Source: a virus
Lineage: Duplodnaviria > Caudoviricetes
Length of the DNA stretch: 64,000 nt
Direction: 5' to 3' (one strand)
Virus record (IMG/VR): IMGVR_UViG_3300025087_000034
Numbering within the stretch: position 1 is the stretch's first letter; each line of letters opens with the position of its first letter. The translations under genes and the position numbers were made by a program. Positions 1 through 64,000 of the stretch are shown here, piece by piece. The notes under the pieces were generated by a model. The model did not search any database. It saw nothing but the letters and a program-made list of their open reading frames with translations, and was not told the origin of the DNA.

Positions 1-1
1 A

Positions 2-1120
2 GATATAAAGCCAGGGTATAAATACTACGGGCTTTCTGCGTCTACTGCTCAGTATATAATGATAAAAGAAGCTCTTTCTTATATTAGGGAAATACAGTTG
101 GGGGCGGTTGTTGTGGCAGGGGGGCCCCATTTTAATGCAGGGCAGTGTGTAGAGGAGGCTCGTGGTGACGGATGGGACCATATAGTGGTCGGTGATGGTG
201 AGGTGGCCTTGTTAGATATTATGTCTAATAAGGTTTCTAGGACTGACCTTGTAATATATGGCACCCCTATTTTAAACGTTGACGAGGTTCCTTTCCCCGA
301 CTACGATAAATTAGACATACATAAGTATAATTTTCCTTTAAAAGATGGATTAAAATGTGTAAATATTATAACTTCTAGAGGATGCCCCTTTAAGTGTGCT
401 TTTTGTAGCACTTCCAATAAGAAGCTAAGGCAAAGGTCAGCAGATAACGTTTTGGAAGAGGTAGACCTATTAATAAATAAGTATGGTTTTGATAGTCTTA
501 TGTTTGTTGATGACACAATGTCGATAAACTCTAAAAGATACTACTCAATACTGTCTGGTTTGGAGGAGTTTGACTTAAAATGGCGTTCTTATGCTAGAAC
601 TACTACTATAACCTATGAAGGCCTAGAAAGAATGAAGAGGTCTGGGTGTATAGAGGCAGGACCTGGCATAGAATCCGGAAATCAGGATATTTTGGATATG
701 ATAGGAAAAGGGACAAACGTTGAGTCAAATATTGCCTGGTGTAGGCGGTGTGAGGAAACAGGTATAACCTGTACACCCTCAATCATAATAGGTTTACCAA
801 ATGAGTCTTATAGTACTATTAATGATGCACTAGTTTTTATGGAGAGGGCTAAGACTAGTGCCTTTGCATATAATATGCTTATGCCTTTTCCTGACTCTCC
901 TATTTTACAAAATTATGATTACTGGAAAGATTATGTAACGGTATACCCTTATACGTGGGAAGATTGTGTTACTAAATCTAAGAAAATAACCAAGTGTTTT
1001 ATTTCTACCCCGTACCTGACAAGGGAACAGATATTGGAAGAGTACTATAAAAATTATGGTCGTTTTGCTGAAATCACAGGGTTTGACCCTAGAAAAAGGG
1101 GCACTAGAAAAGATGATTAG
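2..1120 (+). CDS. B12-binding-domain radical SAM protein (5'-partial, frame open to the left window edge)
   Basis: RGCPFKCAFC (CxxxCxxC) motif, VVAGGPH / GDGE cobalamin-binding segment, FVDDT and GIESG motifs; the frame has no stop from position 2 to the track start at 59. Confidence 0.9.
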   Translation, partial: DIKPGYKYYGLSASTAQYIMIKEALSYIREIQLGAVVVAGGPHFNAGQCVEEARGDGWDHIVVGDGEVALLDIMSNKVSRTDLVIYGTPILNVDEVPFPDYDKLDIHKYNFPLKDGLKCVNIITSRGCPFKCAFCSTSNKKLRQRSADNVLEEVDLLINKYGFDSLMFVDDTMSINSKRYYSILSGLEEFDLKWRSYARTTTITYEGLERMKRSGCIEAGPGIESGNQDILDMIGKGTNVESNIAWCRRCEETGITCTPSIIIGLPNESYSTINDALVFMERAKTSAFAYNMLMPFPDSPILQNYDYWKDYVTVYPYTWEDCVTKSKKITKCFISTPYLTREQILEEYYKNYGRFAEITGFDPRKRGTRKDD

Positions 1121-1724
1121 AACATATACACAGGATTGGTTTGATAGGTGTATACCTTCTTGGACAAAATATCTTGATAAATATAAGGGAAAGGAAAACC
1201 TTAGGTTTCTAGAAGTTGGAAGTTATGAGGGGCGTTCCACTTGTTGGTTGTTGGACAATATTCTTACACATTTATCATCTAAAATAAAGTGTTTTGATTT
1301 GTTTGAGGGTTGTTCTTCTCAGGGGGAGTGGTCTAAAGAACTCTACGATAGGTATAATATGAGTGAGGTTTTCAGGAACTTCATTAGTAATGTTTCTTCT
1401 TATGGTGACCGTGTTGAATATAGGGTAGGGGTTTCTCAAGAACTCTTACGTGAACTAGGGCATTCTCCCTTGTTTGATTTTATATATATAGATGGTTCCC
1501 ATATAGCTTGTGACGTTCTTGAAGATTCCGTTCTTGCTTTTAGGCTTCTTAAGCCCAACGGTATAATGATATTGGATGACTATACCTGGGAATTTTTTGA
1601 GGAACCTTTACGCCATCCTAAAATGGGAATAGATGCTTTTCTTACTATTTTTCATGGTCAATTTGATGTGTTGTTAAAAGACAGACAGGTTATATTAAGA
1701 AAGACAGGAATAAAAGAAGAGTAA
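1113..1724 (+). CDS. Class I SAM-dependent methyltransferase (Methyltransf_24-like)
   Basis: FLEVGSYEGRS and FDFIYIDGSH...ILDDY motifs; ATG at 1113 overlaps the upstream stop. Confidence 0.85.
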   Translation: MIRTYTQDWFDRCIPSWTKYLDKYKGKENLRFLEVGSYEGRSTCWLLDNILTHLSSKIKCFDLFEGCSSQGEWSKELYDRYNMSEVFRNFISNVSSYGDRVEYRVGVSQELLRELGHSPLFDFIYIDGSHIACDVLEDSVLAFRLLKPNGIMILDDYTWEFFEEPLRHPKMGIDAFLTIFHGQFDVLLKDRQVILRKTGIKEE

Positions 1725-1967
1725 GCAACCCCACGCCTAAGGGCGGGGGCTTTCGAGTCCTTGCTTACTAGGGAACAATTCCAAAAAAGGAGTCGTTAAT
1801 CGTTGAGTAGAAGAAATACATACACACCTACGGATGCTCCTCAAGTTCGTAGCAACTGTGACGCTGAATTAAAAACCCCTAGGGGTAGGGGTGGTGTTCA
1901 GCGTTTAAAAACTCTACCCAACCGTCCCGATGAGGATCTAATCTTAGCTTCGGCTAAGAGACAGAAC
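1721..1967 (+). ncRNA. omegaRNA scaffold of IscB copy 1
   Basis: Structured ~250 nt segment between the element left end and the PLMP-coding region, highly similar to 17451-17700; omegaRNA lies 5' of iscB in OMEGA systems; boundaries approximate. Confidence 0.75.
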
Positions 1968-3217
1968 TTGCGAGTCTCTGTCTATGTCTTAAACCAGCGA
2001 AGTCAGCCATTGATGCCAACAACACCAAGAAAAGCTGAGAAGCTATTGAAGGAGGGAAAGGCTATAGTTGTTAAGCGAGCGCCTTTCACTATTCAGTTGA
2101 CCTATTCTACGGGAGAGAACAAACAGCCCATCAGGCTAGGGGTAGATAGTGGTTTCGTACACGTAGGATTATCAGCAGTTTCAAAGAAACAAGAACTTTA
2201 CTCTGCCGAGGTTCAACTACGAATCGATATAGTGAATTTATTATCGGAACGTAGGTCTTATAGGAGAAATCGTAGAAATAGAAAGACTCGCTATCGTCAA
2301 GCTCGTTTCCTTAATCGAGGTATAAAAAAAGGCTGGCGGGCTCCTTCTATTCAGCACAAATTGGATAGCCATATTAGGTTGGTAAACAAGGTTAAGCAAA
2401 TCTTACCCATTACTGAGGTGGTGGTAGAGGTAGCCTCGTTTGATATTCAGAAGATAAAGAACCCAGAGATAAGTGGTAAACAGTATCAAGAGGGGGAACA
2501 AAAGGACTTTTGGAACACCAGAGAATACATCCTTCATAGAGATGACCATAAGTGCTGCCATTGTAAGGGTAAATCAAAGGACCCCATTCTTAGTGTTCAC
2601 CATTTGGAATCTAGGAAGACTGGTGGTGATAAACCAGCTAATTTGATAACGCTGTGTAAGACGTGCCACGATGATTACCATGGTGGAAAAATTGAATTGA
2701 AAGCGAAACCTTCCAAAGGGTTCAAAGCTGAAGTTTTTATGACAATGGTACGATGGCGCTTAGTAGAACAGTTGCAATGTAGGTACATCTATGGCTATGT
2801 CACCAAACAAGCTAGGGTATTGTTAGGCTTGCCTAAGAGCCATATCAACGACGCATTTGTAATCGTGAGTTCAGGGGCGTGTCCTAGAAGCCAAACCTAC
2901 TTTATTAAGCAGGTTAGAAAGCAAAATCGTAAGCTCTTTAAGGGACTACATAGTGGAATAAGAAACACAGCAACTCGTTATATCCAAGGTTTTCAACGGT
3001 ATGATAAAGTACTATGGAAGGGACAGGAGTGTTTTGTGTTTGGTAGACGAACCACGGGTTACTTTGACCTGAGATTATTAGACGGCACCAAAGTCCATAC
3101 TTCAGCTAAGGCTAAGGACTGTGTTAGACTAGAAAGCGGTAAAACGTTACTAACCCAAATAAGGAGCAGCGCTTCCTCCCCATGGTTAAAACCAAGGGTT
3201 TCCGCGCTGGAGATTCA
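1721..3217 (+). mobile_element. IS200/IS605-family IscB (OMEGA) element, copy 1, no tnpA
   Basis: Left end GTAAGCAACCCCACGCCTAAGGGCGGGGGCTTT hairpin and right end ...CGCGCTGGAGATTCA, both homologous to the ends at 17451-18936 and 60426-60682; encloses omegaRNA and iscB. Confidence 0.88.
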
Positions 3218-3221
3218 ATGA
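1968..3221 (+). CDS. iscB: IscB RNA-guided endonuclease (PLMP, split RuvC, bridge helix, HNH); track ORF starts at 1803
   Basis: VYVLNQRSQPLMP, RuvC-I LGVDSG, Arg-rich RRSYRRNRRNRKTRYR, RuvC-II VVEVASFD, HNH VHHLESRKTGGDKPANLITLCKTCHDDYH, RuvC-III SHINDAF; TTG start at 1968 is inferred. Confidence 0.93.
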   Translation: MRVSVYVLNQRSQPLMPTTPRKAEKLLKEGKAIVVKRAPFTIQLTYSTGENKQPIRLGVDSGFVHVGLSAVSKKQELYSAEVQLRIDIVNLLSERRSYRRNRRNRKTRYRQARFLNRGIKKGWRAPSIQHKLDSHIRLVNKVKQILPITEVVVEVASFDIQKIKNPEISGKQYQEGEQKDFWNTREYILHRDDHKCCHCKGKSKDPILSVHHLESRKTGGDKPANLITLCKTCHDDYHGGKIELKAKPSKGFKAEVFMTMVRWRLVEQLQCRYIYGYVTKQARVLLGLPKSHINDAFVIVSSGACPRSQTYFIKQVRKQNRKLFKGLHSGIRNTATRYIQGFQRYDKVLWKGQECFVFGRRTTGYFDLRLLDGTKVHTSAKAKDCVRLESGKTLLTQIRSSASSPWLKPRVSALEIQ

Positions 3222-3877
3222 CTGCTTTAGCTATAGTAGGAGCAGGGGGCCATGGTAGAGAGGTTTTATTATATTCTCAAGGGGTGCATGATTATAAATT
3301 TGAGGACGTATTTTTTCTTGACGATAATGAGAAACTAATAGGTTCTTATGTTTGTGATGCTTTGGTATTAGGTACAATAGAGGGGACCGTTGAAAGGCTG
3401 GATCCAGAAGATACCCTTTTTGTATGTGCCGTGGGTTCCCCTTATTTACGTATGGCCTTTGTTAACAGAGTACTCGCTGTGTGGGGCGACAGGGCTAAGT
3501 TCGCAAACATAGTGCATAGTAGTATTTTTTTATCGAAGTTTGTAAGTTTGGGTGTCGGGAGTATGGTTTGTCCTGGTACCTTAGTGACTACCAATGTAAA
3601 GATAGGTAACCATGTGAGTGTAAATTTGAATTGCACTCTAAGTCACGATGTTGTTATCGAGGACTTTGTGAATTTATCCCCCGCTGTACATTTATGTGGC
3701 GGTAGTATTCTTCGGGAGGGGTGCGACATAGGGGCGGCTGTAACTGTAATACCTAAGGTAGAAATTGGGGAGGGGGCTGTAGTAGGTGCCGGTGCTTGTG
3801 TTATTTCTGATATTCCACCACATAGTCTGGCTGTTGGTGTTCCTGCCAGAATTGTTCGTCACAATTTAAATAAGTGA
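3218..3877 (+). CDS. NeuD/PglD-like sugar O/N-acetyltransferase (hexapeptide repeat)
   Basis: IVGAGGHGREV N-terminus, left-handed beta-helix hexapeptides, VGVPAR end; ATG at 3218 directly after the IS right end. Confidence 0.9.
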   Translation: MTALAIVGAGGHGREVLLYSQGVHDYKFEDVFFLDDNEKLIGSYVCDALVLGTIEGTVERLDPEDTLFVCAVGSPYLRMAFVNRVLAVWGDRAKFANIVHSSIFLSKFVSLGVGSMVCPGTLVTTNVKIGNHVSVNLNCTLSHDVVIEDFVNLSPAVHLCGGSILREGCDIGAAVTVIPKVEIGEGAVVGAGACVISDIPPHSLAVGVPARIVRHNLNK

Positions 3878-3884
3878 GGGCCTT

Positions 3885-4910
3885 ATGAAAATATTAGTTT
3901 GCTGTCCGGGGTCTTGGCGTCATGGTTTAGATAGCCCAGAAAGAGGGGAGGGTCGTTGGGCACAAAATTTAGCTCGTTTGCTAGGAAAGCTGGGGCATGA
4001 TGTATATGCCTGTAGTATGGGTGCTCCTATATGGGGGGAAGGTATAGTTGCTCAGAACGTGCGTCTTATACAAGAGCACGAGGCTAAGCAATTCCAGCCT
4101 TTTGATATATACATAGATACTGCTTGGTGGAATGAGAAGGTTCCCTCTGCTACAGCAAAGAAAAATTTCCATGTCCACTGGTCATTAGAGCAGCATTTAA
4201 GAACAGTTAACTTTCCAAAAGACCACTATATTATTTATCCCTATTATAGTTCAAAAGAATATTTTATTGGGGATTTTAATCCTATAAATGATAGAACTTT
4301 CTTTTTACCCGTTCCTCTATGTGAGACATTTGCTGAGCCTTCTTTTGATAAAAAAAGTTTACTTTGTCCTACAAGCGGTAATTCTTGGGACCATGCTCCT
4401 TACGAGTTATTTTCTATTTTTTCTAGGGTTTTGAAGGAAATCTTAAAAGAAAACCCTGATTTATCTACTGATTGGTTGTTTAGTGACGCTCTTGTGCCAC
4501 CAATATCCAAGCGTAATCTTATTAGCGAGTTGGATAATCGGGCAGGAAAAGATAGGTTTCATAGAACCTTACCATACCATAAAGTAATGTCTATTATTTC
4601 CAGTTGTAAGTTAGCTGTTCCCCTTAGAATACAGGGCTGCCTATTGGATTCAACCGCCCTTGGTGTCCCTACTATTGTTTGGGAAGAGTGTTGCTGGTTC
4701 CCAAGAATTAAACAAATAGCGGAAAATAACGGTGTTCTTATAGAAAAGGGAAATGAAACATGTGATAGACTTAAGCATATTGTTTCTTTACTTCTTACAG
4801 ATAAAGAATTATATATAAAGTATGTTAAGGAGCTTCAAGGTGAACTTGGTCATCATACAGAGGCCGGTACTGCAGCGTGTTTTAATCATATATTGGAACA
4901 GATTTTTTAA
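3885..4910 (+). CDS. Divergent GT-B (GT4-like) glycosyltransferase
   Basis: GEGRWAQNLARLLGKLGHDV N-terminal motif and LDSTALGVPTIVW (EAxAxGxP-like) motif; paralog of 7306-8304. Confidence 0.55.
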   Translation: MKILVCCPGSWRHGLDSPERGEGRWAQNLARLLGKLGHDVYACSMGAPIWGEGIVAQNVRLIQEHEAKQFQPFDIYIDTAWWNEKVPSATAKKNFHVHWSLEQHLRTVNFPKDHYIIYPYYSSKEYFIGDFNPINDRTFFLPVPLCETFAEPSFDKKSLLCPTSGNSWDHAPYELFSIFSRVLKEILKENPDLSTDWLFSDALVPPISKRNLISELDNRAGKDRFHRTLPYHKVMSIISSCKLAVPLRIQGCLLDSTALGVPTIVWEECCWFPRIKQIAENNGVLIEKGNETCDRLKHIVSLLLTDKELYIKYVKELQGELGHHTEAGTAACFNHILEQIF

Positions 4911-4928
4911 TCGTATTTAGGAGGCACA

Positions 4929-5879
4929 ATGTCTTTCAAAAGATTAAATATTTTTATTACAGGTATAAATGGTTTTCTAGGAACTGCTACGGCAGAATAT
5001 TTTTTAAACTGTGGTGCACATGTTATCGGTTTAGTTAGAGATCAGAATAGAAAGACAATGAGGGGGATTCAGGATAGATGTTCCATTGTTTATGGGGATG
5101 TTACTGATAAGTCATTGGTTCAGCGTATTATTTCCCATTATGAGGTTGACTATGTTATACATCTTGCCTCTCAGCCCATAGTTAAGATTTGTGATAATGA
5201 CCCCTATACTGCTTATAATACTAATGTTATGGGCGTTGTTAGTGTTTTGGAGGCGTGCAGAGTAATGAGGCAGGCAGCACCACGGGTCTTGGTAATGTCC
5301 TCGGATAAGTTCTATAGTAATGCACAAGAGCTTCCTTATGTAGAGGATTTATCCCCTATTGTCTCTGATACATATTGTACGTCCAAGCTATGCCAAGATT
5401 TTATTGCCCGTTCATACGCTATTACCTATAACCTACCTATATTTACGGCTCGTGCGGGTAACATCTACGGTCCAGGGGACTTGAACTTGTCTCGTCTTAT
5501 ACCAAAAAACACCATTAGAATTCTTGAGGGTGATAATCCGGTTTTGTATGGTCAGGCGGCTGAGTTTGTTAGGGAATTTTTGTACATAGACGATATAATG
5601 ACTGCTTTTGACACACTACTTACAAAAGCGGTTCCAGGGGAGGCCTATAATATTGGTGGTACCAAGCCGTATAAGATACTAGATGTTTTAGAACTCTTAA
5701 GAGACAAGATAAACCCAAATATTAAAATAGATGTAGTTGATGTTGATTTTTACGAAATAAGCAAGCAGTATTTAGACGCTTCGAAACTCATGTCTTTAGG
5801 GTGGTGCCCTAAGGTTTCTTTGGACGAAGGTTTGTCTCGAACTATTTCTTGGTATAAAGACTATTTAAATAGGGTTTAA
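4929..5879 (+). CDS. NDP-sugar 4,6-dehydratase (CDP-glucose/GDP-mannose dehydratase-like extended SDR)
   Basis: GINGFLG, HLASQPIV, SSDKFY, YCTSK (YxxSK), RAGNIYGPGD motifs. Confidence 0.88.
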   Translation: MSFKRLNIFITGINGFLGTATAEYFLNCGAHVIGLVRDQNRKTMRGIQDRCSIVYGDVTDKSLVQRIISHYEVDYVIHLASQPIVKICDNDPYTAYNTNVMGVVSVLEACRVMRQAAPRVLVMSSDKFYSNAQELPYVEDLSPIVSDTYCTSKLCQDFIARSYAITYNLPIFTARAGNIYGPGDLNLSRLIPKNTIRILEGDNPVLYGQAAEFVREFLYIDDIMTAFDTLLTKAVPGEAYNIGGTKPYKILDVLELLRDKINPNIKIDVVDVDFYEISKQYLDASKLMSLGWCPKVSLDEGLSRTISWYKDYLNRV

Positions 5880-5884
5880 ATAAA

Positions 5885-6532
5885 ATGTACAAAAAATACG
5901 AAAAGGTTTTGTTAGAAGAGTGTGGCATAGATTTTAATCGCTATATAACCGTTTTGGCTAATAATGGTAACACTACTGGTATATATGCTGACGTTGCTTT
6001 GTTACTGTATAGGTTAGTAAGGTTTAGTGGTACTAATAGTGTGTTGGAGTTTGGTAGTGGCATGAGTACCCTTATACTGTCAAAGGCTTGTATGGATTAT
6101 GGTAAGAATTTGGTGGTGGGAGAGTCCGGGCGTAAGTGGTATAATATAACAAAGGTGTGTTTAGATGCACTGTCTTTAAACAGCAGAGGGTTTGTGTGTA
6201 CAGATAGCGATGAAAGTAAGTTTCCTGTTTTGGATGGTCCTGTTTCCTTAGTGTGGGTTGATGGTACTGTTTCCGAAGTACAGGGGCCTGGGTATAATAG
6301 GCTGGGGTCTTGTGAGTATTATTGGAATAGTATAAAAGGGGCCTGCCTTCTTTTTGATGATTCTGAGTCTGCTTATATGTCTGGTATTAAACCAGTACTT
6401 GAACAAAACGGCAGAAGTGACGATAGTTATTTTTTATTTAATCCAACCGGGAGAGGTGATAGGCAGGTCTTGGTTTCTGTACCAGAGTCTGGTGAACAAT
6501 TTTTAGACGTTGTAAAATCTTGTATTCTTTAA
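5885..6532 (+). CDS. Putative class I SAM-dependent methyltransferase
   Basis: VLEFGSGMST motif I, LVWVDG and LLFDD segments. Confidence 0.65.
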   Translation: MYKKYEKVLLEECGIDFNRYITVLANNGNTTGIYADVALLLYRLVRFSGTNSVLEFGSGMSTLILSKACMDYGKNLVVGESGRKWYNITKVCLDALSLNSRGFVCTDSDESKFPVLDGPVSLVWVDGTVSEVQGPGYNRLGSCEYYWNSIKGACLLFDDSESAYMSGIKPVLEQNGRSDDSYFLFNPTGRGDRQVLVSVPESGEQFLDVVKSCIL

Positions 6533-6542
6533 GGGGGGTATC

Positions 6543-7304
6543 ATGAGTTATAGAATTTCAGAAGAACAAATACGAAAAGATCAGGCAGAATTTAAGAAGG
6601 AGTATCCTCCGTTTGTGCCTTTTGCACTAAATTCTAGTGATAAAAATAAGTTAGCTAATAAGTTTTCTTCCCTACTAGTAACACAAAACGGAATGGACAC
6701 AGACGACTACTGTGTTAATGATAACAACAAGGTAGAGACGTATTTAAAGGACGTAAAACCTGGCAGCACTGTTTTACTTTTGGGTACGGGTACAGGAAGA
6801 GAGGTGCTGGTGGCTAAAGAGATGGGGTTTTTAGCTATAGGTACGACTTTGGGTTCACGAAATGTTTATTTTGGTCACAAGTTTTTGCGTTTGGGTCCGA
6901 GTGAGTTAGTTGAGTGTGCAAACGAGGTCCTACCTTTTAGAAACAATTCTTTTGACGTTGTAGCTGGGTTCCAAGTATTTGAACATGCCATAGCTCCGTT
7001 TTTATTTTTGATGGAGTTACGAAGGGTTTTGAAGTACGGGGGAAGGGTTTTAATGGAGTGGCCTCCTGCGTCAGACTACCATATGGGCCAAAATCCCCAC
7101 CATCAAGTTTGTTACTGTCCTGGACAGGCGGAGTCCTTGTTACAAAAGGCTTGTTTTGAAAATATAAAGTCCTATTATAGTAATTTGCAGCCCATACCAG
7201 ACGATGAAGTATGGTCTGCTAGGAATCACGGGCATATGTTGTGTGTTGAGGGCATAAAAAGTAGGGCCGAACAAGATTTTGTTGGTTTGTATTTAGGAGC
7301 TTAG
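6543..7304 (+). CDS. Class I SAM-dependent methyltransferase (type 11-like)
   Basis: VLLLGTGTGRE, LPFRNNSFDVV...VFEH, LRRVLKYGG motifs. Confidence 0.85.
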   Translation: MSYRISEEQIRKDQAEFKKEYPPFVPFALNSSDKNKLANKFSSLLVTQNGMDTDDYCVNDNNKVETYLKDVKPGSTVLLLGTGTGREVLVAKEMGFLAIGTTLGSRNVYFGHKFLRLGPSELVECANEVLPFRNNSFDVVAGFQVFEHAIAPFLFLMELRRVLKYGGRVLMEWPPASDYHMGQNPHHQVCYCPGQAESLLQKACFENIKSYYSNLQPIPDDEVWSARNHGHMLCVEGIKSRAEQDFVGLYLGA

Positions 7305-7305
7305 G

Positions 7306-8304
7306 GTGAAGGTACATATTAATTGCCCTGGTATGTGGAGGGCGGACTTGGAAAGCCCAGAAAGGGGAGAGAGCAGGTGGGCTCAAAACTTAGTTAAGTT
7401 GTTGGGCACTGCAGGGCACGAGGTTTATGCTTCTAGTTATGGGTACCCAGAGTGGGTTAACCCTCCTGTTCCTAATGTTACCCTACTTAATGAGACGATG
7501 GATATGAGGGTATTGGGGAAGCTAGACTTACACATAGACGCTTCTTGGTGGGACGGTAAGGTTTTTCCAATAGATGCTAAGAAGAAGGTAATGGTTAAGT
7601 GGTCATTAGAAGACTATTTAAAAAAAGAGCCGTTACCAAAAGACCATTACCTATTTTATCCTTATGAGTCTAGGGAAGTTTTATTTATGAATGACCAAAA
7701 CCCAAGTAGGGATAGAACTTTTTTTATGCCTATACCTTTGTGTGAAAAGTTTGAAGAACCAAAGTTTAATAACAAAGGTATTTTATGGCCCTCAAAGGGG
7801 TTAGACGTAGAGGCAGGCTTTAAGGGGACGGCTGCATTTGTTTTGAAAGAGGTTTTATATCCCCTCCTTGAGCAAGATAATTCATTATTCGTTATTTGGA
7901 TGATGTACCATGAACTTATAAAAACTGATTTAGATATACGAGTACGTAATGGAATAGATGAAAGATATCCTTCATGTGCTTATAATGTAGTTATTGACCT
8001 GTTAAAAAGAAGTAAAATAGCTTTACCAATAAACCATCCCGGATCTATATTAGAATGTGCAGCCTATGGTGTAGCTAGTCTTATATGGGAAGACGCTGGG
8101 TTTTTTCCTGAGGTAGCCAAAAATAATGGTTTATTAATTGAGCGTGGGGCTAAAAAAGAAAGGATTAAAGAAGTTATATTACAACTTCTTAACGATGAAT
8201 CAGTATACAATAAATACGTAAAAGATTTACAGTACGTATTAAGACATCATGAAAACCCAACAGCTCTTTCTATATTTAATGATATAATGAGCAAGATATT
8301 TTAG
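7306..8304 (+). CDS. Divergent GT-B (GT4-like) glycosyltransferase, paralog of 3885-4910
   Basis: GESRWAQNLVKLLGTAGHEV and ILECAAYGVASLIW; shares SPERGE, KWSLE/HWSLE, PKDHY, DRTFF motifs with 3885-4910; GTG start. Confidence 0.55.
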   Translation: MKVHINCPGMWRADLESPERGESRWAQNLVKLLGTAGHEVYASSYGYPEWVNPPVPNVTLLNETMDMRVLGKLDLHIDASWWDGKVFPIDAKKKVMVKWSLEDYLKKEPLPKDHYLFYPYESREVLFMNDQNPSRDRTFFMPIPLCEKFEEPKFNNKGILWPSKGLDVEAGFKGTAAFVLKEVLYPLLEQDNSLFVIWMMYHELIKTDLDIRVRNGIDERYPSCAYNVVIDLLKRSKIALPINHPGSILECAAYGVASLIWEDAGFFPEVAKNNGLLIERGAKKERIKEVILQLLNDESVYNKYVKDLQYVLRHHENPTALSIFNDIMSKIF

Positions 8305-8324
8305 CTTTCCTAGGAGGATTTAAA

Positions 8325-9206
8325 ATGACCGACCTACCCATCGTTTATTGTGCTATGTGTAAAAACAACCTTTTTCAGTTAAATGAGGCTGTTGAATCTG
8401 TTCTTCCGTTTGTTGACTATGTTGTATTGGTTGACGGAGGCTCAGACGATTGCACGCTATTCCATTTTCATGGAAGGGAGGACGAGGGTATACACCTATT
8501 TTTACACCCATGGAAAGACCATTTTTCTGAGCAGAGAAATAATTATATAAAGAGGGCCAGGGAGGTTGTGGGTTCGGACTCCTTTTGGATTTTGGTTAGT
8601 GACCCAGATGAGCACTTTGATTCACAAACCTTGATGTCTTTGAGGGGGGTTCAAAGTACCTGTGTTAGCAGGAGACTTAATTCCGCGATGTTCAGGTGTA
8701 GGAGTGAGTCTTACATAGGGAACAGGAAGGTGTGGGAAAATTTAGATGATTATCGAAAGTTGTTGTTTTTTTCATACGAACCGGGTATGGAGTACAGAGG
8801 AAATCCTCACGAGCACCTTGTTTTCCCGTCCGGAAATCCCCGGCCATTGGTGACTGATCTAATTTATTCACATAAAAAGTGGGAGTCCGTTATCTGGGAG
8901 CGCGGATGTCGCAATTATTGGATTCAAGGTGGGGGCGATAACGCCGGCGTAAAAAATCAACTTTGGGTGGAATTACGCCAACTTACAAAGGACTACTACG
9001 GAAGGGACCTATCTTGGGCTGAGTTCCAAAGGGAACTTGTCTATGCAACAATACCTGACACGGTAAAGAGTTGGATGATTAATAAAGCTAGGTTGGATAC
9101 AGGCTGGAGCGGGTCATCTGAATCTAGGGAAAATTACAAATATTTTTTCCGGTTTTTACATGCAGAATTAGAACCAGAAGAACTTCGTGGAACTTATATA
9201 GAATAG
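8325..9206 (+). CDS. GT2-family (GT-A) glycosyltransferase
   Basis: VLVDGGSDD, DHFSEQRN, VSDPDE (DxD), PHEHL motifs. Confidence 0.85.
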   Translation: MTDLPIVYCAMCKNNLFQLNEAVESVLPFVDYVVLVDGGSDDCTLFHFHGREDEGIHLFLHPWKDHFSEQRNNYIKRAREVVGSDSFWILVSDPDEHFDSQTLMSLRGVQSTCVSRRLNSAMFRCRSESYIGNRKVWENLDDYRKLLFFSYEPGMEYRGNPHEHLVFPSGNPRPLVTDLIYSHKKWESVIWERGCRNYWIQGGGDNAGVKNQLWVELRQLTKDYYGRDLSWAEFQRELVYATIPDTVKSWMINKARLDTGWSGSSESRENYKYFFRFLHAELEPEELRGTYIE

Positions 9207-9215
9207 GAGAAAAAA

Positions 9216-9509
9216 ATGAAGTACATGCCTGTAAAGGAATTTCTTGATAGTGGTTTATTATTCTTAGTAAATAAGGATATATTGCATCCTTTAGGTCTTG
9301 CGCTGTCAGTGTCCATAAGTGAAGAGGGAGAATATAGTTTTGTGGGTATTTGGGATTGTAGAGAAGATCCAGGCGGGCTTAGTTATGAAGAGGAAACCTA
9401 TAGAGACGGGCAGGAAAAGTGGCTGAAATATTATGATGAACAAGGTAGAAATAAAATAAGTGAGAGACACACTATTTTAGGTTATGTAGTACAAGAATTA
9501 GACAAGTAG
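9216..9509 (+). CDS. Hypothetical phage protein
   Basis: 97-aa ORF with AGGAG RBS, packed between flanking genes. Confidence 0.7.
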   Translation: MKYMPVKEFLDSGLLFLVNKDILHPLGLALSVSISEEGEYSFVGIWDCREDPGGLSYEEETYRDGQEKWLKYYDEQGRNKISERHTILGYVVQELDK

Positions 9510-9512
9510 ATT

Positions 9513-10436
9513 ATGAATATACTTCTTCTTGGTGGCGCTGGTCTTATAGGTCGGCAACTAGAAAAACTTCTATCAGAAGACGGTCATAAAACTACCGTTA
9601 TGGACAATTTTATGACTAGTGATGGTAAAGGATACAAACCAGTTGGAAATATTATAACAGGTAACACAACAATGTTTTCAAATGTAAAACCTGTTTTTTC
9701 TACATTTAGTCCTGATGTTGTTTTTCATTTTTCCGAGTGTTGTACGGACAAAAATGGGGATTATGATTTCATACTTGAGTCTCAAAATAAAATAGGTACT
9801 TGTTATTCTATATTACAATCTTTAAATTTATATAGTGTAAAATATATTTTTTATGGTTCATCTTGTGAGGTTTTTTCTTCCCCCGGCCAAAAAAAATTAC
9901 ACGAGAATAGTAAGACAGGGGGGTTTTCATATACTGGAAAAACAAATGATTATGTAGAAAAGTTCTTTGAAGAAGCTTCAAAATATTATGGGTTTAAATT
10001 TATTCCTATTAGATATTTTAATGTTTGTGGCGAGCGTTTAGTTCCAAATCCTAAGTCTGATATAGTAACTTCTTTTGTTGATTTGGTATTGAATAATGTA
10101 TATTTTGATATTTTTGGTCCAAATTCATTAATTGACGTTTTAGACGTTGACGATGCTGTAAAAGCAACTTATTTATTATATAAGTCTGTTGTTGAAGGTT
10201 CTTTTTGTGGACCAATAAATATTGGTTCTGGTAATCCAATAAAACTTATAGAATTGTTCGAGAAGGTAAATTTTTCTATAACGGATGAAAAATTAAAACC
10301 AGGTAAAATGAAGTCTAATGGGAATGTAGGTTCTTTTGTGTGTGATAATACATTGATGCGCTCTCTTGGGTGGGAGCCTTCTGTGGATATTGAGTCTAGT
10401 ATAGCTAAGGTTGTAAAATTTCGCCGGGGGAAATAA
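9513..10436 (+). CDS. NAD-dependent epimerase/dehydratase-like SDR with non-canonical active site
   Basis: GGAGLIG, SSCEVF, IRYFNVCG, INIGSG; YxxxK appears as YTGKT. Confidence 0.8.
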   Translation: MNILLLGGAGLIGRQLEKLLSEDGHKTTVMDNFMTSDGKGYKPVGNIITGNTTMFSNVKPVFSTFSPDVVFHFSECCTDKNGDYDFILESQNKIGTCYSILQSLNLYSVKYIFYGSSCEVFSSPGQKKLHENSKTGGFSYTGKTNDYVEKFFEEASKYYGFKFIPIRYFNVCGERLVPNPKSDIVTSFVDLVLNNVYFDIFGPNSLIDVLDVDDAVKATYLLYKSVVEGSFCGPINIGSGNPIKLIELFEKVNFSITDEKLKPGKMKSNGNVGSFVCDNTLMRSLGWEPSVDIESSIAKVVKFRRGK

Positions 10437-10443
10437 AAAAAGA

Positions 10444-12309
10444 ATGAACAAAGAAGAGCTTGAACAATATAGAGCAGAAAAAGGTTTTGCTCTACCGTAC
10501 AAACCCAACTATATATTTATAGATACAGAAGAAGAAGCATTAAAAGCACTAGAACACCTAAAAACATTTGAAGTATTATCTGTAGATACAGAAACTACAG
10601 GTTTATCTCCGTATAATTCAAAACTACTTCTTATACAAATAGCTACACCAGAACTATGCTATATTTTAAACTGTACTAAGGTTGATCCTAAAGTATGGTC
10701 TCCTATTTTTACTGACCTTAATATATTAAAAATCCTACAAAACGCTAAATTCGACTATAAGTTTATAAAGGTATTTTGTGGTGTCTCAATGAGGCCGCTA
10801 TTCGATACTTTTATTGCTGAGGCTTTAATAACTGCTGGTACAAAACAACCGTTAAAATTAAACTTTATTGCTCTAAAATATTTAGGTATAGAAATAAATA
10901 AAGGCGTTAGAACGTCATTTATTGGACAATATAAGACTGATTTTTCTTTGATTGAAAAGTTGTATGCAGCGAATGATGCTTTGATATTGCATAATATCTA
11001 TAATGATCAAGTTGACATTTTAGAGCGTGATGGCTTATTAAATATAGCAATGTTAGAATTTAAGACTATAGTTCCTATAGCTGAGATGGAACTTATTGGC
11101 AGTAGAGTAGATTCTAATAAATGGCGTTTGTTGGTGGAGGTTGCCAGAAAACATATGGGGGAATCGGAGATCAAAGTAAAAGATATTTTGGATCCTGTTT
11201 CTTCGCAACGAGATTTATTTGGTGGTTGCTCTATAAATCTTGGTAGCCCTGCTCAGTTATTGGCCCATTTAACAAGGTTGGGAATAAAGGTCCCTGGCCG
11301 TCAAGGGGTTTTGGAACCGATACAAAATACACAGGAAGAAACGCTTAAACAAATCGCCCATCCAATAGGACCTGCTTTAATAGAGTATCGGGGGTGGGAG
11401 AAAATATGTAACGCTTATGGGGAAAAATTCTTAGAAAAGATAGATGCCAAAACAGGAAGGCTATATGCAGAGTTAAGTCAAATGGGCGCGGGGACAGGAA
11501 GGACGGCTTCTAAAAACCCCAATCTGCAACAAGTTCCAGGGTTTAATCCCGAAGATGAGACTACTTTGGATTTTAGGTCCTGTTTTATAGCTTCTCCGGG
11601 GTACAAACTTGTTGTTGGTGACTACCCACAACAGGAATTACGTATTTTAGCGGAGTTGTCTAAAGATGAAAAGTTTGCTAAGGCGTTTACTTTAGGGGTT
11701 GATCTACACACACGGACAGCCATTGACATTTGGGGTGGAACAGAGGAGGAGGTTAAGCAAAACGGAAATAGAAAAAAGGCAAAATCTATTAATTTTTTAA
11801 TTTCATACGGCGGTCAAGCGTATACGTTAGCAAAAAGATTGGGTATGGACGAAGATGAGGCCCAGAAAATTTTAAATGCCTATTTTTCTACGTATCCTAG
11901 AGTTAAAAAATATATAGAAGAGTATGGGGAAAAGGCTATTAGCAATGGGTATAGTGTTACTTTGGGTGGTAGAAGACGCTATTATGATTTTCCTACTACT
12001 GATGATGAGAAATATGATAGTAAGATGAGAGCGATAAGAAGAAAGGGAGCTAATCATTGCATCCAAGGTACCGCCGCTGATATCGGGAAACAAGCAATTT
12101 GCCATTTCTTTTATGAATTAGAAAAGTTAAATCTAGATGCTCATATCTCGATGTTCATCCATGATGAGATAGTTTGTGAAGCGAAGGTTGAACATGCTAC
12201 TATGGTAGCCAAACTATTGGAGGAATGCATGGTACGAGCCTTTAAAGATTTCTGTAAAAAGATATCAATAACTGTAGAAGCATGTATCGATGATACATGG
12301 AGACACTAG
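10444..12309 (+). CDS. polA: Family A DNA polymerase (3'-5' exonuclease + polymerase, no 5'-3' exonuclease)
   Basis: ExoI VDTETTG, ExoII NAKFDY, ExoIII YAANDA; motif A DYPQQELR, motif B RKKAKSINFLISYG, motif C IHDE. Confidence 0.95.
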   Translation: MNKEELEQYRAEKGFALPYKPNYIFIDTEEEALKALEHLKTFEVLSVDTETTGLSPYNSKLLLIQIATPELCYILNCTKVDPKVWSPIFTDLNILKILQNAKFDYKFIKVFCGVSMRPLFDTFIAEALITAGTKQPLKLNFIALKYLGIEINKGVRTSFIGQYKTDFSLIEKLYAANDALILHNIYNDQVDILERDGLLNIAMLEFKTIVPIAEMELIGSRVDSNKWRLLVEVARKHMGESEIKVKDILDPVSSQRDLFGGCSINLGSPAQLLAHLTRLGIKVPGRQGVLEPIQNTQEETLKQIAHPIGPALIEYRGWEKICNAYGEKFLEKIDAKTGRLYAELSQMGAGTGRTASKNPNLQQVPGFNPEDETTLDFRSCFIASPGYKLVVGDYPQQELRILAELSKDEKFAKAFTLGVDLHTRTAIDIWGGTEEEVKQNGNRKKAKSINFLISYGGQAYTLAKRLGMDEDEAQKILNAYFSTYPRVKKYIEEYGEKAISNGYSVTLGGRRRYYDFPTTDDEKYDSKMRAIRRKGANHCIQGTAADIGKQAICHFFYELEKLNLDAHISMFIHDEIVCEAKVEHATMVAKLLEECMVRAFKDFCKKISITVEACIDDTWRH

Positions 12310-12916
12310 GTTAATAATGTCATCAAGTTATAGTAGTTTGGTAAAGGACATACAAATAGGAAAAATTGAGGGTGAGGACCCCGTGTCTGATTTTATAAGG
12401 AGTGAGTTTGGTATAGATACCATAGTGGCAGGGCATGCCAATAAGGCGTGGGACCTTGAAGTCGTCGGGGTGTATGCCCCTTATGTAGAGGAGAAGCGTA
12501 TACGTAATAAGGACAGGCTTATAAAAAAGTTTGAGTCAAAATTTGGCCATACTTTTGAGATTAAACGGGACATGGTTTCTGACAGGACAGGTAATTTTTT
12601 CTTTGAGGTATTTTCCAATATCCGGGTTAACAATCCAGGGTGTATTGCGGCTTCTAAGGCTGACATGTTAGTTATTGTTACTAGGAAAGAGTTTATATTT
12701 ATAAATAGGGGTTTATTTTTAAGTTGGATTATATCTAATCTTTATTATGATAATGAATTTTCCCGCGGTTGGAAAATGAGAACTTGTAAGAAAGTAAAAG
12801 AAGTCGAACTAAAAAGTTCGCTCATATCACCACAGGTGCGGGGAATATTAATTCCGCTGGACGATATAAAGAAAGAAGCTAGTGTTGGTGTGTTTAAAAG
12901 GGGCGTTATTGTTTAG
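12290..12916 (+). CDS. Putative PD-(D/E)XK-type nuclease-like phage protein
   Basis: WDL...FEIKRD...RTGNFFFEV...SKAD pattern; start may be ATG ~12317. Confidence 0.5.
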   Translation: MIHGDTRLIMSSSYSSLVKDIQIGKIEGEDPVSDFIRSEFGIDTIVAGHANKAWDLEVVGVYAPYVEEKRIRNKDRLIKKFESKFGHTFEIKRDMVSDRTGNFFFEVFSNIRVNNPGCIAASKADMLVIVTRKEFIFINRGLFLSWIISNLYYDNEFSRGWKMRTCKKVKEVELKSSLISPQVRGILIPLDDIKKEASVGVFKRGVIV

Positions 12917-13801
12917 ATGAGTAGAAAGCGTAATACATTAGAGGAAGTGAGAAAGGTTTTCGAGTCTAGAAGGTATGAGTTACGAAGTGAGGACTATAAA
13001 AATAATAGCACAAAGTTAGACTATAGGTGTCCAAAAGGTCACCTAGGGTCGATGATTTATGGTAGTTTTTATCAAGGAACGAGCTGTCCTATTTGTAACA
13101 TAGAGAACCAAAGGCTCCTTTACAAAGAGGTTGAGAGAGCTTTTGATGCCAGGGGTTATACACTACTTAGTAGGGAGTATAAAAACAACAGTACTAAGTT
13201 AGACTATACGTGCCCAAAAGGTCACCTAGGGTCGATGACCTATGGTAACTTTTATCAAGGAAGGGGCTGTCCTATGTGTAACATAGAGAATCAAAGGCTC
13301 CTTTATGAGGAGGTTGAGAGAGTTTTTGGTGCCAGGGGGTATACATTACTTAGTAAAAAGTATGTGAATGCCCATGCAAAGTTAGATTATAAGTGTCCAA
13401 AAGGTCATTTGGGGTTTATGACTTATAGTCAGTTTCAACAGGGTAATGATTGTCCTATTTGTTCAGAGACTTCCTCTGTTTCTAAAGTGTCACAAAAATG
13501 GTTGGATTGTTTAGGTCTGGCTAAGGAAATGGGAATTAGCAGAGAGGCTAATTTGCAAATAGGGGACCATCGTTTCAAGGTAGATGGTTTCGATTCTAAA
13601 ACAAGCACTGTTTATGAGTTTCTTGGAGATTACTGGCACGGGAATCCAGAAAAGTTTAAGCCACAAGAGTTGAATAAAAGGGCGGGTAGAACCTTTGGCC
13701 AGCTTTATCAAGAAACCCTTGAACGTATTAAGATTTTAGAAGAAGCAGGTTATAAAGTAATTTATATTTGGGAACAGGATTTCTTAAATTCTATAAAATA
13801 A
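12917..13801 (+). CDS. Zinc-repeat (3 x 61 aa) endonuclease with C-terminal PD-(D/E)XK/Vsr-like domain
   Basis: Three CPKGH...CPxC repeats followed by FKVDGF...YEFLGDYWHG...YIWE. Confidence 0.85.
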   Translation: MSRKRNTLEEVRKVFESRRYELRSEDYKNNSTKLDYRCPKGHLGSMIYGSFYQGTSCPICNIENQRLLYKEVERAFDARGYTLLSREYKNNSTKLDYTCPKGHLGSMTYGNFYQGRGCPMCNIENQRLLYEEVERVFGARGYTLLSKKYVNAHAKLDYKCPKGHLGFMTYSQFQQGNDCPICSETSSVSKVSQKWLDCLGLAKEMGISREANLQIGDHRFKVDGFDSKTSTVYEFLGDYWHGNPEKFKPQELNKRAGRTFGQLYQETLERIKILEEAGYKVIYIWEQDFLNSIK

Positions 13802-13815
13802 CATTTAACAATTTG

Positions 13816-13850
13816 TAGCCCTATTTGTGTTTTTTGGGCTATTTTTCTTT
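13816..13850 (+). terminator. Possible intrinsic terminator
   Basis: TAGCCC...GGGCTA stem followed by TTTTTCTTT; the 14-nt loop is long. Confidence 0.35.
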
Positions 13851-13871
13851 TGATTTTGGAGATGTATAAAT

Positions 13872-16157
13872 ATGGTAATAAGTCGTTTGTGTGACAATTC
13901 TGAAGCCATTCTTCGGGCTCGTTATTATCTTAACGAGAATGAGGACTGGCCGGTTCTCTGTCACAGGGTTACTGACAGTGTAATTCCTATTTCTTGCAGT
14001 AGGTATGATTATACCGAAGAAGAAGTAAGGGAATTAACAAGAAGGATGTTTGAGCATATAAATAATCTTGAGTTTTTGCCAAATTCTCCTACTATGTTTA
14101 ATGCTGGAACTGAGTATCCTATGCTAAGCGCGTGTTTCGTAATAGACGTTCCAGACAATCTGCCCGGTATCTATGAGTCTGTTAAAGAGTCAGCCATGAT
14201 TCATAAAATGGGTGGGGGTGTTGGTTTTTCTTTAAGTAAGCTAAGATGTCGAGGGTCAAAAATTGCTACTACACACGGTAATAGCGGTGGAGCGGTTTCT
14301 TTTCTGAAGGTATTCGCAAATGGCACTGCTGAAATAACGGCGGCGGGTAAGCGTAAAGGGGCCAACATGGCCATGCTTAGAATAGACCATGCAGATATTG
14401 AAGAATTTATAAATTGTAAGTCTGTAGAGGGGGAGTTGGCTAATTTTAATATTTCACTACAATTTACTGACTCTTTTTTATCCGCCTGCTTAAATGACAC
14501 TGAAATTAGTTTGATCGATCCAAAGGATGGGTCGGTAGTGAGAGTTGTGCAAGCTAGGAGTTTGATGAGAAAGGCAGCAGAAGGGGCGTGGAATAATGGC
14601 GAGCCTGGGGCATGTTATATAGATGCAGTAAACAGGGATAACCCCACACCGCACCTGGGGGAAATAAACTCATCAAACCCTTGTGGGGAGTACTATTCTT
14701 CTCCATCTTATAATTCGTGTACATTAGGATCTATAAATCTAACAAGGTATGTTATGGTTAAAAATATCGAAAGTTCGATTGTTTTTGATTGGGAAAAATT
14801 CCGTAAAGATATTTTTGATTATGTTTTTTATTTAGATTGTATCATAGATGCAAATAGTTTTCCTTTAGAGAAAATAAAAGAAGTAACTTGCAAAACCAGA
14901 CCTATAGGTTTGGGTGTTATGGGTTTTGCGGACATTCTTATTATGATGGGTATTAAATATAATTCTGAGGAAGGTCTTTCTTTTGCTCGCGAACTTTCTG
15001 AGAATCTTAGCTACTATTCATTAGTAGCTAGTAAAGAGTTAGCTAAGAAAAGAGGCCATTACGCAGAATTTAGGGTAGAAAATCATGGGTATGAAAAGGC
15101 TAGGGGCTTAGGTGTTCTGGATTGGGAAGCCTTGGTTAAAGAAATAAAAATACATGGACTTAGAAATTCGCATACTGTGGTAATAGCCCCAACTGGTACT
15201 ATTGCCAGGATTGCTAATGAGTGTTCTTTTGGGATAGAGCCCATATTTTCAAAGAGTTTTGAAAGTAATATATTAGATGGAGCTAAGCAAGAAACCAAGA
15301 ATGGTTTGTACCAAAAGTTTTTAGATGGTGAGTTAAAGGTAGGTGAGGACGTCTTTGTTTGTGCTAAGGATATTTCTTGGCAAGACCATATCAAAATGCA
15401 GGCTGAGTGGCAAAAGTTCGTACACAATGGTATAAGTAAGACCATAGGAATGCCTAATAGTGCTACTACCCAGGACGTGTACGCTGCATATATGATGGCG
15501 TATGAACTGGGCCTAAAGGGTATCACGGTGTATAGGGAGGGGAGTAGAAAACAAGAGGTTCTTGTTGAGAAGTCAAAGAAAGAAGAGTGGCATGGGGTGG
15601 GTGATACGTTTGAGCATGCTTCCCCTATAAAACGACCTTTAGAGCTAGAATGCGACATACATCATACACAGGTTGGTGGAGAAAAGTGGGTAGTTCTTGT
15701 AGGGCTCTTAGATGGCAAGCCATATGAAATTTTTGGCGGGCTACAAAAATTCATAGAATTACCTAGGAAATATACTAAGGGCCTGATAGTAAAGAAACCA
15801 AACAAAAAAAGTAGAAGTAAGTATGATTTAATCCTAGATAAAGGAACCCCTGATGAATTAGTTGTTAAAGATATAGTATCTGTATTTGAAAATAAAGAAC
15901 ATGGTGTTGTTGGTAGGTTGATTAGTTTATCTTTGCGTCATCAGGCTCGCCCAAGTTTTCTTTGTGAGCAGTTAATAAAAGATGACGATTTCGATTTTCA
16001 AACGTACAGTAAAGTTATAGCACGTATTTTGAAGAGGTATATAGTAGATGGTGAAAACCCTGAAAGTTCAAAAGTTTGCCCTGAGTGTGGCGGGGAGCTT
16101 TATTATATGGAGGGGTGTGTTTTATGCCATTCGTGTGCATGGTCGAAGTGCTCATAA
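13872..16157 (+). CDS. nrdJ: Class II (adenosylcobalamin) ribonucleotide reductase with C-terminal TSCPD-like domain and Zn ribbon
   Basis: PNSPTMFNAG, SACFV, GGGVG, NPCGE, CTLGSINL, PIGLGVMG, IAPTGTI; C-terminal CPECG...EGCVLCHSCAWSKC; no nrdB nearby. Confidence 0.92.
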   Translation: MVISRLCDNSEAILRARYYLNENEDWPVLCHRVTDSVIPISCSRYDYTEEEVRELTRRMFEHINNLEFLPNSPTMFNAGTEYPMLSACFVIDVPDNLPGIYESVKESAMIHKMGGGVGFSLSKLRCRGSKIATTHGNSGGAVSFLKVFANGTAEITAAGKRKGANMAMLRIDHADIEEFINCKSVEGELANFNISLQFTDSFLSACLNDTEISLIDPKDGSVVRVVQARSLMRKAAEGAWNNGEPGACYIDAVNRDNPTPHLGEINSSNPCGEYYSSPSYNSCTLGSINLTRYVMVKNIESSIVFDWEKFRKDIFDYVFYLDCIIDANSFPLEKIKEVTCKTRPIGLGVMGFADILIMMGIKYNSEEGLSFARELSENLSYYSLVASKELAKKRGHYAEFRVENHGYEKARGLGVLDWEALVKEIKIHGLRNSHTVVIAPTGTIARIANECSFGIEPIFSKSFESNILDGAKQETKNGLYQKFLDGELKVGEDVFVCAKDISWQDHIKMQAEWQKFVHNGISKTIGMPNSATTQDVYAAYMMAYELGLKGITVYREGSRKQEVLVEKSKKEEWHGVGDTFEHASPIKRPLELECDIHHTQVGGEKWVVLVGLLDGKPYEIFGGLQKFIELPRKYTKGLIVKKPNKKSRSKYDLILDKGTPDELVVKDIVSVFENKEHGVVGRLISLSLRHQARPSFLCEQLIKDDDFDFQTYSKVIARILKRYIVDGENPESSKVCPECGGELYYMEGCVLCHSCAWSKCS

Positions 16158-16251
16158 TGTTTATGAAACTTTTAAACGTTTTGACCTTATAAAAGAGGCC
16201 GGTTATAATTTGGTGTATATTTGGGAATATGACTTTTTAAACTTACTATAA
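16158..16251 (+). pseudogene. C-terminal remnant of a YEFLGDYWHG-type endonuclease
   Basis: Translates YETFKRFDLIKEAGYNLVYIWEYDFLNLL*, matching YQETLERIKILEEAGYKVIYIWEQDFLN of 12917-13801; no own start codon. Confidence 0.75.
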
Positions 16252-16259
16252 TTTTTTCC

Positions 16260-16288
16260 TTGTCATTTTTCTCATGTTTTTCTATTAT
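16260..16288 (+). promoter_or_regulatory. sigma70-type promoter
   Basis: TTGTCA-N17-TATTAT upstream of an RBS and the ORF at 16315. Confidence 0.7.
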
Positions 16289-16314
16289 TAGTAGTAAGAA
16301 AGGAAAGGTGATTC

Positions 16315-16611
16315 ATGTCGTCAGTTAAATGCAAGCTTTGTTCTAAGTATGAGGCTGGTTATTGTTCTGTGAAAAACCAGGGAGGGAAGCCCCAACACGT
16401 ACTTCCTAATAAGGACAGGCAGTGTAGTAAGTTTATGGTAAATGCAGAAGCTTTTGCTCACGAAGCAGACAAGATTTATGAGAAGAGCCAGATTCCCCTT
16501 TTCGCTCCCACCTGGAGATATTGGGCGGATAAAAAAGAATTGAAAGAGACAGGGGAGGAAAAGGGACCTAAATTTATTCAAATCAATCCAGGGGTAAACA
16601 AACATGTATAA
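16315..16611 (+). CDS. Hypothetical protein with Cys-rich N-terminus
   Basis: CKLC...C...C pattern; RBS AAGGTG. Confidence 0.7.
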   Translation: MSSVKCKLCSKYEAGYCSVKNQGGKPQHVLPNKDRQCSKFMVNAEAFAHEADKIYEKSQIPLFAPTWRYWADKKELKETGEEKGPKFIQINPGVNKHV

Positions 16612-16789
16612 AGTTATATATCAAGACAACCAAACTGGTTCTTGTCTTTTTTGTCATGGGACTGGTCTTTTAGTAATAAAGAATGCTTATGATCCTAATT
16701 TAGAAGAGTATATTACATGTGATTATTGTAGGGGAACTGGTTTGGTAAATGGGTCTGGTAATTTTTTTGGCGCCGGCCAAAAAAATTAA
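16604..16789 (+). CDS. Small DnaJ-type zinc-finger protein
   Basis: Two CxxCxGxG motifs (CLFCHGTG, CDYCRGTG). Confidence 0.75.
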   Translation: MYKVIYQDNQTGSCLFCHGTGLLVIKNAYDPNLEEYITCDYCRGTGLVNGSGNFFGAGQKN

Positions 16790-16816
16790 GACCATTTTAG
16801 GGAGGGTGGATAAATC

Positions 16817-17470
16817 TTGATGTTTGATATAGAAGAAACACTACGGGATTCAGGAATTAATTTAATCTTAGGTGTGGATGAGGTAGGTAGGGGTGCTTTA
16901 ATATCTGATGTTGTTGTTTCATGTGTAATTTTGCCGGCGGGCCATAAAATAGAAGGTATAAAAGACTCAAAAAAATTTACAGGTCCTAAAGCGCATGAAA
17001 ATAGAATAAAGATATCAAAATTAATACATGAAAGAGCTTTGGAAGTTCATATAATTTCTGCACCAGCAGAAGTTATAGATAAAATAAATATATTAGAAGC
17101 AACAAAACTGTGTATAATAACAGCTATATCAAAATGTAAAATAAAACCAGGTATGGTTATAATAGATGGTGATATGGAATTTGAAGATGGTGAAATTATG
17201 TATCCATATATGTGTGTAGAAAAGGCGGACTCTAGGAGTGAAAACGTAGCGGCTGCCTCTATTGTAGCTAAGGTACACAGAGATAATCATATGTTATTGT
17301 TGGATAAAGTTTATCCACAATATGGTTTAGCACAGCACAAAGGCTATGGAACAAAAGAGCATATGGAGGCCATATTAAAATATGGTCCTTGTGAACTTCA
17401 TAGGAAGTCTTTTAGTGTAAAAGGAAGAAAAATAGGGAGTATTAAACCTAGTAAGCAGCCCCACGCCTAA
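16817..17470 (+). CDS. rnhB: Ribonuclease HII
   Basis: GVDEVGRG, DSKK, IIDG, KAD...AAASIVAKVHRD, GYGTKEH; the last residues are encoded by the IS left end. Confidence 0.95.
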   Translation: MMFDIEETLRDSGINLILGVDEVGRGALISDVVVSCVILPAGHKIEGIKDSKKFTGPKAHENRIKISKLIHERALEVHIISAPAEVIDKINILEATKLCIITAISKCKIKPGMVIIDGDMEFEDGEIMYPYMCVEKADSRSENVAAASIVAKVHRDNHMLLLDKVYPQYGLAQHKGYGTKEHMEAILKYGPCELHRKSFSVKGRKIGSIKPSKQPHA

Positions 17471-17700
17471 AGGTGGGGGCTTTTAGGAGCCCTTACTTAC
17501 TAGGGAGCGATCCCAGAAAGGAGTCGTTAATCGTTGAGTAGAAGAGATACATACACACCTACGAATGCTCCTCAAGTTCATAGCAACTGTGGCGCTGAAT
17601 TAAAAACCCCTAGGGGTAGGGGTGGTGTTCAGCGTTTAAAAACTCTACCCAACAATCCCGATGAGGACCTAACCCGTGGACAGGGGGTACATTTAACATT
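17451..17700 (+). ncRNA. omegaRNA scaffold of IscB copy 2
   Basis: Highly similar to 1721-1950 (e.g. GCTCCTCAAGTTC...GCTGAATTAAAAACCCCTAGGGGTAGGGGTGGTGTTCAGCG); boundaries approximate. Confidence 0.75.
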
Positions 17701-18936
17701 AGTGTACGTACTGAACAATCGTGGTGAGCCGTTGATGCCTTGTAGTCCAAAGAAAGCCAAAGCATTGCTAAAGGAGGGAAAAGCCAAGGTAAGGACTAGA
17801 ACACCTTTTACGATACAATTGCTTTATGGTAGCTCAGGTTACAAACAACCTATTAGGTTGGGAGTAGACAGTGGTTTTAAGCACGTAGGACTATCTGCTG
17901 TTTCTGACAAGCAGGAACTTTACTCTGTTGAAGTCCAGCTTAGAATCGACATAGTGAATTTATTATCGGAACGTAGGTCTTATAGGAGAAATCGTAGAAA
18001 TAGAAAGACTCGCTATCGTCAAGCTCGTTTCCTTAATCGAGGAATAAAAAAAGGCTGGCTAGCCCCCAGTATTCAACACAAACTAGATAGCCATGTTAGG
18101 TTAGTAAACAAGGTTAAGCAAATCTTACCCGTTATTGAGGTGGTGGTAGAGGTAGCCTTGTTTGATATTCAGAAGATAAAGAATCCAGAGACGGGTGGTA
18201 AACAGTACCAAGAAGGGGAACAAAAGGGTTTTTGGAACACCAGAGAATACATACTCCACAGGGACAACCACAAGTGTTGCCACTGTAAGGGTAAATCAAA
18301 CGACACTGTTCTTAATGTTCACCATTTGGAGTCTAGAAAAATTGGTGGCGATAGACCGGAGAATTTAATAACACTTTGTAAGACGTGTCATGATACTTAT
18401 CATAATGGAGGGATTAAATTGAAAGCAAAGCCTTCTAAAGGGTTCAAAGCTGAAACTTTTATGACAATGGTACGATGGCGTTTAGTAGAACAATTGAGCT
18501 GCAGCTACACTTATGGTTACGTTACCAAGCATAATAGAACCTTGATAGGACTACCCAAGAGTCACGCAAACGATGCATTTGTAATCGCGAGCAAAATAGA
18601 CCGACCTAGATGTCAGTCTTATCAGATCAAACAAGTTAGGAAGCAAAATCGTAAGCTGTTCAAAGGACCACATAGTGGAGTAAGAAACACAGCCGCTAGA
18701 TATATTCAAGGTTTTCAACGGTACGATAAAGTAAAGTGGAAATCTCAGGAGTGTTTTGTGTTTGGGCGAAGGACTAGGGGTACTTTTGATCTAAGGCTAC
18801 TAGATAGGACTAAACTTTGTGGTGATGCTAAAGCTAAAGACTGTGTTAGGCTAGAAAGCGGTAGAACGTTCTTAACTCAAAGGAGCAGCGTTTCTTCCCC
18901 GGGGCTAAAGCTCGGGGTACCCGCGCTGAAGATTTG
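17451..18936 (+). mobile_element. IS200/IS605-family IscB (OMEGA) element, copy 2, no tnpA
   Basis: Left end GTAAGCAGCCCCACGCCTAAAGGTGGGGGCTTT; right end ...CCCGCGCTGAAGATTTG; homologous to copy 1. Confidence 0.88.
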
Positions 18937-18937
18937 A
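17702..18937 (+). CDS. iscB: IscB RNA-guided endonuclease (track ORF starts at 17534)
   Basis: VYVLNNRGEPLMP, LGVDSG, Arg-rich helix, VVEVALFD, HNH motif, SHANDAF all intact; start codon uncertain. Confidence 0.93.
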   Translation: MYVLNNRGEPLMPCSPKKAKALLKEGKAKVRTRTPFTIQLLYGSSGYKQPIRLGVDSGFKHVGLSAVSDKQELYSVEVQLRIDIVNLLSERRSYRRNRRNRKTRYRQARFLNRGIKKGWLAPSIQHKLDSHVRLVNKVKQILPVIEVVVEVALFDIQKIKNPETGGKQYQEGEQKGFWNTREYILHRDNHKCCHCKGKSNDTVLNVHHLESRKIGGDRPENLITLCKTCHDTYHNGGIKLKAKPSKGFKAETFMTMVRWRLVEQLSCSYTYGYVTKHNRTLIGLPKSHANDAFVIASKIDRPRCQSYQIKQVRKQNRKLFKGPHSGVRNTAARYIQGFQRYDKVKWKSQECFVFGRRTRGTFDLRLLDRTKLCGDAKAKDCVRLESGRTFLTQRSSVSSPGLKLGVPALKI

Positions 18938-19992
18938 TGGCTAGTTTTGATTTAGATAAAGAATATTTAAGTCTTGATGATGTTCTTTTGGTACCTGCCT
19001 ATTCAGAAATAGCAAGCAGGTTGGATACAGATATATCTACAACATTGGTTGGTAATATAAAGATAAAAATACCTGTTGTTTCAGCTGCCATGGATACAAT
19101 TTCTGGGAAGGATATGGGTATCAAGTTGGGTCGTTTAGGTGGGGCCGCTTTTCTTCACAGGTTTGCTTCAGATGAAGAAATTGTGTCCATGGTAAAAGAT
19201 ATAAAAGAGGCAGGTCAGTTAGCTATACCTTCTATAGGAATAAGGAAGGACATAGTTCAATGGGTAGATGTATTATTGGGCGCCGGTGCTGACGTAATAT
19301 CTATTGATATAGCACACGGGCACAGTAAAGAGGTTTTAACAACAATAGGTTTGTTGAAGGGCGTTTATAAAGAGGCGTGCAAAGTAGTGGCTGGTAATGT
19401 TGCCACAAAAGAGGGTGTTCATGACCTAATTGAGGCGGGTGCAGACGCTGTAAAGGTTTTTGTAGGCCCGGGGGCTGCGTGTTCTACTCGTGTAGTAACT
19501 GGTTTTGGCGTCCCTACCTTCTCATGTTTAGTAGAGTGTCTTGGTGAGGCATCTAGACACAATATTCCTATAATAGCTGATGGTGGGCTAAAAGCCCCCG
19601 GTGATTTTACTAAATGCTTGGCAGTGGGTGCTAGTGCCTGTATGTCAGGATCAATGCTCTCTGCTACGGATGAGACTCCTGGTAAGTATGTAAAGATACG
19701 GGACAAATTTTATAAAGAATACAGGGGGATGGCGTCTGAGGCTAGCCAGAAGGACTTCAAGAGGGGGTTGAAATTAGGTACTGCGTCAGAGGGTGAGGCT
19801 ATGCTTTTTGAATCTAAGGGACCTGTAAAGGATGTTATAGATAGGATAACCGGAGGCATTAGAAGCGGCCTTACCTATTGTGGGGCTAAAAACCTGCAAG
19901 AGCTTAGGGAAAAAGCCCGCTTTATAAGAATAACCCAAAGTGCGGCAGCGGAAGGTTTGCCACACGGCCTGAATAACAAGGGGGCCCTTTGA
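18937..19992 (+). CDS. guaB: IMP dehydrogenase / GMP reductase family protein without CBS domains
   Basis: DDVLLVP, SAAMDT, IDIAHG, AGNVAT, GPGAACSTR (catalytic Cys), IADGG, YRGMAS, GGIRSGLTYCG; IMPDH versus GMPR not resolvable by eye. Confidence 0.85.
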   Translation: MASFDLDKEYLSLDDVLLVPAYSEIASRLDTDISTTLVGNIKIKIPVVSAAMDTISGKDMGIKLGRLGGAAFLHRFASDEEIVSMVKDIKEAGQLAIPSIGIRKDIVQWVDVLLGAGADVISIDIAHGHSKEVLTTIGLLKGVYKEACKVVAGNVATKEGVHDLIEAGADAVKVFVGPGAACSTRVVTGFGVPTFSCLVECLGEASRHNIPIIADGGLKAPGDFTKCLAVGASACMSGSMLSATDETPGKYVKIRDKFYKEYRGMASEASQKDFKRGLKLGTASEGEAMLFESKGPVKDVIDRITGGIRSGLTYCGAKNLQELREKARFIRITQSAAAEGLPHGLNNKGAL

Positions 19993-20369
19993 GTCTATTA
20001 AATGATAGATTAAACAGGCGGAAAGAAAAGATACAGTCAGAACAACTCGACAAGTTTGATGGTGTTTTGTTTTGTCATGTGACTGGGGCATCTTTTGGTA
20101 GCAGGCAGGAAATAATAAAACAAATAGGGGGGTCAACACTATTAAGATTAGACAGAGATAGGCGTAATGAATTTGATTTTCATGCGGTTTTAGTTATGGC
20201 GTTTGTAAACGATGAATGGCAAGAAGCAGGGTTTGTGCCTTCCACAGTAAATAAATCGGTGGCTCAATCTTTGGATGCAGGGGATAGTTTAAAGGTAGGC
20301 CTGTGGAGAAAGAACGGTGGAGAGGATGGGTTTCTCTATGGTTTGTCAATAACAATTAGCAAGGATTAG
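19989..20369 (+). CDS. HIRAN-domain protein
   Basis: VTGASF...L.RDRRNEFDFHAVLV...GFVP pattern. Confidence 0.8.
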   Translation: MSLLNDRLNRRKEKIQSEQLDKFDGVLFCHVTGASFGSRQEIIKQIGGSTLLRLDRDRRNEFDFHAVLVMAFVNDEWQEAGFVPSTVNKSVAQSLDAGDSLKVGLWRKNGGEDGFLYGLSITISKD

Positions 20370-20381
20370 GAGATTTAGAAG

Positions 20382-20645
20382 ATGGCAAAGAAACAAGAAA
20401 ACGATTATTTGGGTGGGTTTTATTCTGACATGCTTTTAGATGAATTAAAAAACGAGATTATAAAGAATCTAAAGAGGATTGCCACACTAGAAGCAGAGAG
20501 GAAAGACTATATGGACAGCGCCAAAGATACTTTAAAGGATATGGACGAAAGAATTCGTGCCCTAATCCACTGGGTGGGTGTAAAAGAAACAGAGGCTGAA
20601 CAAGCCCGGATGGCTGTTTTGGTATCTAAAGAGTTTTCAAAATAA
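20382..20645 (+). CDS. Hypothetical coiled-coil protein
   Basis: 87-aa ORF with AGGAG RBS. Confidence 0.7.
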   Translation: MAKKQENDYLGGFYSDMLLDELKNEIIKNLKRIATLEAERKDYMDSAKDTLKDMDERIRALIHWVGVKETEAEQARMAVLVSKEFSK

Positions 20646-20660
20646 TTAGGAGGAATAAAT

Positions 20661-20819
20661 ATGCCTTTAGACAATTTGTACAAAGTAAACCAATCACTTA
20701 TAGATCTTCAGAAATGTATGGAGAAACACAACGAAAGTTTGGTAAAAGAACTAAAGGACTTAAACTCTAATGTTAGGGAATTAGTTAAGGTCCTTGGAAA
20801 GAAGAAGGTTGAGAAGTAA
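20661..20819 (+). CDS. Small hypothetical coiled-coil protein (52 aa, below track cutoff)
   Basis: AGGAGG RBS, then ATG 20661, MPLDNLYKVNQSLIDLQKCMEKHNES...KKVEK*. Confidence 0.7.
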   Translation: MPLDNLYKVNQSLIDLQKCMEKHNESLVKELKDLNSNVRELVKVLGKKKVEK

Positions 20820-21477
20820 AGACGCAATAAGGAAATGGGTAAAAAGACACACAAATAAATATGTGTGTTTTTGTGGTTGTGGTGAATTTATAGAGATAAA
20901 ACCTATACATAAAAAACGTGGAATTCCCAAATTTATACAGGGGCATAACATGAACGGAAAATTCAATCCCAAGTCGGGAGAAGAGTTTGAGTTTATTGTT
21001 AAGAGCCCTTCTTGGGAGGTTTTATCAGAGGAAGAAAGGCAGCGTAGGTTATCAAATTTACGGATGTTTGGAAAGGGAAAAGACCACCCACAGTGGAAGG
21101 GCGGAAGGATAAGAACTGAAGATGGCTACATCTTAGCCCACGCTCCAAATCACCCATTTCATAATAACGGATATGTGTTTGAGCACCGGCTTGTCATGGA
21201 AAAATTCTTAGTAGAAAATTTTCCAGATAGTGATTTTTTAGTAGGGGTAAATGGAAAGAGGTATTTAAATCCTGTTGTTGTTGTTCATCATAAAATACAC
21301 GAGCAAAAAGACAACAATGATGTAGAGAACCTTTTTCCTTTTCCTTGTGCCGATGCTCATATTTTTTGGCATAATAGCCCATTATCTGACGATGAAAAAA
21401 TAAAATTAATAAAATTAGGTATTTACAAAACAAACCAGGAGGAGGGAACAACCCCCAATGGTGAAAAGAAAACATAA
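20794..21477 (+). CDS. Free-standing HNH homing endonuclease
   Basis: CFCGCG...KFIQGHN, HPQWKGG, YVFEHRLVME, VHHKIHEQKDNNDVENL; start uncertain. Confidence 0.85.
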   Translation: MERRRLRSKDAIRKWVKRHTNKYVCFCGCGEFIEIKPIHKKRGIPKFIQGHNMNGKFNPKSGEEFEFIVKSPSWEVLSEEERQRRLSNLRMFGKGKDHPQWKGGRIRTEDGYILAHAPNHPFHNNGYVFEHRLVMEKFLVENFPDSDFLVGVNGKRYLNPVVVVHHKIHEQKDNNDVENLFPFPCADAHIFWHNSPLSDDEKIKLIKLGIYKTNQEEGTTPNGEKKT

Positions 21478-22804
21478 AATAGTTGTGCTAGATACTTCCG
21501 TCCTTCTTTATGACGCAAGAAGTATATATGGTTTTAGGGGAAGTGACATAGTAATTCCATTGGTTGTTTTGAGTGAAATTGATAAGTATAAGAACGTAGA
21601 TGACGAGGTAGGTAGAAATGCTAGGTTGTTTGCTCGTAGTATAAAGGGGTTCCTGTCTAATGGTGCGGATTTGCGCACGGGGGCAAAAAGACTCCCAACA
21701 GATGAATTATTAATAGTTAAAAATCTAGAGAACGTTTCATTAATAAATCCGTTAGTAATAGATATAAATAAAAATGATGATGTAATATTAGCAGTTTGTT
21801 TAGAAGTGGATTTATTCTCTGATATTAAAGTAAAGTTAGTAACTAGAGATACAAATATGCACATAAAAGCAAGTTATTTAGGTATAGCTTGTGAAGATTA
21901 TGTGGATAATACTGGGTATGTTGAAAAGGAAGACTTGTATTCCGGTATAAAGAATTACTCTGTTCCAACTGATTACATAGAGCAGCTATATTTAGATAGT
22001 AAAATAGATCTTTGTATTGGTGGGATAGAAGAATTCATAAAGGTTTCTGATTTTGATGGTCTAGAAAATGTGGGTGTTGTCTTAAATAGTTTGGATCAGA
22101 GCAATCAGTCTGCCCTCGCTGTGTATAAGTCTGGTGTTCTGCACAAATTAAAGTATACCGGCAAGGCTGTTAGCAGGGTAACCCCCAAGTGTGCAGAGCA
22201 ACATTTGGCAATGGAGTTTTTGTTGGATAGAAGCATTGATCTAGTGACACTTACTGGGGGGGCCGGGGTTGGTAAGACTTTGTTGGCCCTAGCTTGTGGG
22301 CTGAAGATGATAGAGCAGAATATGTATAGAAAATTTGTTGTTAGTAGACCTATACAGCCTTTGGGAAGGGATTTGGGTTTCTTACCGGGTGACACTATGG
22401 ATAAATTACAGCCTTGGTTAGCTCCAATAAGGGATAGTGTTGAATTTATTTATGGTGGTTCCGAGAAGCAGCAGTTTGAGGATCTAGTTGCTTTTGGTAC
22501 ATTAGAGATAGAGCCTCTTACTTATATTAGGGGGCGTTCTATGCCAAATACCTTGTTTCTAGTTGATGAAGGTCAGCAATTGACCAAGCATGAAATGAAG
22601 ACCATAATCAGTCGTATGGGAAAGGGAAGTAAAATTATTTTAACAGGGGATATTTTCCAGATAGATAATCCATATTTGGATACATGTACCAATGGTTTAA
22701 CTAGGGTCGTAGAGTTATTCAAACCTTATTCTTTATCTGCTCATGTATCTTTAACGAAAGGTCAAAGGAGTGATTTGGCAACTTTGGCGGCAAATATTCT
22801 TTAA
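21458..22804 (+). CDS. phoH: PIN-PhoH (PhoH2/YlaK-like) protein
   Basis: PIN VVLDTSVLL and DDVIL; Walker A GGAGVGKT; YIRGRS, VDEGQ, TGDIFQID. Confidence 0.92.
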   Translation: MVKRKHKIVVLDTSVLLYDARSIYGFRGSDIVIPLVVLSEIDKYKNVDDEVGRNARLFARSIKGFLSNGADLRTGAKRLPTDELLIVKNLENVSLINPLVIDINKNDDVILAVCLEVDLFSDIKVKLVTRDTNMHIKASYLGIACEDYVDNTGYVEKEDLYSGIKNYSVPTDYIEQLYLDSKIDLCIGGIEEFIKVSDFDGLENVGVVLNSLDQSNQSALAVYKSGVLHKLKYTGKAVSRVTPKCAEQHLAMEFLLDRSIDLVTLTGGAGVGKTLLALACGLKMIEQNMYRKFVVSRPIQPLGRDLGFLPGDTMDKLQPWLAPIRDSVEFIYGGSEKQQFEDLVAFGTLEIEPLTYIRGRSMPNTLFLVDEGQQLTKHEMKTIISRMGKGSKIILTGDIFQIDNPYLDTCTNGLTRVVELFKPYSLSAHVSLTKGQRSDLATLAANIL

Positions 22805-22810
22805 TTTTCC

Positions 22811-22839
22811 TTAACATTAATTTAGATTTAACCTATAAT
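22811..22839 (+). promoter_or_regulatory. sigma70-type promoter
   Basis: TTAACA-N17-TATAAT in the intergenic gap before the lipoprotein gene. Confidence 0.7.
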
Positions 22840-22981
22840 TATGTGTGGAGGTGAGGATAGTTACAGAAGGGTAACGAAACTACTGTGGGTTTTGATAAAA
22901 TGGAAGATTACTCTAAGTGTGTTACTAAGGGTAGCTTGTTAACTTTAAGAGTGTACTACCTTAATAATTAGGAGGTATTTT

Positions 22982-23338
22982 ATGTTTAAATTTAAGAGTA
23001 TCATTGGTTCTTTTTTGGCCTCGTTTTTAATTTTTTCCGCCTGTACTCCATCTACTACGCAAATTAACACGGCAAAAGATGCTATGAGCAAGATAAATAT
23101 GAGTGTTGTTTTTGCTGAAGCTTATATTACGGTTGCTCAGGCTCAGTATGCTACTAATCCAAAGGTTTTTGCTGCCTTAGAGGCAACTAAACTAGCACTT
23201 TCTACAGTTAAGTCTGTACTTACTTCTGTAGAGGCAGGGCTGAGTAAGGATTATGCTGCTCTGTATTCTGCTTCTGTGGTTTTGTTACAGAGAACTTTTG
23301 AGTTGGCACTTGCTATAAAAGAAGCTTCTTCTAAGTAA
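22982..23338 (+). CDS. Putative lipoprotein
   Basis: Basic N-terminus, hydrophobic stretch and lipobox-like IFSA-C; AGGAGG RBS; amphipathic helical body. Confidence 0.7.
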   Translation: MFKFKSIIGSFLASFLIFSACTPSTTQINTAKDAMSKINMSVVFAEAYITVAQAQYATNPKVFAALEATKLALSTVKSVLTSVEAGLSKDYAALYSASVVLLQRTFELALAIKEASSK

Positions 23339-23386
23339 TATTTAGGGCCCATTTTTGGGCCACAAGACCTAAAAGGAGGTTGGCTA

Positions 23387-24424
23387 ATGAGAGATCTAGA
23401 ACATGATGAAACCGAGACTCGCAAGGAAGATATAACAAATATATACAAAGAAATATTAGGAAGGGAACCGGATGTAAGTGGGTTAAACGCGTATATGCTT
23501 TCTACCTTGTCTGTAGCTCAAATAAAGGAAGCTATATCAAGGTCGGTAGAGGCACAGGAAAAGTTTCAGGCAAAAAACTTTGGTGAAATACTAAAGAAGT
23601 CGGGTAGTTCCGAACTATTAGTTGTAGGGTCTTCCCCTAAAGATAGTAAAAATGTAGAGGAATTGATATCTTTCGGAATAAAATATGCATTAGATTTAAA
23701 CGACACAGAAGATTATGCGTTTGATAAATCATCTTTCGAGGGCTATCTTAGAGTACCAATTAGTAAGTATTCCCCCCTCACTAAGCTACAAATAGATAGT
23801 TGTTTTAAGTTTATATATGACTGTGTTTTAGTAAAGAATAAAAAATTATTTGTGCATAGTAAGATGGGCTTTGAAAGGCCCCCAGTTATCATGGCTTTGT
23901 TCTTGGTGGCAGATAAGGATCTCTCTTTTAAAACTGCTATTTCCGTATTGATGAGTAAGCATGAGGCGATTCGACCGAACAGGGACTTGATAACTGCTGA
24001 GGTTCTTGATTATGTATATTCCCTTCGTGGGAAGTTGAAGGAAAAGTATGGCGGAAGTATAGCACAGGATAAGGGTATAGGGGAGGAGGTTCGACTATTA
24101 GGGAAGCAGCCTGTTTCTCCTATTAATATTCTTGGCAATTTGTACGTATGTTGCAATCTAAATACTGATGTAGTGTCATATTTAAAAAACAATTCTATAG
24201 ATACAATTATAGATTTAAATATGAAACCAATAAAGATGACTCAAGAAACTTCTTGGTTCAAGAAATTGCACTTACCTGTGTTTTTGGACCAGGTTGATTA
24301 TATATTGCCAACTGTATTAAAATCAGTGAATAAGTATATAAATAAAGGTAAAGTTATGCTTGTTTGTGAGGATGAGGGTGTCTTATCTCTGGTTGTTGAA
24401 AAAATATCTATTCACGTATCATAA
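23387..24424 (+). CDS. DUF4214-like N-domain fused to degenerate dual-specificity-phosphatase-like domain(s)
   Basis: IYKEILGREPDVSGLNAY; LFVHSKMGFERPPVIMALFL aligned to the HCxxGxxR loop with Cys replaced by Ser; second partial repeat (NLYV...IDTIIDLN...LVCEDEG). Confidence 0.6.
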   Translation: MRDLEHDETETRKEDITNIYKEILGREPDVSGLNAYMLSTLSVAQIKEAISRSVEAQEKFQAKNFGEILKKSGSSELLVVGSSPKDSKNVEELISFGIKYALDLNDTEDYAFDKSSFEGYLRVPISKYSPLTKLQIDSCFKFIYDCVLVKNKKLFVHSKMGFERPPVIMALFLVADKDLSFKTAISVLMSKHEAIRPNRDLITAEVLDYVYSLRGKLKEKYGGSIAQDKGIGEEVRLLGKQPVSPINILGNLYVCCNLNTDVVSYLKNNSIDTIIDLNMKPIKMTQETSWFKKLHLPVFLDQVDYILPTVLKSVNKYINKGKVMLVCEDEGVLSLVVEKISIHVS

Positions 24425-24460
24425 AGAAGAGCAGGAGGTTTTTGATATTGTTCTTTTTAA

Positions 24461-24592
24461 GCGGGTGTTTGTGTAAGTCCCTACACCGGCTACGGCCGGA
24501 TAAAATCCCGTTCCCTGTAGGGGAAGAGGGGCGGGTTGACTATACACCGCCTGCACGTTTTTTGCAGGCACAAGGCTAGGGTATATATACCC
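24461..24592 (+). ncRNA. Putative structured non-coding RNA of unknown class
   Basis: GC-rich intergenic island with CCGGC-TACG-GCCGG (cUACGg tetraloop), closing stem GCGGGTGT/ACACCGC and further hairpins. Confidence 0.5.
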
Positions 24593-24609
24593 AAGAAAGG
24601 AGTTTTTAA

Positions 24610-24963
24610 ATGCACATTTTAGTTTTGGATAATACACCAGACCTGCAGTTTAGGGAGGTTTTTGATCACTTATTGGGATCAAAACATGAAATAATTACTG
24701 TCAATACTGTAGAAACGGCAATAAGTAATATCCGTGCACGAGTATACGGAGCTATTTTTATTACGAATATTAAGGGTAGACATCTGTCTATTTATGAATT
24801 TATAGAGGCGTTAAAAACATCTAGTGTTAATAGACAGGCGAATGTGATTGTACTAAATGATATGTCTTCGATTTCACAAAGAATTAAAGCCTCGTTTGGA
24901 GGGAGAGTAGTACATTTTATTGCTAAGGAATATTTAGAAGAGCTTCTTAAAGGAGTAACCTAA
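24610..24963 (+). CDS. Stand-alone CheY-like receiver-fold protein, atypical
   Basis: HILVLDN...VETAISNIRARVYGAIFITNI pattern; the expected phospho-acceptor Asp is not evident. Confidence 0.5.
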   Translation: MHILVLDNTPDLQFREVFDHLLGSKHEIITVNTVETAISNIRARVYGAIFITNIKGRHLSIYEFIEALKTSSVNRQANVIVLNDMSSISQRIKASFGGRVVHFIAKEYLEELLKGVT

Positions 24964-25535
24964 TGTGTTATGTTGCGATTGATACAGAGACCACGGGTTT
25001 AATGCCAAGCATGAATGAGGTTGTCGAAGTAGCCTTGATTGTTTGCAACGATAGGTTAATCGAGACAGGTAGGGTATCGTTTAGGATGGATATAGAAAGG
25101 CCACAGAACGCAGAAGCTCGTGCACTTGAAATTTGTGGTTATGATAAACATACGTGGAATCCTAAGTTTAAATCACATGCAGATGGTCTTAATTATCTTA
25201 ATAAGTTTATAGATTTTGCTATTTCTGAGTTTTCTTCCGCTCCTATTTTAGTAGGGCAGAACGTTAAGTTTGATCTTGGTTTTATGAATGAAGAATATAA
25301 AAGGGCGGGTATAGTCAACCCCTTTTCTAAAATGAGTCTTCTAGATTTACAAGAGGTGGCTCAGGTCTGGGCTGCCTACAAAGGTGTTCGTTTAAAATAT
25401 AGGAGACTTTCTTATTTTTGTGAACTAGCTAATATTGTTAATGAAAGGGCCCATTCAGCAGAGGGTGATGTAGAAGCTACTTTAGCTTCAATGAGGGTCT
25501 TTTTGCTGGATTTGAAGGGGGTTGTAGGTGATTAG
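24963..25535 (+). CDS. DEDDh 3'-5' exonuclease (DnaQ/RNase T-like)
   Basis: IDTETTG, GQNVKFDLGF, AHSAEGDV. Confidence 0.9.
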   Translation: MCYVAIDTETTGLMPSMNEVVEVALIVCNDRLIETGRVSFRMDIERPQNAEARALEICGYDKHTWNPKFKSHADGLNYLNKFIDFAISEFSSAPILVGQNVKFDLGFMNEEYKRAGIVNPFSKMSLLDLQEVAQVWAAYKGVRLKYRRLSYFCELANIVNERAHSAEGDVEATLASMRVFLLDLKGVVGD

Positions 25536-25821
25536 TTCTAAAGAAATACATTTTAAGTTTAAGAGTGTACATATGGTGGTAACTGAAATGCTAGGAAAAG
25601 ACGGTCTGGTTGAAGCTGTTTATCCGTCTGGTATTATTCCTAAAACAGAAGACGGGGAGTCTTTAAAATTGGCATTAAGTAGGCTTAATAACCTTTTAGC
25701 TACAGGGTTAAGAAGCAAGGAAACAATTACTCAATTGTTAAATAGGACAAGTAGAATAAATAGTTATGTGTTGGGTGTTGTTGGAAACCTCATAAATAAT
25801 GACCTATTACTCAACAAGTAG
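25528..25821 (+). CDS. Hypothetical protein
   Basis: 97-aa ORF overlapping the upstream stop. Confidence 0.6.
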   Translation: MISSKEIHFKFKSVHMVVTEMLGKDGLVEAVYPSGIIPKTEDGESLKLALSRLNNLLATGLRSKETITQLLNRTSRINSYVLGVVGNLINNDLLLNK

Positions 25822-26023
25822 TTTTAGGATTGGGGACTGTATTGGGTATTGCAGACGAGGCGGGGCTAAAGGTTCCATAGTTTTGGTAGTTGTGTTTTCA
25901 GACTATGAAATTGATGAGTATTATGAATTGCCATTTTTAGCAACTACGGATATTCCTATAGGGTTCCCTGTGTGTTTTGGCGGAAACGGAACCATATACC
26001 ATAAAAATTCTTCCGGCGGGTGA
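25799..26023 (+). CDS. Hypothetical protein
   Basis: 74-aa ORF filling the gap between neighbours. Confidence 0.5.
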   Translation: MTYYSTSSFRIGDCIGYCRRGGAKGSIVLVVVFSDYEIDEYYELPFLATTDIPIGFPVCFGGNGTIYHKNSSGG

Positions 26024-26030
26024 AAAAAAT

Positions 26031-26960
26031 ATGTTAAAATTACTAGATATACTAAAACTAATCCTGTCTAAAATATTGGTGCTTTTTAGTAAAAAAGATA
26101 TAGTACAACCTAAACAACCAGAACAAGCGGAAAAAGAACCAAAAGTTGAACCAGAACCAGAAGTAATTATAGAAGAAAAAGAAAGGGAGCTTCTTTCCCC
26201 TATACTACATAAAAGATATATTAGTCTTTATTGTATTGCTGATATGGTTTCTGGAAGTGTAAAATTGTTGGACAAACAAGATAATATAGTTGCGCTACTA
26301 ACCAGCTATTCGAAGTCTAGGTTAGACATGGAAGGTACTGGTCTACTCCCAGACGGGCGGGTTATAAATGTTGATGGTATGGCTTTGGGGGAAATGCGCT
26401 ATAAGATAATGGATTCTACTCGGCCATATGGGGTAGGTATATATGGTAAGGCATTAGAACCTTGGGTATCTCTTGCTCATCAGCTAAGCCAACTACTACA
26501 GTATAGCTTGTTTGGTAGGACTGTGGTAATACCCTCTATGCGGGGGTATGTTTTGCCAGACGGGAAGGTTCACACAGGAATTTTTAGGGTCGATGACACC
26601 GGGGGTGGCTTACATAAATGTCCGTATTCTAATGGTTTATGGCGCACGGGTAGCTCCAAGTCTGAATATGGGCAGTTTGACGTGTTCATTGGTGGACCAG
26701 AAAGCGTTTATAAGAAATTGTTAGGAAAGTGGGATAGTTATAAAGAAGTTTTTGTTATGCCTCGCGATTTAGACTCTCCTGATGGTATTCAAGAGTCCCT
26801 TAACTTACTTCTTGACGCTGGCTTGAAGGTGGACGGTATAATAGGGCTCGCTTCAATGGCAGCCATAAATAGAATAAAGGCGATATTAGATCTTCCTCAA
26901 GATGGTTTTTGGTCTGACGATGTGAAACAGTATGTTTCAGACTGTTTAAATAGCTGGTAG
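26031..26960 (+). CDS. Putative cell-wall lytic enzyme: 3D/MltA-like domain plus C-terminal peptidoglycan-binding domain
   Basis: LDMEGTG, RVDDTGGG...QFDVFIG (3D-like); GIQESLN...LKVDGIIG...LPQDG (PG_binding_1-like); hydrophobic N-terminus. Confidence 0.7.
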   Translation: MLKLLDILKLILSKILVLFSKKDIVQPKQPEQAEKEPKVEPEPEVIIEEKERELLSPILHKRYISLYCIADMVSGSVKLLDKQDNIVALLTSYSKSRLDMEGTGLLPDGRVINVDGMALGEMRYKIMDSTRPYGVGIYGKALEPWVSLAHQLSQLLQYSLFGRTVVIPSMRGYVLPDGKVHTGIFRVDDTGGGLHKCPYSNGLWRTGSSKSEYGQFDVFIGGPESVYKKLLGKWDSYKEVFVMPRDLDSPDGIQESLNLLLDAGLKVDGIIGLASMAAINRIKAILDLPQDGFWSDDVKQYVSDCLNSW

Positions 26961-26986
26961 TGTTTATGTTTTTGACTAGTTGAGGT

Positions 26987-28249
26987 TTGGATATGTTAAA
27001 AAAGTTTTTCTATGAAAATGTTAAACAAGTTTTTAAGGATAGGGGTTATACACTAATTAGCAAAGAGTATATAAATAGTCGTACAAAGTTGGGCTATGAA
27101 TGCCCGAAAGGCCATTTAGGATCTATGACTTATAGTCATTTTCAACAGGGAAGTAGTTGCCCTGTTTGTTCTATTGAGAATAGCAAGCTTTCCTATGAAG
27201 AAGTTAAGAGGGCCTTTGATGATAGGAGCTATACGTTACTTAGTAAAGAGTATACAAATAAAACTATTAAGTTAGACTATGAGTGCCCAAAAGGTCACTT
27301 GGGGTCTATGACTTATGGTAATTTTCAACAGGGAAATAGTTGCCCTGTTTGTTCTATTGAGAATAGCAAGCTTTCTTACGACGATGTTAAGAAAGTTTTT
27401 AGAGATAGGGGCTATATCTTACGCAGTAAGGAGTATGTAAATAGCCAAACTAAATTAGACTATGAGTGCCCAAAAGGTCACTTGGGGTCTATGACTTATG
27501 GTAATTTTTATCAGAAACACGCCTGCCTTGTTTGTTTTATTGAGAATAGCAGGCTTTCCTATGAAGAAGTTAAGAGGGCCTTTGATGATAGAGGTTATAC
27601 ACTACTTAGTAAAGAGTATGTGAATGTCCAAACTAAGTTAGACTATATATGCCCAAAAGGTCACCTAGGATCGATGACCTATGGTAACTTTCATCAAGGA
27701 AAGGGCTGCCCTATTTGTAACATAGAGAATAGCAAGCTTTCCTATGAAGAAGTTAAGAGAGCCTTTGACGGTAGAGGTTATACCTTGCTTAGCAAGGAGT
27801 ATGTAAATGCTGGCGCTAAGTTAGACTATAGGTGCCCTAAGGGTCATTTGGGGTCTATGATTTATAGTCATTTTCAACAGGGAAGTGACTGTCCTATTTG
27901 TTCAGATAGCTCTCCTGTTTCTAAAATTTCCCAAAAATGGCTAGCTTCCTTAGGGCTATCGTCGGAGATGGGAATTAGTAGGGAAGTTAGTTTGAAAATA
28001 GGGGATAACAGGTTTAAGGTAGATGGTTTTGATCTTTCAACAAATACAGTTTATGAGTTTCTTGGGGACTATTGGCATGGGAACCCTAGTGTATTTGATC
28101 CTAATGAAGTGAACAAAAATAATAAAAAGACTTTTGGCCGGCTTTACCAAGAAACCTTGGAAAGAATTCACCTCTTAGAAGAAGCAGAGTACAATGTGGT
28201 TTATATTTGGGAGAAAGATTTTTTAGAAGGAAAGGGGTGTTGTAGTTAA
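26987..28249 (+). CDS. Zinc-repeat (5 x 61 aa) endonuclease with C-terminal PD-(D/E)XK/Vsr-like domain
   Basis: Five 183-nt repeats with CPKGH...CxxC; C-terminal domain closely similar to that of 12917-13801. Confidence 0.85.
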   Translation: MDMLKKFFYENVKQVFKDRGYTLISKEYINSRTKLGYECPKGHLGSMTYSHFQQGSSCPVCSIENSKLSYEEVKRAFDDRSYTLLSKEYTNKTIKLDYECPKGHLGSMTYGNFQQGNSCPVCSIENSKLSYDDVKKVFRDRGYILRSKEYVNSQTKLDYECPKGHLGSMTYGNFYQKHACLVCFIENSRLSYEEVKRAFDDRGYTLLSKEYVNVQTKLDYICPKGHLGSMTYGNFHQGKGCPICNIENSKLSYEEVKRAFDGRGYTLLSKEYVNAGAKLDYRCPKGHLGSMIYSHFQQGSDCPICSDSSPVSKISQKWLASLGLSSEMGISREVSLKIGDNRFKVDGFDLSTNTVYEFLGDYWHGNPSVFDPNEVNKNNKKTFGRLYQETLERIHLLEEAEYNVVYIWEKDFLEGKGCCS

Positions 28250-28250
28250 A

Positions 28251-28685
28251 ATGGCCCGTGATATAAGAACGTATTTAGAAAATTATCTGGATAGCTATCC
28301 GGGTATGCTGGAGTGGTACACCAAAGTAGAAAGTGAGGCAGAGTTTGGCTATAGAGAAGTTTTAGTTGTGCAGCTTTTTAACGGTATAAGGGCTTTGGCA
28401 ATATTGGAACACGATTCTCCCATTGGTAAGCTGTGCCATGTATCTGTAGTGCCTATGTATAGGAGGCTGGGTCTTGGGATGTGTTTAGTTAGTAAGGCAT
28501 TCGATAGGTTAATTGCTCGTGGTTCTGAGGAGATTGTTTTAACCACTGATTGGAGTACCTATTTAAATTATGGCCCATTTTTTCTAGGTTGTGGGTTTAA
28601 CCCTGTTGGTGCTTTTATTCGTAAGGATATTTCGGGTGCTTTAGAGGTTATTTGGAAAATTAAGTTTAAAACTGCTATTAGATAA
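28251..28685 (+). CDS. GNAT-family acetyltransferase
   Basis: VSVVPMYRRLGLGMCLV (acetyl-CoA motif A), FFLGCGF. Confidence 0.85.
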   Translation: MARDIRTYLENYLDSYPGMLEWYTKVESEAEFGYREVLVVQLFNGIRALAILEHDSPIGKLCHVSVVPMYRRLGLGMCLVSKAFDRLIARGSEEIVLTTDWSTYLNYGPFFLGCGFNPVGAFIRKDISGALEVIWKIKFKTAIR

Positions 28686-28769
28686 GATAATCCTTCAGTG
28701 TTTGGGGGTTTTCCCAACCCTTCCTATAGTAAAATCCATACAAAAATAATATATATTAAAAATTTTCTC

Positions 28770-28803
28770 TTTACAGAGTTAAGCTATTTTTCTATTTATA
28801 TAG
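28770..28803 (+). promoter_or_regulatory. Putative promoter
   Basis: TTTACA-N17-TATTTATATAG; same downstream 11-mer as 33719-33729. Confidence 0.55.
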
Positions 28804-28837
28804 GTGAACGGGGACGATGATCCTCAAGGAGAGAAGC

Positions 28838-29701
28838 ATGGACGAGAAAACAATTGCTAGATTGAAGCAGCCGTTAAAAATTTATAGTTTGCCAGGTCCT
28901 AAGGGAAAAGAGTATAAGTATGTAAAGGGTGAGGACGTGATATCGGCTCTGAACGAGGCTTTTCAACACAATTGGTGTTCGGAGGTAAAAAATGTTATAA
29001 CTATTGACGGGCATGTTGTGGTACATGTTGCCATAACTGCTCAAGGGATCACTCATGAAGCTTTTGGTGGTGCTGATGTAGCTGTACACAAATATGGGGA
29101 AAGTCAGGGGAAACCAGTCAATATGTCTAACACATATAAGAGTGCTTTGACTAATTCTATAAAGAAGGCCAGTGAACAGTTTGGTCTTGGTCTTAATGTA
29201 GAGGATTATGTTGATACAAATGATACCGAATATGGTGACCCCAGACCAAAGAATGAGATACCTAAAAATTTTGGCGGGCCACAAAAAACTCAACCAAAAA
29301 CAACAGGTGAAACTACAGTATCAATAAAAAAACGAGAAGAGGTAAAAGAAGAACTACCAATAGATGTAGAACAACTTAAAAGGCTTGTATCAGCAGTAAT
29401 TGCTAACTCTGACCCGATAAAAGAAGAACCAAAAAAACCGGATTCTTTAGTTAAATTATACACAGAAGAGCAAAAGACAGCTCAAGATACATTTCCTAAG
29501 TCAAATACTGGTAAAATAAATGCTATTCAATTGGGAGCTATAACAGGCATGTGTAAGTTGCGAGGTATTTCTGTTACTGAGGTTGTGGTAGAGGCATTGG
29601 GACCCTTAGAATCTTCAGGTGACATAGATATTAATGATTTATCCTATAATGAGGGTGTCAAGATAATCGGCCATTTAAATGGAAAGAAGAAACTGAGTTA
29701 G
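28838..29701 (+). CDS. Rad52/Rad22-family single-strand annealing protein
   Basis: YVKGEDVISALNEAFQHNW...HEAFGG...YKSALTNSIKKASEQFGLG; AAGGAG RBS before ATG 28838. Confidence 0.85.
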   Translation: MDEKTIARLKQPLKIYSLPGPKGKEYKYVKGEDVISALNEAFQHNWCSEVKNVITIDGHVVVHVAITAQGITHEAFGGADVAVHKYGESQGKPVNMSNTYKSALTNSIKKASEQFGLGLNVEDYVDTNDTEYGDPRPKNEIPKNFGGPQKTQPKTTGETTVSIKKREEVKEELPIDVEQLKRLVSAVIANSDPIKEEPKKPDSLVKLYTEEQKTAQDTFPKSNTGKINAIQLGAITGMCKLRGISVTEVVVEALGPLESSGDIDINDLSYNEGVKIIGHLNGKKKLS

Positions 29702-29703
29702 TT

Positions 29704-31635
29704 ATGTCAAAATACGAGGTCGTTGAACGTCTTTGGGAATCTGCTGGATTTAATATCACAATACTACAAGTACCGCCAGACAAAATAGACGACAAACTGG
29801 CAATATTGTCAGATGGAAGTGGTTTATTAACTTCTTTTATGTATAACAGATTCTTGTTTAATACTTGTATTGTTGATCCCAGTAAGGTGTGGCCTTTCAT
29901 GGGCAGCTTATCTGAAAATACTGACCTTGTTGTTAGTGCAGTTATGGATTTAAAGTCTCTGATTATTGAAGCTAATCCCTTACTTGATCCAAGAATATTG
30001 ATAATAAATGATGAAAATATAATAAGACTCCCAAATCAAGGTGACACGACCTCGACAGCTCGGCTACTAATAAACAATCCTCGTTGGGATGATACGAACG
30101 TAGAATCAGATGATGAGGAAGATATTGATAATTTCTTTTCTAATGCCGAGCCACCGAGGCTGCCTTTAAATGTAAATCCCAGTATTCCTTGGGCAGAAAA
30201 ATTGGAACTCAAGGAGTGGTCAACTACTGGTCTGGTTGTGTTAGTACTTAAATGTTCTGTTGACGATATTCCTGAAGTTTTTAAGGATAAGTATTCCTTT
30301 GCTAATGATGATGGTGGTTATGAGGCATACAGATTATTCATTGTGGCAAAGACAGTAGCAGATTTTGCTGCTATGTTTCAACATTTGGATGAAATGGGTA
30401 TAACAAAGAAAAACTCGCCCAAAGAATTAGTACGACAACTATATGAACTAGTTATAGAAGAAAATCCATTTCTAGCCTGGGAAAGTGTAGATTTGGATAA
30501 GGTAAAGAGGGCGGTAATAGCTAAATATGGTAAGCAGCAAAAACCGCATCTGAACAAGTTTAGTAAGGATAGTGTAAAAGGGGATAAGAATACTGAAACA
30601 AAGAAACAAGCAAGGTTAAGTAAAGATTTTTATAGGGAATTTTCCGATGTATCAGAAGAAGAGGTAAATACTTTAGCGGAAAGAATAAAACAAGAAGTAA
30701 TAGGACAGGACCCTGTTATAGAAGAAATAGTAGATTCTATAAAACTAGCCAAATGTGGGTTTAAAGAAGAAGGTACACCTATTGCTACTTTCTTGTTAAC
30801 TGGTGAATCCGGTGTTGGTAAAACTCATTGTGCCAAAATGTTGGCTAAATATTTAACAGGTGATGAACATAATTTAGTTAGGGTGGATTGTTCCGAATAT
30901 AGTCATAGCCACGAGATTTCAAAGCTTATAGGAAGTCCCAATGGTTATATCGGGTCTTCCGACACTACCAAGTTTTTTGAAATGATGACGAAAAGTCCAT
31001 TTAGCGTGGTTTTATTTGATGAACTGGAAAAAAGTCATTCCAAACTCCATGACCTGCTGCTTCAAGCTATAGATGAGGGTCATCTCACAAACGGTAAGTC
31101 AGAAACGGTGTCCTTTGGTCAGGCTATTTTCTTGTTCACTTCTAATATAGGGGTTCAAGAAGTAAAGAGTGTTGGGAGCAGAATCGGTATAGGGGATGGT
31201 GCCGTAGTAACAAGGGATAAGAGGGCGGCTGCTATAACTGAAGCGGTAAAAGATAAATTTAAACCGGAATTCATTGGTAGGTTAGACGGTGTTCTTACCT
31301 TTGACGTTCTAAATAAGGATTCTTGTATGAGAATAGTAGACCTTCAGTTTAATAGGGTAAATGAGTTATTAGCAAAAAAGGACATAAGGATAGAGTATGA
31401 CGAAGCTGTGAAGGAGTACATTTATAGTAGAGGATTCAAGAAGGGTTATGGTGCCCGTCCTCTGAAGAGGGTGGTGCGAAAAGAAGTGTTTCTTCCTGTT
31501 TCTAAACTGTTGTTGGAACAAAAGTTGTCTTCTAAGGTAGTTGTAAAGGTAGGTATTAGCGAAGACAAGTTAACCTTTAGTGTAGAAGGGAAAAAATCTA
31601 AGAAGAAAAAGAAGGAGGCTGCAAAAATAGAGTAA
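29704..31635 (+). CDS. Clp/Hsp100 ATPase with a single (D2-type) AAA+ module and a novel duplicated N-terminal domain
   Basis: VIGQD, Walker A GESGVGKT, RVDCSEY, Walker B LFDELEK, FTSNIG, PEFIGRLD, GARPLKR; no D1 module. Confidence 0.88.
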   Translation: MSKYEVVERLWESAGFNITILQVPPDKIDDKLAILSDGSGLLTSFMYNRFLFNTCIVDPSKVWPFMGSLSENTDLVVSAVMDLKSLIIEANPLLDPRILIINDENIIRLPNQGDTTSTARLLINNPRWDDTNVESDDEEDIDNFFSNAEPPRLPLNVNPSIPWAEKLELKEWSTTGLVVLVLKCSVDDIPEVFKDKYSFANDDGGYEAYRLFIVAKTVADFAAMFQHLDEMGITKKNSPKELVRQLYELVIEENPFLAWESVDLDKVKRAVIAKYGKQQKPHLNKFSKDSVKGDKNTETKKQARLSKDFYREFSDVSEEEVNTLAERIKQEVIGQDPVIEEIVDSIKLAKCGFKEEGTPIATFLLTGESGVGKTHCAKMLAKYLTGDEHNLVRVDCSEYSHSHEISKLIGSPNGYIGSSDTTKFFEMMTKSPFSVVLFDELEKSHSKLHDLLLQAIDEGHLTNGKSETVSFGQAIFLFTSNIGVQEVKSVGSRIGIGDGAVVTRDKRAAAITEAVKDKFKPEFIGRLDGVLTFDVLNKDSCMRIVDLQFNRVNELLAKKDIRIEYDEAVKEYIYSRGFKKGYGARPLKRVVRKEVFLPVSKLLLEQKLSSKVVVKVGISEDKLTFSVEGKKSKKKKKEAAKIE

Positions 31636-31644
31636 AAAACGAAG

Positions 31645-33030
31645 ATGGCAGTAAAAAATATAAGTAAAAACCACTTAATATTTGAAGTATTTCCTTGGCT
31701 TAGGAAATGGGTAGACTGGGAAGCCAACAAAGAGGGGCTAGAAGACCTATCGTGTAGAAGTAAATACAGAATTTCTTTAAGATGCCCTGTGTGTGGCTAC
31801 AGACTTAAATATACAGTGTCAATGCTGAAAGAGTTGGTCCATAATTTAGAGTGTAGACGATGTAATAGTTTAGGTATAAAAAGGCCAGACCTTCTTAAAT
31901 ATTGGGATTATAAAGCTAATATGTTAGACCCTTTTATAATTTCTCCTGGGTCTCATAAGACGGCTAATTGGAAATGTGAAAAATGTGGGTACAGTTGGAC
32001 AAAAATAATTAGGTATATGTCTTCCTTTACGTATTGCCCACGGTGTGAGTTTCCTGGTCATCATAGCAACCTGTTTGTAAACAGCGGTTCTGAAAATATA
32101 AGATTATGGGACTTGGAAAATAATAATATTGATATAGGTAGCGTAACAAAAAGGAATAAAGATAAACGGTACTGGAGGTGTCCTGATTGCAACCATAGGT
32201 GGGGGGCTTCCATAAGTACAATGTGCCTGCTCCCAGGATGCCCTTATTGTAAGGGGTTAAGTAAGCGTATTAGTAGGCTGGGCAATAAGACTAATAATAG
32301 TCTAGCATTTTGTTTTCCGGATATAGCAGAGGAATTTTTAAGCGAGGAAAACGGTATAACACCAGACAGGGTATCCAAGTATTCGAATAAAAAGTATATG
32401 TGGCGGTGTAGAGTTTGTGGGGGTAAGTGGGAATCTTTTGTTTATAATAGAATAAGAAACCATGGGTGTCCCTATTGTAATAACCAGCTTCCTACAGAGA
32501 CGAATAATTTGGCCGTTCTTAAACCTGAATTGTTGTTGGAATTTAGTAGTAAAAACAATAAAAGACCCGAAGAATATATGGCACACACAAATAAAAAAGT
32601 TTGGTGGGAATGCCCCGTGTGCGATTTTGAATATTTAATGCGTGTTCATGACAAGACGAGAATAGACGGTAAGGCCTGTGGGTGCCCTCGTTGTGCTATA
32701 GGCATACACGTTTCTAAGTCAGGAGCCACTTGGTTAGATAGTCTGAATATTAGTAAAGAATATAGAGAAAAGAAAATATATTATCAAGAAGGTACTTTAA
32801 AGTTCTATAGGGTTGACGCTTTAGTAGGTAATACTGTGTATGAGTTTTTGGGTGACTTTTGGCATGGTAATCCTTCTATATATGCCGAAAATAGACCTAA
32901 TAAAAAACTGGGGGTGTCTTTTGGGGAATTATACGGCGAGTGGTTAAAGAGAAAAGAAATTTTAGAAAATTTAGGCTATATGGTTGTTTATGTATGGGAA
33001 TCTGACTTCAAAAAGGGACAAGAACTATGA
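31645..33030 (+). CDS. Zinc-ribbon repeat (DUF4379-like) endonuclease with C-terminal YEFLGDFWHG domain
   Basis: Repeated WxCxxC...CPxC units; RVDA...YEFLGDFWHG...VWE C-terminus. Confidence 0.85.
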   Translation: MAVKNISKNHLIFEVFPWLRKWVDWEANKEGLEDLSCRSKYRISLRCPVCGYRLKYTVSMLKELVHNLECRRCNSLGIKRPDLLKYWDYKANMLDPFIISPGSHKTANWKCEKCGYSWTKIIRYMSSFTYCPRCEFPGHHSNLFVNSGSENIRLWDLENNNIDIGSVTKRNKDKRYWRCPDCNHRWGASISTMCLLPGCPYCKGLSKRISRLGNKTNNSLAFCFPDIAEEFLSEENGITPDRVSKYSNKKYMWRCRVCGGKWESFVYNRIRNHGCPYCNNQLPTETNNLAVLKPELLLEFSSKNNKRPEEYMAHTNKKVWWECPVCDFEYLMRVHDKTRIDGKACGCPRCAIGIHVSKSGATWLDSLNISKEYREKKIYYQEGTLKFYRVDALVGNTVYEFLGDFWHGNPSIYAENRPNKKLGVSFGELYGEWLKRKEILENLGYMVVYVWESDFKKGQEL

Positions 33031-33365
33031 GAACAGGCCTTAAAGGTTTAAATGAAGTACGCTTTTCTTTTACTGCTGTTTTTGTTCGCTATGGACATAA
33101 GCCAGGGTGGTTTGGTGCAGAAAGAACCCTCTTGTTTAAAAACGTTACTAATGTAGAAACCAATAAAATAGTAGCCGACCATGTGTGGTTTACTGGTAAT
33201 AAAAGTTTTAGTAAGTATTTTTTCAAGGAAGGTGACCTGGTATCTTTTTGTGCTAGAGTTTCTACTTATGTAAAGGGCTATGTAAATAATAGGGAATATG
33301 TAGATGAAAGAACCCTAGATTATAGGTTAACCTACCCAACAAAAATAGTTTTAGTACGACAATAG
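33027..33365 (+). CDS. Hypothetical protein
   Basis: 112-aa ORF with ATGA overlap; DHVWF...GDLVSFCARV...Y pattern. Confidence 0.7.
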   Translation: MRTGLKGLNEVRFSFTAVFVRYGHKPGWFGAERTLLFKNVTNVETNKIVADHVWFTGNKSFSKYFFKEGDLVSFCARVSTYVKGYVNNREYVDERTLDYRLTYPTKIVLVRQ

Positions 33366-33405
33366 TTTTGGTATAGTTTTATTTTTTAACCCGGGAGAAA
33401 AAACA

Positions 33406-33669
33406 ATGAAGTTCATAATCTCTGCAGCATCAAATAAGATTCCCATTTCTATAAGAAATAGGGTACAGGACATAAAAATAAGTAGTCGTAATAATGAATA
33501 TGGCACAATAGATATTGTTGATTTAGAGGACCTTTTGAGACTGTCTTCTTCACTTGGGGCTAGTTTAGTTGTAGGTAGATATATAGGGTTTGATGAAGAG
33601 ACGGATAGAGTGAATGGTGGAATAGTTAGCACTATAGTAATCTATGACGACTATTTGGAGTTGGAGTAG
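33406..33669 (+). CDS. Hypothetical phage protein
   Basis: 87-aa ORF with GGAG RBS. Confidence 0.7.
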   Translation: MKFIISAASNKIPISIRNRVQDIKISSRNNEYGTIDIVDLEDLLRLSSSLGASLVVGRYIGFDEETDRVNGGIVSTIVIYDDYLELE

Positions 33670-33695
33670 GAATACATCGAAATAGAAAATAATAA

Positions 33696-33729
33696 TTGTC
33701 ATTTTTTGTGGATTATTGTATTTATATAG
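33696..33729 (+). promoter_or_regulatory. Putative promoter
   Basis: TTGTCA-N17-TATTTATATAG. Confidence 0.55.
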
Positions 33730-33787
33730 TGTGTGGGGATGATGCTGGGTTGGTACCTTGTTCTTGTTGTAATTTTAGGGAGGTTTT

Positions 33788-34468
33788 ATGGACATAGAAA
33801 GAAAACAGGGCGTTTATATAACTGAGCACAAAAAATGGAATACTAAGAAAATTTTTAATAATGGTTGTAGAATGTGTACGTATAGGCACCAGCCCAAAGT
33901 CGTTGATTTTAACTATCCATTCATAAATGATAGGAACCAAGATTACTGTGGTGGATGGAGCATACATGGGGTTGATTATTCTAAAGAGGCCCAACTTATG
34001 CGTGTCATTGAGGGTTTAAAACCATTCATATCTATTGCTATTGTGGCAGACTCAATAAAGGACCCATCAGGAAATGGCTATAAGGCTGTTTGGACGGATA
34101 AAAATGAAGCAGAAAAACAAAAACTATTTGATATAGCAGAAAAATATAACCATATAAAGTATGTAGGTAAAATGGGGGGAGGTTCTTCTAGCCTAGGTTT
34201 TTGGTATTTTTTTGAGGCTTGTTTTGATACAACCCTTGGTGAATTGGTAGGCCTACAAAAGTTAGAACAAGTTTATAGATCAAGCGGGATATTAGTCGAA
34301 TGTGTGCAGAAGAAGGATAAGCCTCTTTCGGACTATTTCGACGAGTTTGATTGCCAGGGAAGCAATGGTTACATCGAGCCCTGGGAAACAGGTCTTGTAC
34401 TTGGGTATCCTATTGAAAATACTATATCTTGGTATTTAGAGTCCATACAATCTTTTGGAAGATATTAA
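33788..34468 (+). CDS. Hypothetical protein
   Basis: 226-aa ORF with GGAGG RBS downstream of the promoter. Confidence 0.75.
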   Translation: MDIERKQGVYITEHKKWNTKKIFNNGCRMCTYRHQPKVVDFNYPFINDRNQDYCGGWSIHGVDYSKEAQLMRVIEGLKPFISIAIVADSIKDPSGNGYKAVWTDKNEAEKQKLFDIAEKYNHIKYVGKMGGGSSSLGFWYFFEACFDTTLGELVGLQKLEQVYRSSGILVECVQKKDKPLSDYFDEFDCQGSNGYIEPWETGLVLGYPIENTISWYLESIQSFGRY

Positions 34469-34553
34469 AATAAGAAAGCTGTCTTGTAATAGAGTTTAAT
34501 TTTTTTGGTCGGTGAAAAAAATAGAGGTTAAAAACAACAAGAAGAGGTGTTTT

Positions 34554-35156
34554 ATGTTTCAACCAGGTGAAAACATTTCAGTCCCTTATGTATTAGATAA
34601 TAAAGGACAAGATAGAGTTTTTGACCTCTGGTCAAGACTTAATCAGGATAGAATAATTTTTCTGGGAGACAGAATAAATGACCATGTAGCTAATATTGTC
34701 GTAGCTCAAATGCTATATTTAGAGTCACAAAACCACGATGCTCCTATTTACCTTTATATAAATAGTCCCGGAGGTATTGTTACGAGTGGTTACGCTATTT
34801 TAGATGCTATGAATTACATTACTCCAGAGGTGCACTGTACTTGTGTGGGACAAGCCTGTTCAATGGGGGCGGTTCTATTGGCTGCGGGGTCAAAAAGGTT
34901 TGCGCTTCCTAATAGTACAATTATGATACATCAGCCCTCCGGCGGTTTTTCCGGTCAAAGTACTGATATGCAAATACATGCAAATTATATACAAAAAATG
35001 AAAGAAACCTTAACCAAGATAATGGCAGAAAATACAGGCCAATCATATGAAAAGGTCTATGCTGATATGGAACGAGACAACTTTATGAGTGCAGAAGAAG
35101 CTAAAGAGTATGGGATCGTTGATGAGGTCGTCTATAAGAGGCCGGTTATAGATTAA
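34554..35156 (+). CDS. clpP: ATP-dependent Clp protease proteolytic subunit
   Basis: DRIIFLG, YINSPGG, catalytic Ser in QACSMG, His in MIHQP, Asp in ERDNF; track start 34512, RBS favours 34554. Confidence 0.95.
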
Positions 35157-35159
35157 TAA

Positions 35160-35321
35160 ATGTATAAATTGACTTTAAAAGATCTACCACTACCTACTAC
35201 AGAATATTATTATGACTCAATAAGGGAATTAATGGATGACATCAACAATATACTATTGTTAAATGTTCCCTTTATAAATAATAGTTCTGAAATTATAATA
35301 TCATGGGAAGAGGGTTTTTAG
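35160..35321 (+). CDS. Small hypothetical protein (53 aa, below track cutoff)
   Basis: ATG 35160, MYKLTLKDLPLPTTEYYYDSIRELMDD...SWEEGF*, fills the gap after clpP. Confidence 0.55.
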   Translation: MYKLTLKDLPLPTTEYYYDSIRELMDDINNILLLNVPFINNSSEIIISWEEGF

Positions 35322-35329
35322 GGGACGTC

Positions 35330-35376
35330 TTTTAGCGCGCAAAAAATTCTAGGTATGTCATACAGGCTCGTTCCTT
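35330..35376 (+). repeat. Dispersed ~47-bp intergenic motif, copy A
   Basis: TTTTAG..AAAAATTCTAGGTATGTCA..GG.TCGTTCCTT; matches 40478-40525 and partly 41327-41344. Confidence 0.7.
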
Positions 35377-35396
35377 GTTGCTTTTTAGGAGAAAAT

Positions 35397-35837
35397 ATGG
35401 AGTGTACAAAAGGGTTGATTATTTCAGGTATAGAAGTAAAAGAACCTCTTGTATGGTGGGGTGGTACAGACTTACTTTTTGTCGGAAGTTTTTCTGGCGG
35501 GCCGAAAAAACTGTTCTACCAAATAAGTAAAGAGGTTTATAGTTTTGAACCAGAAAAACTATTTATGCTTAATGTAGTTGAACCTTTGGAGACCTTAGAA
35601 AATATTTCCTGTATTGAAGTATACCACTACCTTCTTTCAGATATAACAGAAGAAGAGGTAGACGAATTAATAGGTAATGAAATAACTCTATACGAAATCA
35701 TGAGCAAACCCAATAGTAAGAAACTAGTTATTGATGATCTCGGTTGTGTTTTTTCATTTGATAAGTTTAAGTTTGAGGACTTGCCCGAAAAACTAAAAAT
35801 CAGATCCGATGTGTATTTGACGGGGTTGGTAAATTAG
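35397..35837 (+). CDS. Hypothetical protein
   Basis: AGGAG RBS before ATG 35397 (track start 35355 lies inside the repeated motif). Confidence 0.7.
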   Translation: MECTKGLIISGIEVKEPLVWWGGTDLLFVGSFSGGPKKLFYQISKEVYSFEPEKLFMLNVVEPLETLENISCIEVYHYLLSDITEEEVDELIGNEITLYEIMSKPNSKKLVIDDLGCVFSFDKFKFEDLPEKLKIRSDVYLTGLVN

Positions 35838-35848
35838 GGGTAAGAAAT

Positions 35849-36664
35849 ATGGAATCTGATATAGTTTATAAAACGTGTAGTAAATGTAAAGAGACAAAAC
35901 CAGTAGGGGAGTTTCATAAAAATAGGAGTAGGGTTGACGGGTATGCTCATAGGTGTAAACTATGTGTGAAACAGTATCAAATAGATAATGCAAAGGCTAT
36001 AGCGAAGTATAATAAGCAATACCAAATAGATAATGCAAAGGTTATAGCGGAGAATAAGAAGCAATATAGAATAGATAATGCAAAAGCTATTAAGCAATAC
36101 AGAATAGATAATGCAAAGGCTATAGCGGAGAATAAGAAGCAATATAGAATAGATAATGCAAAGGCTATAGCAGAGTATAAGAAGCAATACCAAATAGATA
36201 ATGCAAAGGCTATAGCGGAGAATAATAAGCAATATAGAATAGATAATGCAACAGCTATAGCAGAGTATAAAAAGCAATACCAAATAGATAATGCAAAGGC
36301 TATAGCGGAACGTGAGAAGCAATATTTTAAGTCTCCTTCGGGTAGAAAAGCAGGCAAAGCTGCGCGTCAGAATCGTAGGGCTAGGAAAAAGAAAGCAGAG
36401 GGTAGGATTACGAAAATAGTAATACAACAGATAGAAGAAAGTAATATTTTGAAGTATGGGGAATTAACTTGTGTTTACTGCGGTGTGGTTGTGCACAATA
36501 ATTACCATCTAGAACATAAAATCCCTCTTGCACGAGGTGGAGATAATACGATAGAGAACTTAACTATAACATGTCCAACATGTAATATGAGGAAGCACAC
36601 AAGAACAGACGAGGAATTTTTGGTTCTTCTACAAGAAGAAAATACAAAAGGAGATAAAAAATAA
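35849..36664 (+). CDS. HNH endonuclease with N-terminal Zn finger and 15-aa tandem repeat linker
   Basis: CSKC...CKLC; KQYxIDNAKAIAxxx repeats; CVYCG...YHLEHKIPLARGGDNTIENLTITCPTCN. Confidence 0.9.
   Translation: MESDIVYKTCSKCKETKPVGEFHKNRSRVDGYAHRCKLCVKQYQIDNAKAIAKYNKQYQIDNAKVIAENKKQYRIDNAKAIKQYRIDNAKAIAENKKQYRIDNAKAIAEYKKQYQIDNAKAIAENNKQYRIDNATAIAEYKKQYQIDNAKAIAEREKQYFKSPSGRKAGKAARQNRRARKKKAEGRITKIVIQQIEESNILKYGELTCVYCGVVVHNNYHLEHKIPLARGGDNTIENLTITCPTCNMRKHTRTDEEFLVLLQEENTKGDKK
35969..36316 (+). repeat. Coding tandem repeat, 45-nt unit (7 x 45 nt plus one 33-nt unit)
   Basis: AAGCAATA(C/T)(C/A)(A/G)AATAGATAATGCAAAGGCTATAGC repeated in frame. Confidence 0.9.
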
Positions 36665-36933
36665 TGGTAAAGACACCTTGGCGATATTCCGAAGTTGAGC
36701 TTTTGATAGAGAACTATGAAACAAAAACAACAGACGAGCTAATGGAGTTGATTCCTAATAAAACAAGAAAGGCTATCAATAGGAAAGTTGAGGAGCTTAG
36801 AGCAGAAGGTACTATTGGGTATAGAGATAGCCGTACAGTTAAGAGGGCGTATCGTCAGAGAGGTAAGTCTGGTAGGCCTACTAAGGACAACGGTGGGGGC
36901 CTATCGTCACCATTAGATTATGAGGAAGTATAG
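36664..36933 (+). CDS. Myb/HTH-like small DNA-binding protein
   Basis: PWRYSEVELLIENY...ELMELIPNKTRKAINRK pattern. Confidence 0.6.
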   Translation: MVKTPWRYSEVELLIENYETKTTDELMELIPNKTRKAINRKVEELRAEGTIGYRDSRTVKRAYRQRGKSGRPTKDNGGGLSSPLDYEEV

Positions 36934-37452
36934 TTGGATCAAAAACAGATAGATAAATGGCTAACAAAAAAGAAAGCCTCTTCTCAATACTGGCAGATTA
37001 AGAATTTATTTAAGGGTTTACGTTTAAAGTACAAAGAAGAAGGAAAAAATACTGAGTTTTATGCCCTAACTGTTCCTTTATTTGGTCTAAAAGTTAGATT
37101 TTCGGGTGTGTCGTTACCGAATGAATTAGGATGGGAGGTATTTTTTGTGCCGCCAGAGAAATTAGAGAATAGGGGCGAAGTGGAAGGGATACGTGAGAGT
37201 ATATTTTGGTTTTTAGTTCAAGCTGGTTACTTCGCATATATAAGAGAAATAGAAGGGGGCGCTTATACCAATATATTTACTTCCTTATTAATAACACAGG
37301 GATGGGCTGAGAAAATTATGCGTAAAAGGGTCGAGTTGTGCGGTAAAGAGCCCTGTAAAAATTTTATGAAGGTACGGACCGAAGAATTTTTGGGCATGTC
37401 TGTTAATAAAATACTTGCGTATTCTCCTGGTTTTTTTGATTATCTAATGTAG
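36934..37452 (+). CDS. Hypothetical protein
   Basis: 172-aa ORF abutting the upstream stop. Confidence 0.7.
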   Translation: MDQKQIDKWLTKKKASSQYWQIKNLFKGLRLKYKEEGKNTEFYALTVPLFGLKVRFSGVSLPNELGWEVFFVPPEKLENRGEVEGIRESIFWFLVQAGYFAYIREIEGGAYTNIFTSLLITQGWAEKIMRKRVELCGKEPCKNFMKVRTEEFLGMSVNKILAYSPGFFDYLM

Positions 37453-37460
37453 GAGGGCAC

Positions 37461-38012
37461 ATGGCGTTTTTAGTTGTAGGTTTATGTTTAGTTTTAGTTT
37501 TTGTTATTAATATGTTTTTTTCCGCGCGAAAAAAACTAATCACTACAACAAACAAGCTATCCAATATGCAGTCTACAATAGATGAACTAAGAAGTGGGAA
37601 TGAGTTAAATAATAAGATGATGGTACAGCTTAGCTATACTTTAGGAAAAAGTAGAGAGGCTTTCGACGAGTTGGAGAGTTCGGCCAGTAAAACCACACAA
37701 GAAAGAAACGTATTGGATGAATTATATAGGAAAGAAAGAGGTAGAAATAAATCCATAGAGGTTAGAACCGGCCAGATTATGGAAAAAATGGTTCCATTAT
37801 TAGATATATTTGAGGAGGACCACGAAAATGCATATTTTATGGGTCAACCTATTGATTATATTATATATTCCGAAGATAAAGTAGTATTTTTAGAGGTAAA
37901 AACAGGAGGGGCACAACTTACCACAAAACAAAGAAAAATTCGGGATTTGATAAATGATAAGAAGGTAGAGTTTAGGGTAGTTAGGATTAAACCAGAGGAG
38001 GAGGAAAGCTAG
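37461..38012 (+). CDS. Membrane-anchored endonuclease related to archaeal Holliday junction resolvase
   Basis: N-terminal TM helix and coiled coil, then GQIMEKMVP...FMGQPIDYI...FLEVKTGGAQLTTKQRKIRD. Confidence 0.82.
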   Translation: MAFLVVGLCLVLVFVINMFFSARKKLITTTNKLSNMQSTIDELRSGNELNNKMMVQLSYTLGKSREAFDELESSASKTTQERNVLDELYRKERGRNKSIEVRTGQIMEKMVPLLDIFEEDHENAYFMGQPIDYIIYSEDKVVFLEVKTGGAQLTTKQRKIRDLINDKKVEFRVVRIKPEEEES

Positions 38013-38013
38013 G

Positions 38014-38418
38014 ATGTGGGTACCAGAAGATATAAAGGGAACATTAGAATCTACGGGGGAATTAAATAAAAGGATAATAGAGTTAGAACAAAAGGTAGCT
38101 GAGTTAGAAGTCAAACTAGCTAGTAAGGATACTCTTGTACTAAGAAAACAAGAGATAGATAAAACGACGATACCAATAGATTCTAGTTTAAAGGTAAACA
38201 GCAAAAAGGAACTTATGGAGCAAGCTAGTCAGGAGTTAACAATAACTTCTTCAGGCGAGCAGCCAAGCTATGGTTCAGAGGACGAGTGGTTTGGGCAGGG
38301 TAGGAGGACTTCTTACCGTCCTTATCAAGAATCTGAAGCTAGGACTAGGACATTGTGTGATATAGTAGAAGACCCGGGGGGTTGGCCCGATGACATAGCT
38401 GATTTTTTAGGTTTTTAA
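38014..38418 (+). CDS. Hypothetical coiled-coil protein
   Basis: 134-aa ORF. Confidence 0.7.
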   Translation: MWVPEDIKGTLESTGELNKRIIELEQKVAELEVKLASKDTLVLRKQEIDKTTIPIDSSLKVNSKKELMEQASQELTITSSGEQPSYGSEDEWFGQGRRTSYRPYQESEARTRTLCDIVEDPGGWPDDIADFLGF

Positions 38419-38446
38419 GTAACAAGATTAAGGAGTATTAATAACT

Positions 38447-39142
38447 ATGAATTCTAGGATAAAACTTTTGTGGGCAACTCCCGATTGTGAGTATCAGATT
38501 GTGAGAAGCACTCGTATTTGTTGGGACAGTGGGGAGGAGTCAGACAGCCGTTGGGTACAAACAGATGACTATAGAAAGCTAATGGTGGAGAAGCAAATGA
38601 CCCTTGGGGTTCCCTTATTTGAAGTAAAATTGGGCTCAAAGGACGAAGCTCTCCTTAGAAAGATTATGTCAAACCAACACAACACTTGCCTTCGTTTTGC
38701 TAGTGCAGCTTTTCATATAGAGGGTATTTCTCGTGTGTGTTCACACCAATTGGTTAGAATAGCAAACTTTGGTTTACTACAAAGGTCTCAACGTTATTGT
38801 TTAGAAGACGGGACAGGGTTTATTTTGCCAACTTCCTTAGAGTTCGACGACGAAGTTTTGGAATTTAATAAGGCGGCAGAAAACCTGTATAGGAAATTAA
38901 TAGCTAATGGTGTTAAGGAGGAGGACGCCAGGTATGTTTTACCATCCTCATCTTCTACACAACTAGATATGACCTCAAATTTCCAGGGATGGAAACACTT
39001 TTTGAGTATTCGCCTTGCAAAGAAGGTTCAGTATGAGACACGCTTGGTGGCTGCAAAACTATGTCAAGAGTTATATAAGCTAGCCCCCATAGTGTTTGAA
39101 GAAGACTATAACAAACTTGACAAGATAAGTTTAGGAGACTAA
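38447..39142 (+). CDS. thyX: Flavin-dependent thymidylate synthase-like protein with divergent signature
   Basis: IEGISRVCSHQLVR...SQRY, EDARYVLP, NFQGWKHFLSIR...QYETR; RHRx7S motif reads RIAx7S. Confidence 0.85.
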   Translation: MNSRIKLLWATPDCEYQIVRSTRICWDSGEESDSRWVQTDDYRKLMVEKQMTLGVPLFEVKLGSKDEALLRKIMSNQHNTCLRFASAAFHIEGISRVCSHQLVRIANFGLLQRSQRYCLEDGTGFILPTSLEFDDEVLEFNKAAENLYRKLIANGVKEEDARYVLPSSSSTQLDMTSNFQGWKHFLSIRLAKKVQYETRLVAAKLCQELYKLAPIVFEEDYNKLDKISLGD

Positions 39143-39208
39143 AAATGGATACTAATGAGAGGGTGGAATTCAACATTAGTCGTGTACGTACACTCGCGTA
39201 GGTGATTT

Positions 39209-39424
39209 TTGTTCTCCGAAAAAAAATATGAAATAGAGTATTATGCAGAACCATTATGTGAATGTTTTAAATGTTCAAATATACACTTACGTAAAGATAG
39301 AACTAAAAAGGCTCTAAATAGCGGTAAGTTCTTATGTATTTATTTGTGCCCAAAATGTGGTGCTGAGAAGTACCTTTGGGTAGGGGATAAAATTCTTAAG
39401 AGGAGGGCGCAAAGTGGAGACTAG
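39209..39424 (+). CDS. Small zinc-finger protein
   Basis: CECFKC...CPKCG. Confidence 0.6.
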   Translation: MFSEKKYEIEYYAEPLCECFKCSNIHLRKDRTKKALNSGKFLCIYLCPKCGAEKYLWVGDKILKRRAQSGD

Positions 39425-39866
39425 GCCGGTATTTAAGGTGTGGAAGCTATCTGAGGGTTCTAAAATACCCATTCAAGCACATGATACAGATACAGGATGG
39501 GATGTTTGTGCTGAGGTGGATTTTATTTTGCCGCCGAAAAAACTTTCTGCCGTTCCTTTGGGTATTGTTGTTAAGGCTCCAGAGGGATATTATATAGAAC
39601 TATACCCAAGAAGTTCTCTATTTAAGAAACATAAATGTGTTTTAGCTAATTCTGTAGGAATAGTAGATGGTTCTTTTTCTGGACCTAATGATAAGTTGAT
39701 GGCTCTATTGTATAATACATCTTCTGAGCTCCAACATATAGAGGCTGGAGAGCGCATTCTTCAGATGGTCCCCAGAAAAAGGTTGGACATTGATTTGTGG
39801 GACATGACAGGACAACCCTTTGAGACCGGGGACCGTGGGGGTCTTGGTTCGACAGGAGAGAAATAA
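39414..39866 (+). CDS. dut: Trimeric dUTPase
   Basis: DTGWDV, PRSSL, GIVDGSFSG, ERILQ, RGGLGSTG motifs. Confidence 0.92.
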   Translation: METRPVFKVWKLSEGSKIPIQAHDTDTGWDVCAEVDFILPPKKLSAVPLGIVVKAPEGYYIELYPRSSLFKKHKCVLANSVGIVDGSFSGPNDKLMALLYNTSSELQHIEAGERILQMVPRKRLDIDLWDMTGQPFETGDRGGLGSTGEK

Positions 39867-40246
39867 TGACTATAGAAACACTGAATAAGCTGTTGGACGC
39901 AATGACAGATTTAAGTGCTATAAATGTAAGATTGAAAGATGAGGAGCTAACTCTTGTCCTTCTTGATTTGTCCTCCATTATGATTGAGGAATTAAAGGCC
40001 TATGTTCCTGGTAAGTTGGAGACTGCTTTAACTGAGCCAGGGCAATGTTGGCAGTGCGGCCCGTATAAGATTTTCAATACGGCTGAGCCCCAAAACCAGG
40101 ACCCTTGTCGTTATATTCCTACTGTGTGGAGTGAAGCTGCCGGAGGTTGGCTCAGTACCTTACGGTATGTTGATAACACGGAAAAGGTCGAGGGTACAGA
40201 CCTATTAGACTATACTCATACGGAAACAAAGTCCGATGGCAAATAA
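39866..40246 (+). CDS. Hypothetical protein
   Basis: 126-aa ORF with TAATG overlap. Confidence 0.7.
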   Translation: MTIETLNKLLDAMTDLSAINVRLKDEELTLVLLDLSSIMIEELKAYVPGKLETALTEPGQCWQCGPYKIFNTAEPQNQDPCRYIPTVWSEAAGGWLSTLRYVDNTEKVEGTDLLDYTHTETKSDGK

Positions 40247-40475
40247 GCCTGTTCGTGTTTCAAATTCTGTAGCTATTAATATAGTTCCCCCAAAGGGGTT
40301 TTCTTTGAGTGGTGATACTAAAGTAGTATCAGAAGAACAAAAAAGCCCGCCAGAAGAAGAAATACTTACTCAACTATACAACCATTTAGAGCGACTAGAA
40401 AATTTAAAACAAGATACAATAAAATTAATTGGTATGGTAAAGAAAAAATTTGGTTGTTCTAATTGTGATAAATAG
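40236..40475 (+). CDS. Hypothetical protein
   Basis: 79-aa ORF. Confidence 0.65.
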   Translation: MANKPVRVSNSVAINIVPPKGFSLSGDTKVVSEEQKSPPEEEILTQLYNHLERLENLKQDTIKLIGMVKKKFGCSNCDK

Positions 40476-40477
40476 AT

Positions 40478-40525
40478 TTTTAGAGGCCTGAAAAATTTTA
40501 GGTATGCCACGAGGGATCGTTCCTT
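40478..40525 (+). repeat. Dispersed intergenic motif, copy B
   Basis: TTTTAGAGGCCTGAAAAATTTTAGGTATGCCACGAGGGATCGTTCCTT, homologous to 35330-35376. Confidence 0.7.
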
Positions 40526-40583
40526 AGTCGTCGAAAGGCTGTTTCAAAGGGCACGATGTTAGGTTAGCTAGGAGATATAGATA

Positions 40584-41312
40584 GTGGAATCTGGTATAGT
40601 TTATAAAAAATGTAGTAAGTGTAAGGAAGTAAAGCCTATCGAGGAGTTTCATAATGATAAGACTCGCGCTGATGGGCATAGGAACTGGTGTAGAATATGC
40701 GCTGTGAAACATAGAAGACAGTATTACAAAGATAATAAAGATGCCATAGCCCAATATTACGAAGATAATAAAGAGGCTATAGCTAAGTATGGTAGGCAAT
40801 ATCGCAAAGATAATAAAGATATCGTAGCAGAGCGGAACAAGCAATATTACGAAGGTAATAAAGATACCATAGCAGAGAAGCATAAGCAATATTACGAAGG
40901 TAATAAAGATACCATAGCAGAACGGAAAAAGCAATATTACGAAGGTAATAAAGATACCATAGCAGAGAAGCATAAGCGGTATTATAAAACTTTTTTAGGT
41001 AGGAAAGCGATAAAAGCAGGCAGCCAAAATCGTAGAGCCAGGAAAAAGAAAGCTGAAGGTAAGATTACTAAAACAGTAGTGCTGCAGGTGGAAGAAAATA
41101 ATAGACAAGAGTATGGTAAGTTAGCTTGTGTTTATTGTGGAGCGGCTGTTTCCGATGATTACCATTTAGATCATAGAGTGCCTCTAGCACGGGGCGGGGA
41201 TAATACAATAGAAAACCTGGCTATAGCTTGTCCAACATGTAATCTTAGAAAACATACAAAAACAGATGAGGAATTTTTAGAAGAACTCCAAAAATATCCC
41301 CCAAATAATTAG
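40584..41312 (+). CDS. HNH endonuclease with Zn finger and 15-aa repeat linker, paralog of 35849-36664
   Basis: MESGIVYKKCSKC; KQYYEGNKDTIAExx repeats; CVYCG...HLDHRVPLARGGDNTIENLAIACPTCN. Confidence 0.9.
   Translation: MESGIVYKKCSKCKEVKPIEEFHNDKTRADGHRNWCRICAVKHRRQYYKDNKDAIAQYYEDNKEAIAKYGRQYRKDNKDIVAERNKQYYEGNKDTIAEKHKQYYEGNKDTIAERKKQYYEGNKDTIAEKHKRYYKTFLGRKAIKAGSQNRRARKKKAEGKITKTVVLQVEENNRQEYGKLACVYCGAAVSDDYHLDHRVPLARGGDNTIENLAIACPTCNLRKHTKTDEEFLEELQKYPPNN
40716..40973 (+). repeat. Coding tandem repeat, 45-nt unit (5 x 45 nt plus one 33-nt unit)
   Basis: AAGCAATATTACGAAGGTAATAAAGATACCATAGCAGA repeated in frame. Confidence 0.88.
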
Positions 41313-41326
41313 GGCGGGGTTTTCTG

Positions 41327-41344
41327 GAAAATTTCTAGGTATCA
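41327..41344 (+). repeat. Partial third copy of the intergenic motif
   Basis: GAAAATTTCTAGGTATCA core shortly after a TAG stop. Confidence 0.5.
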
Positions 41345-41513
41345 TTCGTTGGCGAGGGTTTCTTTCGTGCGCGCAGGAAAGGTTTTTTATTGGACCAACC
41401 ATAAAACGAGAACAACAAGTAGAAAAATCCAGAGGGTCTTTCGACGGTCGGTTTGGAAAAAAAGAAGAGGAACGAGGTGTTCTATCTACTGTTTTTCAGA
41501 TAAGGAGGGCATA

Positions 41514-41873
41514 ATGCAGGATATTGAGATTAGACCAAAGAAAAGGGCACTAAGAAGACAACAGAAAAAACGTATGAAAGGAAGAGCTAAGAAGGTAGGG
41601 AAGCTGTGGGGTATAAAAGAAGACGAACTAGACGAATTTGCAGGCAAATTCTGTAACAATATAAAAAGGTGTTCTTGTTGGGCATGTGGGAATTTGAGAA
41701 AGTATCTAGGTGAGGAAACTAAGCAGGAGAGACTAGCAAGGTTGAAAGAAGCAGAAGAATTACCAGACAAAGAAGAGGACAATAGATTGGAGGAGTGGTA
41801 TTGGCTACTAGATCTAGAAAAATTCGAGGATGATGATCTTATGGGGGTTTTTAATTGGGAAAAAGTCTTGTAG
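41514..41873 (+). CDS. Hypothetical basic/acidic protein with CSCWxCGN motif
   Basis: AAGGAGG RBS before ATG 41514 (track start 41349 is probably an artefactual extension). Confidence 0.7.
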   Translation: MQDIEIRPKKRALRRQQKKRMKGRAKKVGKLWGIKEDELDEFAGKFCNNIKRCSCWACGNLRKYLGEETKQERLARLKEAEELPDKEEDNRLEEWYWLLDLEKFEDDDLMGVFNWEKVL

Positions 41874-41994
41874 ATAGGTAGATACTAAGGGGATTTATGA
41901 GGGGCATACAAAGAAGGACAAGCGGAATAATTAGTTAGGTAAGTCTATTTGTTCAGTGGTTTTTTTGTCTCCACAGGCATGTATAATTTTTGTT

Positions 41995-42933
41995 TCACAG
42001 TTCCTCACTATGGAAAGCACACAGCCAGTTATCCTTGCTTTGCTTTCTTGTATCTTGGGTTTTTGCATTAATATAGCTGAGGTATCCCTCCATATCAGAA
42101 TAACAATCTTCATAAGGATCTATATATTCAGTTTCCTTCTCTCCTTTTGGGGTCTCCTTTATGAGAGGGGGTTTCTCAGAAGTCTCTATTTTGGTTTTTG
42201 TATCTTGTAAGTTAAGATCTTTAATGTTTGTTGCCCAGGTTCTACCTATTATATGTTGGTCTTCTACCTTGTCAACATCCAGACCATTAAGATTACAATG
42301 TTCGAAACCTATAGGTGTTATAGCTTGCGTCTTTTCGAATACTGTGCTTATGGCATTCAAAACATTAGTTACATAGGTATAGGTGGGGGTTGTACGTCTA
42401 TTGAAAATACATTTTAGAAATTTTGTATCATCAAATATACAATTTACGAATCTTACCTGTGTGGTTCTATCTTCTTCTGAACTTCTGGGATCTACGATTC
42501 CGTCGAATACACATTTAAGAAAGGTGCACCTACGAAATATGCACCCATCAAATCTTGTATGTTCAAATAAGCATTCCTCAAAAACACAATCTATAAATTG
42601 TGTGTCCGACCATATGGTGTTTAGGCCTATTTCGTTTTCCTTAAATACACACTTGTTAAAGAGAGTTTTGTTCGTAGTAAAACCCTCAAAATTTATTAAG
42701 AATAGTTCATTTGCCACCATATTTATGTCAGAAAAGTGGGTATCTCTTATAGTAAGACTGGATAGCGTAGTTTTTTCCATACAGCTATTTGACAATAGAC
42801 ACGACTCTATAGTGAGTAATTCTATCTCGCTGTCTTCTAAATCTATATCAGTTAATGTTTTCCCTACTATTAGATTGCCGGTAATATAAGCTTTCTTAGC
42901 AGTTAATCCTGAGAAGAGTTGGTTAATTTTCAT
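41995..42933 (-). CDS. Pentapeptide-repeat protein
   Basis: Repeated [S/T/C]xF/Lxx pentads (DTQFIDCVFEECLFEHTRFDGCIFRRCTFLKCVFDG). Confidence 0.85.
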   Translation of the reverse strand: MKINQLFSGLTAKKAYITGNLIVGKTLTDIDLEDSEIELLTIESCLLSNSCMEKTTLSSLTIRDTHFSDINMVANELFLINFEGFTTNKTLFNKCVFKENEIGLNTIWSDTQFIDCVFEECLFEHTRFDGCIFRRCTFLKCVFDGIVDPRSSEEDRTTQVRFVNCIFDDTKFLKCIFNRRTTPTYTYVTNVLNAISTVFEKTQAITPIGFEHCNLNGLDVDKVEDQHIIGRTWATNIKDLNLQDTKTKIETSEKPPLIKETPKGEKETEYIDPYEDCYSDMEGYLSYINAKTQDTRKQSKDNWLCAFHSEEL

Positions 42934-43625
42934 ATCAGGCCCCTGGAACAGAATGAAACCATACCACGGTTTTCTATCTTGGGTATCGTTTTATTTATGA
43001 CCGGTACTTTTTCATTATAAGTAGGGATGAGCCCATGAGTACTTAAACAATGCTGTACAGTAAATGGAAGAGACCCATCTATGAAGTTATATTTGTTCTG
43101 CCTTGTTCTTACCTGGTTATATTCTGGGTATGTTTTACTAATTCTACTAAACCTACCTAGAGCAGTGTTAGGTAGGAAATCACAGAATTTGAATGCTGGC
43201 TTGTCCTTTTCTACCCATCGAGACATAGAAAAGTTGGTTCCAGATAGGGACGAATTTTTTATCTGGGTTTCTATGAATGAACATTTATTAAATAGACTAT
43301 TTATAAAGGCACAGAGGTCGAAAACACACCTTATAAAGGTTATATTATTGAATATACAGTCGTATATAATGGAGTTTTCTATGTGTGTATCTAAGATAAC
43401 TCCATTTTGTATTCCAGAGTTTTTTGCATGTAAGCCTGAGATAATAGTATCTTTTATAGCTATTTTATAAGCTAGGCTATTTGTAATATATGGAATATAT
43501 ATTTTACAGCTGCCTGCTTCTAGATCGCCTAACTGTTTTTTATCTGCCTCTAAAGCTTCGATTATCTTGCCTTTAATGACCTGTTTGTTTATCGTGATAG
43601 CTGTGGCTGTAGGATTTGTTCTCAT
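42930..43625 (-). CDS. Pentapeptide-repeat protein
   Basis: NSIIYDCIFNNITFIRCVFDLCAFINSLFNKCSFIETQIKNSSLSGTNF. Confidence 0.85.
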   Translation of the reverse strand: MRTNPTATAITINKQVIKGKIIEALEADKKQLGDLEAGSCKIYIPYITNSLAYKIAIKDTIISGLHAKNSGIQNGVILDTHIENSIIYDCIFNNITFIRCVFDLCAFINSLFNKCSFIETQIKNSSLSGTNFSMSRWVEKDKPAFKFCDFLPNTALGRFSRISKTYPEYNQVRTRQNKYNFIDGSLPFTVQHCLSTHGLIPTYNEKVPVINKTIPKIENRGMVSFCSRGLI

Positions 43626-43656
43626 TGAATTCGTCTTGGGGTCTTTTAGATTGGGG

Positions 43657-44478
43657 TTAGTTGGACATCAATCTTAGAAGGCTATCAGCATAGATAGTCG
43701 CTGTTGTGGAGCTTTCATCTGTGAGACAAGGAGTAGTGTTTATTTCTAAAACATAGGCTTGTTTGTTATCTTTTGAGTAAACAATATCTACTGCTCCATA
43801 ATGTAGCTCAAATTTTTGTAGTGTTAATATGGATACCCTATTTATTAGGTCGATAACCTTAGGATCACTATATGAAGGGGCTAGAAAACTATAGCCATTG
43901 TCATGATTTTTTATAATAGAAGACTCCGTCTTTGTTGTGACTTTTTTTTCTGATAGTTTTGCTATGTAATAATCCTCAATTCTCTTAGGATTTAGTATGT
44001 TACTAAATACATGAGCCCTGAATTCCCTTGTATTTTTTATAAACTTTATAAAATGAGTGGCCCCTTGTAGTTCGGCACTTCTAGCTTCTTTCATATTTTC
44101 GCAAAACCAGAATCCAGAGGCTTTCATATGATAGGTTGTTCTTCCTATAACAGGGAACTCTGCTTTAGATATTTCTTTTGCACTAAGCCATAGTATAGGA
44201 GCAGGGATTCCCTTTGCTTTGAATCGTATTCTTGCTAGTCGTTTATTGGCACTAATTGCTATTTTAGAGGGATGGTTTATTATTGTAGGTTTACCTATAA
44301 TAATAAATATGGAAGAATTTCCCACATTTACTATATAATCGAACTCCCTCCCTTTTATTCTTTTTCCATCAGGTATCCCCTGTAGAACTTCATTGTTTTT
44401 ATCTGTTCCTTGTAAGGCAGTTACTAGGGCATTAGCAGACTGTGCTCCCTTTGCATTATGTAACACTAATATTTTCAT
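43657..44478 (-). CDS. ATP-grasp peptide ligase (phiEco32/YheC-D-like)
   Basis: FPVIGR, REFRAHVF, YGAVDIV, VLEINTTP with intact ExN. Confidence 0.88.
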   Translation of the reverse strand: MKILVLHNAKGAQSANALVTALQGTDKNNEVLQGIPDGKRIKGREFDYIVNVGNSSIFIIIGKPTIINHPSKIAISANKRLARIRFKAKGIPAPILWLSAKEISKAEFPVIGRTTYHMKASGFWFCENMKEARSAELQGATHFIKFIKNTREFRAHVFSNILNPKRIEDYYIAKLSEKKVTTKTESSIIKNHDNGYSFLAPSYSDPKVIDLINRVSILTLQKFELHYGAVDIVYSKDNKQAYVLEINTTPCLTDESSTTATIYADSLLRLMSN

Positions 44479-44487
44479 TATCTCTCC

Positions 44488-45216
44488 TTAGCTAAGTTTA
44501 CAATATATTCCTTGTGTATTAAAACTCCAGCGTAGTCTCTGTTCACAATTACTACAGCGTGTATATATATTATTTTTCTTAGTACAAGAAAAATTATAAA
44601 ATAGTTTATCTATGGTGTCTATGTGGGAGTCACATGAAGGACAATATCCAAAAAATATTCCCGGAGAGACACTATAATAGGTATCTTGTGTTCCCCCTTC
44701 TATATTAGGGGAGGCAGTGTTGAATCTTGTTACAACAAAAGCCTGAAATAGAGCTTTTTGTATAGAATTAGGTGTAGAATCTGGATTTATAAATAGGGGC
44801 ATAACACTAGAGTATATCTTTTCTAATATGAGGCCTATTTTGGAATCCTCTTCTTCATTTAGAGAGGATAGACTATAACTGTTGGGTATTTGTTCAGTAT
44901 TTATTGCATAATGCTTATATCCAGAAGGGAATTCTCTTACATCAATAATTCTCTTTTCTGTTTCTTTTAGCAGTTCTGTAAAAATACTACCACAAAAATC
45001 AGAATTTTTAACAACCACACTATTATAGTGGGTGTCTTTCTCTATACAGATAACTTCAGAGTTAAGAACCTTTGTAGGTATCTGACAGGTTTGGTATTTT
45101 TCTGCTTTTATTATACATAAGGTATCTTTATTAAGAGGACTTATTTTTATATTTAGGTTAGTTTCTTCCAGTTCTCTTCTAGATACTACTTTGTATATCA
45201 TTCCGGGTTTACTCAT
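44488..45216 (-). CDS. Hypothetical protein with C-terminal double zinc ribbon
   Basis: CPSC...CSNC near the C-terminus. Confidence 0.7.
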   Translation of the reverse strand: MSKPGMIYKVVSRRELEETNLNIKISPLNKDTLCIIKAEKYQTCQIPTKVLNSEVICIEKDTHYNSVVVKNSDFCGSIFTELLKETEKRIIDVREFPSGYKHYAINTEQIPNSYSLSSLNEEEDSKIGLILEKIYSSVMPLFINPDSTPNSIQKALFQAFVVTRFNTASPNIEGGTQDTYYSVSPGIFFGYCPSCDSHIDTIDKLFYNFSCTKKNNIYTRCSNCEQRLRWSFNTQGIYCKLS

Positions 45217-46015
45217 TTGAAATAAGTCTGCATATTCTCGGATAAGCTAGGGGTGAGTTAGAATAAGTGCTATTATTGTAGGGAAGTAGGTCAGTTGTGC
45301 ACATGCAAAAATTTAGTTCAAACGTACTCTTGTGGTCACAGTCAGAACATACTATGGTAAACTTATTTTCGTTTGTTACAGCTACTTCCACGTCTGATCT
45401 AAAAGTTAGAGTACTCCCACAATGGCTACATAGAGTATAAGCAGCACTAATTATAGAAGATACTATAAATTTGTGTTCTACTCCTTCCACAAAGGGTATT
45501 TCAGGAGGAGTAGTGTCCCAATTTGTGGCACAGTGGCCTCCAGCTTTTTTGTGATATTGATAGCCCACAAGCCTTTTTTGTATAAAATATTTTTGTATAT
45601 AAATAGGAAATTTGCTAATATTTATTTCTCTTCTTATTGTTTCAAATCCACTTAAAATTTCCAATGGAACCACTATTGGAATAGTATTAAAACGCAGTAG
45701 GGATGGTGTTAATGAATAGTTAAGAGGGTATAAGAATATTTTTTCTTTATACTCTTTTATAGGGCGAAATTCTTCCGGTAGAACGACAAAGATAATATGT
45801 TTCAGATTTTCTATTTCGGATTCTGCTAGGGTCATGACGAAGGAATCCAAAAGAGAGATAAGCTTTATATTTCCCTGGTTTTCTCGTATTGTTTCACCAA
45901 ACTTTAATTCTTCTGATTTTATCTTGAGTATGGTTCCACTAAAAGGTCTAGCTATTTTTGTCACTTTTGTTACCACCTTTTTTATAGTCTGTAGTATACC
46001 AACCAGTACCGACAA
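45209..46015 (-). CDS. Hypothetical protein with C-terminal double zinc ribbon
   Basis: CSHC...CSDC near the C-terminus. Confidence 0.7.
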   Translation of the reverse strand: MSVLVGILQTIKKVVTKVTKIARPFSGTILKIKSEELKFGETIRENQGNIKLISLLDSFVMTLAESEIENLKHIIFVVLPEEFRPIKEYKEKIFLYPLNYSLTPSLLRFNTIPIVVPLEILSGFETIRREINISKFPIYIQKYFIQKRLVGYQYHKKAGGHCATNWDTTPPEIPFVEGVEHKFIVSSIISAAYTLCSHCGSTLTFRSDVEVAVTNENKFTIVCSDCDHKSTFELNFCMCTTDLLPYNNSTYSNSPLAYPRICRLISNE

Positions 46016-46157
46016 GATGAAATGAGGTCGCCTGTATTTGAATTCGCATTTTTGACTTGCATTTAGGACAAACCTTGTCGTTTCTTTTATCTGATGCCTT
46101 TTGCTCTATTTCTCGTTCTCTACCACAATTTTCACACTTGAAAAGATAGAAAGGCAT
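45948..46157 (-). CDS. FmdB-family zinc-ribbon protein
   Basis: MPFYLFKCENCG...CPKC...SFHLVGTGWYTTDY. Confidence 0.88.
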   Translation of the reverse strand: MPFYLFKCENCGREREIEQKASDKRNDKVCPKCKSKMRIQIQATSFHLVGTGWYTTDYKKGGNKSDKNS

Positions 46158-47107
46158 TAAATATCCTCCGAAAAGAAAACTCGTATAAACCTGTCTTTTT
46201 TCAAGGCGACTTCAAGAACTGGTTTTATATGTGACGGTAAAGGAATCGTAGTTTTACTTTCTAATCCAAAGCCTGAGTACGATACAGCCGATGCAATGTC
46301 TTTTTGGCAGGCTCTTATTTTCGTTGTTACACCACTAAATTTATAAGGACATATTATAAGTTTAGCTTTCTCCGTATCTTCTATAATATTTCCCTCGCTA
46401 CAAATAAGTTCTGATATAATAAAGTCTTTAAACACTGCTTCTTTCCCTATTGTAGTACGAATAAGACTACAGGACACCGCCTTTACGTCCAGGATTTCAC
46501 AGCCAACTATACCTGAGTCTACTATTTTGGTAAGTAAAAGCATACATTCCGATAAAGTAGACCCTACAAAAGATACTTTTGACAGGGTACAAAAAAAGAA
46601 GTCACACTCGTGTATCTCCACCTCATTGAGACTGAGATCGTCTATTGTGGACTTAAAAAATGTACAATCATAGAATATTATCTTACCGTTATATTTGTGT
46701 CTAGCATCATAGATTCTTTCACTAAATTCACAGGCTATAAATTTGCAACCAGAAAAGGAAATAAACTCTATGTATTCAAAATCTGTAAAGGTACAATTAG
46801 CAAAGCTACAATTTATAAATTCTAATCCTGTGTTTGGGGAACATACTTGTGTAAACTCACAGTGGTCAAAATAGCAATCTCTATATTTACCCATAGTAGC
46901 CTGATGAGCACTAAGATAACAATCTGAGAACAGACAATTATAAAAATCTTCTTCTAAACTTGATAATAAACTAAAATCACATTTATCAAACGCTGTGTTC
47001 TCCTTACCATAATCAGACCAATTGTGTACACTTTTTTTACTTATGGTTTCATTCGTAATTATAAAGTCTTTTGTTAACTTTAATTTTTTATAGATATAGC
47101 CTTGCAT
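46157..47107 (-). CDS. Pentapeptide-repeat protein (track start 47230; ATG 47107 preferred)
   Basis: Long pentad array (NCSFANCTFTDFEYIEFISFSGCKFIACEF...). Confidence 0.85.
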   Translation of the reverse strand: MQGYIYKKLKLTKDFIITNETISKKSVHNWSDYGKENTAFDKCDFSLLSSLEEDFYNCLFSDCYLSAHQATMGKYRDCYFDHCEFTQVCSPNTGLEFINCSFANCTFTDFEYIEFISFSGCKFIACEFSERIYDARHKYNGKIIFYDCTFFKSTIDDLSLNEVEIHECDFFFCTLSKVSFVGSTLSECMLLLTKIVDSGIVGCEILDVKAVSCSLIRTTIGKEAVFKDFIISELICSEGNIIEDTEKAKLIICPYKFSGVTTKIRACQKDIASAVSYSGFGLESKTTIPLPSHIKPVLEVALKKDRFIRVFFSEDI

Positions 47108-47232
47108 GTGTGTTCTTGTTAACCTCTTTCTTGTGCTCCCATATAATATAGCGTTTTGCTGTCCAGCAGCAATAGCGAACATACTAACCAAGCCATAGAT
47201 AAGTTTCCTATAACATAAGAGCATCACCAATT

Positions 47233-47337
47233 TAAAAAGAGGTACAGCTCTAGTACCTACCCAAACGTAGGAACCACGTTGTGGTATCGTGGTGTGTTCA
47301 GGACGTGCTTTTTACACCATATAGGTCTTTTTCCTAT
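47233..47337 (-). terminator. Chain of short hairpins ending in a terminator-like stem plus U-run
   Basis: Minus-strand stems ATAGG/CCTAT, GGTGT/ACACC, CCACG/CGTGG, CCTAC/GTAGG, AGGTAC/GTACCT, then CTTTTT. Confidence 0.4.
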
Positions 47338-47382
47338 GCACCGGGGTTTCTATTCTAGCTATTATATATAGGAGCGTAATAA

Positions 47383-48456
47383 TCAATTTTGTGATTTCTG
47401 GCTTCTGGAGGCCACAACCGTTTGAATTCTATTTTCGAAATCCCTCTGTTTTTGTGTTATCGGAGCCACTTCCCTACCAAGTCTATCAGCCTGCCTAAGA
47501 ATAAATAGTGGAAACAAACTCAAATTATTCATGTCTTCCAACTTTAGATTCACCCTCTCAACAAAGCGCATAACCGTAGAATCTTTCCATTTTCTATCAT
47601 ATTGATACATATGATTAGATACCAGATGATATATAATTTTTCCTTCGTCAGAGTTGTGCAATTCAAGTCTATTTAAGATATTGGCTACTAATTTAGATCC
47701 CAAGACTTCGTGTTTATGAAAGGTGGCCCCTTTTTCATTTTTCCCCTTTGTACCTGGTTTTCCAACATCGTGTACTAGAGCAGCAAATTTTATAGTGTAA
47801 TCGTTCGTAGGGCACAAGTCACAGGCCATAAGACAATGGTCATATACAGTGAACTTGTGGTACAGTTCATTTTGTGTAATGCCAAAGCAATTAGATAATT
47901 CAGGGAGAATAATATCTAGAGCCCCCACAAGCCTTAAAAACTCTATTCCTGTCGAGGGTTTTGTTGATTTTATTAGTCTCTTTAGTTCTCTCCATATAAA
48001 TCTACCAGGAGTCTGTGCTAACTTTGCTACATTCTTACTTATAGAGAGGAGTAGCCTTTCTGATATAGAGAAACCGGTTTCCGCTTTCAAAGCTGCGGCT
48101 CTGATTATAAGTTGTGGTTTCTCAGCTAACTCCTGTTCTGGTTCGTGTACTGTTGTTATTCTTTTTTTCTCTATATCTTTCATAGCTCCATAAGGGTCTA
48201 TTATCTCCTTGGTTGAGGAGTTCAAGAGAAGGCCATCTAGTTTAAACGGCTGTATGGGTAGATACTTTGTTGGAGTACAGTGAGTTACGTGTTTTACTTT
48301 TATCCCTTTTGCAATTATTTGTTCCGAGGTGTCAAAAGAAACTAGGTAGACTTCTTCTGGAGTGAGGTCCATAATTAGCAAACATGCAGTGGTATAACTG
48401 AAATACAGGTTCTTGTTTCGGTATCCTTGTACCAGAGGTATAAGGCTATTTGTCAT
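47383..48456 (-). CDS. CCA-adding enzyme/poly(A) polymerase-derived protein with degenerate nucleotidyltransferase head and intact HD domain
   Basis: IIDPYGAMKDI, IWRELKRL, ILPEL, QNELYH...VYDH, AALVHDVGKP, HEVLG; GGxVRD, DxD and RRD motifs are absent. Confidence 0.82.
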   Translation of the reverse strand: MTNSLIPLVQGYRNKNLYFSYTTACLLIMDLTPEEVYLVSFDTSEQIIAKGIKVKHVTHCTPTKYLPIQPFKLDGLLLNSSTKEIIDPYGAMKDIEKKRITTVHEPEQELAEKPQLIIRAAALKAETGFSISERLLLSISKNVAKLAQTPGRFIWRELKRLIKSTKPSTGIEFLRLVGALDIILPELSNCFGITQNELYHKFTVYDHCLMACDLCPTNDYTIKFAALVHDVGKPGTKGKNEKGATFHKHEVLGSKLVANILNRLELHNSDEGKIIYHLVSNHMYQYDRKWKDSTVMRFVERVNLKLEDMNNLSLFPLFILRQADRLGREVAPITQKQRDFENRIQTVVASRSQKSQN

Positions 48457-49285
48457 CTTTGACTTTTTTCTCCGCTGATTTTAGGAGACCCCAAATAGCT
48501 TGGCGCGAAACTCTTCTAGGAGTAATACCTTCTGAAAAGACTACGTCCGCGATGTCTTCATTGTTGAGGCCTTGTTGATGAAGGACTAGTATAGAAGCCT
48601 TTTTCTTGCCCATATTTTCTCTTAGTTTTTCAACTAATTCATTTGCAGCAACATTATTTATTATGCTATCTTCACTAGTTATATGGTGTGACATTGCTGA
48701 CTCGTCGTCTGGAACTTCTATAGTTATACTTTCGTAGGCAAGGCTGACTATTGTTTCATAAGTGGTCTTCGAGTTCTTTGCCAGCTTATCTACCATTGCC
48801 TTTATACATCTTAACTTATCTAATGAACCGATAGAAAGTAGTAATTCTGCTTCGTGCTGCCAAACTCCTATTATTTCTCTAGGTTCTATATGACGACAGA
48901 ATAATGTATGTTCCTGTTCCAAGAGCCTAGTCATTCTATCTATATAGACCCTTGTTTTACTTATATAAATGGGGACAGATATAGATGTAGTATTTTTTAT
49001 GCAGTATTCATATAAACGACCTTTTATTCTTGTTATAGCATGTATATCAAAATTGGATGAACGTGTAGGATCAAAATGCCTTGAAGCTTCTATAAGCCCT
49101 ATTATTCCACACATTACAAGATCTTCATACTCTACCCCGGGTCTTACGTATTTTTCAGCCATAGTTAATACCAATTTTATATATTTTTTTATATCCTTTT
49201 CCTCTTTATTCTTTGGTATGTATCCATTAATTATATATGATATGTGTCTAAAAAATTCGGGTGACATTCTTTTGCTTCCAGACAT
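48446..49285 (-). CDS. sigma70-family RNA polymerase sigma factor, divergent
   Basis: Region 2-like EDLVMCGIIGLIEASRHFDPTRSSNF; region 4-like GLNNEDIA...VSRQAI. Confidence 0.82.
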   Translation of the reverse strand: MSGSKRMSPEFFRHISYIINGYIPKNKEEKDIKKYIKLVLTMAEKYVRPGVEYEDLVMCGIIGLIEASRHFDPTRSSNFDIHAITRIKGRLYEYCIKNTTSISVPIYISKTRVYIDRMTRLLEQEHTLFCRHIEPREIIGVWQHEAELLLSIGSLDKLRCIKAMVDKLAKNSKTTYETIVSLAYESITIEVPDDESAMSHHITSEDSIINNVAANELVEKLRENMGKKKASILVLHQQGLNNEDIADVVFSEGITPRRVSRQAIWGLLKSAEKKVKDDK

Positions 49286-49297
49286 TTTGGATCCTAT

Positions 49298-50284
49298 TTA
49301 GTGTGGGGCAAATTTTCTGCCTATTTCTATATAACCATTTTCTTTTAAGTATTCTACTCCTTTTTTGGATATTATCCTCCCTCTGCTAGTTCTTATAAGT
49401 AGACCTTGCTGTATAAGATACGGTTCTGTGCTATTTTGTATAGTTTCGGGGGATTCATTTAGCAATATAGATGTTGTATCAAGTCCTAGTGGAACCCCTG
49501 TTTCATACATAGTTTTTAAATATTTTATGTCAGTATATAATAGCCCATTTTTGTCTATTCCTATAATATTAAAAACTGAGGAACATTCATCCATAGTTAT
49601 AGTGTCTCTTTTTAACACCACAACAGCATCCCAAACACGATATAATAGGTTTACGACTATGCGAGGGACACCTCTTGCTCGAGAAGCGATAGCTTCCGCG
49701 GCATCTTGTGTTATCTGCATTTTATTTATTTCTGCATGTTTTATAGCTATTTGTGTAGTTTCTTCTAGGTTATAGGTTTTGAAGTGAAAACCCATTCTAA
49801 ATCTGTCCCTAAAAGGCTTTGATAGTTTACCGGCTAGCGTTGTAGCTCCTATGATAGTAAATTGTGGAACCCACATTTCCCAGTTTTCACCTGTGTATTG
49901 ATTTTTTGTAACAATATAGTGTTCTTCCATTGCTATACCAAGAGACTCTTGTCCATTTGTTGGAAGCCTGTGTATTTCGTCCAAAAATATTATTGTTGGT
50001 TTGATTTTACTTACCTTTAATCCTTCTTTTGTGTATCCCTCTACAGACAGTTTTTCTATGAGCTCATACACATCTTTAGATGTTTTTAGGCTCTCCGACG
50101 GAACCTTCAACATCCCTGCTCCTTGGTGTATAGCAAGAGCCTTCGACATAGTGGTTTTTCCACATCCAGAGGCACCTGTAAATAGAGTATGCGGTATAGC
50201 CTCATTATTTATTCTTGCTGCCTCACTGGCTATTGTTAATTGTAGCTTTATATTATTATTCCCTATTATATCATTAAATCTCAA
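49298..50284 (-). CDS. ruvB: Holliday junction branch migration ATPase RuvB
   Basis: FNDIIG, GASGCGKTT, FLDEIHRL, FTIIGATT, PFRDRF, ARGVPRI, EPYLIQQG..RTSRGR. Confidence 0.93.
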   Translation of the reverse strand: MRFNDIIGNNNIKLQLTIASEAARINNEAIPHTLFTGASGCGKTTMSKALAIHQGAGMLKVPSESLKTSKDVYELIEKLSVEGYTKEGLKVSKIKPTIIFLDEIHRLPTNGQESLGIAMEEHYIVTKNQYTGENWEMWVPQFTIIGATTLAGKLSKPFRDRFRMGFHFKTYNLEETTQIAIKHAEINKMQITQDAAEAIASRARGVPRIVVNLLYRVWDAVVVLKRDTITMDECSSVFNIIGIDKNGLLYTDIKYLKTMYETGVPLGLDTTSILLNESPETIQNSTEPYLIQQGLLIRTSRGRIISKKGVEYLKENGYIEIGRKFAPH

Positions 50285-50293
50285 AATTTCCTC

Positions 50294-50746
50294 CTACTGA
50301 TTTTGAACATTAACATTTGGTACCCACTTTGGGGCCGTTTTAATTAAGCAGAGAATTATTTTTTCATCCGTTTGGTATCCCCCCACTATCTTAAATCCAG
50401 CAGACCCAAATGTTTTTATCGACCCTTCGTTATCCCTTCTTACCATGGCATATATTAAGGGAGTCTGCGAGGACTTTATTCCGGCTTCCACTAATGTCTT
50501 CGCTATGCCTTGTTTTCTTAGCAACTCGGTTACACATAGGTGTTTCAACTCGGTAATATTGTAAGATTGTTTATTTACTCTTATACATCCCACGACAATA
50601 TTCTTGAATGTCTCTATTATGTATTCGTTTGAATTGCTTAGAATTTCGTCTATATCGTGGACGGTGCCCAGTTGGTTGTATTTATTTATTAGGGCAGTTA
50701 TTTGTACGGCTATTTTTGTATCTGTTAGTATTCGTCTAAAGCTCAC
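50294..50746 (-). CDS. GNAT-family acetyltransferase
   Basis: LKHLCVTELLRKQGIAKTL, NEGSIKTFGSAGF. Confidence 0.85.
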   Translation of the reverse strand: MSFRRILTDTKIAVQITALINKYNQLGTVHDIDEILSNSNEYIIETFKNIVVGCIRVNKQSYNITELKHLCVTELLRKQGIAKTLVEAGIKSSQTPLIYAMVRRDNEGSIKTFGSAGFKIVGGYQTDEKIILCLIKTAPKWVPNVNVQNQ

Positions 50747-51746
50747 TTAAACTTCCTAGATTGATAAGGCCGGCTTCTTTTAGTAGATCTGCTGCTTTCT
50801 TAGCATTGTCATCGGAAATATTACCTATCAGATTTAACAAAGATTCCTTGGAAAACTTACGACCAAATCTCAATATATTTCTAAAGTAATCTGACACAGT
50901 AAACAAAACCTCGCTATCTTGTAGGGAGGGTGAACACGTAGCATTCATAATAAATACCCTGCCATCCTTGTCAGATACCAAATCGACAGCGGCGAAATCT
51001 AATCTGTATTTATTCTGTAAGATTTTTGCTATATTCATTATAGTAGTATCTATACCTTCTTTTACAAATTGTTGTTCCGACCATGCAACAATGGCTTTTG
51101 TAGTGTCTTCTGTTATGAGTCCTTTTTCAAACATTTCGGTCAAGGCAGTCTTTACTTCTTCGCTTCTATTTAACATAAGAGTCTCTTTGTGGGAGAGTAA
51201 TTTCTTAGATGAGGAGATTCTACCAAGTATATTGTTCCCCATTATATCATGGCCGACGAATACTCGGTCAAAACCAGCCCTGTCAATGTGGTTGCAAGCA
51301 AAGGTAGCAGAGGGAATAGTCGTAGCTTGATTATAGTCGGTAGCATTTTTTATAACAGCTAACAAATCTCCTGACTTGGCTAGTATATCGAATTTTGTGC
51401 TACCAAAAAAGTCTCTCATACTAGTGTAGTTTCTATTAACTATCTTTCTATAATTACCGGTTAGTAATTCATGTTGAGTGCTTACGTCTGTTAGAAAAGC
51501 CTGTCTATGTGCAAGTAAGTCTGCCGAGCTTGGTAGATTGAACATCCTTGTTTCGTCTATTTCTACTCCCTCTGTATCCACCAATCCGTAAAAGATTATT
51601 TTAGTTTCCGGCTCTCGTATGATATTGCGAAGTTCCTCCGTTAATTCCGCGAAGGAACCAACGGCTATCTCGGCATCTACAGCCTGAGCTAAAAATATAG
51701 CAGAAGTGTCTACGGAGTGGGTACACCAAACTATTGTTGTTGACAT
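50736..51746 (-). CDS. Degenerate ATP-grasp-like protein
   Basis: RVFV...LDFAAVDLVSDKDGRVFIMNATCSP resembles the ATP-grasp C-terminal motifs but lacks ExN. Confidence 0.6.
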   Translation of the reverse strand: MSTTIVWCTHSVDTSAIFLAQAVDAEIAVGSFAELTEELRNIIREPETKIIFYGLVDTEGVEIDETRMFNLPSSADLLAHRQAFLTDVSTQHELLTGNYRKIVNRNYTSMRDFFGSTKFDILAKSGDLLAVIKNATDYNQATTIPSATFACNHIDRAGFDRVFVGHDIMGNNILGRISSSKKLLSHKETLMLNRSEEVKTALTEMFEKGLITEDTTKAIVAWSEQQFVKEGIDTTIMNIAKILQNKYRLDFAAVDLVSDKDGRVFIMNATCSPSLQDSEVLFTVSDYFRNILRFGRKFSKESLLNLIGNISDDNAKKAADLLKEAGLINLGSLSEL

Positions 51747-51756
51747 CTCTTTGCTC

Positions 51757-52986
51757 CTAAAGGGATTTTCCGGCTAACCAACCGCGTTTAAGGTCTAATT
51801 GAGAGGCCTTTAATGGTACTTGTTTCCTGCAGCATATCTTTATAAACCCATCTATTTCACTCTTATATAAAGGATAGGTAGACATTTGTTTTAGTTTATT
51901 GTGTATGGATAAAACTAGGGAAGTTGGAACATCTGATATGGAAGAGTTATTTACTATATTTCGTACATATTCTGTATCCATACAATCAAAGTATCTCTGT
52001 ATATTGTTCTTATTGTCAACTAGCATTAAAAAATCTTTATTGTAATTGTTGTCTTCATATTTTTTCCATATTTCTTCAACCACTGCTTTTGTGGTTGCTA
52101 TGGTAACCAAAGCAAGTGTTGGATGCACAAACCAGATTCCACTTGGAACTCGCCATTCAAATTTTATGTCACCACTTCTCATTGCTCCAAAACAACCGTA
52201 GTCCTTTTCTTTTAGTCTGCGTTCCGAGGCTACTGGGGTATCCAATCTTACGAGAGGAAGAGCTACAAACTCGTCTAATATTCTTACTATTCTAGCTTGT
52301 ATCATTTTATCCGGATGCTTTGCCCCACCTTCTATGTTTGGCAGGCCTAAATGAATGTGCCCTCCTATGTAATAACGACGGTCCATGTCTGGGTGCCAGA
52401 AACTAGCCCCACCCACCCAATCATAGTTTTCTATTTTGTGCCCCTCTGTTTCAAATATATTTTTCATGTTTTCTACTAGTTGCTTAGAGTTGTTACTAGG
52501 AGGCGGCCTCATTTCAGCGCAAGGACCATCACTACCCAGAACAGCCTGTTTTTTAGCCGGGTCATCAAATTCATATCCTAGACCATCATCTCCATATTCT
52601 GCCGTACCGTCTTTATTAACTAGAATGAACTCTGGGTCACATCCTATCATTATTTTTTCAACTTGTTCAGAGACCCATATTTTTTTATATTTATCTATTT
52701 TTCCCATTATTTTATTATAGGTTTTTGTGGTCACAAACCCTATAGTTTTAGTATTTTCCATCCCTTCATTAGCAAGGTCTTCATTAATAGCTTGACCTAT
52801 TTTTAATTTTATGTTTTCTAATACGCCTTCTACTTTTATATATGTAGTATCTCCCCCTGATGGTCTATAATGTAATCGTGCTCTTTTAGAAAGTCTTATA
52901 AAATCATGCTCCAGTCTATTTCTTTCTGCTCGTAGATTCATTATTTCTGATGGTTTCAAAAATAATTGCATTTTTGTTTCCCGCAT
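51757..52986 (-). CDS. phiEco32-like COOH-NH2 ligase type 2 (copy B)
   Basis: IGCDPEF, GSDG, EMRP, GGHIHLG, FEWRVPSG. Confidence 0.9.
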   Translation of the reverse strand: MRETKMQLFLKPSEIMNLRAERNRLEHDFIRLSKRARLHYRPSGGDTTYIKVEGVLENIKLKIGQAINEDLANEGMENTKTIGFVTTKTYNKIMGKIDKYKKIWVSEQVEKIMIGCDPEFILVNKDGTAEYGDDGLGYEFDDPAKKQAVLGSDGPCAEMRPPPSNNSKQLVENMKNIFETEGHKIENYDWVGGASFWHPDMDRRYYIGGHIHLGLPNIEGGAKHPDKMIQARIVRILDEFVALPLVRLDTPVASERRLKEKDYGCFGAMRSGDIKFEWRVPSGIWFVHPTLALVTIATTKAVVEEIWKKYEDNNYNKDFLMLVDNKNNIQRYFDCMDTEYVRNIVNNSSISDVPTSLVLSIHNKLKQMSTYPLYKSEIDGFIKICCRKQVPLKASQLDLKRGWLAGKSL

Positions 52987-53003
52987 TATAAGTCTCCCAA
53001 AGA

Positions 53004-54863
53004 TTAGTTCATAGTTTTATTAGTTGGGGTCTTAAATACACTAAGATTCAATTCCTTAGCGGCACTAATTTCGTCTATGTCAAGGACGTCTGCTAGTTTA
53101 TTCTCGTCAATTTGTCCAGTCTCTGCAAACAAATTTTGCTTAGATAACAAAGCAGACAAAACTAATCGTAGATTCCGCACCAATTTAGTTGCGGATTCCA
53201 ACTTGATATTTAATGATATTCTGTCTTCCGTATTTTTGAAGAAGGTCTTTTCCATACTGACTACTTTTATTTTGAGGTCTTCAACCTTCTTTTTCTCCTC
53301 AAGGGCTTCGTCTGCAGACACTGTTTCATATTCACTGGTGCCTTGTTCATAACCTGCACTATAACCATATGCGTATCCTTCGGGAAAGATCTTTTCATAG
53401 CAAGCAACCAAAATCTTTAAGGCCTCTGTTTCATCTTCAATATCTACTAACCAGGACTTTAATAATTCTTTTACATCTACCTCGCCAATTTTCGCTATAG
53501 TAGCCTTACCTTCAGTTTCTATAGCAACACTATGTAAACACTCTAATCCAAAGGCTATTCGTTCATCCCAAGAATAGGAGCACGAAGGGTCGTCTTCCAC
53601 TATTTCAGTTTCTATTTCTATATCCTCGTAAACATCCTCATTGTCTGCACATATACCAGGCAAAGTTATCTCTAACAAACTTCCTTCCTCGTCTTTAGAC
53701 TTATCTTCTATTGTGTTATTTCCACTAGGATAGGATGCATTAGTTTCGCTAGGAAAGGAGGTACTAAATTTTTCTGTAGCAGCCCTGGTATCCTTAGTTG
53801 CATTAGTTTTTACTCCATTGTCATATTTTGTGATAGTCTGTGGGGTACCCCTAGCACAGCTGTATATTTTTTCTACTTTTATTAGATCCTCTGGTATTGT
53901 TTTGGAGTTTACTTCTGTATCCAAATCCAGTATGAAGACTCCTGATTCTATAGAGGAGGGACTGCTTACTGTCTTACCATACCAAGTCTTACTAAGGTAG
54001 GGAAAGACCTCCCCCACATTTCCTAGTTCTATTTTGGTACCCTCTTTAGTATTTACTATCATGCTAGTCTTGTATTCTCTATTACGCCAGCGGTCATAAT
54101 TTTCCATGGCTGCTACTAAGTATTTTCTTTCCGATACCATAACCAAGCAACCTAATTCAGGGATATAGGCACCCTCCATGGGTTTTTGACCCTCCCTCAG
54201 GCAACCTACTTTGGATGGGTTCCCTGTTGTATAGGACATTACGGCAAATTCCCCAATAAGTTCGTTGTGTGTAGTTTTTAAGTTTTCTATTGTAAAGTTG
54301 TTTTTATATTCTGCTATGAGTTGGAAAATAATTTCACTATCTACTTTTCCTATTCTTTCGATTCCATGTTTTGCAAATAAGGCATCATCATTGGATATAC
54401 TACCGTTATGAACACCGACTATGGTATCTTGGGTTAATCTTTTGTTTTCTTTATCTAGATTTTTTGAAGTAATTATTACTGGGTGGTTGTTATGCGGATT
54501 ATGTGGGTCCCCCTTCGTACTTTTTCTTACGTGTCCGAGGATTTGCTTTATTCTTTTCTCCCCAATTTTTCTAAACCACATATCCATAAACCAAGAAAAA
54601 TTAGTTTCTTTATCCGTCGGATTTATATACTCGTCTCCCCAGCTACTAGGATCTCTAGCAAAGAAAGAGGAGGCTACTGGTTGTTTTACTATCAATGTTT
54701 TCTTATCTTCCCATAACAAAGCTACCCCAGTAGCGTCTGCTCCACGAGGTTCCATTGCTACCAAGGTTTCCAATAGTAGAAATCTTTGTATCAAGACCTC
54801 TACAATTGGGTCTATAGATTTTTCCGTATTGTTATATGAAAAAAGACCAAATATTCCGCACAT
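53004..54863 (-). CDS. Class II (Ntn) glutamine amidotransferase with long acidic C-terminal extension
   Basis: MCGIFG N-terminal nucleophile, RGADATG, GHVRKST, NNHP, HNGSI, VDSEII. Confidence 0.9.
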   Translation of the reverse strand: MCGIFGLFSYNNTEKSIDPIVEVLIQRFLLLETLVAMEPRGADATGVALLWEDKKTLIVKQPVASSFFARDPSSWGDEYINPTDKETNFSWFMDMWFRKIGEKRIKQILGHVRKSTKGDPHNPHNNHPVIITSKNLDKENKRLTQDTIVGVHNGSISNDDALFAKHGIERIGKVDSEIIFQLIAEYKNNFTIENLKTTHNELIGEFAVMSYTTGNPSKVGCLREGQKPMEGAYIPELGCLVMVSERKYLVAAMENYDRWRNREYKTSMIVNTKEGTKIELGNVGEVFPYLSKTWYGKTVSSPSSIESGVFILDLDTEVNSKTIPEDLIKVEKIYSCARGTPQTITKYDNGVKTNATKDTRAATEKFSTSFPSETNASYPSGNNTIEDKSKDEEGSLLEITLPGICADNEDVYEDIEIETEIVEDDPSCSYSWDERIAFGLECLHSVAIETEGKATIAKIGEVDVKELLKSWLVDIEDETEALKILVACYEKIFPEGYAYGYSAGYEQGTSEYETVSADEALEEKKKVEDLKIKVVSMEKTFFKNTEDRISLNIKLESATKLVRNLRLVLSALLSKQNLFAETGQIDENKLADVLDIDEISAAKELNLSVFKTPTNKTMN

Positions 54864-54878
54864 GTACGAGGGACTCCT

Positions 54879-55553
54879 TTATCCGAGGTCCAAGGGGATT
54901 TCTGTAGAATATTCTGGGCAAAAAGATTCGACCCAAAAAAATTCTTTTAATCCGTGGTTTGTAAATATGATATCACCTAGAGAAAGGGAAGTTGAATTTT
55001 TACGGTATAGTTTAGCCCATATGCCTTCGCATTTTTGCCATTCTTCACAAAGTACGTCCTCTGTTCTGGATAGAGATAACAAAATATTAATTGGATCCTT
55101 TACAGAATTAAGCCCCTCTTTGTCCCAAAAAAGTACGTAGGTATTTCTATACTTTTTTCTTAGAGTCGGCAGTATCATTTTTTTTATTTTTGCAAGGTCT
55201 TTCACTATCGTGTAGTCTTTATATAGGGGTAAAATAGCCTCTATGTCGGTGTATTCTACTAGATAACATGTAAACTTTTTGTAGCTGACCTTTTGTAATT
55301 CTTCAGTCTTAATTGTCTGGTATACGTATTTATTGTGGGGAACTTTAGTGGCAATAGGTAAAGAATGAGGAAAGAATACCAATGTTTCAGATTGTTTTTT
55401 ATAGTCCGTAGTAAAACCCAAAGGTGAAGCTATACAGGAGTTAGTCAGTGCACTATTATCATAGACAGCAATTATATCTATATTATTAAACGGAAATGGG
55501 TATGGATATATTAGTTTGGTCCCTAATTTTAGATTTGGCAGTAGGGAAGGCAT
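54879..55553 (-). CDS. Hypothetical protein within the ligase cluster
   Basis: 224-aa ORF co-oriented between the amidotransferase genes. Confidence 0.7.
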   Translation of the reverse strand: MPSLLPNLKLGTKLIYPYPFPFNNIDIIAVYDNSALTNSCIASPLGFTTDYKKQSETLVFFPHSLPIATKVPHNKYVYQTIKTEELQKVSYKKFTCYLVEYTDIEAILPLYKDYTIVKDLAKIKKMILPTLRKKYRNTYVLFWDKEGLNSVKDPINILLSLSRTEDVLCEEWQKCEGIWAKLYRKNSTSLSLGDIIFTNHGLKEFFWVESFCPEYSTEIPLDLG

Positions 55554-56395
55554 TTTTCAACCCAATCGGATGAATAGCCTTTGGTAGTCATAGGCTCAAG
55601 AATAAGGGCCTCATTTTTCTTTAGGAGGATTTCTTGAGCATCTAAGAATATATGCCCCGCTTTATTAGTGTCTATGCCTATAATAGTGTCATTTAATAGT
55701 TGTTCATTGTTTGATATGAAGACTAAGTCCTGCCATTTCTTTGTTTTTATTGTCAGATTATCCGATTTTTTTGCGATAAATAGTCTAATTGTGTCTGTAG
55801 CAAACACTATATAAAAATAGTTACCATGACATATAGAGGCAGCCTTCTTAAAGGCTTCTTTTATAGGTGCTCCTTCTACAATGAACTTTCCTGTCAAAGC
55901 GAGAACCAAATCAACTTTGCTGGGTAATGTTTGTAGGTTTATACGATATTGCTTGGCTATTTTTTCTACGGATTTAATATTACCCATGCCAAACCCTATC
56001 ATATTACCCATTTTTATAGGGGCTGTTTCTTTGTGGGTTTCTTTTGTTAGTATTCCGGCTATCAATGCAGTTGGGTTAATTATATCATTGTTTATTATAT
56101 TTAAGAACTTGAGGTTATCTACTAGTTTTCCTTTAGAAAGAATTTCTTTTATAGTAATTAGTCCTGTTTTGTATGGTCTGACAGAGTTGGCATTTTGAAA
56201 GATGGAATTAGTACTATGGAGAGTAGAATTAAATACAGATAAGGAGCATAGTGGATTTTCCATGCCAAGTAAAGCAATGTTAAAGAAGGTTTTTATCACA
56301 GTTTGCTTATCAGTAGCTGGGGAAGATTGAACAGCATGGGTATATTCTTTGGGCTTAGACAAACAAATGAGTAGGGTGGTGTTATGGTCGTACAT
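55529..56395 (-). CDS. Degenerate class II amidotransferase-like (Ntn-fold) protein
   Basis: APIKMGNMIGFGMG, KVDL, ASICHGNY...LFIAK...VFISNNEQLL resemble GATase-2; no N-terminal Cys. Confidence 0.5.
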   Translation of the reverse strand: MYDHNTTLLICLSKPKEYTHAVQSSPATDKQTVIKTFFNIALLGMENPLCSLSVFNSTLHSTNSIFQNANSVRPYKTGLITIKEILSKGKLVDNLKFLNIINNDIINPTALIAGILTKETHKETAPIKMGNMIGFGMGNIKSVEKIAKQYRINLQTLPSKVDLVLALTGKFIVEGAPIKEAFKKAASICHGNYFYIVFATDTIRLFIAKKSDNLTIKTKKWQDLVFISNNEQLLNDTIIGIDTNKAGHIFLDAQEILLKKNEALILEPMTTKGYSSDWVEKCLPYCQI

Positions 56396-57986
56396 ATGTA
56401 CCTGACTCTTTATCCCAAATTACGCCGTTGGTTGTTTGTAAATATAAAATCCCAAGTTTTACTTGTTCTGTTTTAGCTCCTATAATTTCACTAACAGTGC
56501 TTATCCACTCTAGTTCGTTAGAACACTCATCAATAAGGGCGGTATCTATTGTTTCTGAGATTTTATCAAGAACTATCTTACTTATTTTGTTTTTGTTCTT
56601 CACTAAATCTTTTTCTATCTTGTCCCAAGAGTCGCCTTCACTTAACCTATACGAACAAGGTCGCTCGGCTAATTCTAGTAGTATGTTAAAGGAATTTCCG
56701 TGTCCTCTAAGTTCCGGCTTTAATAGATTAACCATCTCTTTTGCTTGTAATCTAACCTTTTCCACGTAGGGTTCAAAGTTCTTGGTATTACTATGTCTAG
56801 GTCCCCCATAGTCTCCATAATTGTTTAAAAGTTTTTCTTGTATTTCACTTGCCTCATCCATATAGTCTGTATCGCCACTATGTAAAATACCATAGGTACT
56901 GAAAGACACGGCCTTTATAAGTAGCGAATATACAAGGAGGGATATTGCTGTTATAGCGGAAGGGGACAGCAGGCCATCACAGAAGCGGGCTTCTAGGTGT
57001 AGTTTTTCTATAGCTTCTTTGGAATCAAATTCTATATTGGAGTAGTTTATAAAAGAATATCTGCCCTTGGTGCCATCTGACTCGCTTATTTCTTTTATAA
57101 TAGATTTCATATTTCTACGTAGAGCGGAAAACTTTAGTATTGTGTGTCTGAATTTTGCCCATCTAGTAAGAGTATCCTTGGAAGTACCCGCAGAGGAGAT
57201 CCAAACTAGGGCATTATGGTAACGTCTGATAAGTTGGTGAAAGTTTGTCAATATAATTTCCGGCATAGCTCTTTCGAGTTCTATTATATTATGTTTATTA
57301 TTGACTCCCTTTTTGTATATTGGTATCACTTCCCCCCTATCGTTGAAACCAATATTATAGTATCCTGATAAAAGATGTATGTGGGTGCTAGCTCTTTCAT
57401 CTACGTAAGCACCCTTAGCTATACATTTGTCTATAATATTCTTTGTTTGTTCTAATAACATATCGTAGCTTACTCTCCTACCCACCGTTGTAACTTCAAC
57501 GCCTCCGTCTCCCTTTAAGCTGCCATCTTTTACGATTTGGAATACTCCGTTATCGCCAATCTTAAGAAGGTTTTCCGATGGAGTCAGTTCCTTAACAAGC
57601 TTAGCTCGTACATGGGAGGGATTTTTATTCTCGTCCAGAAAGAGGGCACATTTGGTACAGTCCCTTATGGCATCCTTGCATGTAAAGCAAGGAGAGTAAA
57701 ATTCCACGCAGTATATTCCTGGGCATTCATATTTTTGTCTTAGAGTACAATGCTTATAGGAAGCACATTTGGTGAAACACTTGGAGTTTTCTTTTTGGGG
57801 ATGAGAGCACGGGCATAGAAAGCTCTTACCATTACAGTTGCCTGTTTTTTCTAGCAGGTTTAGTTCGTGTTCGAGCCCTATTTTTAGAGTAGCTTCCAAT
57901 ATTCTTTTCCAATAATTAGCTTCCTCCGATAGCAAACAGGGCCTGTTCTTTTTCTTTGTGAATACTAACTTCTGATTTTGTTTCAT
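56382..57986 (-). CDS. Putative amidoligase (glutamate-cysteine ligase/GS fold) with Cys-rich insertion
   Basis: KIGLEHE, KDGSL, GVEVTT, STHIHL, RYSFIN, LEARFCDG; 12 Cys inserted after the first motif. Confidence 0.85.
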   Translation of the reverse strand: MKQNQKLVFTKKKNRPCLLSEEANYWKRILEATLKIGLEHELNLLEKTGNCNGKSFLCPCSHPQKENSKCFTKCASYKHCTLRQKYECPGIYCVEFYSPCFTCKDAIRDCTKCALFLDENKNPSHVRAKLVKELTPSENLLKIGDNGVFQIVKDGSLKGDGGVEVTTVGRRVSYDMLLEQTKNIIDKCIAKGAYVDERASTHIHLLSGYYNIGFNDRGEVIPIYKKGVNNKHNIIELERAMPEIILTNFHQLIRRYHNALVWISSAGTSKDTLTRWAKFRHTILKFSALRRNMKSIIKEISESDGTKGRYSFINYSNIEFDSKEAIEKLHLEARFCDGLLSPSAITAISLLVYSLLIKAVSFSTYGILHSGDTDYMDEASEIQEKLLNNYGDYGGPRHSNTKNFEPYVEKVRLQAKEMVNLLKPELRGHGNSFNILLELAERPCSYRLSEGDSWDKIEKDLVKNKNKISKIVLDKISETIDTALIDECSNELEWISTVSEIIGAKTEQVKLGILYLQTTNGVIWDKESGTYVRP

Positions 57987-59040
57987 GTTTCAACCATTTA
58001 AGTATGAGTGGTGCCTCGTGCTCCTCGGGTTTATAACTTATGTTTTGCATATATTCACCAGCTAGGTTGCCAATATTTTCTTCTATTTTTTTCATTTCTT
58101 CTTTCATCTTATTCTTATTTCTACTGTAGTACATATCTTGTACTTTAGTTGTATCTGGTAATTTATATAGTTTAGCTATGTAATCTTTGTCAGATATTTT
58201 TTCTGTTCTTTTCCAAGCAAGGCTTTCTTTATAAACTGTGTTTAGGATGTTTTCCATAAGGACAAAAGAAGTTGTTAGTAGGCTTAGTGCAAGTCGTGGG
58301 GACTTCAAATAATATCCCCCTGGGGTTCTATACTCCAAAGTTCTTCTACTTAAGCGGTAGTCTCCTAACTTGCCATAATCTTTTGACAATCTTCTACTAT
58401 CATTGCTATCTATAAAAGCACTTGGAATACCAATATAGTAATCTAATATGGACACCATATTCTTTATTATTTTATCAGTGTTATTTGGGGCAAATAGAAG
58501 AAGGTCTTCAGGAAGACCAAGGTGAACGTGAAAACCACATACACGATTATACAGACAAGACCCCGCAATGGGAAACAAGCCTTTCGGTAGTGTAGTATAA
58601 ATTTTTAATACTTGGTTTTTTAGATTTTCCAGGTGCTGCTCCGGAGATAAAGCAAAATCTGGACGTAATTCCCCTAATTCGCCATCACACCCTATTTGGC
58701 TGTCGAATGGAAGGACGGAAGAGGCATCTACTAATGTTCCTTTACGATTTACAATAAAGAATTCAGGGTCGGACCCTATTGTTAGATCGTGCTTCTCTAT
58801 ATATATGTTTTTTCCTGGATTGTATATTATAGGGGATAATACGTTGACAAATATATTCTTATTCCCGTGAGAGACAATATCTTCTTTTATAGCAGGGCAA
58901 ACTAATAAACTAAATTTTCCAACCGCGGTATCAAATATTAACCAATCACCATGGTCGATACCATAAGATAGCATTATTTCTCTTGGTACTCTAACCTGGT
59001 GCATTGCGCATGAAGTAGACGGAACAGCAGTAAGAAACAT
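57916..59040 (-). CDS. phiEco32-like COOH-NH2 ligase type 2 (copy A)
   Basis: IGSDPEF, GCDG, ELRP, GFHVHLG, GKLGDYR, LEYRTPG. Confidence 0.9.
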   Translation of the reverse strand: MFLTAVPSTSCAMHQVRVPREIMLSYGIDHGDWLIFDTAVGKFSLLVCPAIKEDIVSHGNKNIFVNVLSPIIYNPGKNIYIEKHDLTIGSDPEFFIVNRKGTLVDASSVLPFDSQIGCDGELGELRPDFALSPEQHLENLKNQVLKIYTTLPKGLFPIAGSCLYNRVCGFHVHLGLPEDLLLFAPNNTDKIIKNMVSILDYYIGIPSAFIDSNDSRRLSKDYGKLGDYRLSRRTLEYRTPGGYYLKSPRLALSLLTTSFVLMENILNTVYKESLAWKRTEKISDKDYIAKLYKLPDTTKVQDMYYSRNKNKMKEEMKKIEENIGNLAGEYMQNISYKPEEHEAPLILKWLKHETKSEVSIHKEKEQALFAIGGS

Positions 59041-59057
59041 GCACCACCTCTTATGAA

Positions 59058-60425
59058 TTAATGATAACGAATTAACATATTTTTCTGTTCGTAAGCAGCT
59101 TTCCTTTTCCAGAATTGATTTTTAAACATTTTTATATTGTCTACATAATCGTAGACAATAGCATTTTCTTTTCCTTCCAACGGTCTCTCAATCCTGCCAG
59201 TTGACTGAACTATTAGGCTAGAACTCTTTAGGGGGGCGGCGAGAAATAAGCGACTTGAAGGTTTATAATTAAAACCCTCAGCTAGAAGGCCATAGGTTAC
59301 TATAAGTATTTTTGTTTCTCCAGAGAGAAACCCTTCTATCTGTTTATCCCTAATCTTATTTGTCTGTTTGGAATGCGGAGAAGCAACAGTTATCCCCAAA
59401 CTATTAAAGATATCTGTTAGAATATCTATATGTTTAGTGGTAACAGTTAATACCATACAGGTATTTTCTAGACCATACTCATATAGTATATCTGATACTA
59501 TGAGATTGTTTCTTCTTTCATTAGTAGAAATATATTCTATTAGATCTGCATAGTTGGCTCCCCATAACTTCTTCGTAGCGGTAATTTCAGTATAGTGTAC
59601 TAAGACAGAAGAATTTATTATTCTATTTGCATCTACTGCATCCTTATGCTTTATTGTTGTTACTACTGGTCCTATGTAATTAAACATCAAAGGATCTAAT
59701 CCATCTTCTCTATACGGGGTAGCTGTAATTCCATATAAAAATCTAGGAGAAAATCCACAGATAACCTTTAAGAAAGTAGAGGAAGGAACATGTTGGCATT
59801 CATCAACAAGTATTAATCCAAAAGAATATTTAAGTTCTTTTATTAGTTCTTTGTTACGAACTAGTGTGGGAACCATACCTATAGTAAGTATATCCCCAAG
59901 TGCCTTCTTACTCTCTCCTATAATTCCTATTTTTCCTACTTCTATAAATTTCTCTATCTCTTTCTTAACTTGTTTAACAAGGGGCCCCCTATGAGTTAGC
60001 CATAGTGTGGGTAACCCTAGTCTGGCTATGACTTCCAAAGCCATTACAGTTTTTCCACTTCCTGCGGGGGCTATGCCAATACCCTGTCGGTGGGAAACTA
60101 AACTCTCAACCCAGGGTATTTGTATAGGTTCCAACTTTATGTTATTATTTATTAATCTTTTACTGAAATTGGCGGTAGTGTCTTCTATAACATTTATACT
60201 ATTAGTTATTTCTGTAGCCCTATAGAGATAGCCTCTAGGAACTATTATGCCTTCGGTTATTTCTGAATATTGTTTTATGAATTTTGGTATACCGAAGGTT
60301 CGTCTGCCAAATTGTATAGCAGATTTCCACGCAGGATTCGGGAAGGTTAGGTCTTTTCTAAATTGGTCTAGTTCAGTTTTTGATATGTTTGTTATAGTTA
60401 AGTCTTTGTCAATTTTGACATCCAT
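59058..60425 (-). CDS. Superfamily 2 helicase (UvsW/Rad25-like)
   Basis: APAGSGKT, VDECQH, GITATPYREDG, EGFN, QSTGRIER. Confidence 0.92.
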   Translation of the reverse strand: MDVKIDKDLTITNISKTELDQFRKDLTFPNPAWKSAIQFGRRTFGIPKFIKQYSEITEGIIVPRGYLYRATEITNSINVIEDTTANFSKRLINNNIKLEPIQIPWVESLVSHRQGIGIAPAGSGKTVMALEVIARLGLPTLWLTHRGPLVKQVKKEIEKFIEVGKIGIIGESKKALGDILTIGMVPTLVRNKELIKELKYSFGLILVDECQHVPSSTFLKVICGFSPRFLYGITATPYREDGLDPLMFNYIGPVVTTIKHKDAVDANRIINSSVLVHYTEITATKKLWGANYADLIEYISTNERRNNLIVSDILYEYGLENTCMVLTVTTKHIDILTDIFNSLGITVASPHSKQTNKIRDKQIEGFLSGETKILIVTYGLLAEGFNYKPSSRLFLAAPLKSSSLIVQSTGRIERPLEGKENAIVYDYVDNIKMFKNQFWKRKAAYEQKNMLIRYH

Positions 60426-60682
60426 CAAATCTTCAACGCGAGTACCCCGAGCTTTAGCTCTGGGGAGGAAGCGCTCCTCCTTGTTGTATTAGTAAAGTTT
60501 TACGACCTTTTAACCAAACAGTAGTCATGGCTTTAGGTCACTTATGATTCGTAATTAGCTGGTTTGTTATCCCCAGTCTTCCTAGATTTTACTTGAGTAA
60601 TGCTTTGGCTTTCCTTTTTTGGAATTATTTCCTAGTAAGCAAGGACTTGAAAGCCCCCGTTTTTAGGCGGGGGGTTATTTAT
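60426..60682 (-). mobile_element. 257-bp non-autonomous (MITE-like) derivative of the IscB element
   Basis: Minus strand begins ATAAATAACCCCCCGCCTAAAAACGGGGGCTTTCAAGTCCTTGCTTACTAGG (left end), holds iscB scraps and ends CCCCAGAGCTAAAGCTCGGGGTACTCGCGTTGAAGATTTG (right end). Confidence 0.88.
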
Positions 60683-60689
60683 AGTCCTC

Positions 60690-60899
60690 TTACAAGGTCG
60701 TAGAACCCATCTCTTTAGGGGTGGGATATAAGGCCTTTTGATAGTCCTCACTTTCTTTTTTTACTATATTTGTAACTTCTACTTCGTATCCTCCTTCTTC
60801 TAAGTTTTTTCTATGTCTGTCTCTAAGTTTCATAAATTCATAGTATTCTTTCATGGATTCAAATGTTCTTCCTGGAAATAGGGGAACAGTGAAAGCCAC
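60690..60899 (-). CDS. Hypothetical protein
   Basis: 69-aa ORF with start overlapping the ssb stop. Confidence 0.7.
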   Translation of the reverse strand: MAFTVPLFPGRTFESMKEYYEFMKLRDRHRKNLEEGGYEVEVTNIVKKESEDYQKALYPTPKEMGSTTL

Positions 60900-61339
60900 T
60901 ATAAACCTTTTACTAAGGACAAGATCTTATCTTGAGCTTCCTGTGAAACTCCAGAAGGAAGACGAGGATCCGTGTTTGCAATAGTTTCTGATGGGTCCGA
61001 GGGTGCTTCTGAGCGTACTGTTGAAACAAAGCGAACATCATTAGCTACTATATTTACGAACCTCTTTACTCCGGCTTCGGTCTCTATGCGCCTATTTTCT
61101 AAACGTCCTTCTACTATTACTGGAGTACCTTTTGAACAATACTTCATGACGGCTTCACCCTGGGGTCCCCAACATACTATTGACATATATGTGGTTTCTT
61201 CCTGTTTTACTCCGTCTCTAGTCTTATACCGCCTGTTGGAAGCGAGATCAAAACGGCACCCTTTGGTACCGTCCCCTATTGGGCTAGGATCCGAAGTAAG
61301 CCTACCACCAAATACCACCAAATTAATGTCTACTGACAT
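60899..61339 (-). CDS. ssb: Single-stranded DNA-binding protein
   Basis: INLVVFGGRLTSDP, FDLASNR, VCWG, KGTPVIVEGRLENR; GGAGG RBS before ATG 61339 (track start 61354); lacks the acidic DDIPF tail. Confidence 0.9.
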   Translation of the reverse strand: MSVDINLVVFGGRLTSDPSPIGDGTKGCRFDLASNRRYKTRDGVKQEETTYMSIVCWGPQGEAVMKYCSKGTPVIVEGRLENRRIETEAGVKRFVNIVANDVRFVSTVRSEAPSDPSETIANTDPRLPSGVSQEAQDKILSLVKGL

Positions 61340-61360
61340 AAAAACCTCCCACACTTTCTT

Positions 61361-61711
61361 CTAGTGTTTGCGTCCTCTACACCCACTGCCACAACTATGT
61401 GACTTATCGGTGTCGAGATTATTATTACAGTTTTTGCTACTATCACAACCACACCCCTTTTTTACATTGCTGTTCTGGTTATTCTCCCATTCGCTATCCC
61501 CTAAACACATACAATTTCTCATATCATTCTTTTTATAAACCAATCTGTCTAGGGTCTCCCATATTTTTATTTCTTCAATATTCCAAGGGTTTTTTTTGAA
61601 CCCACAGCTTGTACAAACGAATACTCTAAACCGTTCGTCTCCAAAACCGTGTTGGGTTTCCATATCGGCCAACATATCTTTTCCACAAACTTTACATTTG
61701 AGATTATCCAT
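61361..61711 (-). CDS. Zinc-ribbon protein with Cys-rich C-terminal tail
   Basis: CKVC...CTSC, then CMC, CGC, C, CGSGC. Confidence 0.7.
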   Translation of the reverse strand: MDNLKCKVCGKDMLADMETQHGFGDERFRVFVCTSCGFKKNPWNIEEIKIWETLDRLVYKKNDMRNCMCLGDSEWENNQNSNVKKGCGCDSSKNCNNNLDTDKSHSCGSGCRGRKH

Positions 61712-61937
61712 TAGTGTTCTCCTTTTTTGCGGGTATAAGACGTATTAAAGCTGAGTATGAAATCCAAGAAAAGACCAGAACTATGAAGTAACCTAATAAT
61801 TTAGACCTTATTCTAAATTCTAAACCCTCCTTTATAGCATATTTTTCTAGCTTTACATATTTTCTATATTCATATAGTGCACATACTGCTCCTACTAAAT
61901 GTAGTAATAAGACAGAAGTGACTAAAATGTCAAGCAT
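61704..61937 (-). CDS. Small membrane protein
   Basis: Two hydrophobic segments. Confidence 0.7.
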   Translation of the reverse strand: MLDILVTSVLLLHLVGAVCALYEYRKYVKLEKYAIKEGLEFRIRSKLLGYFIVLVFSWISYSALIRLIPAKKENTNG

Positions 61938-61938
61938 T

Positions 61939-62292
61939 TTAGTTAACTTTTGCCGATCTTAGTACGTATTTTGAATTACAAGGGCCACCTTCAAAATATA
62001 TAAGCTCCCCTTCTTTTACTATTGCTCTACATCCCTCCAAATATAGAATTCCAAACTGCATTACTCCGAATAAACTAGTGTAGTGTATTTTAAATTGACT
62101 CCCTTCTTTTGGAATATCGTTTTCTATAACTAGACCTCGTATTGGTTCTCCTCTTAATTTTATATCCGCCACTTTACGCCCTCTATTTGGAAAGAACTTT
62201 TCATCTATAGTAAATAAGTCGTACATTGTTCCTTCCGCTTCTAGAGGTATTTCGGAATATACTATACTATGTTCAAAGGCATCCTTGTCCAT
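61939..62292 (-). CDS. Hypothetical protein
   Basis: 117-aa ORF. Confidence 0.65.
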   Translation of the reverse strand: MDKDAFEHSIVYSEIPLEAEGTMYDLFTIDEKFFPNRGRKVADIKLRGEPIRGLVIENDIPKEGSQFKIHYTSLFGVMQFGILYLEGCRAIVKEGELIYFEGGPCNSKYVLRSAKVN

Positions 62293-62334
62293 GTTTTTTA
62301 ACGCAACCCTTTTCTTTAAAGGAGAGAAAAGACA

Positions 62335-62589
62335 CTATTCCCTTTCACCAAAGGGATTAAATCTAGTATGGTTAGGGAGTTCAGGAATAGGTAACCCCGG
62401 CCTCCAATTTGGATCTACTTCGCGAATACGACAAATCCAGCATATCTTGCCCTCACCAGGTACATTCATAGATGAAATACGTTTGTTGTACCACTCGTTG
62501 GCTCGCAACCACATCTTACGTATTTTACCACAACGAGGACACCGACTATGGGCCGATCGCGTTTTATGGTTGTACACTTTGGTTGTCAT
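62335..62589 (-). CDS. Small zinc-finger protein
   Basis: CPRC...CWIC. Confidence 0.65.
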   Translation of the reverse strand: MTTKVYNHKTRSAHSRCPRCGKIRKMWLRANEWYNKRISSMNVPGEGKICWICRIREVDPNWRPGLPIPELPNHTRFNPFGERE

Positions 62590-62617
62590 TTTCGTTCTCT
62601 TTTAACCATCATTGTAT

Positions 62618-63310
62618 TCACTCATATTTGTCTATCCATTTAAGAAGGCGTATTGTTCCATAGTTATATCTATTATACCTTCCCTCCCGTTTCTGACTTT
62701 CGATAATGTTTCTACACACAGATATGTTCGCGCCGTGTTCTAATAGCGCTTCTATTACTTCAGTATGGCCGCAGGCTAAGGCATATTTGAGGGCCCGATC
62801 ATAGTCTGCATGTACGTTCGCCCCATGCCTAAGTAGTACTTTTACAATAGCAAGATGCCCTGTTCTACAAGCTTTCCTAAGAGCTAAATCATTATACATA
62901 TGAACATCAGCTCCTTCGGTAATAACTCTACTCAATACTTTGGGTGTAATCTTCTCTTTTTCACCCATAATTACTTTGTTGGCGTGCCATACTTGTGGCT
63001 TATTTTCAAGGTGTCCGAAAAACCCTGCAAAAGTATCTTTTACCACGTGGGTATTACTAGGTATGGTAACTTTTCGTAGCCACGGTCCACAATCTAAAAA
63101 GGCTAGAGTGTCTTCCTTGGTAAAATAGATATCGAATGATGGCTTAGCTACATTGAGCCCAGTCTTGAGTTTTAGTCCGTCATAAATTCTATTCAGCATT
63201 ATAATTTTGTAGAAACCCATTTGGGTATCGTTTTTTATTTCGTGTGGGTCGTAGCTACAATGAGCCTGGGCATGGTAGTACTTAGACATTGTTCTTTCTT
63301 CTGATGTCAA
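62618..63310 (-). CDS. Ankyrin-repeat protein with Mimiviridae-like N-terminal domain
   Basis: GADVHMYNDLALRKACRTGHLAIVKVLLRHGANVHADYDRALKYA...GHTEVIEALLEHGA. Confidence 0.88.
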   Translation of the reverse strand: MTSEERTMSKYYHAQAHCSYDPHEIKNDTQMGFYKIIMLNRIYDGLKLKTGLNVAKPSFDIYFTKEDTLAFLDCGPWLRKVTIPSNTHVVKDTFAGFFGHLENKPQVWHANKVIMGEKEKITPKVLSRVITEGADVHMYNDLALRKACRTGHLAIVKVLLRHGANVHADYDRALKYALACGHTEVIEALLEHGANISVCRNIIESQKREGRYNRYNYGTIRLLKWIDKYE

Positions 63311-63999
63311 CTTCTCATTTTTTCTTTGGCGTGTTTAAACATCCAACCAGTCAGGTCTTTTGGTTCAGTATTTATGTTCTTTATCATTACAATTGGGTGC
63401 AGATTAGACCTAGTGGTAAACCAAAACTTGTGAAATTTTCTAACTATTATATTAACAATGGAGGACCTACCTTCTAACTCTGCCTTTTTATAATATTCCT
63501 CCAAACTTTCGGGACGAAATCCACAAAGGGCGGCCTTTTTTCTTATTATGTCAGTTAATTTTATGCTGGTAGATTTATCAAATCCTAATTCCACCATCTT
63601 ATCAACTCGGGCTGTACATATCGCTTCTTTACATTCTTTTTCCAGGCTTCTTCCAGCATGCTTTCTACTAAATACACTATTAGCAACTTTGTCTAGTAGA
63701 ATTTCCATTGCTATTGTAGTATCAGGGTCATTATAGTCCAATTCACCCTCTAAGATCCTCATTATATTATAGCACAAGGCAATTATTGTTCCGGTACCTC
63801 GTTTTATTCCCGTCAAACCCTCTACTATTTCTGCATTTTCTTTGGCATTTAGTAGCCCAAATCTTTGTATGTTGTATTCATCCAATACTAGCTCCCTAAA
63901 TCCAGGTATTTTCTTTAATCTGGCTTTTTCATACGCAGCCAGCCTCGCCGGGTGTGGATTATTGAACTCTGTTTCTAGGGCTACTCTGGATTCCTTACT
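63307..63999 (-). CDS. Hypothetical protein, 5'-partial (frame open to the right window edge)
   Basis: No stop from 63999 to 63307; the track start at 63885 is internal. Confidence 0.75.
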   Translation of the reverse strand, partial: SKESRVALETEFNNPHPARLAAYEKARLKKIPGFRELVLDEYNIQRFGLLNAKENAEIVEGLTGIKRGTGTIIALCYNIMRILEGELDYNDPDTTIAMEILLDKVANSVFSRKHAGRSLEKECKEAICTARVDKMVELGFDKSTSIKLTDIIRKKAALCGFRPESLEEYYKKAELEGRSSIVNIIVRKFHKFWFTTRSNLHPIVMIKNINTEPKDLTGWMFKHAKEKMRS

Positions 64000-64000
64000 G

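Follow-up and report, generated by a model that had tools for sequence, protein, structure and literature searches.

IscB/omegaRNA elements of a groundwater jumbo phage are inserted directly 5′ of the start codons of operon genes

The window analysed here is a 64,000-nucleotide stretch of IMG/VR record IMGVR_UViG_3300025087_000034, from a groundwater jumbo (giant) phage (Duplodnaviria; Caudoviricetes). We observe three IscB/omegaRNA copies in it, two intact and one gutted, all co-oriented with the surrounding operon (Table 1). Copy 1 lies between a methyltransferase and an acetyltransferase gene, copy 2 between the RNase HII gene and an IMPDH/GMP-reductase-family gene, and copy 3 between a small ORF and a helicase gene. 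Copies 1 and 2 are 79% identical at the nucleotide level, and a contig search with the whole copy 1 element returned one match at 100% and one at 79%. Their proteins match Pfam RRXRR (1.6e-65 for copy 1, 2.1e-65 for copy 2) and HNH (5e-6 and 3e-6), PDB IscB chains match the copy 1 protein with E-values of 1e-41 to 1e-43, and the IscB alignment contains the invariant catalytic-type columns D59, E153, H210/H211, N224 and H291/D294. In both intact copies the omegaRNA (HEARO, RF02033) starts at the element boundary, lying upstream of the iscB 5′ end and overlapping it. All three copies are HEARO-type IscB/omegaRNA elements of the IS200/IS605 superfamily (ISC). A dN/dS of 0.125 between copies 1 and 2 indicates purifying selection, and with the conserved catalytic-type columns it makes RNA-guided, TAM-dependent cleavage a predicted capacity of both. 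At a dS of ~1 the two are old, yet maintained under this selection.

Table 1. Features of the three element loci, with coordinates in the window
Feature	Coordinates	Strand	Basis or remark
Methyltransferase upstream of copy 1	1056..1724	+	stop TAA 1722-1724 inside element
Inferred guide copy 1 (host 5′ flank)	1705..1720	+	published IscB architecture; guide role predicted
Copy 1, intact omegaRNA and iscB, 1497 bp	1721..3217	+	HEARO from 1721; similarity among copies
omegaRNA scaffold copy 1	1721..1942	+	RF02033, 113.9 bits vs gathering score 83, model 1-211 complete
iscB open frame copy 1	1803..3221	+	conserved protein from near 1971
Two-tier sub-terminal hairpin, iscB-distal (TnpA-type) end	3167..3209	+	DNA fold; relatives' ends
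Target/TAM ATGA, overlapping iscB stop	3218..3221	+	acetyltransferase start codon
NeuD/PglD-type acetyltransferase	3218-3877	+	219 aa in public gene calls
RNase HII	16817..17470	+	ends ...KPSKQPHA*; last six codons (SKQPHA*) element-encoded
Inferred guide copy 2 (host 5′ flank)	17435..17450	+	published architecture; guide role predicted
Copy 2, intact, 1486 bp	17451..18936	+	HEARO from 17451; similarity among copies
omegaRNA scaffold copy 2 (HEARO)	17451..17673	+	116.3 bits, model 1-211
iscB open frame copy 2	17534..18937	+	stop TGA 18935-18937
Target/TAM ATGG	18937..18940	+	IMPDH/GMP-reductase-family start codon
IMPDH/GMP-reductase-family gene	18937-19992	+	351 aa in public gene calls
SF2 helicase	60425-59058	-	455 aa in public gene calls
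Target/TAM ATGG	60422..60425	-	SF2 helicase start codon
Copy 3, 257-bp internally deleted PATE-like relic	60426..60682	-	alignment to copies 1/2
69-aa ORF upstream of copy 3	60690..60899	-	stop 7 nt before relic

The elements have sub-terminal imperfect hairpins and lack terminal inverted repeats and target-site duplications, and the left and right flanks of every copy are unrelated to each other. A DNA fold of the right end gives a two-tier hairpin that aligns with the ends of 50 relatives. Insertion is immediately 5′ of the target/TAM, which is ATGA at copy 1 and ATGG at copies 2 and 3. At the right end of copy 1, similarity among the copies ends after ...GAGATTCA and returns only as ATG. 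The right junctions (slash, insertion point) read ...GAGATTCA/ATGACT in copy 1 (ATG 3218-3220), ...AAGATTTG/ATGGCT in copy 2 (ATG 18937-18939) and ...AAGATTTG/ATGGAT in copy 3 (ATG 60425-60423, minus strand). In copy 3 the left end is preserved over ~90 nt and the right end over ~80 nt, together with a 36-nt iscB fragment, and neither an intact omegaRNA nor iscB is left; the copy is alignable from 60682, its first bases having decayed from GTAAGCAA to ATAAATAA, and its upstream flank, TAAGAGGACT/, is SD-like. We found no match to the Y1 transposase (PF01797) in the 133-kb record, which represents ~58% of the genome; most IscB elements are without tnpA (Meers et al. 2023, bioRxiv 10.1101/2023.03.14.532601). 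The three copies are very probably non-autonomous ISC elements inserted without target duplication directly 5′ of ATGR.

A sequence-only reading of the window had proposed that all three insertions end exactly at a host-gene ATG, and the junctions were confirmed to the base. Public gene calls place the acetyltransferase, IMPDH and helicase starts at the junction ATGs, and the N-termini of homologues align to all three. Since ATG follows the end in every copy and the window alone cannot separate element from flank, the element could in principle itself bring the ATG along, either as a portable start codon or as the final three transposon bases. We regard this as extremely improbable: the same Met starts the homologues, the left flank contains the host Shine-Dalgarno (SD) sequence at the correct distance from the junction, published empty sites are N/ATGA (Kapitonov, Makarova and Koonin 2016, PMC4810608), and unoccupied relatives have ATG directly after the upstream gene. 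In one element-free locus (L191) RNase HII directly abuts IMPDH (TA-ATG-ATT), and in another (L192) a 10-nt spacer is followed by ATGACT; IMPDH is 67-69% identical in the two, and the ATGA lies at the same start as the copy 2 target. On the contig of P0122, the closest helicase relative, the small ORF abuts the helicase and the gap that holds copy 3 is absent, the closest relatives P0002 (81%) and P0122 (60%) having been compared by gene tables, not junction DNA. These collinear junctions reveal a presence/absence polymorphism between lineages, and the empty sites that the same reading had reconstructed agree with the unoccupied syntenic sites of related phages. For copy 1, where the site without the element would read GA/A TGA, no unoccupied syntenic site was found, the best acetyltransferase relative being only 47% identical; IMG/VR protein searches with the three downstream proteins returned distant relatives only (26-39% identity). 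Taken together, the ATG of the right flank is supported as host DNA and as the target/TAM, which reads ATGA(A) across the family and ATGR in this phage.

Empty alleles were thus found in related lineages and none in the phage's own population, where all contigs that encode the exact flanking proteins bear elements; these contigs come from several groundwater samples, and copy 3 is present in all of them. Because all such contigs carry the elements, there is no direct sign of present mobility or homing in the population. This fixation, together with the age of the copies, the purifying selection and a record without a transposase, would also fit intact copies that have been domesticated as phage genes (RNA-guided anti-phage weapons or regulators) and are immobile, their position a frozen accident. 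We consider domestication quite unlikely. Like mobile relatives, the intact copies retain both ends with their hairpins and a complete omegaRNA, the guides read as their own empty sites and nothing else, the signature of selfish homing or retention, the decayed copy 3 reflects ordinary element turnover, and the absence of a transposase was judged on an incomplete genome.

How often an insertion would meet a start codon by chance was calculated from the window minus its elements, which is 93% coding and contains 1040 ATGR sites. Gene starts make up 3.5% of these sites, giving p ~4e-5 for three of three, and 35% of the non-disruptive ones, giving p ~0.04. Because of this second figure, the three junctions of the window only weakly exceed what survivorship would leave in a dense phage genome; the strong signal is that of the family-wide survey. 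The survey loci were drawn from a single IscB clade with 50% or more identity to the window's protein and were anchored with an HMM of the terminal hairpin core from which spacer and TAM were excluded. This superseded MFE-hairpin anchoring, which failed; earlier calling of boundaries from the ends of BLAST similarity, unbiased and noisy, had put 56 of 114 ends on ATG against a 15% background, the others falling short or overshooting. With the HMM anchor, ATG lies 12-17 nt past the hairpin in 71 of 76 independent insertions (p ~1e-66), a count that excludes a coincidence of element end and ATG. The TAMs were ATGAA (51), ATGAT (6), ATGAC (6), ATGGA (5), ATGAG (2) and ATGGC (1), so that ATGG is a minority TAM (6/71) yet serves two of the three copies in the window.

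These junctions are enriched at start codons, as the sequence-only reading had anticipated for IscB insertions. In 51 of 71 cases an ORF of 60 aa or more starts at the junction ATG, compared to 23% of random ATGA sites (p 5e-18), and the junction ATG is a called start in 25 of 65, compared to 13.5% of non-disruptive ATGA sites with the same caller (p 5e-7), the survey gene calls being crude (longest ORF). An SD core is present in the host left flank of 31 of 68 insertions (46% vs 10.5% background, p 2e-12). A co-oriented upstream ORF ends within 30 nt of the element or reads into it in 43 of 65, and an ATGA overlap was split by the insertion in 11 of 65. Start-codon landing is real and general to the IscB clade, and no peculiarity of this phage. 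The enrichment over non-disruptive sites means that survivorship alone is insufficient and that an extra factor acts, be it co-transcription, target accessibility or another.

Most probably, the start-codon position is explained by the ATGR target/TAM (N/ATGA, or TTCAT on the other strand) combined with retention at co-transcribed operon junctions. From the anatomy we infer a series of steps that runs from guide use and cleavage to homing and downstream translation. Read-through transcription of the operon would yield an omegaRNA with a 5′ guide, the last ~16 nt of the host left flank, drawn from the end of the upstream gene or from its SD region; the IMPDH gene's SD, GGGAG, is in the copy 2 flank (17435..17450). 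The IscB-omegaRNA complex would recognise the uninterrupted junction as a guide match followed by ATGR and cut it in a genome without the element, which would then acquire a copy by recombination, through homing between co-infecting phages or through re-installation following excision. For the first insertions, a Y1 transposase would have had to be supplied in trans. ATGA(A) resembles many gene starts as well as the canonical ATGA stop/start overlap, and copies would persist where no gene is broken and where they are co-transcribed, in practice at operon junctions. The copy 1 guide region also contains the last methyltransferase codons, with an AGGA SD-like core inside.

A further claim of the sequence-only reading was that the element ends restore stop codons and translational coupling, so that insertions into operons are tolerated. 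The part about stops holds at ATGA overlaps: the GTAA 5′ end turns NNA-TGA into NNG-TAA, a mostly synonymous change. In copy 1 the element contributes G-TAA to a methyltransferase ORF that ends AAA GAA GAG TAA, and the same in-frame TAA recurs within the subfamily of these elements, in an insertion from another jumbo phage (L034) and, from metagenomes, in seven GTAAGCAT-type insertions whose upstream ORF spans 60 codons or more. Most of the family differs: 52 of 65 relatives begin with GTCA and extend the upstream protein by a tail of 2-23 residues; copy 2 likewise gives RNase HII a 6-aa tail, where RNase HII relatives end in ...KGVYIKDM* or ...KGVYIKDI*. ATGA overlaps occur at 9 of 39 GTAA-type and 9 of 60 GTCA-type insertions, a small sample in which the two are not clearly different. 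Coupling fared similarly. In copy 1 the iscB stop TGA (3219-3221) consists of host bases (ATGA), and in copy 2 the iscB stop and the host ATG have one A in common (TGATG). However, an overlap of iscB stop and ATG is confined to 9 of 71 relatives (11 of 71 if abutting stops are counted), and in 34 of 71 the hairpin loop contains the stop, 30-34 nt before the ATG. The insertion displaces the gene's own SD by ~1.5 kb, and an SD core is found in the element 3′ end of only 8 of 68, equal to background.

It is therefore unlikely, in our assessment, that the ends were selected for translationally silent operon insertion, with GTAA restoring the stop, the iscB stop placed on ATG(A) and re-initiation replacing the displaced SD. 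Beyond the recurrent GTAA stops and the overlapping iscB stops, stops at 30-34 nt are within re-initiation range, GGAG stands 5-6 nt before the ATG in copy 1 and L034, and every sampled population is fixed for the elements, which are therefore tolerated. Set against this are not only the GTCA tails and the background SD frequency: in the closest relatives, L018 and L019, iscB terminates within the hairpin loop, a stop within ~20 codons is expected of any A/T-rich sequence, GTAA/GTCA co-varies with its omegaRNA stem pairing partner, making neutral drift possible, and copy 3 was retained although it has no iscB ORF for coupling. A broader proposal is that the ATGA target of the IscB/ISC clade was itself selected as an operon-junction signature and that sub-lineages such as the phage-borne GTAAGCA elements tuned both ends towards a near-silent, 'polarity-free' design; we hold this to be rather doubtful. 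If true, landing on ATGA would mean that the element is co-transcribed and no gene is broken, GTAA would remake the lost stop, the iscB frame would stop at the ATG or close by, and the displaced SD would now and then be replaced by a GGAG.

Returning to retention of ATGR-targeted elements at operon junctions, the phage loci provide a clean example whose guide, TAM and empty site can each be spelled out. About two thirds of the clade's insertions fall exactly on a start codon, leaving the native ribosome-binding site 1.5 kb upstream, and we found no statement of the start-codon fraction of IscB insertions in the searched literature. This raises the question of how the downstream genes stay translated, for which re-initiation after iscB and SD-independent initiation are candidates. 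For annotation, genes directly 3′ of iscB no longer have their native SD, and genes upstream of elements may bear element-encoded tails or stops. Natural TAM variants in closely related IscBs, such as ATGG beside ATGA, may serve tool builders.

The elements themselves are ordinary and of a known kind. Insertion next to ATGA/GTGA was reportedly noted in the Weinberg 2009 HEARO paper. The N/ATGA target of ISC elements has been proven with empty sites in a paper with no mention of start codons (Kapitonov, Makarova and Koonin 2016, PMC4810608). The ISC1-1_MA, ISC2-1_HM and ISC2-1_MS elements described there are likewise IscB-only, non-autonomous and ~1.5 kb long, with a 5′ GT, sub-terminal imperfect hairpins, no target duplication and insertion 5′ of ATGA; the phage copies differ in their jumbo phage host, in ATGG targets for two of three, and in a GTAAGCA 5′ end instead of the common GTCA. 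ISGst5/GstIscB of Geobacillus stearothermophilus, with a TAM of TTCAT that equals ATGAA in iscB orientation (Meers et al. 2023), shares the placement of the omegaRNA (HEARO) at the transposon end, ahead of iscB, the flank as guide, co-orientation with the upstream gene and PATE-like protein-less derivatives. Its cleavage, TAM and TnpA-dependent excision have been measured, whereas the phage copies are known from sequence, in a record without TnpA; in the phage setting, the likelier route is homing between co-infecting genomes. OgeuIscB (PDB 7XHT, 7UTN) belongs to the same protein family (E ~4e-41), with a sequence alignment limited to the N-terminal ~110 residues and a second stretch, and its TAM is NWRRNA, not ATGA. 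Finally, the free-standing Seg/Mob homing endonuclease genes of T4-like phages (PMC13565253) are also selfish nuclease genes between conserved phage genes, with a similarly predicted cut of a co-infecting relative's element-free allele followed by copying-in; the phage IscB copies differ from them by RNA-guide and TAM recognition, transposon ends and an insertion point defined to the base.

The window comes from a 133-kb IMG/VR virus record, and the same phage is present in public assemblies as a 258.5-kb contig; the source is an uncultured groundwater jumbo phage. HEARO, the Rfam family matched by two of its three IscB/omegaRNA elements, is the omegaRNA of IscB, and both intact iscB frames match solved IscB structures (~1e-41 to 1e-43). 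Copies 1 and 2 share 79% DNA identity and 80% protein identity, and their iscB genes have a dN/dS of 0.125 at a dS of ~1, so they are old copies whose function has been maintained rather than a recent duplication. Copy 3 is a PATE-type gutted relic. No Y1 transposase (TnpA) was found in the 133-kb record.

Features of the three IscB elements in the window
Feature	Position	Strand	Observation
omegaRNA scaffold, copy 1	1721-1942	+	full-length match to Rfam HEARO, RF02033
omegaRNA scaffold, copy 2	17451-17673	+	full-length match to Rfam HEARO, RF02033
iscB open frame, copy 1	1803-3221	+	RRXRR and HNH domains of IscB
iscB open frame, copy 2	17534-18937	+	RRXRR and HNH domains of IscB
copy 3	60682-60426 (257 bp)	-	first ~90 nt, 36-nt internal scrap and last ~80 nt kept

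Each right end is followed directly by an ATG that opens a gene. Copy 1 ends in ...GAGATTCA before ATGACT of a NeuD/PglD-type acetyltransferase, and copies 2 and 3 both end in ...AAGATTTG, before ATGGCT of an IMPDH-family gene and ATGGAT of an SF2 helicase, respectively. Independent gene calls place the starts of all three genes at these ATGs, with which the N-termini of homologues line up. In both intact copies the iscB stop shares bases with the ATG, as ATGA in copy 1 (TGA at 3219-3221) and as TGATG in copy 2 (TGA at 18935-18937). On the upstream side, copy 1 supplies the G-TAA of the methyltransferase 3′ end (...GAG TAA), and the RNase HII ahead of copy 2 stops after KPSKQPHA, the relatives' enzymes stopping after KGVYIKDM or KGVYIKDI. 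Every junction described in the sequence-only reading proved correct when the sequence was read again.

Because the ATG is common to all three copies, the window by itself leaves its host or element origin undecidable; three lines of comparison identify it as host DNA. Element-free syntenic RNase HII-IMPDH junctions occur in two related phages, L191 (IMPDH 69% identical; ...GATATGTA-ATG-ATT) and L192 (67% identical; ...ATTTAAAGGAATATAA-ATG-ACT), and on these sequences we consider the host origin of the ATG settled for copy 2. In the closest helicase relative, according to its gene table only, the small ORF runs straight into the helicase and the 264-nt gap filled by copy 3 is missing. Finally, Shine-Dalgarno (SD)-like cores (AGGA, GGGAG and AAGAGGA for copies 1, 2 and 3) lie within 14 nt 5′ of the left junctions at the right spacing to the junction. 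Each element therefore sits exactly between the ribosome-binding site and the ATG of its downstream gene.

From virus and genome collections we gathered 160 loci for relatives sharing 50-78% identity with the window's IscB. Their right ends align well as foot, CCCC-stem, TAAAG/TGAAG loop, stem-GGGG(T)TTCC, foot and ~9-nt spacer. Using an HMM of the hairpin core alone as anchor, with spacer and flank left out, we found an ATG 12-17 nt past the anchor in 71 of 76 non-redundant insertions (~7 by chance; p ~1e-66). The bases at these 71 junctions are ATGAA (51), ATGAT (6), ATGAC (6), ATGGA (5), ATGAG (2) and ATGGC (1).

The window's three insertions, all at starts, give p ~4e-5 against random ATGR sites and only ~0.04 against non-disruptive sites. 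Across the family, an ORF of 60 aa or more starts at the junction ATG in 51/71 insertions; of ATGA sites taken from those host flanks, 23% open one (p 5e-18). With elements removed in silico and one crude gene caller applied to junctions and control sites alike, the junction is a called start in 25 of 65 insertions, and in another 8 it is in frame with a called start no more than 20 codons away. Among the control sites, called starts make up 13.5% of those that are non-disruptive ATGAs and 2.4% when every ATGA is counted. An SD core is found in the host left flank in 31/68 cases (background 10.5%; p 2e-12). In 43/65 insertions a co-oriented upstream ORF stops no more than 30 nt before the element or runs into it, and in 11/65 the element splits a canonical ATGA stop/start overlap. 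These counts bear out the proposed association with start codons, and landing on start codons is therefore general to the surveyed IscB clade, in cells as well as phages. The excess exceeds what survival of harmless insertions alone gives; a need for co-transcription inside an operon is an obvious candidate for the extra factor.

Junction ATGs that do not themselves start a gene often precede an SD and the true start by only a few bases, e.g. ATGAAGGAG...ATG (right junctions of L029, L040, L045, L065 and L038), so that the element is still found at the gene's 5′ end.

The sequence-only reading went further, proposing that the element ends restore stops and translational coupling, and this stood only in part. 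At an ATGA overlap, a GTAA 5′ end converts the upstream frame from NNA TGA to NNG TAA. The stop is recreated in this way in copy 1, in L034 (a contig of a different jumbo phage) and in 7 of the 34 metagenomic insertions of the GTAAGCAT-type family whose upstream ORF spans 60 codons or more. Yet of the 65 surveyed elements 52 have GTCA as their 5′ end, and upstream ORFs crossing their left junctions continue 2-23 codons into the element before stopping; the GTAA-type copy 2 likewise adds six residues to the upstream protein. As for coupling, 9/71 insertions have an iscB stop that overlaps the ATG (ATGA 6, TGATG 3) and 2 more have one immediately next to it, but in 34/71, including the closest relatives L018 and L019, the stop lies in the hairpin loop 30-34 nt upstream. 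From these positions, re-initiation on the downstream gene after iscB would be plausible in general, while the exact overlap is not conserved. An SD core in the element's last 17 nt is at background (8/68); GGAG is present at the ends of copy 1 and L034 and absent from copies 2 and 3. Copy 3, its iscB gone, is nonetheless fixed ahead of the helicase. Given the GTCA tails, the unconserved overlap, the background SD frequency and copy 3, we rate adaptive ends as no more than possible for the subfamily, and the proposal of a designed restoration of stops and coupling goes too far.

Among public contigs with the exact acetyltransferase, IMPDH or helicase (several groundwater samples), no empty allele was found and all carry the element; element architecture and published work suggest homing. 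The record has one tnpB, intact-looking (G000:C1:58260-58469; 377-aa open frame, Cas12f1-like_TNB 8e-25) and ~2 kb before the window start, so the phage carries IscB as well as TnpB elements, while no TnpA is detectable. Population variants of the phage diverge upstream of ~16163 (L182, L184, L186 and L187 against L183 and L185), some having a tnpB (OrfB_IS605/Cas12f-like, 358 aa) and a DUF4379 gene in place of the window's ribonucleotide reductase gene end. Just past the reductase stop at 16157, the window retains what seems to be the final ~90 nt of DUF4379 (~16158-16250); tnpB and DUF4379 form a second OMEGA-type cassette, polymorphic in the population. The element-free phage L191 (1-2092) has a 1067-aa ribonucleotide reductase gene whose LAGLIDADG/Hom_end matches point to an intein or homing endonuclease, a selfish element of a different type in the same gene block as the window's IscB insertion site.

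The large family with 5′ end GTAAGCAT (L213-L292) comes from metagenome contigs, many from microbial mats. A right end is detectable in 36 of its members, of which only 9 are full length (~1.56 kb) and 23 are protein-less derivatives of ~365 bp; the latter retain both ends and likewise sit directly before ATGA. L034 (IMGVR_UViG_3300037067_013660), a 197-kb phage contig, has two full HEARO matches 2.8 kb apart on the same strand, at 2255 and 5031, and so two IscB elements with ~1.3 kb of host DNA between them. On a 132-kb virus contig (L069, 1491-2181), an IscB element is directly preceded by a ROOL RNA (304 bits) and a tRNA, with 32 nt between the tRNA and the element's left end.

The three elements belong to a known kind. 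Several ISC families insert between N and ATGA and start with GT, as shown by empty sites (Kapitonov et al. 2016, PMC4810608). The omegaRNA is encoded upstream of iscB at the transposon end, the motif read by GstIscB as well as by TnpA is TTCAT, which becomes ATGAA when written in the direction of iscB, and the orientation of IscB elements is biased toward that of the upstream gene (Meers et al. 2023, bioRxiv 10.1101/2023.03.14.532601). The premises that the sequence-only reading took as established therefore hold, and its ATG-based target-adjacent motif (TAM) agrees with N before ATGA and with TTCAT; such a TAM is already known and nothing new. In the literature searched, we found no link between the ATG TAM and start codons, and to the known systems the present analysis adds the family-wide numbers and the displaced SD.

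Follow-up and report, generated by a model that had tools for sequence, protein, structure and literature searches.

The minus-strand block of eight tightly packed genes at 50294-59040 of the window (the whole stretch of phage DNA analysed, 64,000 nt) is best explained as a jumbo-phage version of the phiEco32/LUZ24-type amide-ligase cassette, whose enzymes would modify a macromolecule, probably a protein or peptide, by ligation through amide bonds of gamma-glutamyl type. We put the probability of this reading at about 0.55. The members of the cassette are known only from sequence, so that the chemistry is deduced from fold families only; no demonstrated product was found in the searchable literature, as the first-pass annotation had stated.

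The nine genes which that annotation had placed between 43657 and 59040 were confirmed at their coordinates, all on the minus strand and with the families assigned to them, and the contiguous part of the set was found to be 50294-59040, where the intergenic spacing is -71 to +17 nt. The longer span additionally includes genes that do not belong to the set, seven in all: RuvB-like, sigma factor, HD/CCA-like, pentapeptide-repeat protein, zinc ribbon and two unknowns. SSB and helicase genes border the block at one end, and the RuvB-like, sigma and HD/CCA-like genes lie beyond its other end; the cassette is probably co-transcribed with these surrounding replication and transcription genes.

The system had been called phiEco32-like; the host genome is not, being that of a groundwater jumbo phage encoding a single-chain mini RNA polymerase. 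The sequence belongs to a 133-kb record, and the same proteins occur on a 258-kb contig. The record represents about 58% of the genome, the part to which genome-wide absences refer.

A synteny survey, proposed beforehand as a check, found one gene order throughout the relative contigs inspected, at identities of 29-53%: helicase, ligase A, 534-aa ligase, short glutamine amidotransferase (GATase), a variable ORF that may be missing, long GATase, ligase B, ATP-grasp-like protein, GNAT in some, RuvB-like and sigma. Identity amounts to 48-53% for the 534-aa ligase, the long GATase and ligase B and to 38-42% for ligase A. The fastest-evolving members are two pseudo-enzymes, the short GATase (21-26%) and the grasp-like protein (33-35%).

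Three GS-fold ligases are present, as had been claimed: two of the PF14395 family and one Amidoligase_2-like protein of 534 aa. The invariant columns D/E, H-x-H and E-x-R, which correspond to metal and ATP-site residues, are retained in all three. COOH-NH2 ligase A (374 aa; 57916..59040, minus strand) and COOH-NH2 ligase B (409 aa; 51757..52986, minus strand) matched PF14395 in Pfam with E 1.4e-20 and 5e-24, respectively, and are 26% identical to each other (E 9e-23). In an alignment of 46 sequences of ligases A and B, the columns without any variation are D-P-E, E..R, H-x-H and E-x-R, and ligase A retains them all. In both proteins an N-terminal double-psi beta-barrel (DPBB; about residues 1-85 in ligase A, residues 3-108 in ligase B) is followed by a GS/GCS2-fold catalytic core (110-403 in ligase B).

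The AF2 model of ligase B (pLDDT 93.6) was compared with solved structures. Its core matched 1tt4 (Z 17.6), PafA (15.7) and GCL (15.6), and its N-domain matched reDPBB_sym1 with Z 11.5 (87/87 residues, rmsd 2.2) and the Cdc48, VAT, PEX1 and mycobacterial AAA N-domains with Z 9.6-10.5 (82-92 residues aligned), above the values obtained for the expansin and kiwellin DPBB (7.6-9.2). The DPBB sequence profile matched 7dvf (E 3.6e-8), one of the designed DPBBs derived from VCP-like ATPases, and profile A5, which includes the N-terminal region of ligase A, also matched DPBB proteins. A Cdc48-N-type barrel at the N terminus of both COOH-NH2 ligases is new here. The AAA+ N-domains that it resembles bind partners or substrates, a likeness that supports a macromolecular acceptor.

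The third ligase (56382..57986, minus strand) gave no Pfam match, PF12224 included, unlike phiEco32 gp84, and was recognized by the fold of its AF2 model (pLDDT 88.8) and by hhalign, in which its profile matched gp84, an Amidoligase_2 protein, with a probability of 78% (E 1.7e-5). The closest structures to this ligase (VIA) were plant glutamate-cysteine ligase (Z 19.6), 1tt4, a YbdK-like chain (19.4), Dop (16.4) and PafA (15.8); the presence of the protein-acting enzymes PafA and Dop among the best core matches of the ligases likewise supports a macromolecular acceptor. Two further features are new here. One is a Cys-rich insert (roughly residues 45-120); the other, at the C terminus, is a winged helix (residues 467-534) that matched 1xd7 with Z 9.1 and a number of DNA-binding chains of winged-helix type, Z-alpha among them, with Z 6.8-8.2. 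The L003 ortholog is 47% identical and keeps the Cys pattern. The family comprises 199 representative clusters, and the pair formed by this ligase and the short GATase was also found in unrelated phage contigs, where the ligase forms are of 430 aa.

The intact long class II GATase (619 aa; 53004..54863, minus strand; GATase_6 E 6e-9, GATase_7 in Pfam) starts with an Ntn domain (about residues 1-290), which an acidic linker of low complexity connects to a short C-terminal module that is conserved (FPEGYAYG); a tail predicted to be helical follows. It begins with MCGIFG and retains RG.DATG, GHVR..T.G, NNHP, HNG and DSE. No other GATase_6 match was found in the 133-kb record. The 288-aa protein (55529..56395, minus strand) is a degenerate ortholog of a short stand-alone class II (Ntn) GATase: it has no Pfam or PHROG match, but is recognized by BLASTP against the L005 ortholog (E 1.4e-14), and its slot in relatives is occupied by intact GATases of 276-296 aa. 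In alignment A3, 15 of the 15 relatives begin with M-C and keep GHTR, NNHP, HNG and DSE, all of which are missing from the 288-aa protein. Its description as "Cys-less" does not hold literally: the N-terminal Cys and the other catalytic motifs are lost, yet behind a 10-residue N-terminal extension a Cys at residue 11, not N-terminal, aligns with the nucleophile. On the reading proposed here, catalysis by the short amidotransferase has become dispensable in the present lineage. Among PDB sequences, the intact short GATase was matched best by the GlmS glutaminase domain (E 2e-12), which favours true glutamine hydrolysis and is compatible with both ammonia donation and gamma-glutamyl trimming. 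Between the two amidotransferase genes lies an orphan ORF of 224 aa (54879..55553, minus strand; Atlas model pLDDT 0.28) with no Pfam or PHROG match and no similarity to the ORFs found in this variable slot in relatives, which are of 0, 160, 249, 292, 334 or 374 aa.

The ATP-grasp-like pseudo-enzyme of the block (336 aa; 50736..51746, minus strand) resembles RimK-like families (Atlas TM 0.60-0.65) and was matched to the intact ATP-grasp by local BLASTP (E 2e-4). It has N-A-T in place of E-x-N at the metal site, and the loop that it has lost is the one aligning with the G-rich segment of intact copies. The in-cluster copy lacks ExN in five genomes: N-x-T is also found in L003 (31% identical to the 336-aa protein), L005 and L006, and N-x-I in L010. 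An intact RimK-like ATP-grasp ligase (273 aa; 43657..44478, minus strand; phrog_2599 E 3e-29) lies 5.8 kb downstream of the block, among pentapeptide-repeat genes; it retains E-I-N and is a homolog of phiEco32 gp80 (E 4e-10). Four genomes have an ortholog of it (L003, L005, L006 and L010), and these are the ones that carry a degenerate in-cluster copy. Judged by sequence, the active counterpart is probably this paralog, which seems to have taken over the function of the dead in-cluster copy. The proposal that two intact/degenerate pairs are part of the design of the system was not borne out: the short GATase is dead here only, and the in-cluster ATP-grasp is intact in L011 (E-V-N) and absent in L012. 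The scaffolding role suggested for the pseudo-enzymes along with it is hypothetical. The last gene codes for a GNAT acetyltransferase (150 aa; 50294..50746, minus strand; Acetyltransf_1 E 2.7e-7), which has the same position in 7 of 9 relative contigs and is missing from L003, L004 and L005.

In the proposed mechanism each GS-fold ligase would activate a carboxylate as an acyl-phosphate and join it to an amine, the bond being most likely gamma-glutamyl or isopeptide, as for glutamate-cysteine ligase, PafA and the gamma-glutamyl-amine synthetases. Successive steps could take place on one acceptor held by the accessory domains; this would most likely be a phage or host protein or peptide and less likely a cell-wall precursor. 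No candidate acceptor gene, such as one for a Pup-like small protein, was seen near the block. The Ntn amidotransferase may supply ammonia to the ligase-activated carboxylate or trim the gamma-glutamyl amide, the ATP-grasp may add further residues and the GNAT may cap a free amine.

The enzymes could instead make a metabolite that remains free, a gamma-glutamyl peptide or amide (glutathione-like, polyamine-amide-like, signalling or anti-defence), with the accessory domains serving only for enzyme-enzyme assembly. Enzymes with free substrates are among the closest solved folds (glutamate-cysteine ligase, YbdK-like 1tt4, glutamine synthetase, gamma-glutamylmethylamide synthetase), the intact GATases retain the Arg and Asp through which glutamine is bound by its free alpha-carboxylate and alpha-amine, and secondary metabolites are commonly built by linked ligases of these families (PMC4431377). 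However, the conservation on the ligases of modules of macromolecule-binding type (two DPBB, winged helix, Cys-rich insert) is not expected for a soluble-metabolite pathway, and no transporter or exporter gene is present in the block. We regard this explanation as doubtful.

Hypermodification of nucleic acid, in which the ligases would put amines or ammonia on a carboxyl-bearing base of phage DNA (or RNA/tRNA) while the winged helix and the barrels hold the polymer, is improbable. It is established that an amide can be formed on a DNA base by ligation at the expense of ATP (PMC12783734), and viromes contain genes for amidoligases and amidotransferases together with those for thymidine hypermodification (PMC8989533). 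The winged helix, whose close fold matches (Z 6.8-9.1) include bacterial domains that bind DNA as well as Z-alpha, and the replication and transcription neighbourhood (SSB, helicase, RuvB-like, sigma, HD/CCA-like genes, RNA polymerase) would fit a nucleic-acid target just as well, although winged helices likewise mediate protein contacts. CmoY, which acts on 5-carboxymethylcytosine, provides a precedent, but it is an AsnB-type ligase, not a GS-fold enzyme. The 133-kb record, about 58% of the genome, encodes ThyX and dUTPase, and no ThyA-type hydroxymethylase, 5-hmdU DNA kinase (PF18723), TET/JBP, C5-methyltransferase or TGT/DpdA was found in it; of 16 restriction enzymes, moreover, 11 were able to cut DNA from a LUZ24-like phage with the small cassette (PMC11945000).

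Still less probable is remodelling of the cell wall by unusual peptide links on peptidoglycan precursors, blocking superinfection or preparing lysis: peptidoglycan modification is the prediction for the homologous cassette as quoted in PMC11945000 and PMC10580990, and glycans are bound by DPBB domains of another type (expansin, kiwellin), but that is a sequence-based prediction, the barrel is closer to AAA+ N-domains, and the block, set among replication and transcription genes, contains no Mur-ligase, transpeptidase, membrane or lysis genes.

For the phiEco32 gp77-gp88/LUZ24-type cassette, a "putative peptidoglycan modification module", PMC11945000 and PMC10580990 cite Iyer et al. 2009. In phiEco32 the set has a single gene each for a COOH-NH2 ligase (gp86), an Amidoligase_2 (gp84), a long GATase (gp83), an ATP-grasp (gp80) and a GGACT (gp77). 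Common to both cassettes are a PF14395 ligase (E 1e-6 to gp86), an Amidoligase_2-type GS-fold ligase, an ATP-grasp and a long class II GATase of shared two-part architecture, with a non-catalytic C-terminal extension; both also sit among early and replication genes. The jumbo phage, compared with the 77-kb podovirus phiEco32, has two COOH-NH2 ligases with an N-terminal barrel, whereas phiEco32 has one, in which 268 aa leave no room for a barrel. Its third ligase carries the Cys-rich insert and winged helix, a stand-alone short GATase (dead here) and a GNAT are extra, and the active ATP-grasp has a place outside the cluster; a search of the 133-kb record found no GGACT, the gamma-glutamyl cyclotransferase that belongs to the cassette in small phages. 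The cluster is thus homologous to the phiEco32 module yet more elaborate, as the first-pass annotation held, and to call it the best candidate for an undescribed system was an overstatement for an expanded relative of a known cassette.

PafA, the Pup ligase, makes a gamma-glutamyl isopeptide bond on protein. The ligases of the block share its GS/GCS2-type fold (Z 15.7-15.8 to PafA, 14.6-16.4 to Dop) and carry a domain of partner-binding type; they differ in having no sequence-level similarity and no Pup-like gene, proteasome or Mpa-type partner in sight, and in that a protein substrate is here only proposed. EgtA/EgtC and PuuA/PuuD-type pairs combine a gamma-glutamyl ligase with a GATase-type amidohydrolase in cellular small-molecule pathways, a pairing seen again in the 534-aa ligase and the short GATase; the homology is at fold level only and the logic of the pairing is an analogy. 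The barrel of Cdc48/p97, VAT, PEX1 and NSF has the same fold over the whole domain, but is joined there to an AAA+ motor and here to a GS-fold ligase. A cassette known since 2009 only from its genes has an enlarged form in this jumbo phage, with two enzymes catalytically stripped and ligases bearing extra domains of protein- or nucleic-acid-binding kinds.

Eight genes lie contiguously on the minus strand from 59040 down to 50294, with an intergenic spacing of -71 to +17 nt. They code for COOH-NH2 ligase A (374 aa, 57916-59040; PF14395, E 1.4e-20), a 534-aa ligase (56382-57986), a 288-aa protein related to short glutamine amidotransferases (GATases) (55529-56395), a 224-aa ORF product (54879-55553), a long class II GATase (619 aa, 53004-54863; GATase_6 and GATase_7, N-terminus MCGIFG), COOH-NH2 ligase B (409 aa, 51757-52986; PF14395, E 5e-24), a 336-aa ATP-grasp-like protein (50736-51746) and a GNAT (150 aa, 50294-50746; Pfam). 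Pfam names four of the eight genes. A RimK-type ATP-grasp (273 aa, 43657-44478, minus strand) located 5.8 kb outside the block was recognized through PHROGs (phrog_2599, E 3e-29). The inventory of the first-pass annotation, the eight-gene block plus an intact ATP-grasp, was accurate.

The block is flanked upstream by a helicase gene and downstream by genes for a RuvB-like ATPase, a sigma factor and an HD/CCA-like protein, with equally tight spacing; the first real gap, of 152 nt, is found past the HD gene. A promoter scan yielded sites no more numerous than in shuffled sequences, and terminator-like sites were uninformative on the operon limits. The ligase A gene, with its last 23 codons, overlaps the 5' end of the 534-aa ligase gene by 71 nt (57916-57986); in relatives the overlap is 0-41 nt. 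For the 224-aa ORF there was no Pfam or PHROG family, no relative and no usable Atlas model.

Several features of the flanks were recorded. The HD gene (47383-48456) codes for a 357-aa HD/PolyA_pol_RNAbd protein lacking the nucleotidyltransferase head; at the same position two more distant relatives, the contigs L010 (15922-17409) and L011 (16012-17424), encode a full-length CCA-type enzyme of 470-495 aa with PolyA_pol, RNAbd, HD and tRNA_NucTran2_2 domains. Upstream of the helicase gene, a 260-nt stretch without ORFs contains two G+C-rich hairpins with T-rich tails (60461-60483 and 60654-60673). Plus-strand genes at 34512-41312, coding for a ClpP protease, two HNH endonucleases, an archaeal-type Holliday-junction-resolvase-like nuclease, ThyX (Thy1, E 1e-40) and a dUTPase, converge on the minus-strand block.

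The window belongs to a 133-kb IMG/VR record estimated to be about 58% complete, so that about 42% of the genome lies outside it; the same proteins were also found on a 258-kb contig. At E ≤ 1e-5, 46 relatives of ligase B were found, with identities of 27-52%. Gene order was identical in all eight relatives whose neighbourhoods were inspected, on contigs of up to 320 kb: helicase, ligase A, a 533-567-aa ligase, a short GATase (276-296 aa), an optional variable ORF (160-374 aa or none), a long GATase (526-675 aa), ligase B, a grasp-like protein (323-379 aa; missing in L012), a GNAT (missing in L003, L004 and L005), RuvB-like ATPase and sigma factor. In several relatives a single-chain RNA polymerase of about 1,050 aa is encoded upstream of the block. 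This common order identifies the block as a module that a whole jumbo-phage clade shares, rather than one of phiEco32-like podoviruses.

No match was obtained in the phage collection, by megablast of the whole span or tblastn of ligase B, or in viral_contigs, by single-protein scans using either the 534-aa ligase or ligase B. All sampled words of 50294-59040 were present in 11 metagenome runs of groundwater or soil, from five studies (2015-2017), which may represent one campaign; no RNA run was listed among them.

Ligases A and B are both homologous to gp86 (E 1e-5 and 1e-6, respectively), the COOH-NH2 ligase of the phiEco32/LUZ24-type amidoligase cassette. The model of ligase B (pLDDT 93.6) revealed an additional N-terminal domain: residues 3-108 superimpose on a designed double-psi beta-barrel (DPBB) with Z 11.5 (87 of 87 residues, rmsd 2.2) and on the N-domains of a mycobacterial AAA ATPase, PEX1, CDC48A and VAT with Z 9.6-10.5 (NSF-N, Z 8.2). 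A profile of N-termini from both ligase families matches DPBB chains with E 3.6e-8. On the strength of these profile and structure matches an AbrB/SpoVT-like reading of the N-termini was abandoned in favour of DPBB. The first residue of gp86 (268 aa) aligns with residue 81 of ligase A; gp86 therefore has no DPBB.

The 534-aa ligase was modelled from 31 homologs (AF2, pLDDT 88.8). Residues 29-455 matched plant glutamate-cysteine ligase (Z 19.6), the YbdK-like chain 1tt4 (Z 19.4), Dop (Z 16.4), PafA (Z 15.8) and glutamine synthetases (Z about 13). PF12224 (Amidoligase_2) gave no match to this protein; its structure neighbours in the Atlas are Amidoligase_2 clusters, and the family profile aligned over the DGSL...E...H-x-H core with phiEco32 gp84, which Pfam certifies as Amidoligase_2 (hhalign probability 78%, E 1.7e-5). 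Taken together, the three GS-fold ligases match 1tt4 and glutamate-cysteine ligase with Z 17.6-19.6 and keep the invariant D/E, H-x-H and E-x-R columns.

Two further elements were found in the 534-aa ligase. A Cys-rich insert at about residues 45-120 is kept in the long forms of the family, and residues 467-534 form a winged helix, for which the best match was a putative DNA-binding protein (Z 9.1, 60 residues, rmsd 2.0); Z-alpha domains and numerous winged helices of transcription factors scored next (Z 6.8-8.2). At the sequence level the winged helix is weak (MCM winged helix, E 0.085). Searches of PDB sequences with the 534-aa ligase, ligase B, the 336-aa protein and the N-domain of the long GATase returned nothing useful.

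An exhaustive search with the 534-aa ligase gave 199 representative clusters, among them short forms of about 430 aa in unrelated phage contigs, again with a class II GATase encoded next to them. Since these short forms too are followed by a class II GATase, the ligase and short-GATase pair is the most widely conserved unit. Conserved far beyond the clade, the pair marks a core unit for reconstitution. In contig L014 (6525-10445), and also in L015, a 432-aa short form is encoded on a phage contig together with DnaB, primase, MazG and NADAR; in L014 it adjoins a DUF1256 protein and precedes a 282-aa protein that matches GATase_4 weakly. This arrangement may be a minimal form of the pair.

In the window, the short member of this pair has lost its catalytic residues. 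The 288-aa protein occupies the slot held by a short stand-alone class II GATase in every relative inspected, and it is the ortholog of these enzymes: it matches the short GATase of L005 (BLASTP E 1.4e-14), and a C-terminal DW motif is shared. In an alignment of 16 short GATases, all 15 relatives begin with M-C and keep the GHTR..T, NNHP, HNG and DSE motifs, none of which is kept in the window copy. The nearest match to the intact short enzymes of relatives was the GlmS glutaminase domain (E 2e-12). Because of a 10-residue N-terminal extension, the Cys that aligns with the nucleophile is residue 11; an alternative start exposing Cys11 was rejected, since the preceding codon is ATT, there is no ribosome-binding site and the other catalytic motifs are gone. 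The presence of all the words of the block in 11 runs indicates that the dead short GATase is the standing form of the phage population, not an assembly error. No intact spare copy of the short GATase was found in the 133-kb record, and a word-based homolog search with the 288-aa protein returned the self-match alone. Co-folding of the 534-aa ligase with the 288-aa protein scored 0.00, a result that speaks neither for nor against binding.

The long GATase aligns with phiEco32 gp83 (676 aa) and shares its two-part build, with a long C-terminal extension. In the window this C-terminal half (53004-53900) consists of a Thr/Ser/Glu/Asp-rich linker, a short motif (FPEGYAYG..; FPEG[YF]A.G in close relatives) and a predicted helical tail. 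The FPEGYAYG motif might serve the double-psi barrels as a docking peptide.

The second loss of catalysis concerns the 336-aa protein. Its Atlas model has the ATP-grasp fold (TM 0.60-0.65 over 250-270 residues to RimK, LysX and YheC/D clusters), and it matches the intact ATP-grasp over the C-terminal strand region (BLASTP E 2e-4). N-A-T stands in place of the E-x-N motif, and a deletion has removed the loop that aligns with the G-rich segment of intact copies. L003, L005 and L006 likewise carry N-x-T, and L010 carries N-x-I; in L011 the protein is intact (E-V-N, loop present) and matches the intact ATP-grasp with E 2e-16, and in L012 the gene is missing. A RimK-like paralog was found in L003, L005, L006 and L010, the same four relatives that carry a dead in-cluster copy, in loci of 21 kb per relative. 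These 21-kb loci fit a replacement of the in-cluster ATP-grasp by the RimK-like paralog, which in the window is homologous to phiEco32 gp80 (E 4e-10).

The RimK-like gene belongs to a second conserved block (41995-47230), which codes for a pentapeptide-repeat protein, a zinc ribbon of 69 aa, two Cys-rich proteins of 268 and 242 aa that have CxxC pairs close to the C-terminus, the RimK-like ATP-grasp and two further pentapeptide-repeat proteins. Its gene order is repeated in the relatives P0022, P0012, L005 and L006, and rearranged in L003 and L004. The pentapeptide proteins could be substrates of the RimK-like ATP-grasp.

Both degenerate genes are still full-length open frames. They evolve fastest: for the same genome pairs, identity was 21-26% for the short GATase and 33-35% for the grasp-like protein, whereas ligase B, the 534-aa ligase and the long GATase all reached 48-53% and ligase A 38-42%. 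These two natural knock-outs show which activities can be dispensed with or replaced: loss of short-GATase catalysis is confined to this lineage, and an inactive in-cluster ATP-grasp accompanied every second RimK-like copy that was observed. The two degenerate enzymes noticed in the first-pass annotation are real; its reading of two intact/degenerate pairs, with the pseudo-enzymes as putative scaffolds, is only partly right, since all 15 relatives keep an intact short GATase, and the grasp-like protein is intact in L011 and missing in L012.

The system retains one intact Ntn amidotransferase and one intact ATP-grasp, and carries accessory domains of macromolecule-binding types. We consider that the block is a cassette variant ligating amide bonds onto a macromolecule, with a probability of roughly 55%. 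By analogy with glutamate-cysteine ligase, YbdK, PafA and gamma-glutamyl-amine synthetases, each GS-fold ligase would convert a carboxylate, most plausibly the gamma-carboxylate of Glu, to an acyl-phosphate and join it to an amine. The GATase would either donate ammonia to the activated carboxylate or remove a gamma-glutamyl group; the ATP-grasp may extend the product and the GNAT may cap an amine. A protein or peptide acceptor is favoured because the barrels are similar to unfoldase N-domains that bind partners or substrates, and because PafA and Dop rank among the top matches of the core. No obvious Pup-like tag (a small protein with C-terminal Glu or Gln) was present among the small ORFs near the block.

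Free-substrate enzymes are also found among the solved homologs, as would be expected if the product were a free metabolite; this explanation is unlikely, since it leaves the accessory domains unexplained. Domains of these kinds commonly bind proteins or nucleic acids, which points away from a free metabolite, and they provide baits for the acceptor.

Modification of nucleic acid would account for the winged helix and the replication/transcription neighbourhood; amidoligases and amidotransferases co-occur with thymidine-hypermodification genes (PMC8989533), and CmoY offers a precedent (PMC12783734). Nevertheless, known handle enzymes were not found: searches for dUMP/dCMP hydroxymethylase, 5-hmdU DNA kinase, TET/JBP, C5-(carboxy)methyltransferase and DpdA (PF00303, PF18723, PF12851, PF00145 and PF01702) gave no match in the 133-kb record, about 58% of the genome, although PF12851 and PF18723 were unmatched in the control genomes too. 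In addition, ThyX and dUTPase are encoded, and a LUZ24-like phage with the small cassette has largely restrictable DNA (PMC11945000). This explanation is accordingly quite improbable, and a shade more so is its specific form, in which the GS-fold ligases act directly on phage DNA, or on an RNA, as an amide-type hypermodification, with the winged helix and barrels binding the polymer. If this were so, a nucleobase would for the first time be a known target of a GS-fold amide ligase, and a widespread cassette would gain a product. Cell-wall remodelling, the published guess, receives no support from the neighbourhood in the window and is the least probable explanation.

In the literature the cassette is named a "putative peptidoglycan modification module" and, as quoted there, the 2009 prediction was that it makes unusual peptide links, possibly against superinfection (PMC11945000; PMC10580990). 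It occurs in hundreds of phages with no known product since that prediction, and our literature search found no report of one. The earlier description of the block as an undescribed system is only partly right, as the cassette itself was already known; "phiEco32-like" is correct for the cassette, homologous to gp86, gp84, gp83 and gp80, but not for the genome, which is that of a jumbo phage. What this analysis usefully adds is the recognition of the accessory domains, of two natural losses of catalysis and of the conserved ligase and short-GATase pair.

phiEco32 encodes gp86 (PF14395), gp84 (Amidoligase_2), gp83 (676-aa GATase), gp80 (ATP-grasp) and gp77 (GGACT). No GGACT/AIG2 protein (PF06094) was found in the 133-kb record (about 58% complete), while the control genomes were matched. 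Like the phiEco32 cassette, the block contains the PF14395 ligase, here in two copies, and a long, C-terminally extended class II Ntn GATase with an N-terminal Cys. It differs from the phiEco32 cassette in having two COOH-NH2 ligases, each with an N-terminal DPBB, a third ligase bearing a Cys-rich insert and a winged helix, an extra short GATase and a GNAT, and an in-cluster ATP-grasp without E-x-N, the intact gp80 homolog being located 5.8 kb away. The block is a real, conserved and expanded variant of a known but biochemically unsolved cassette.
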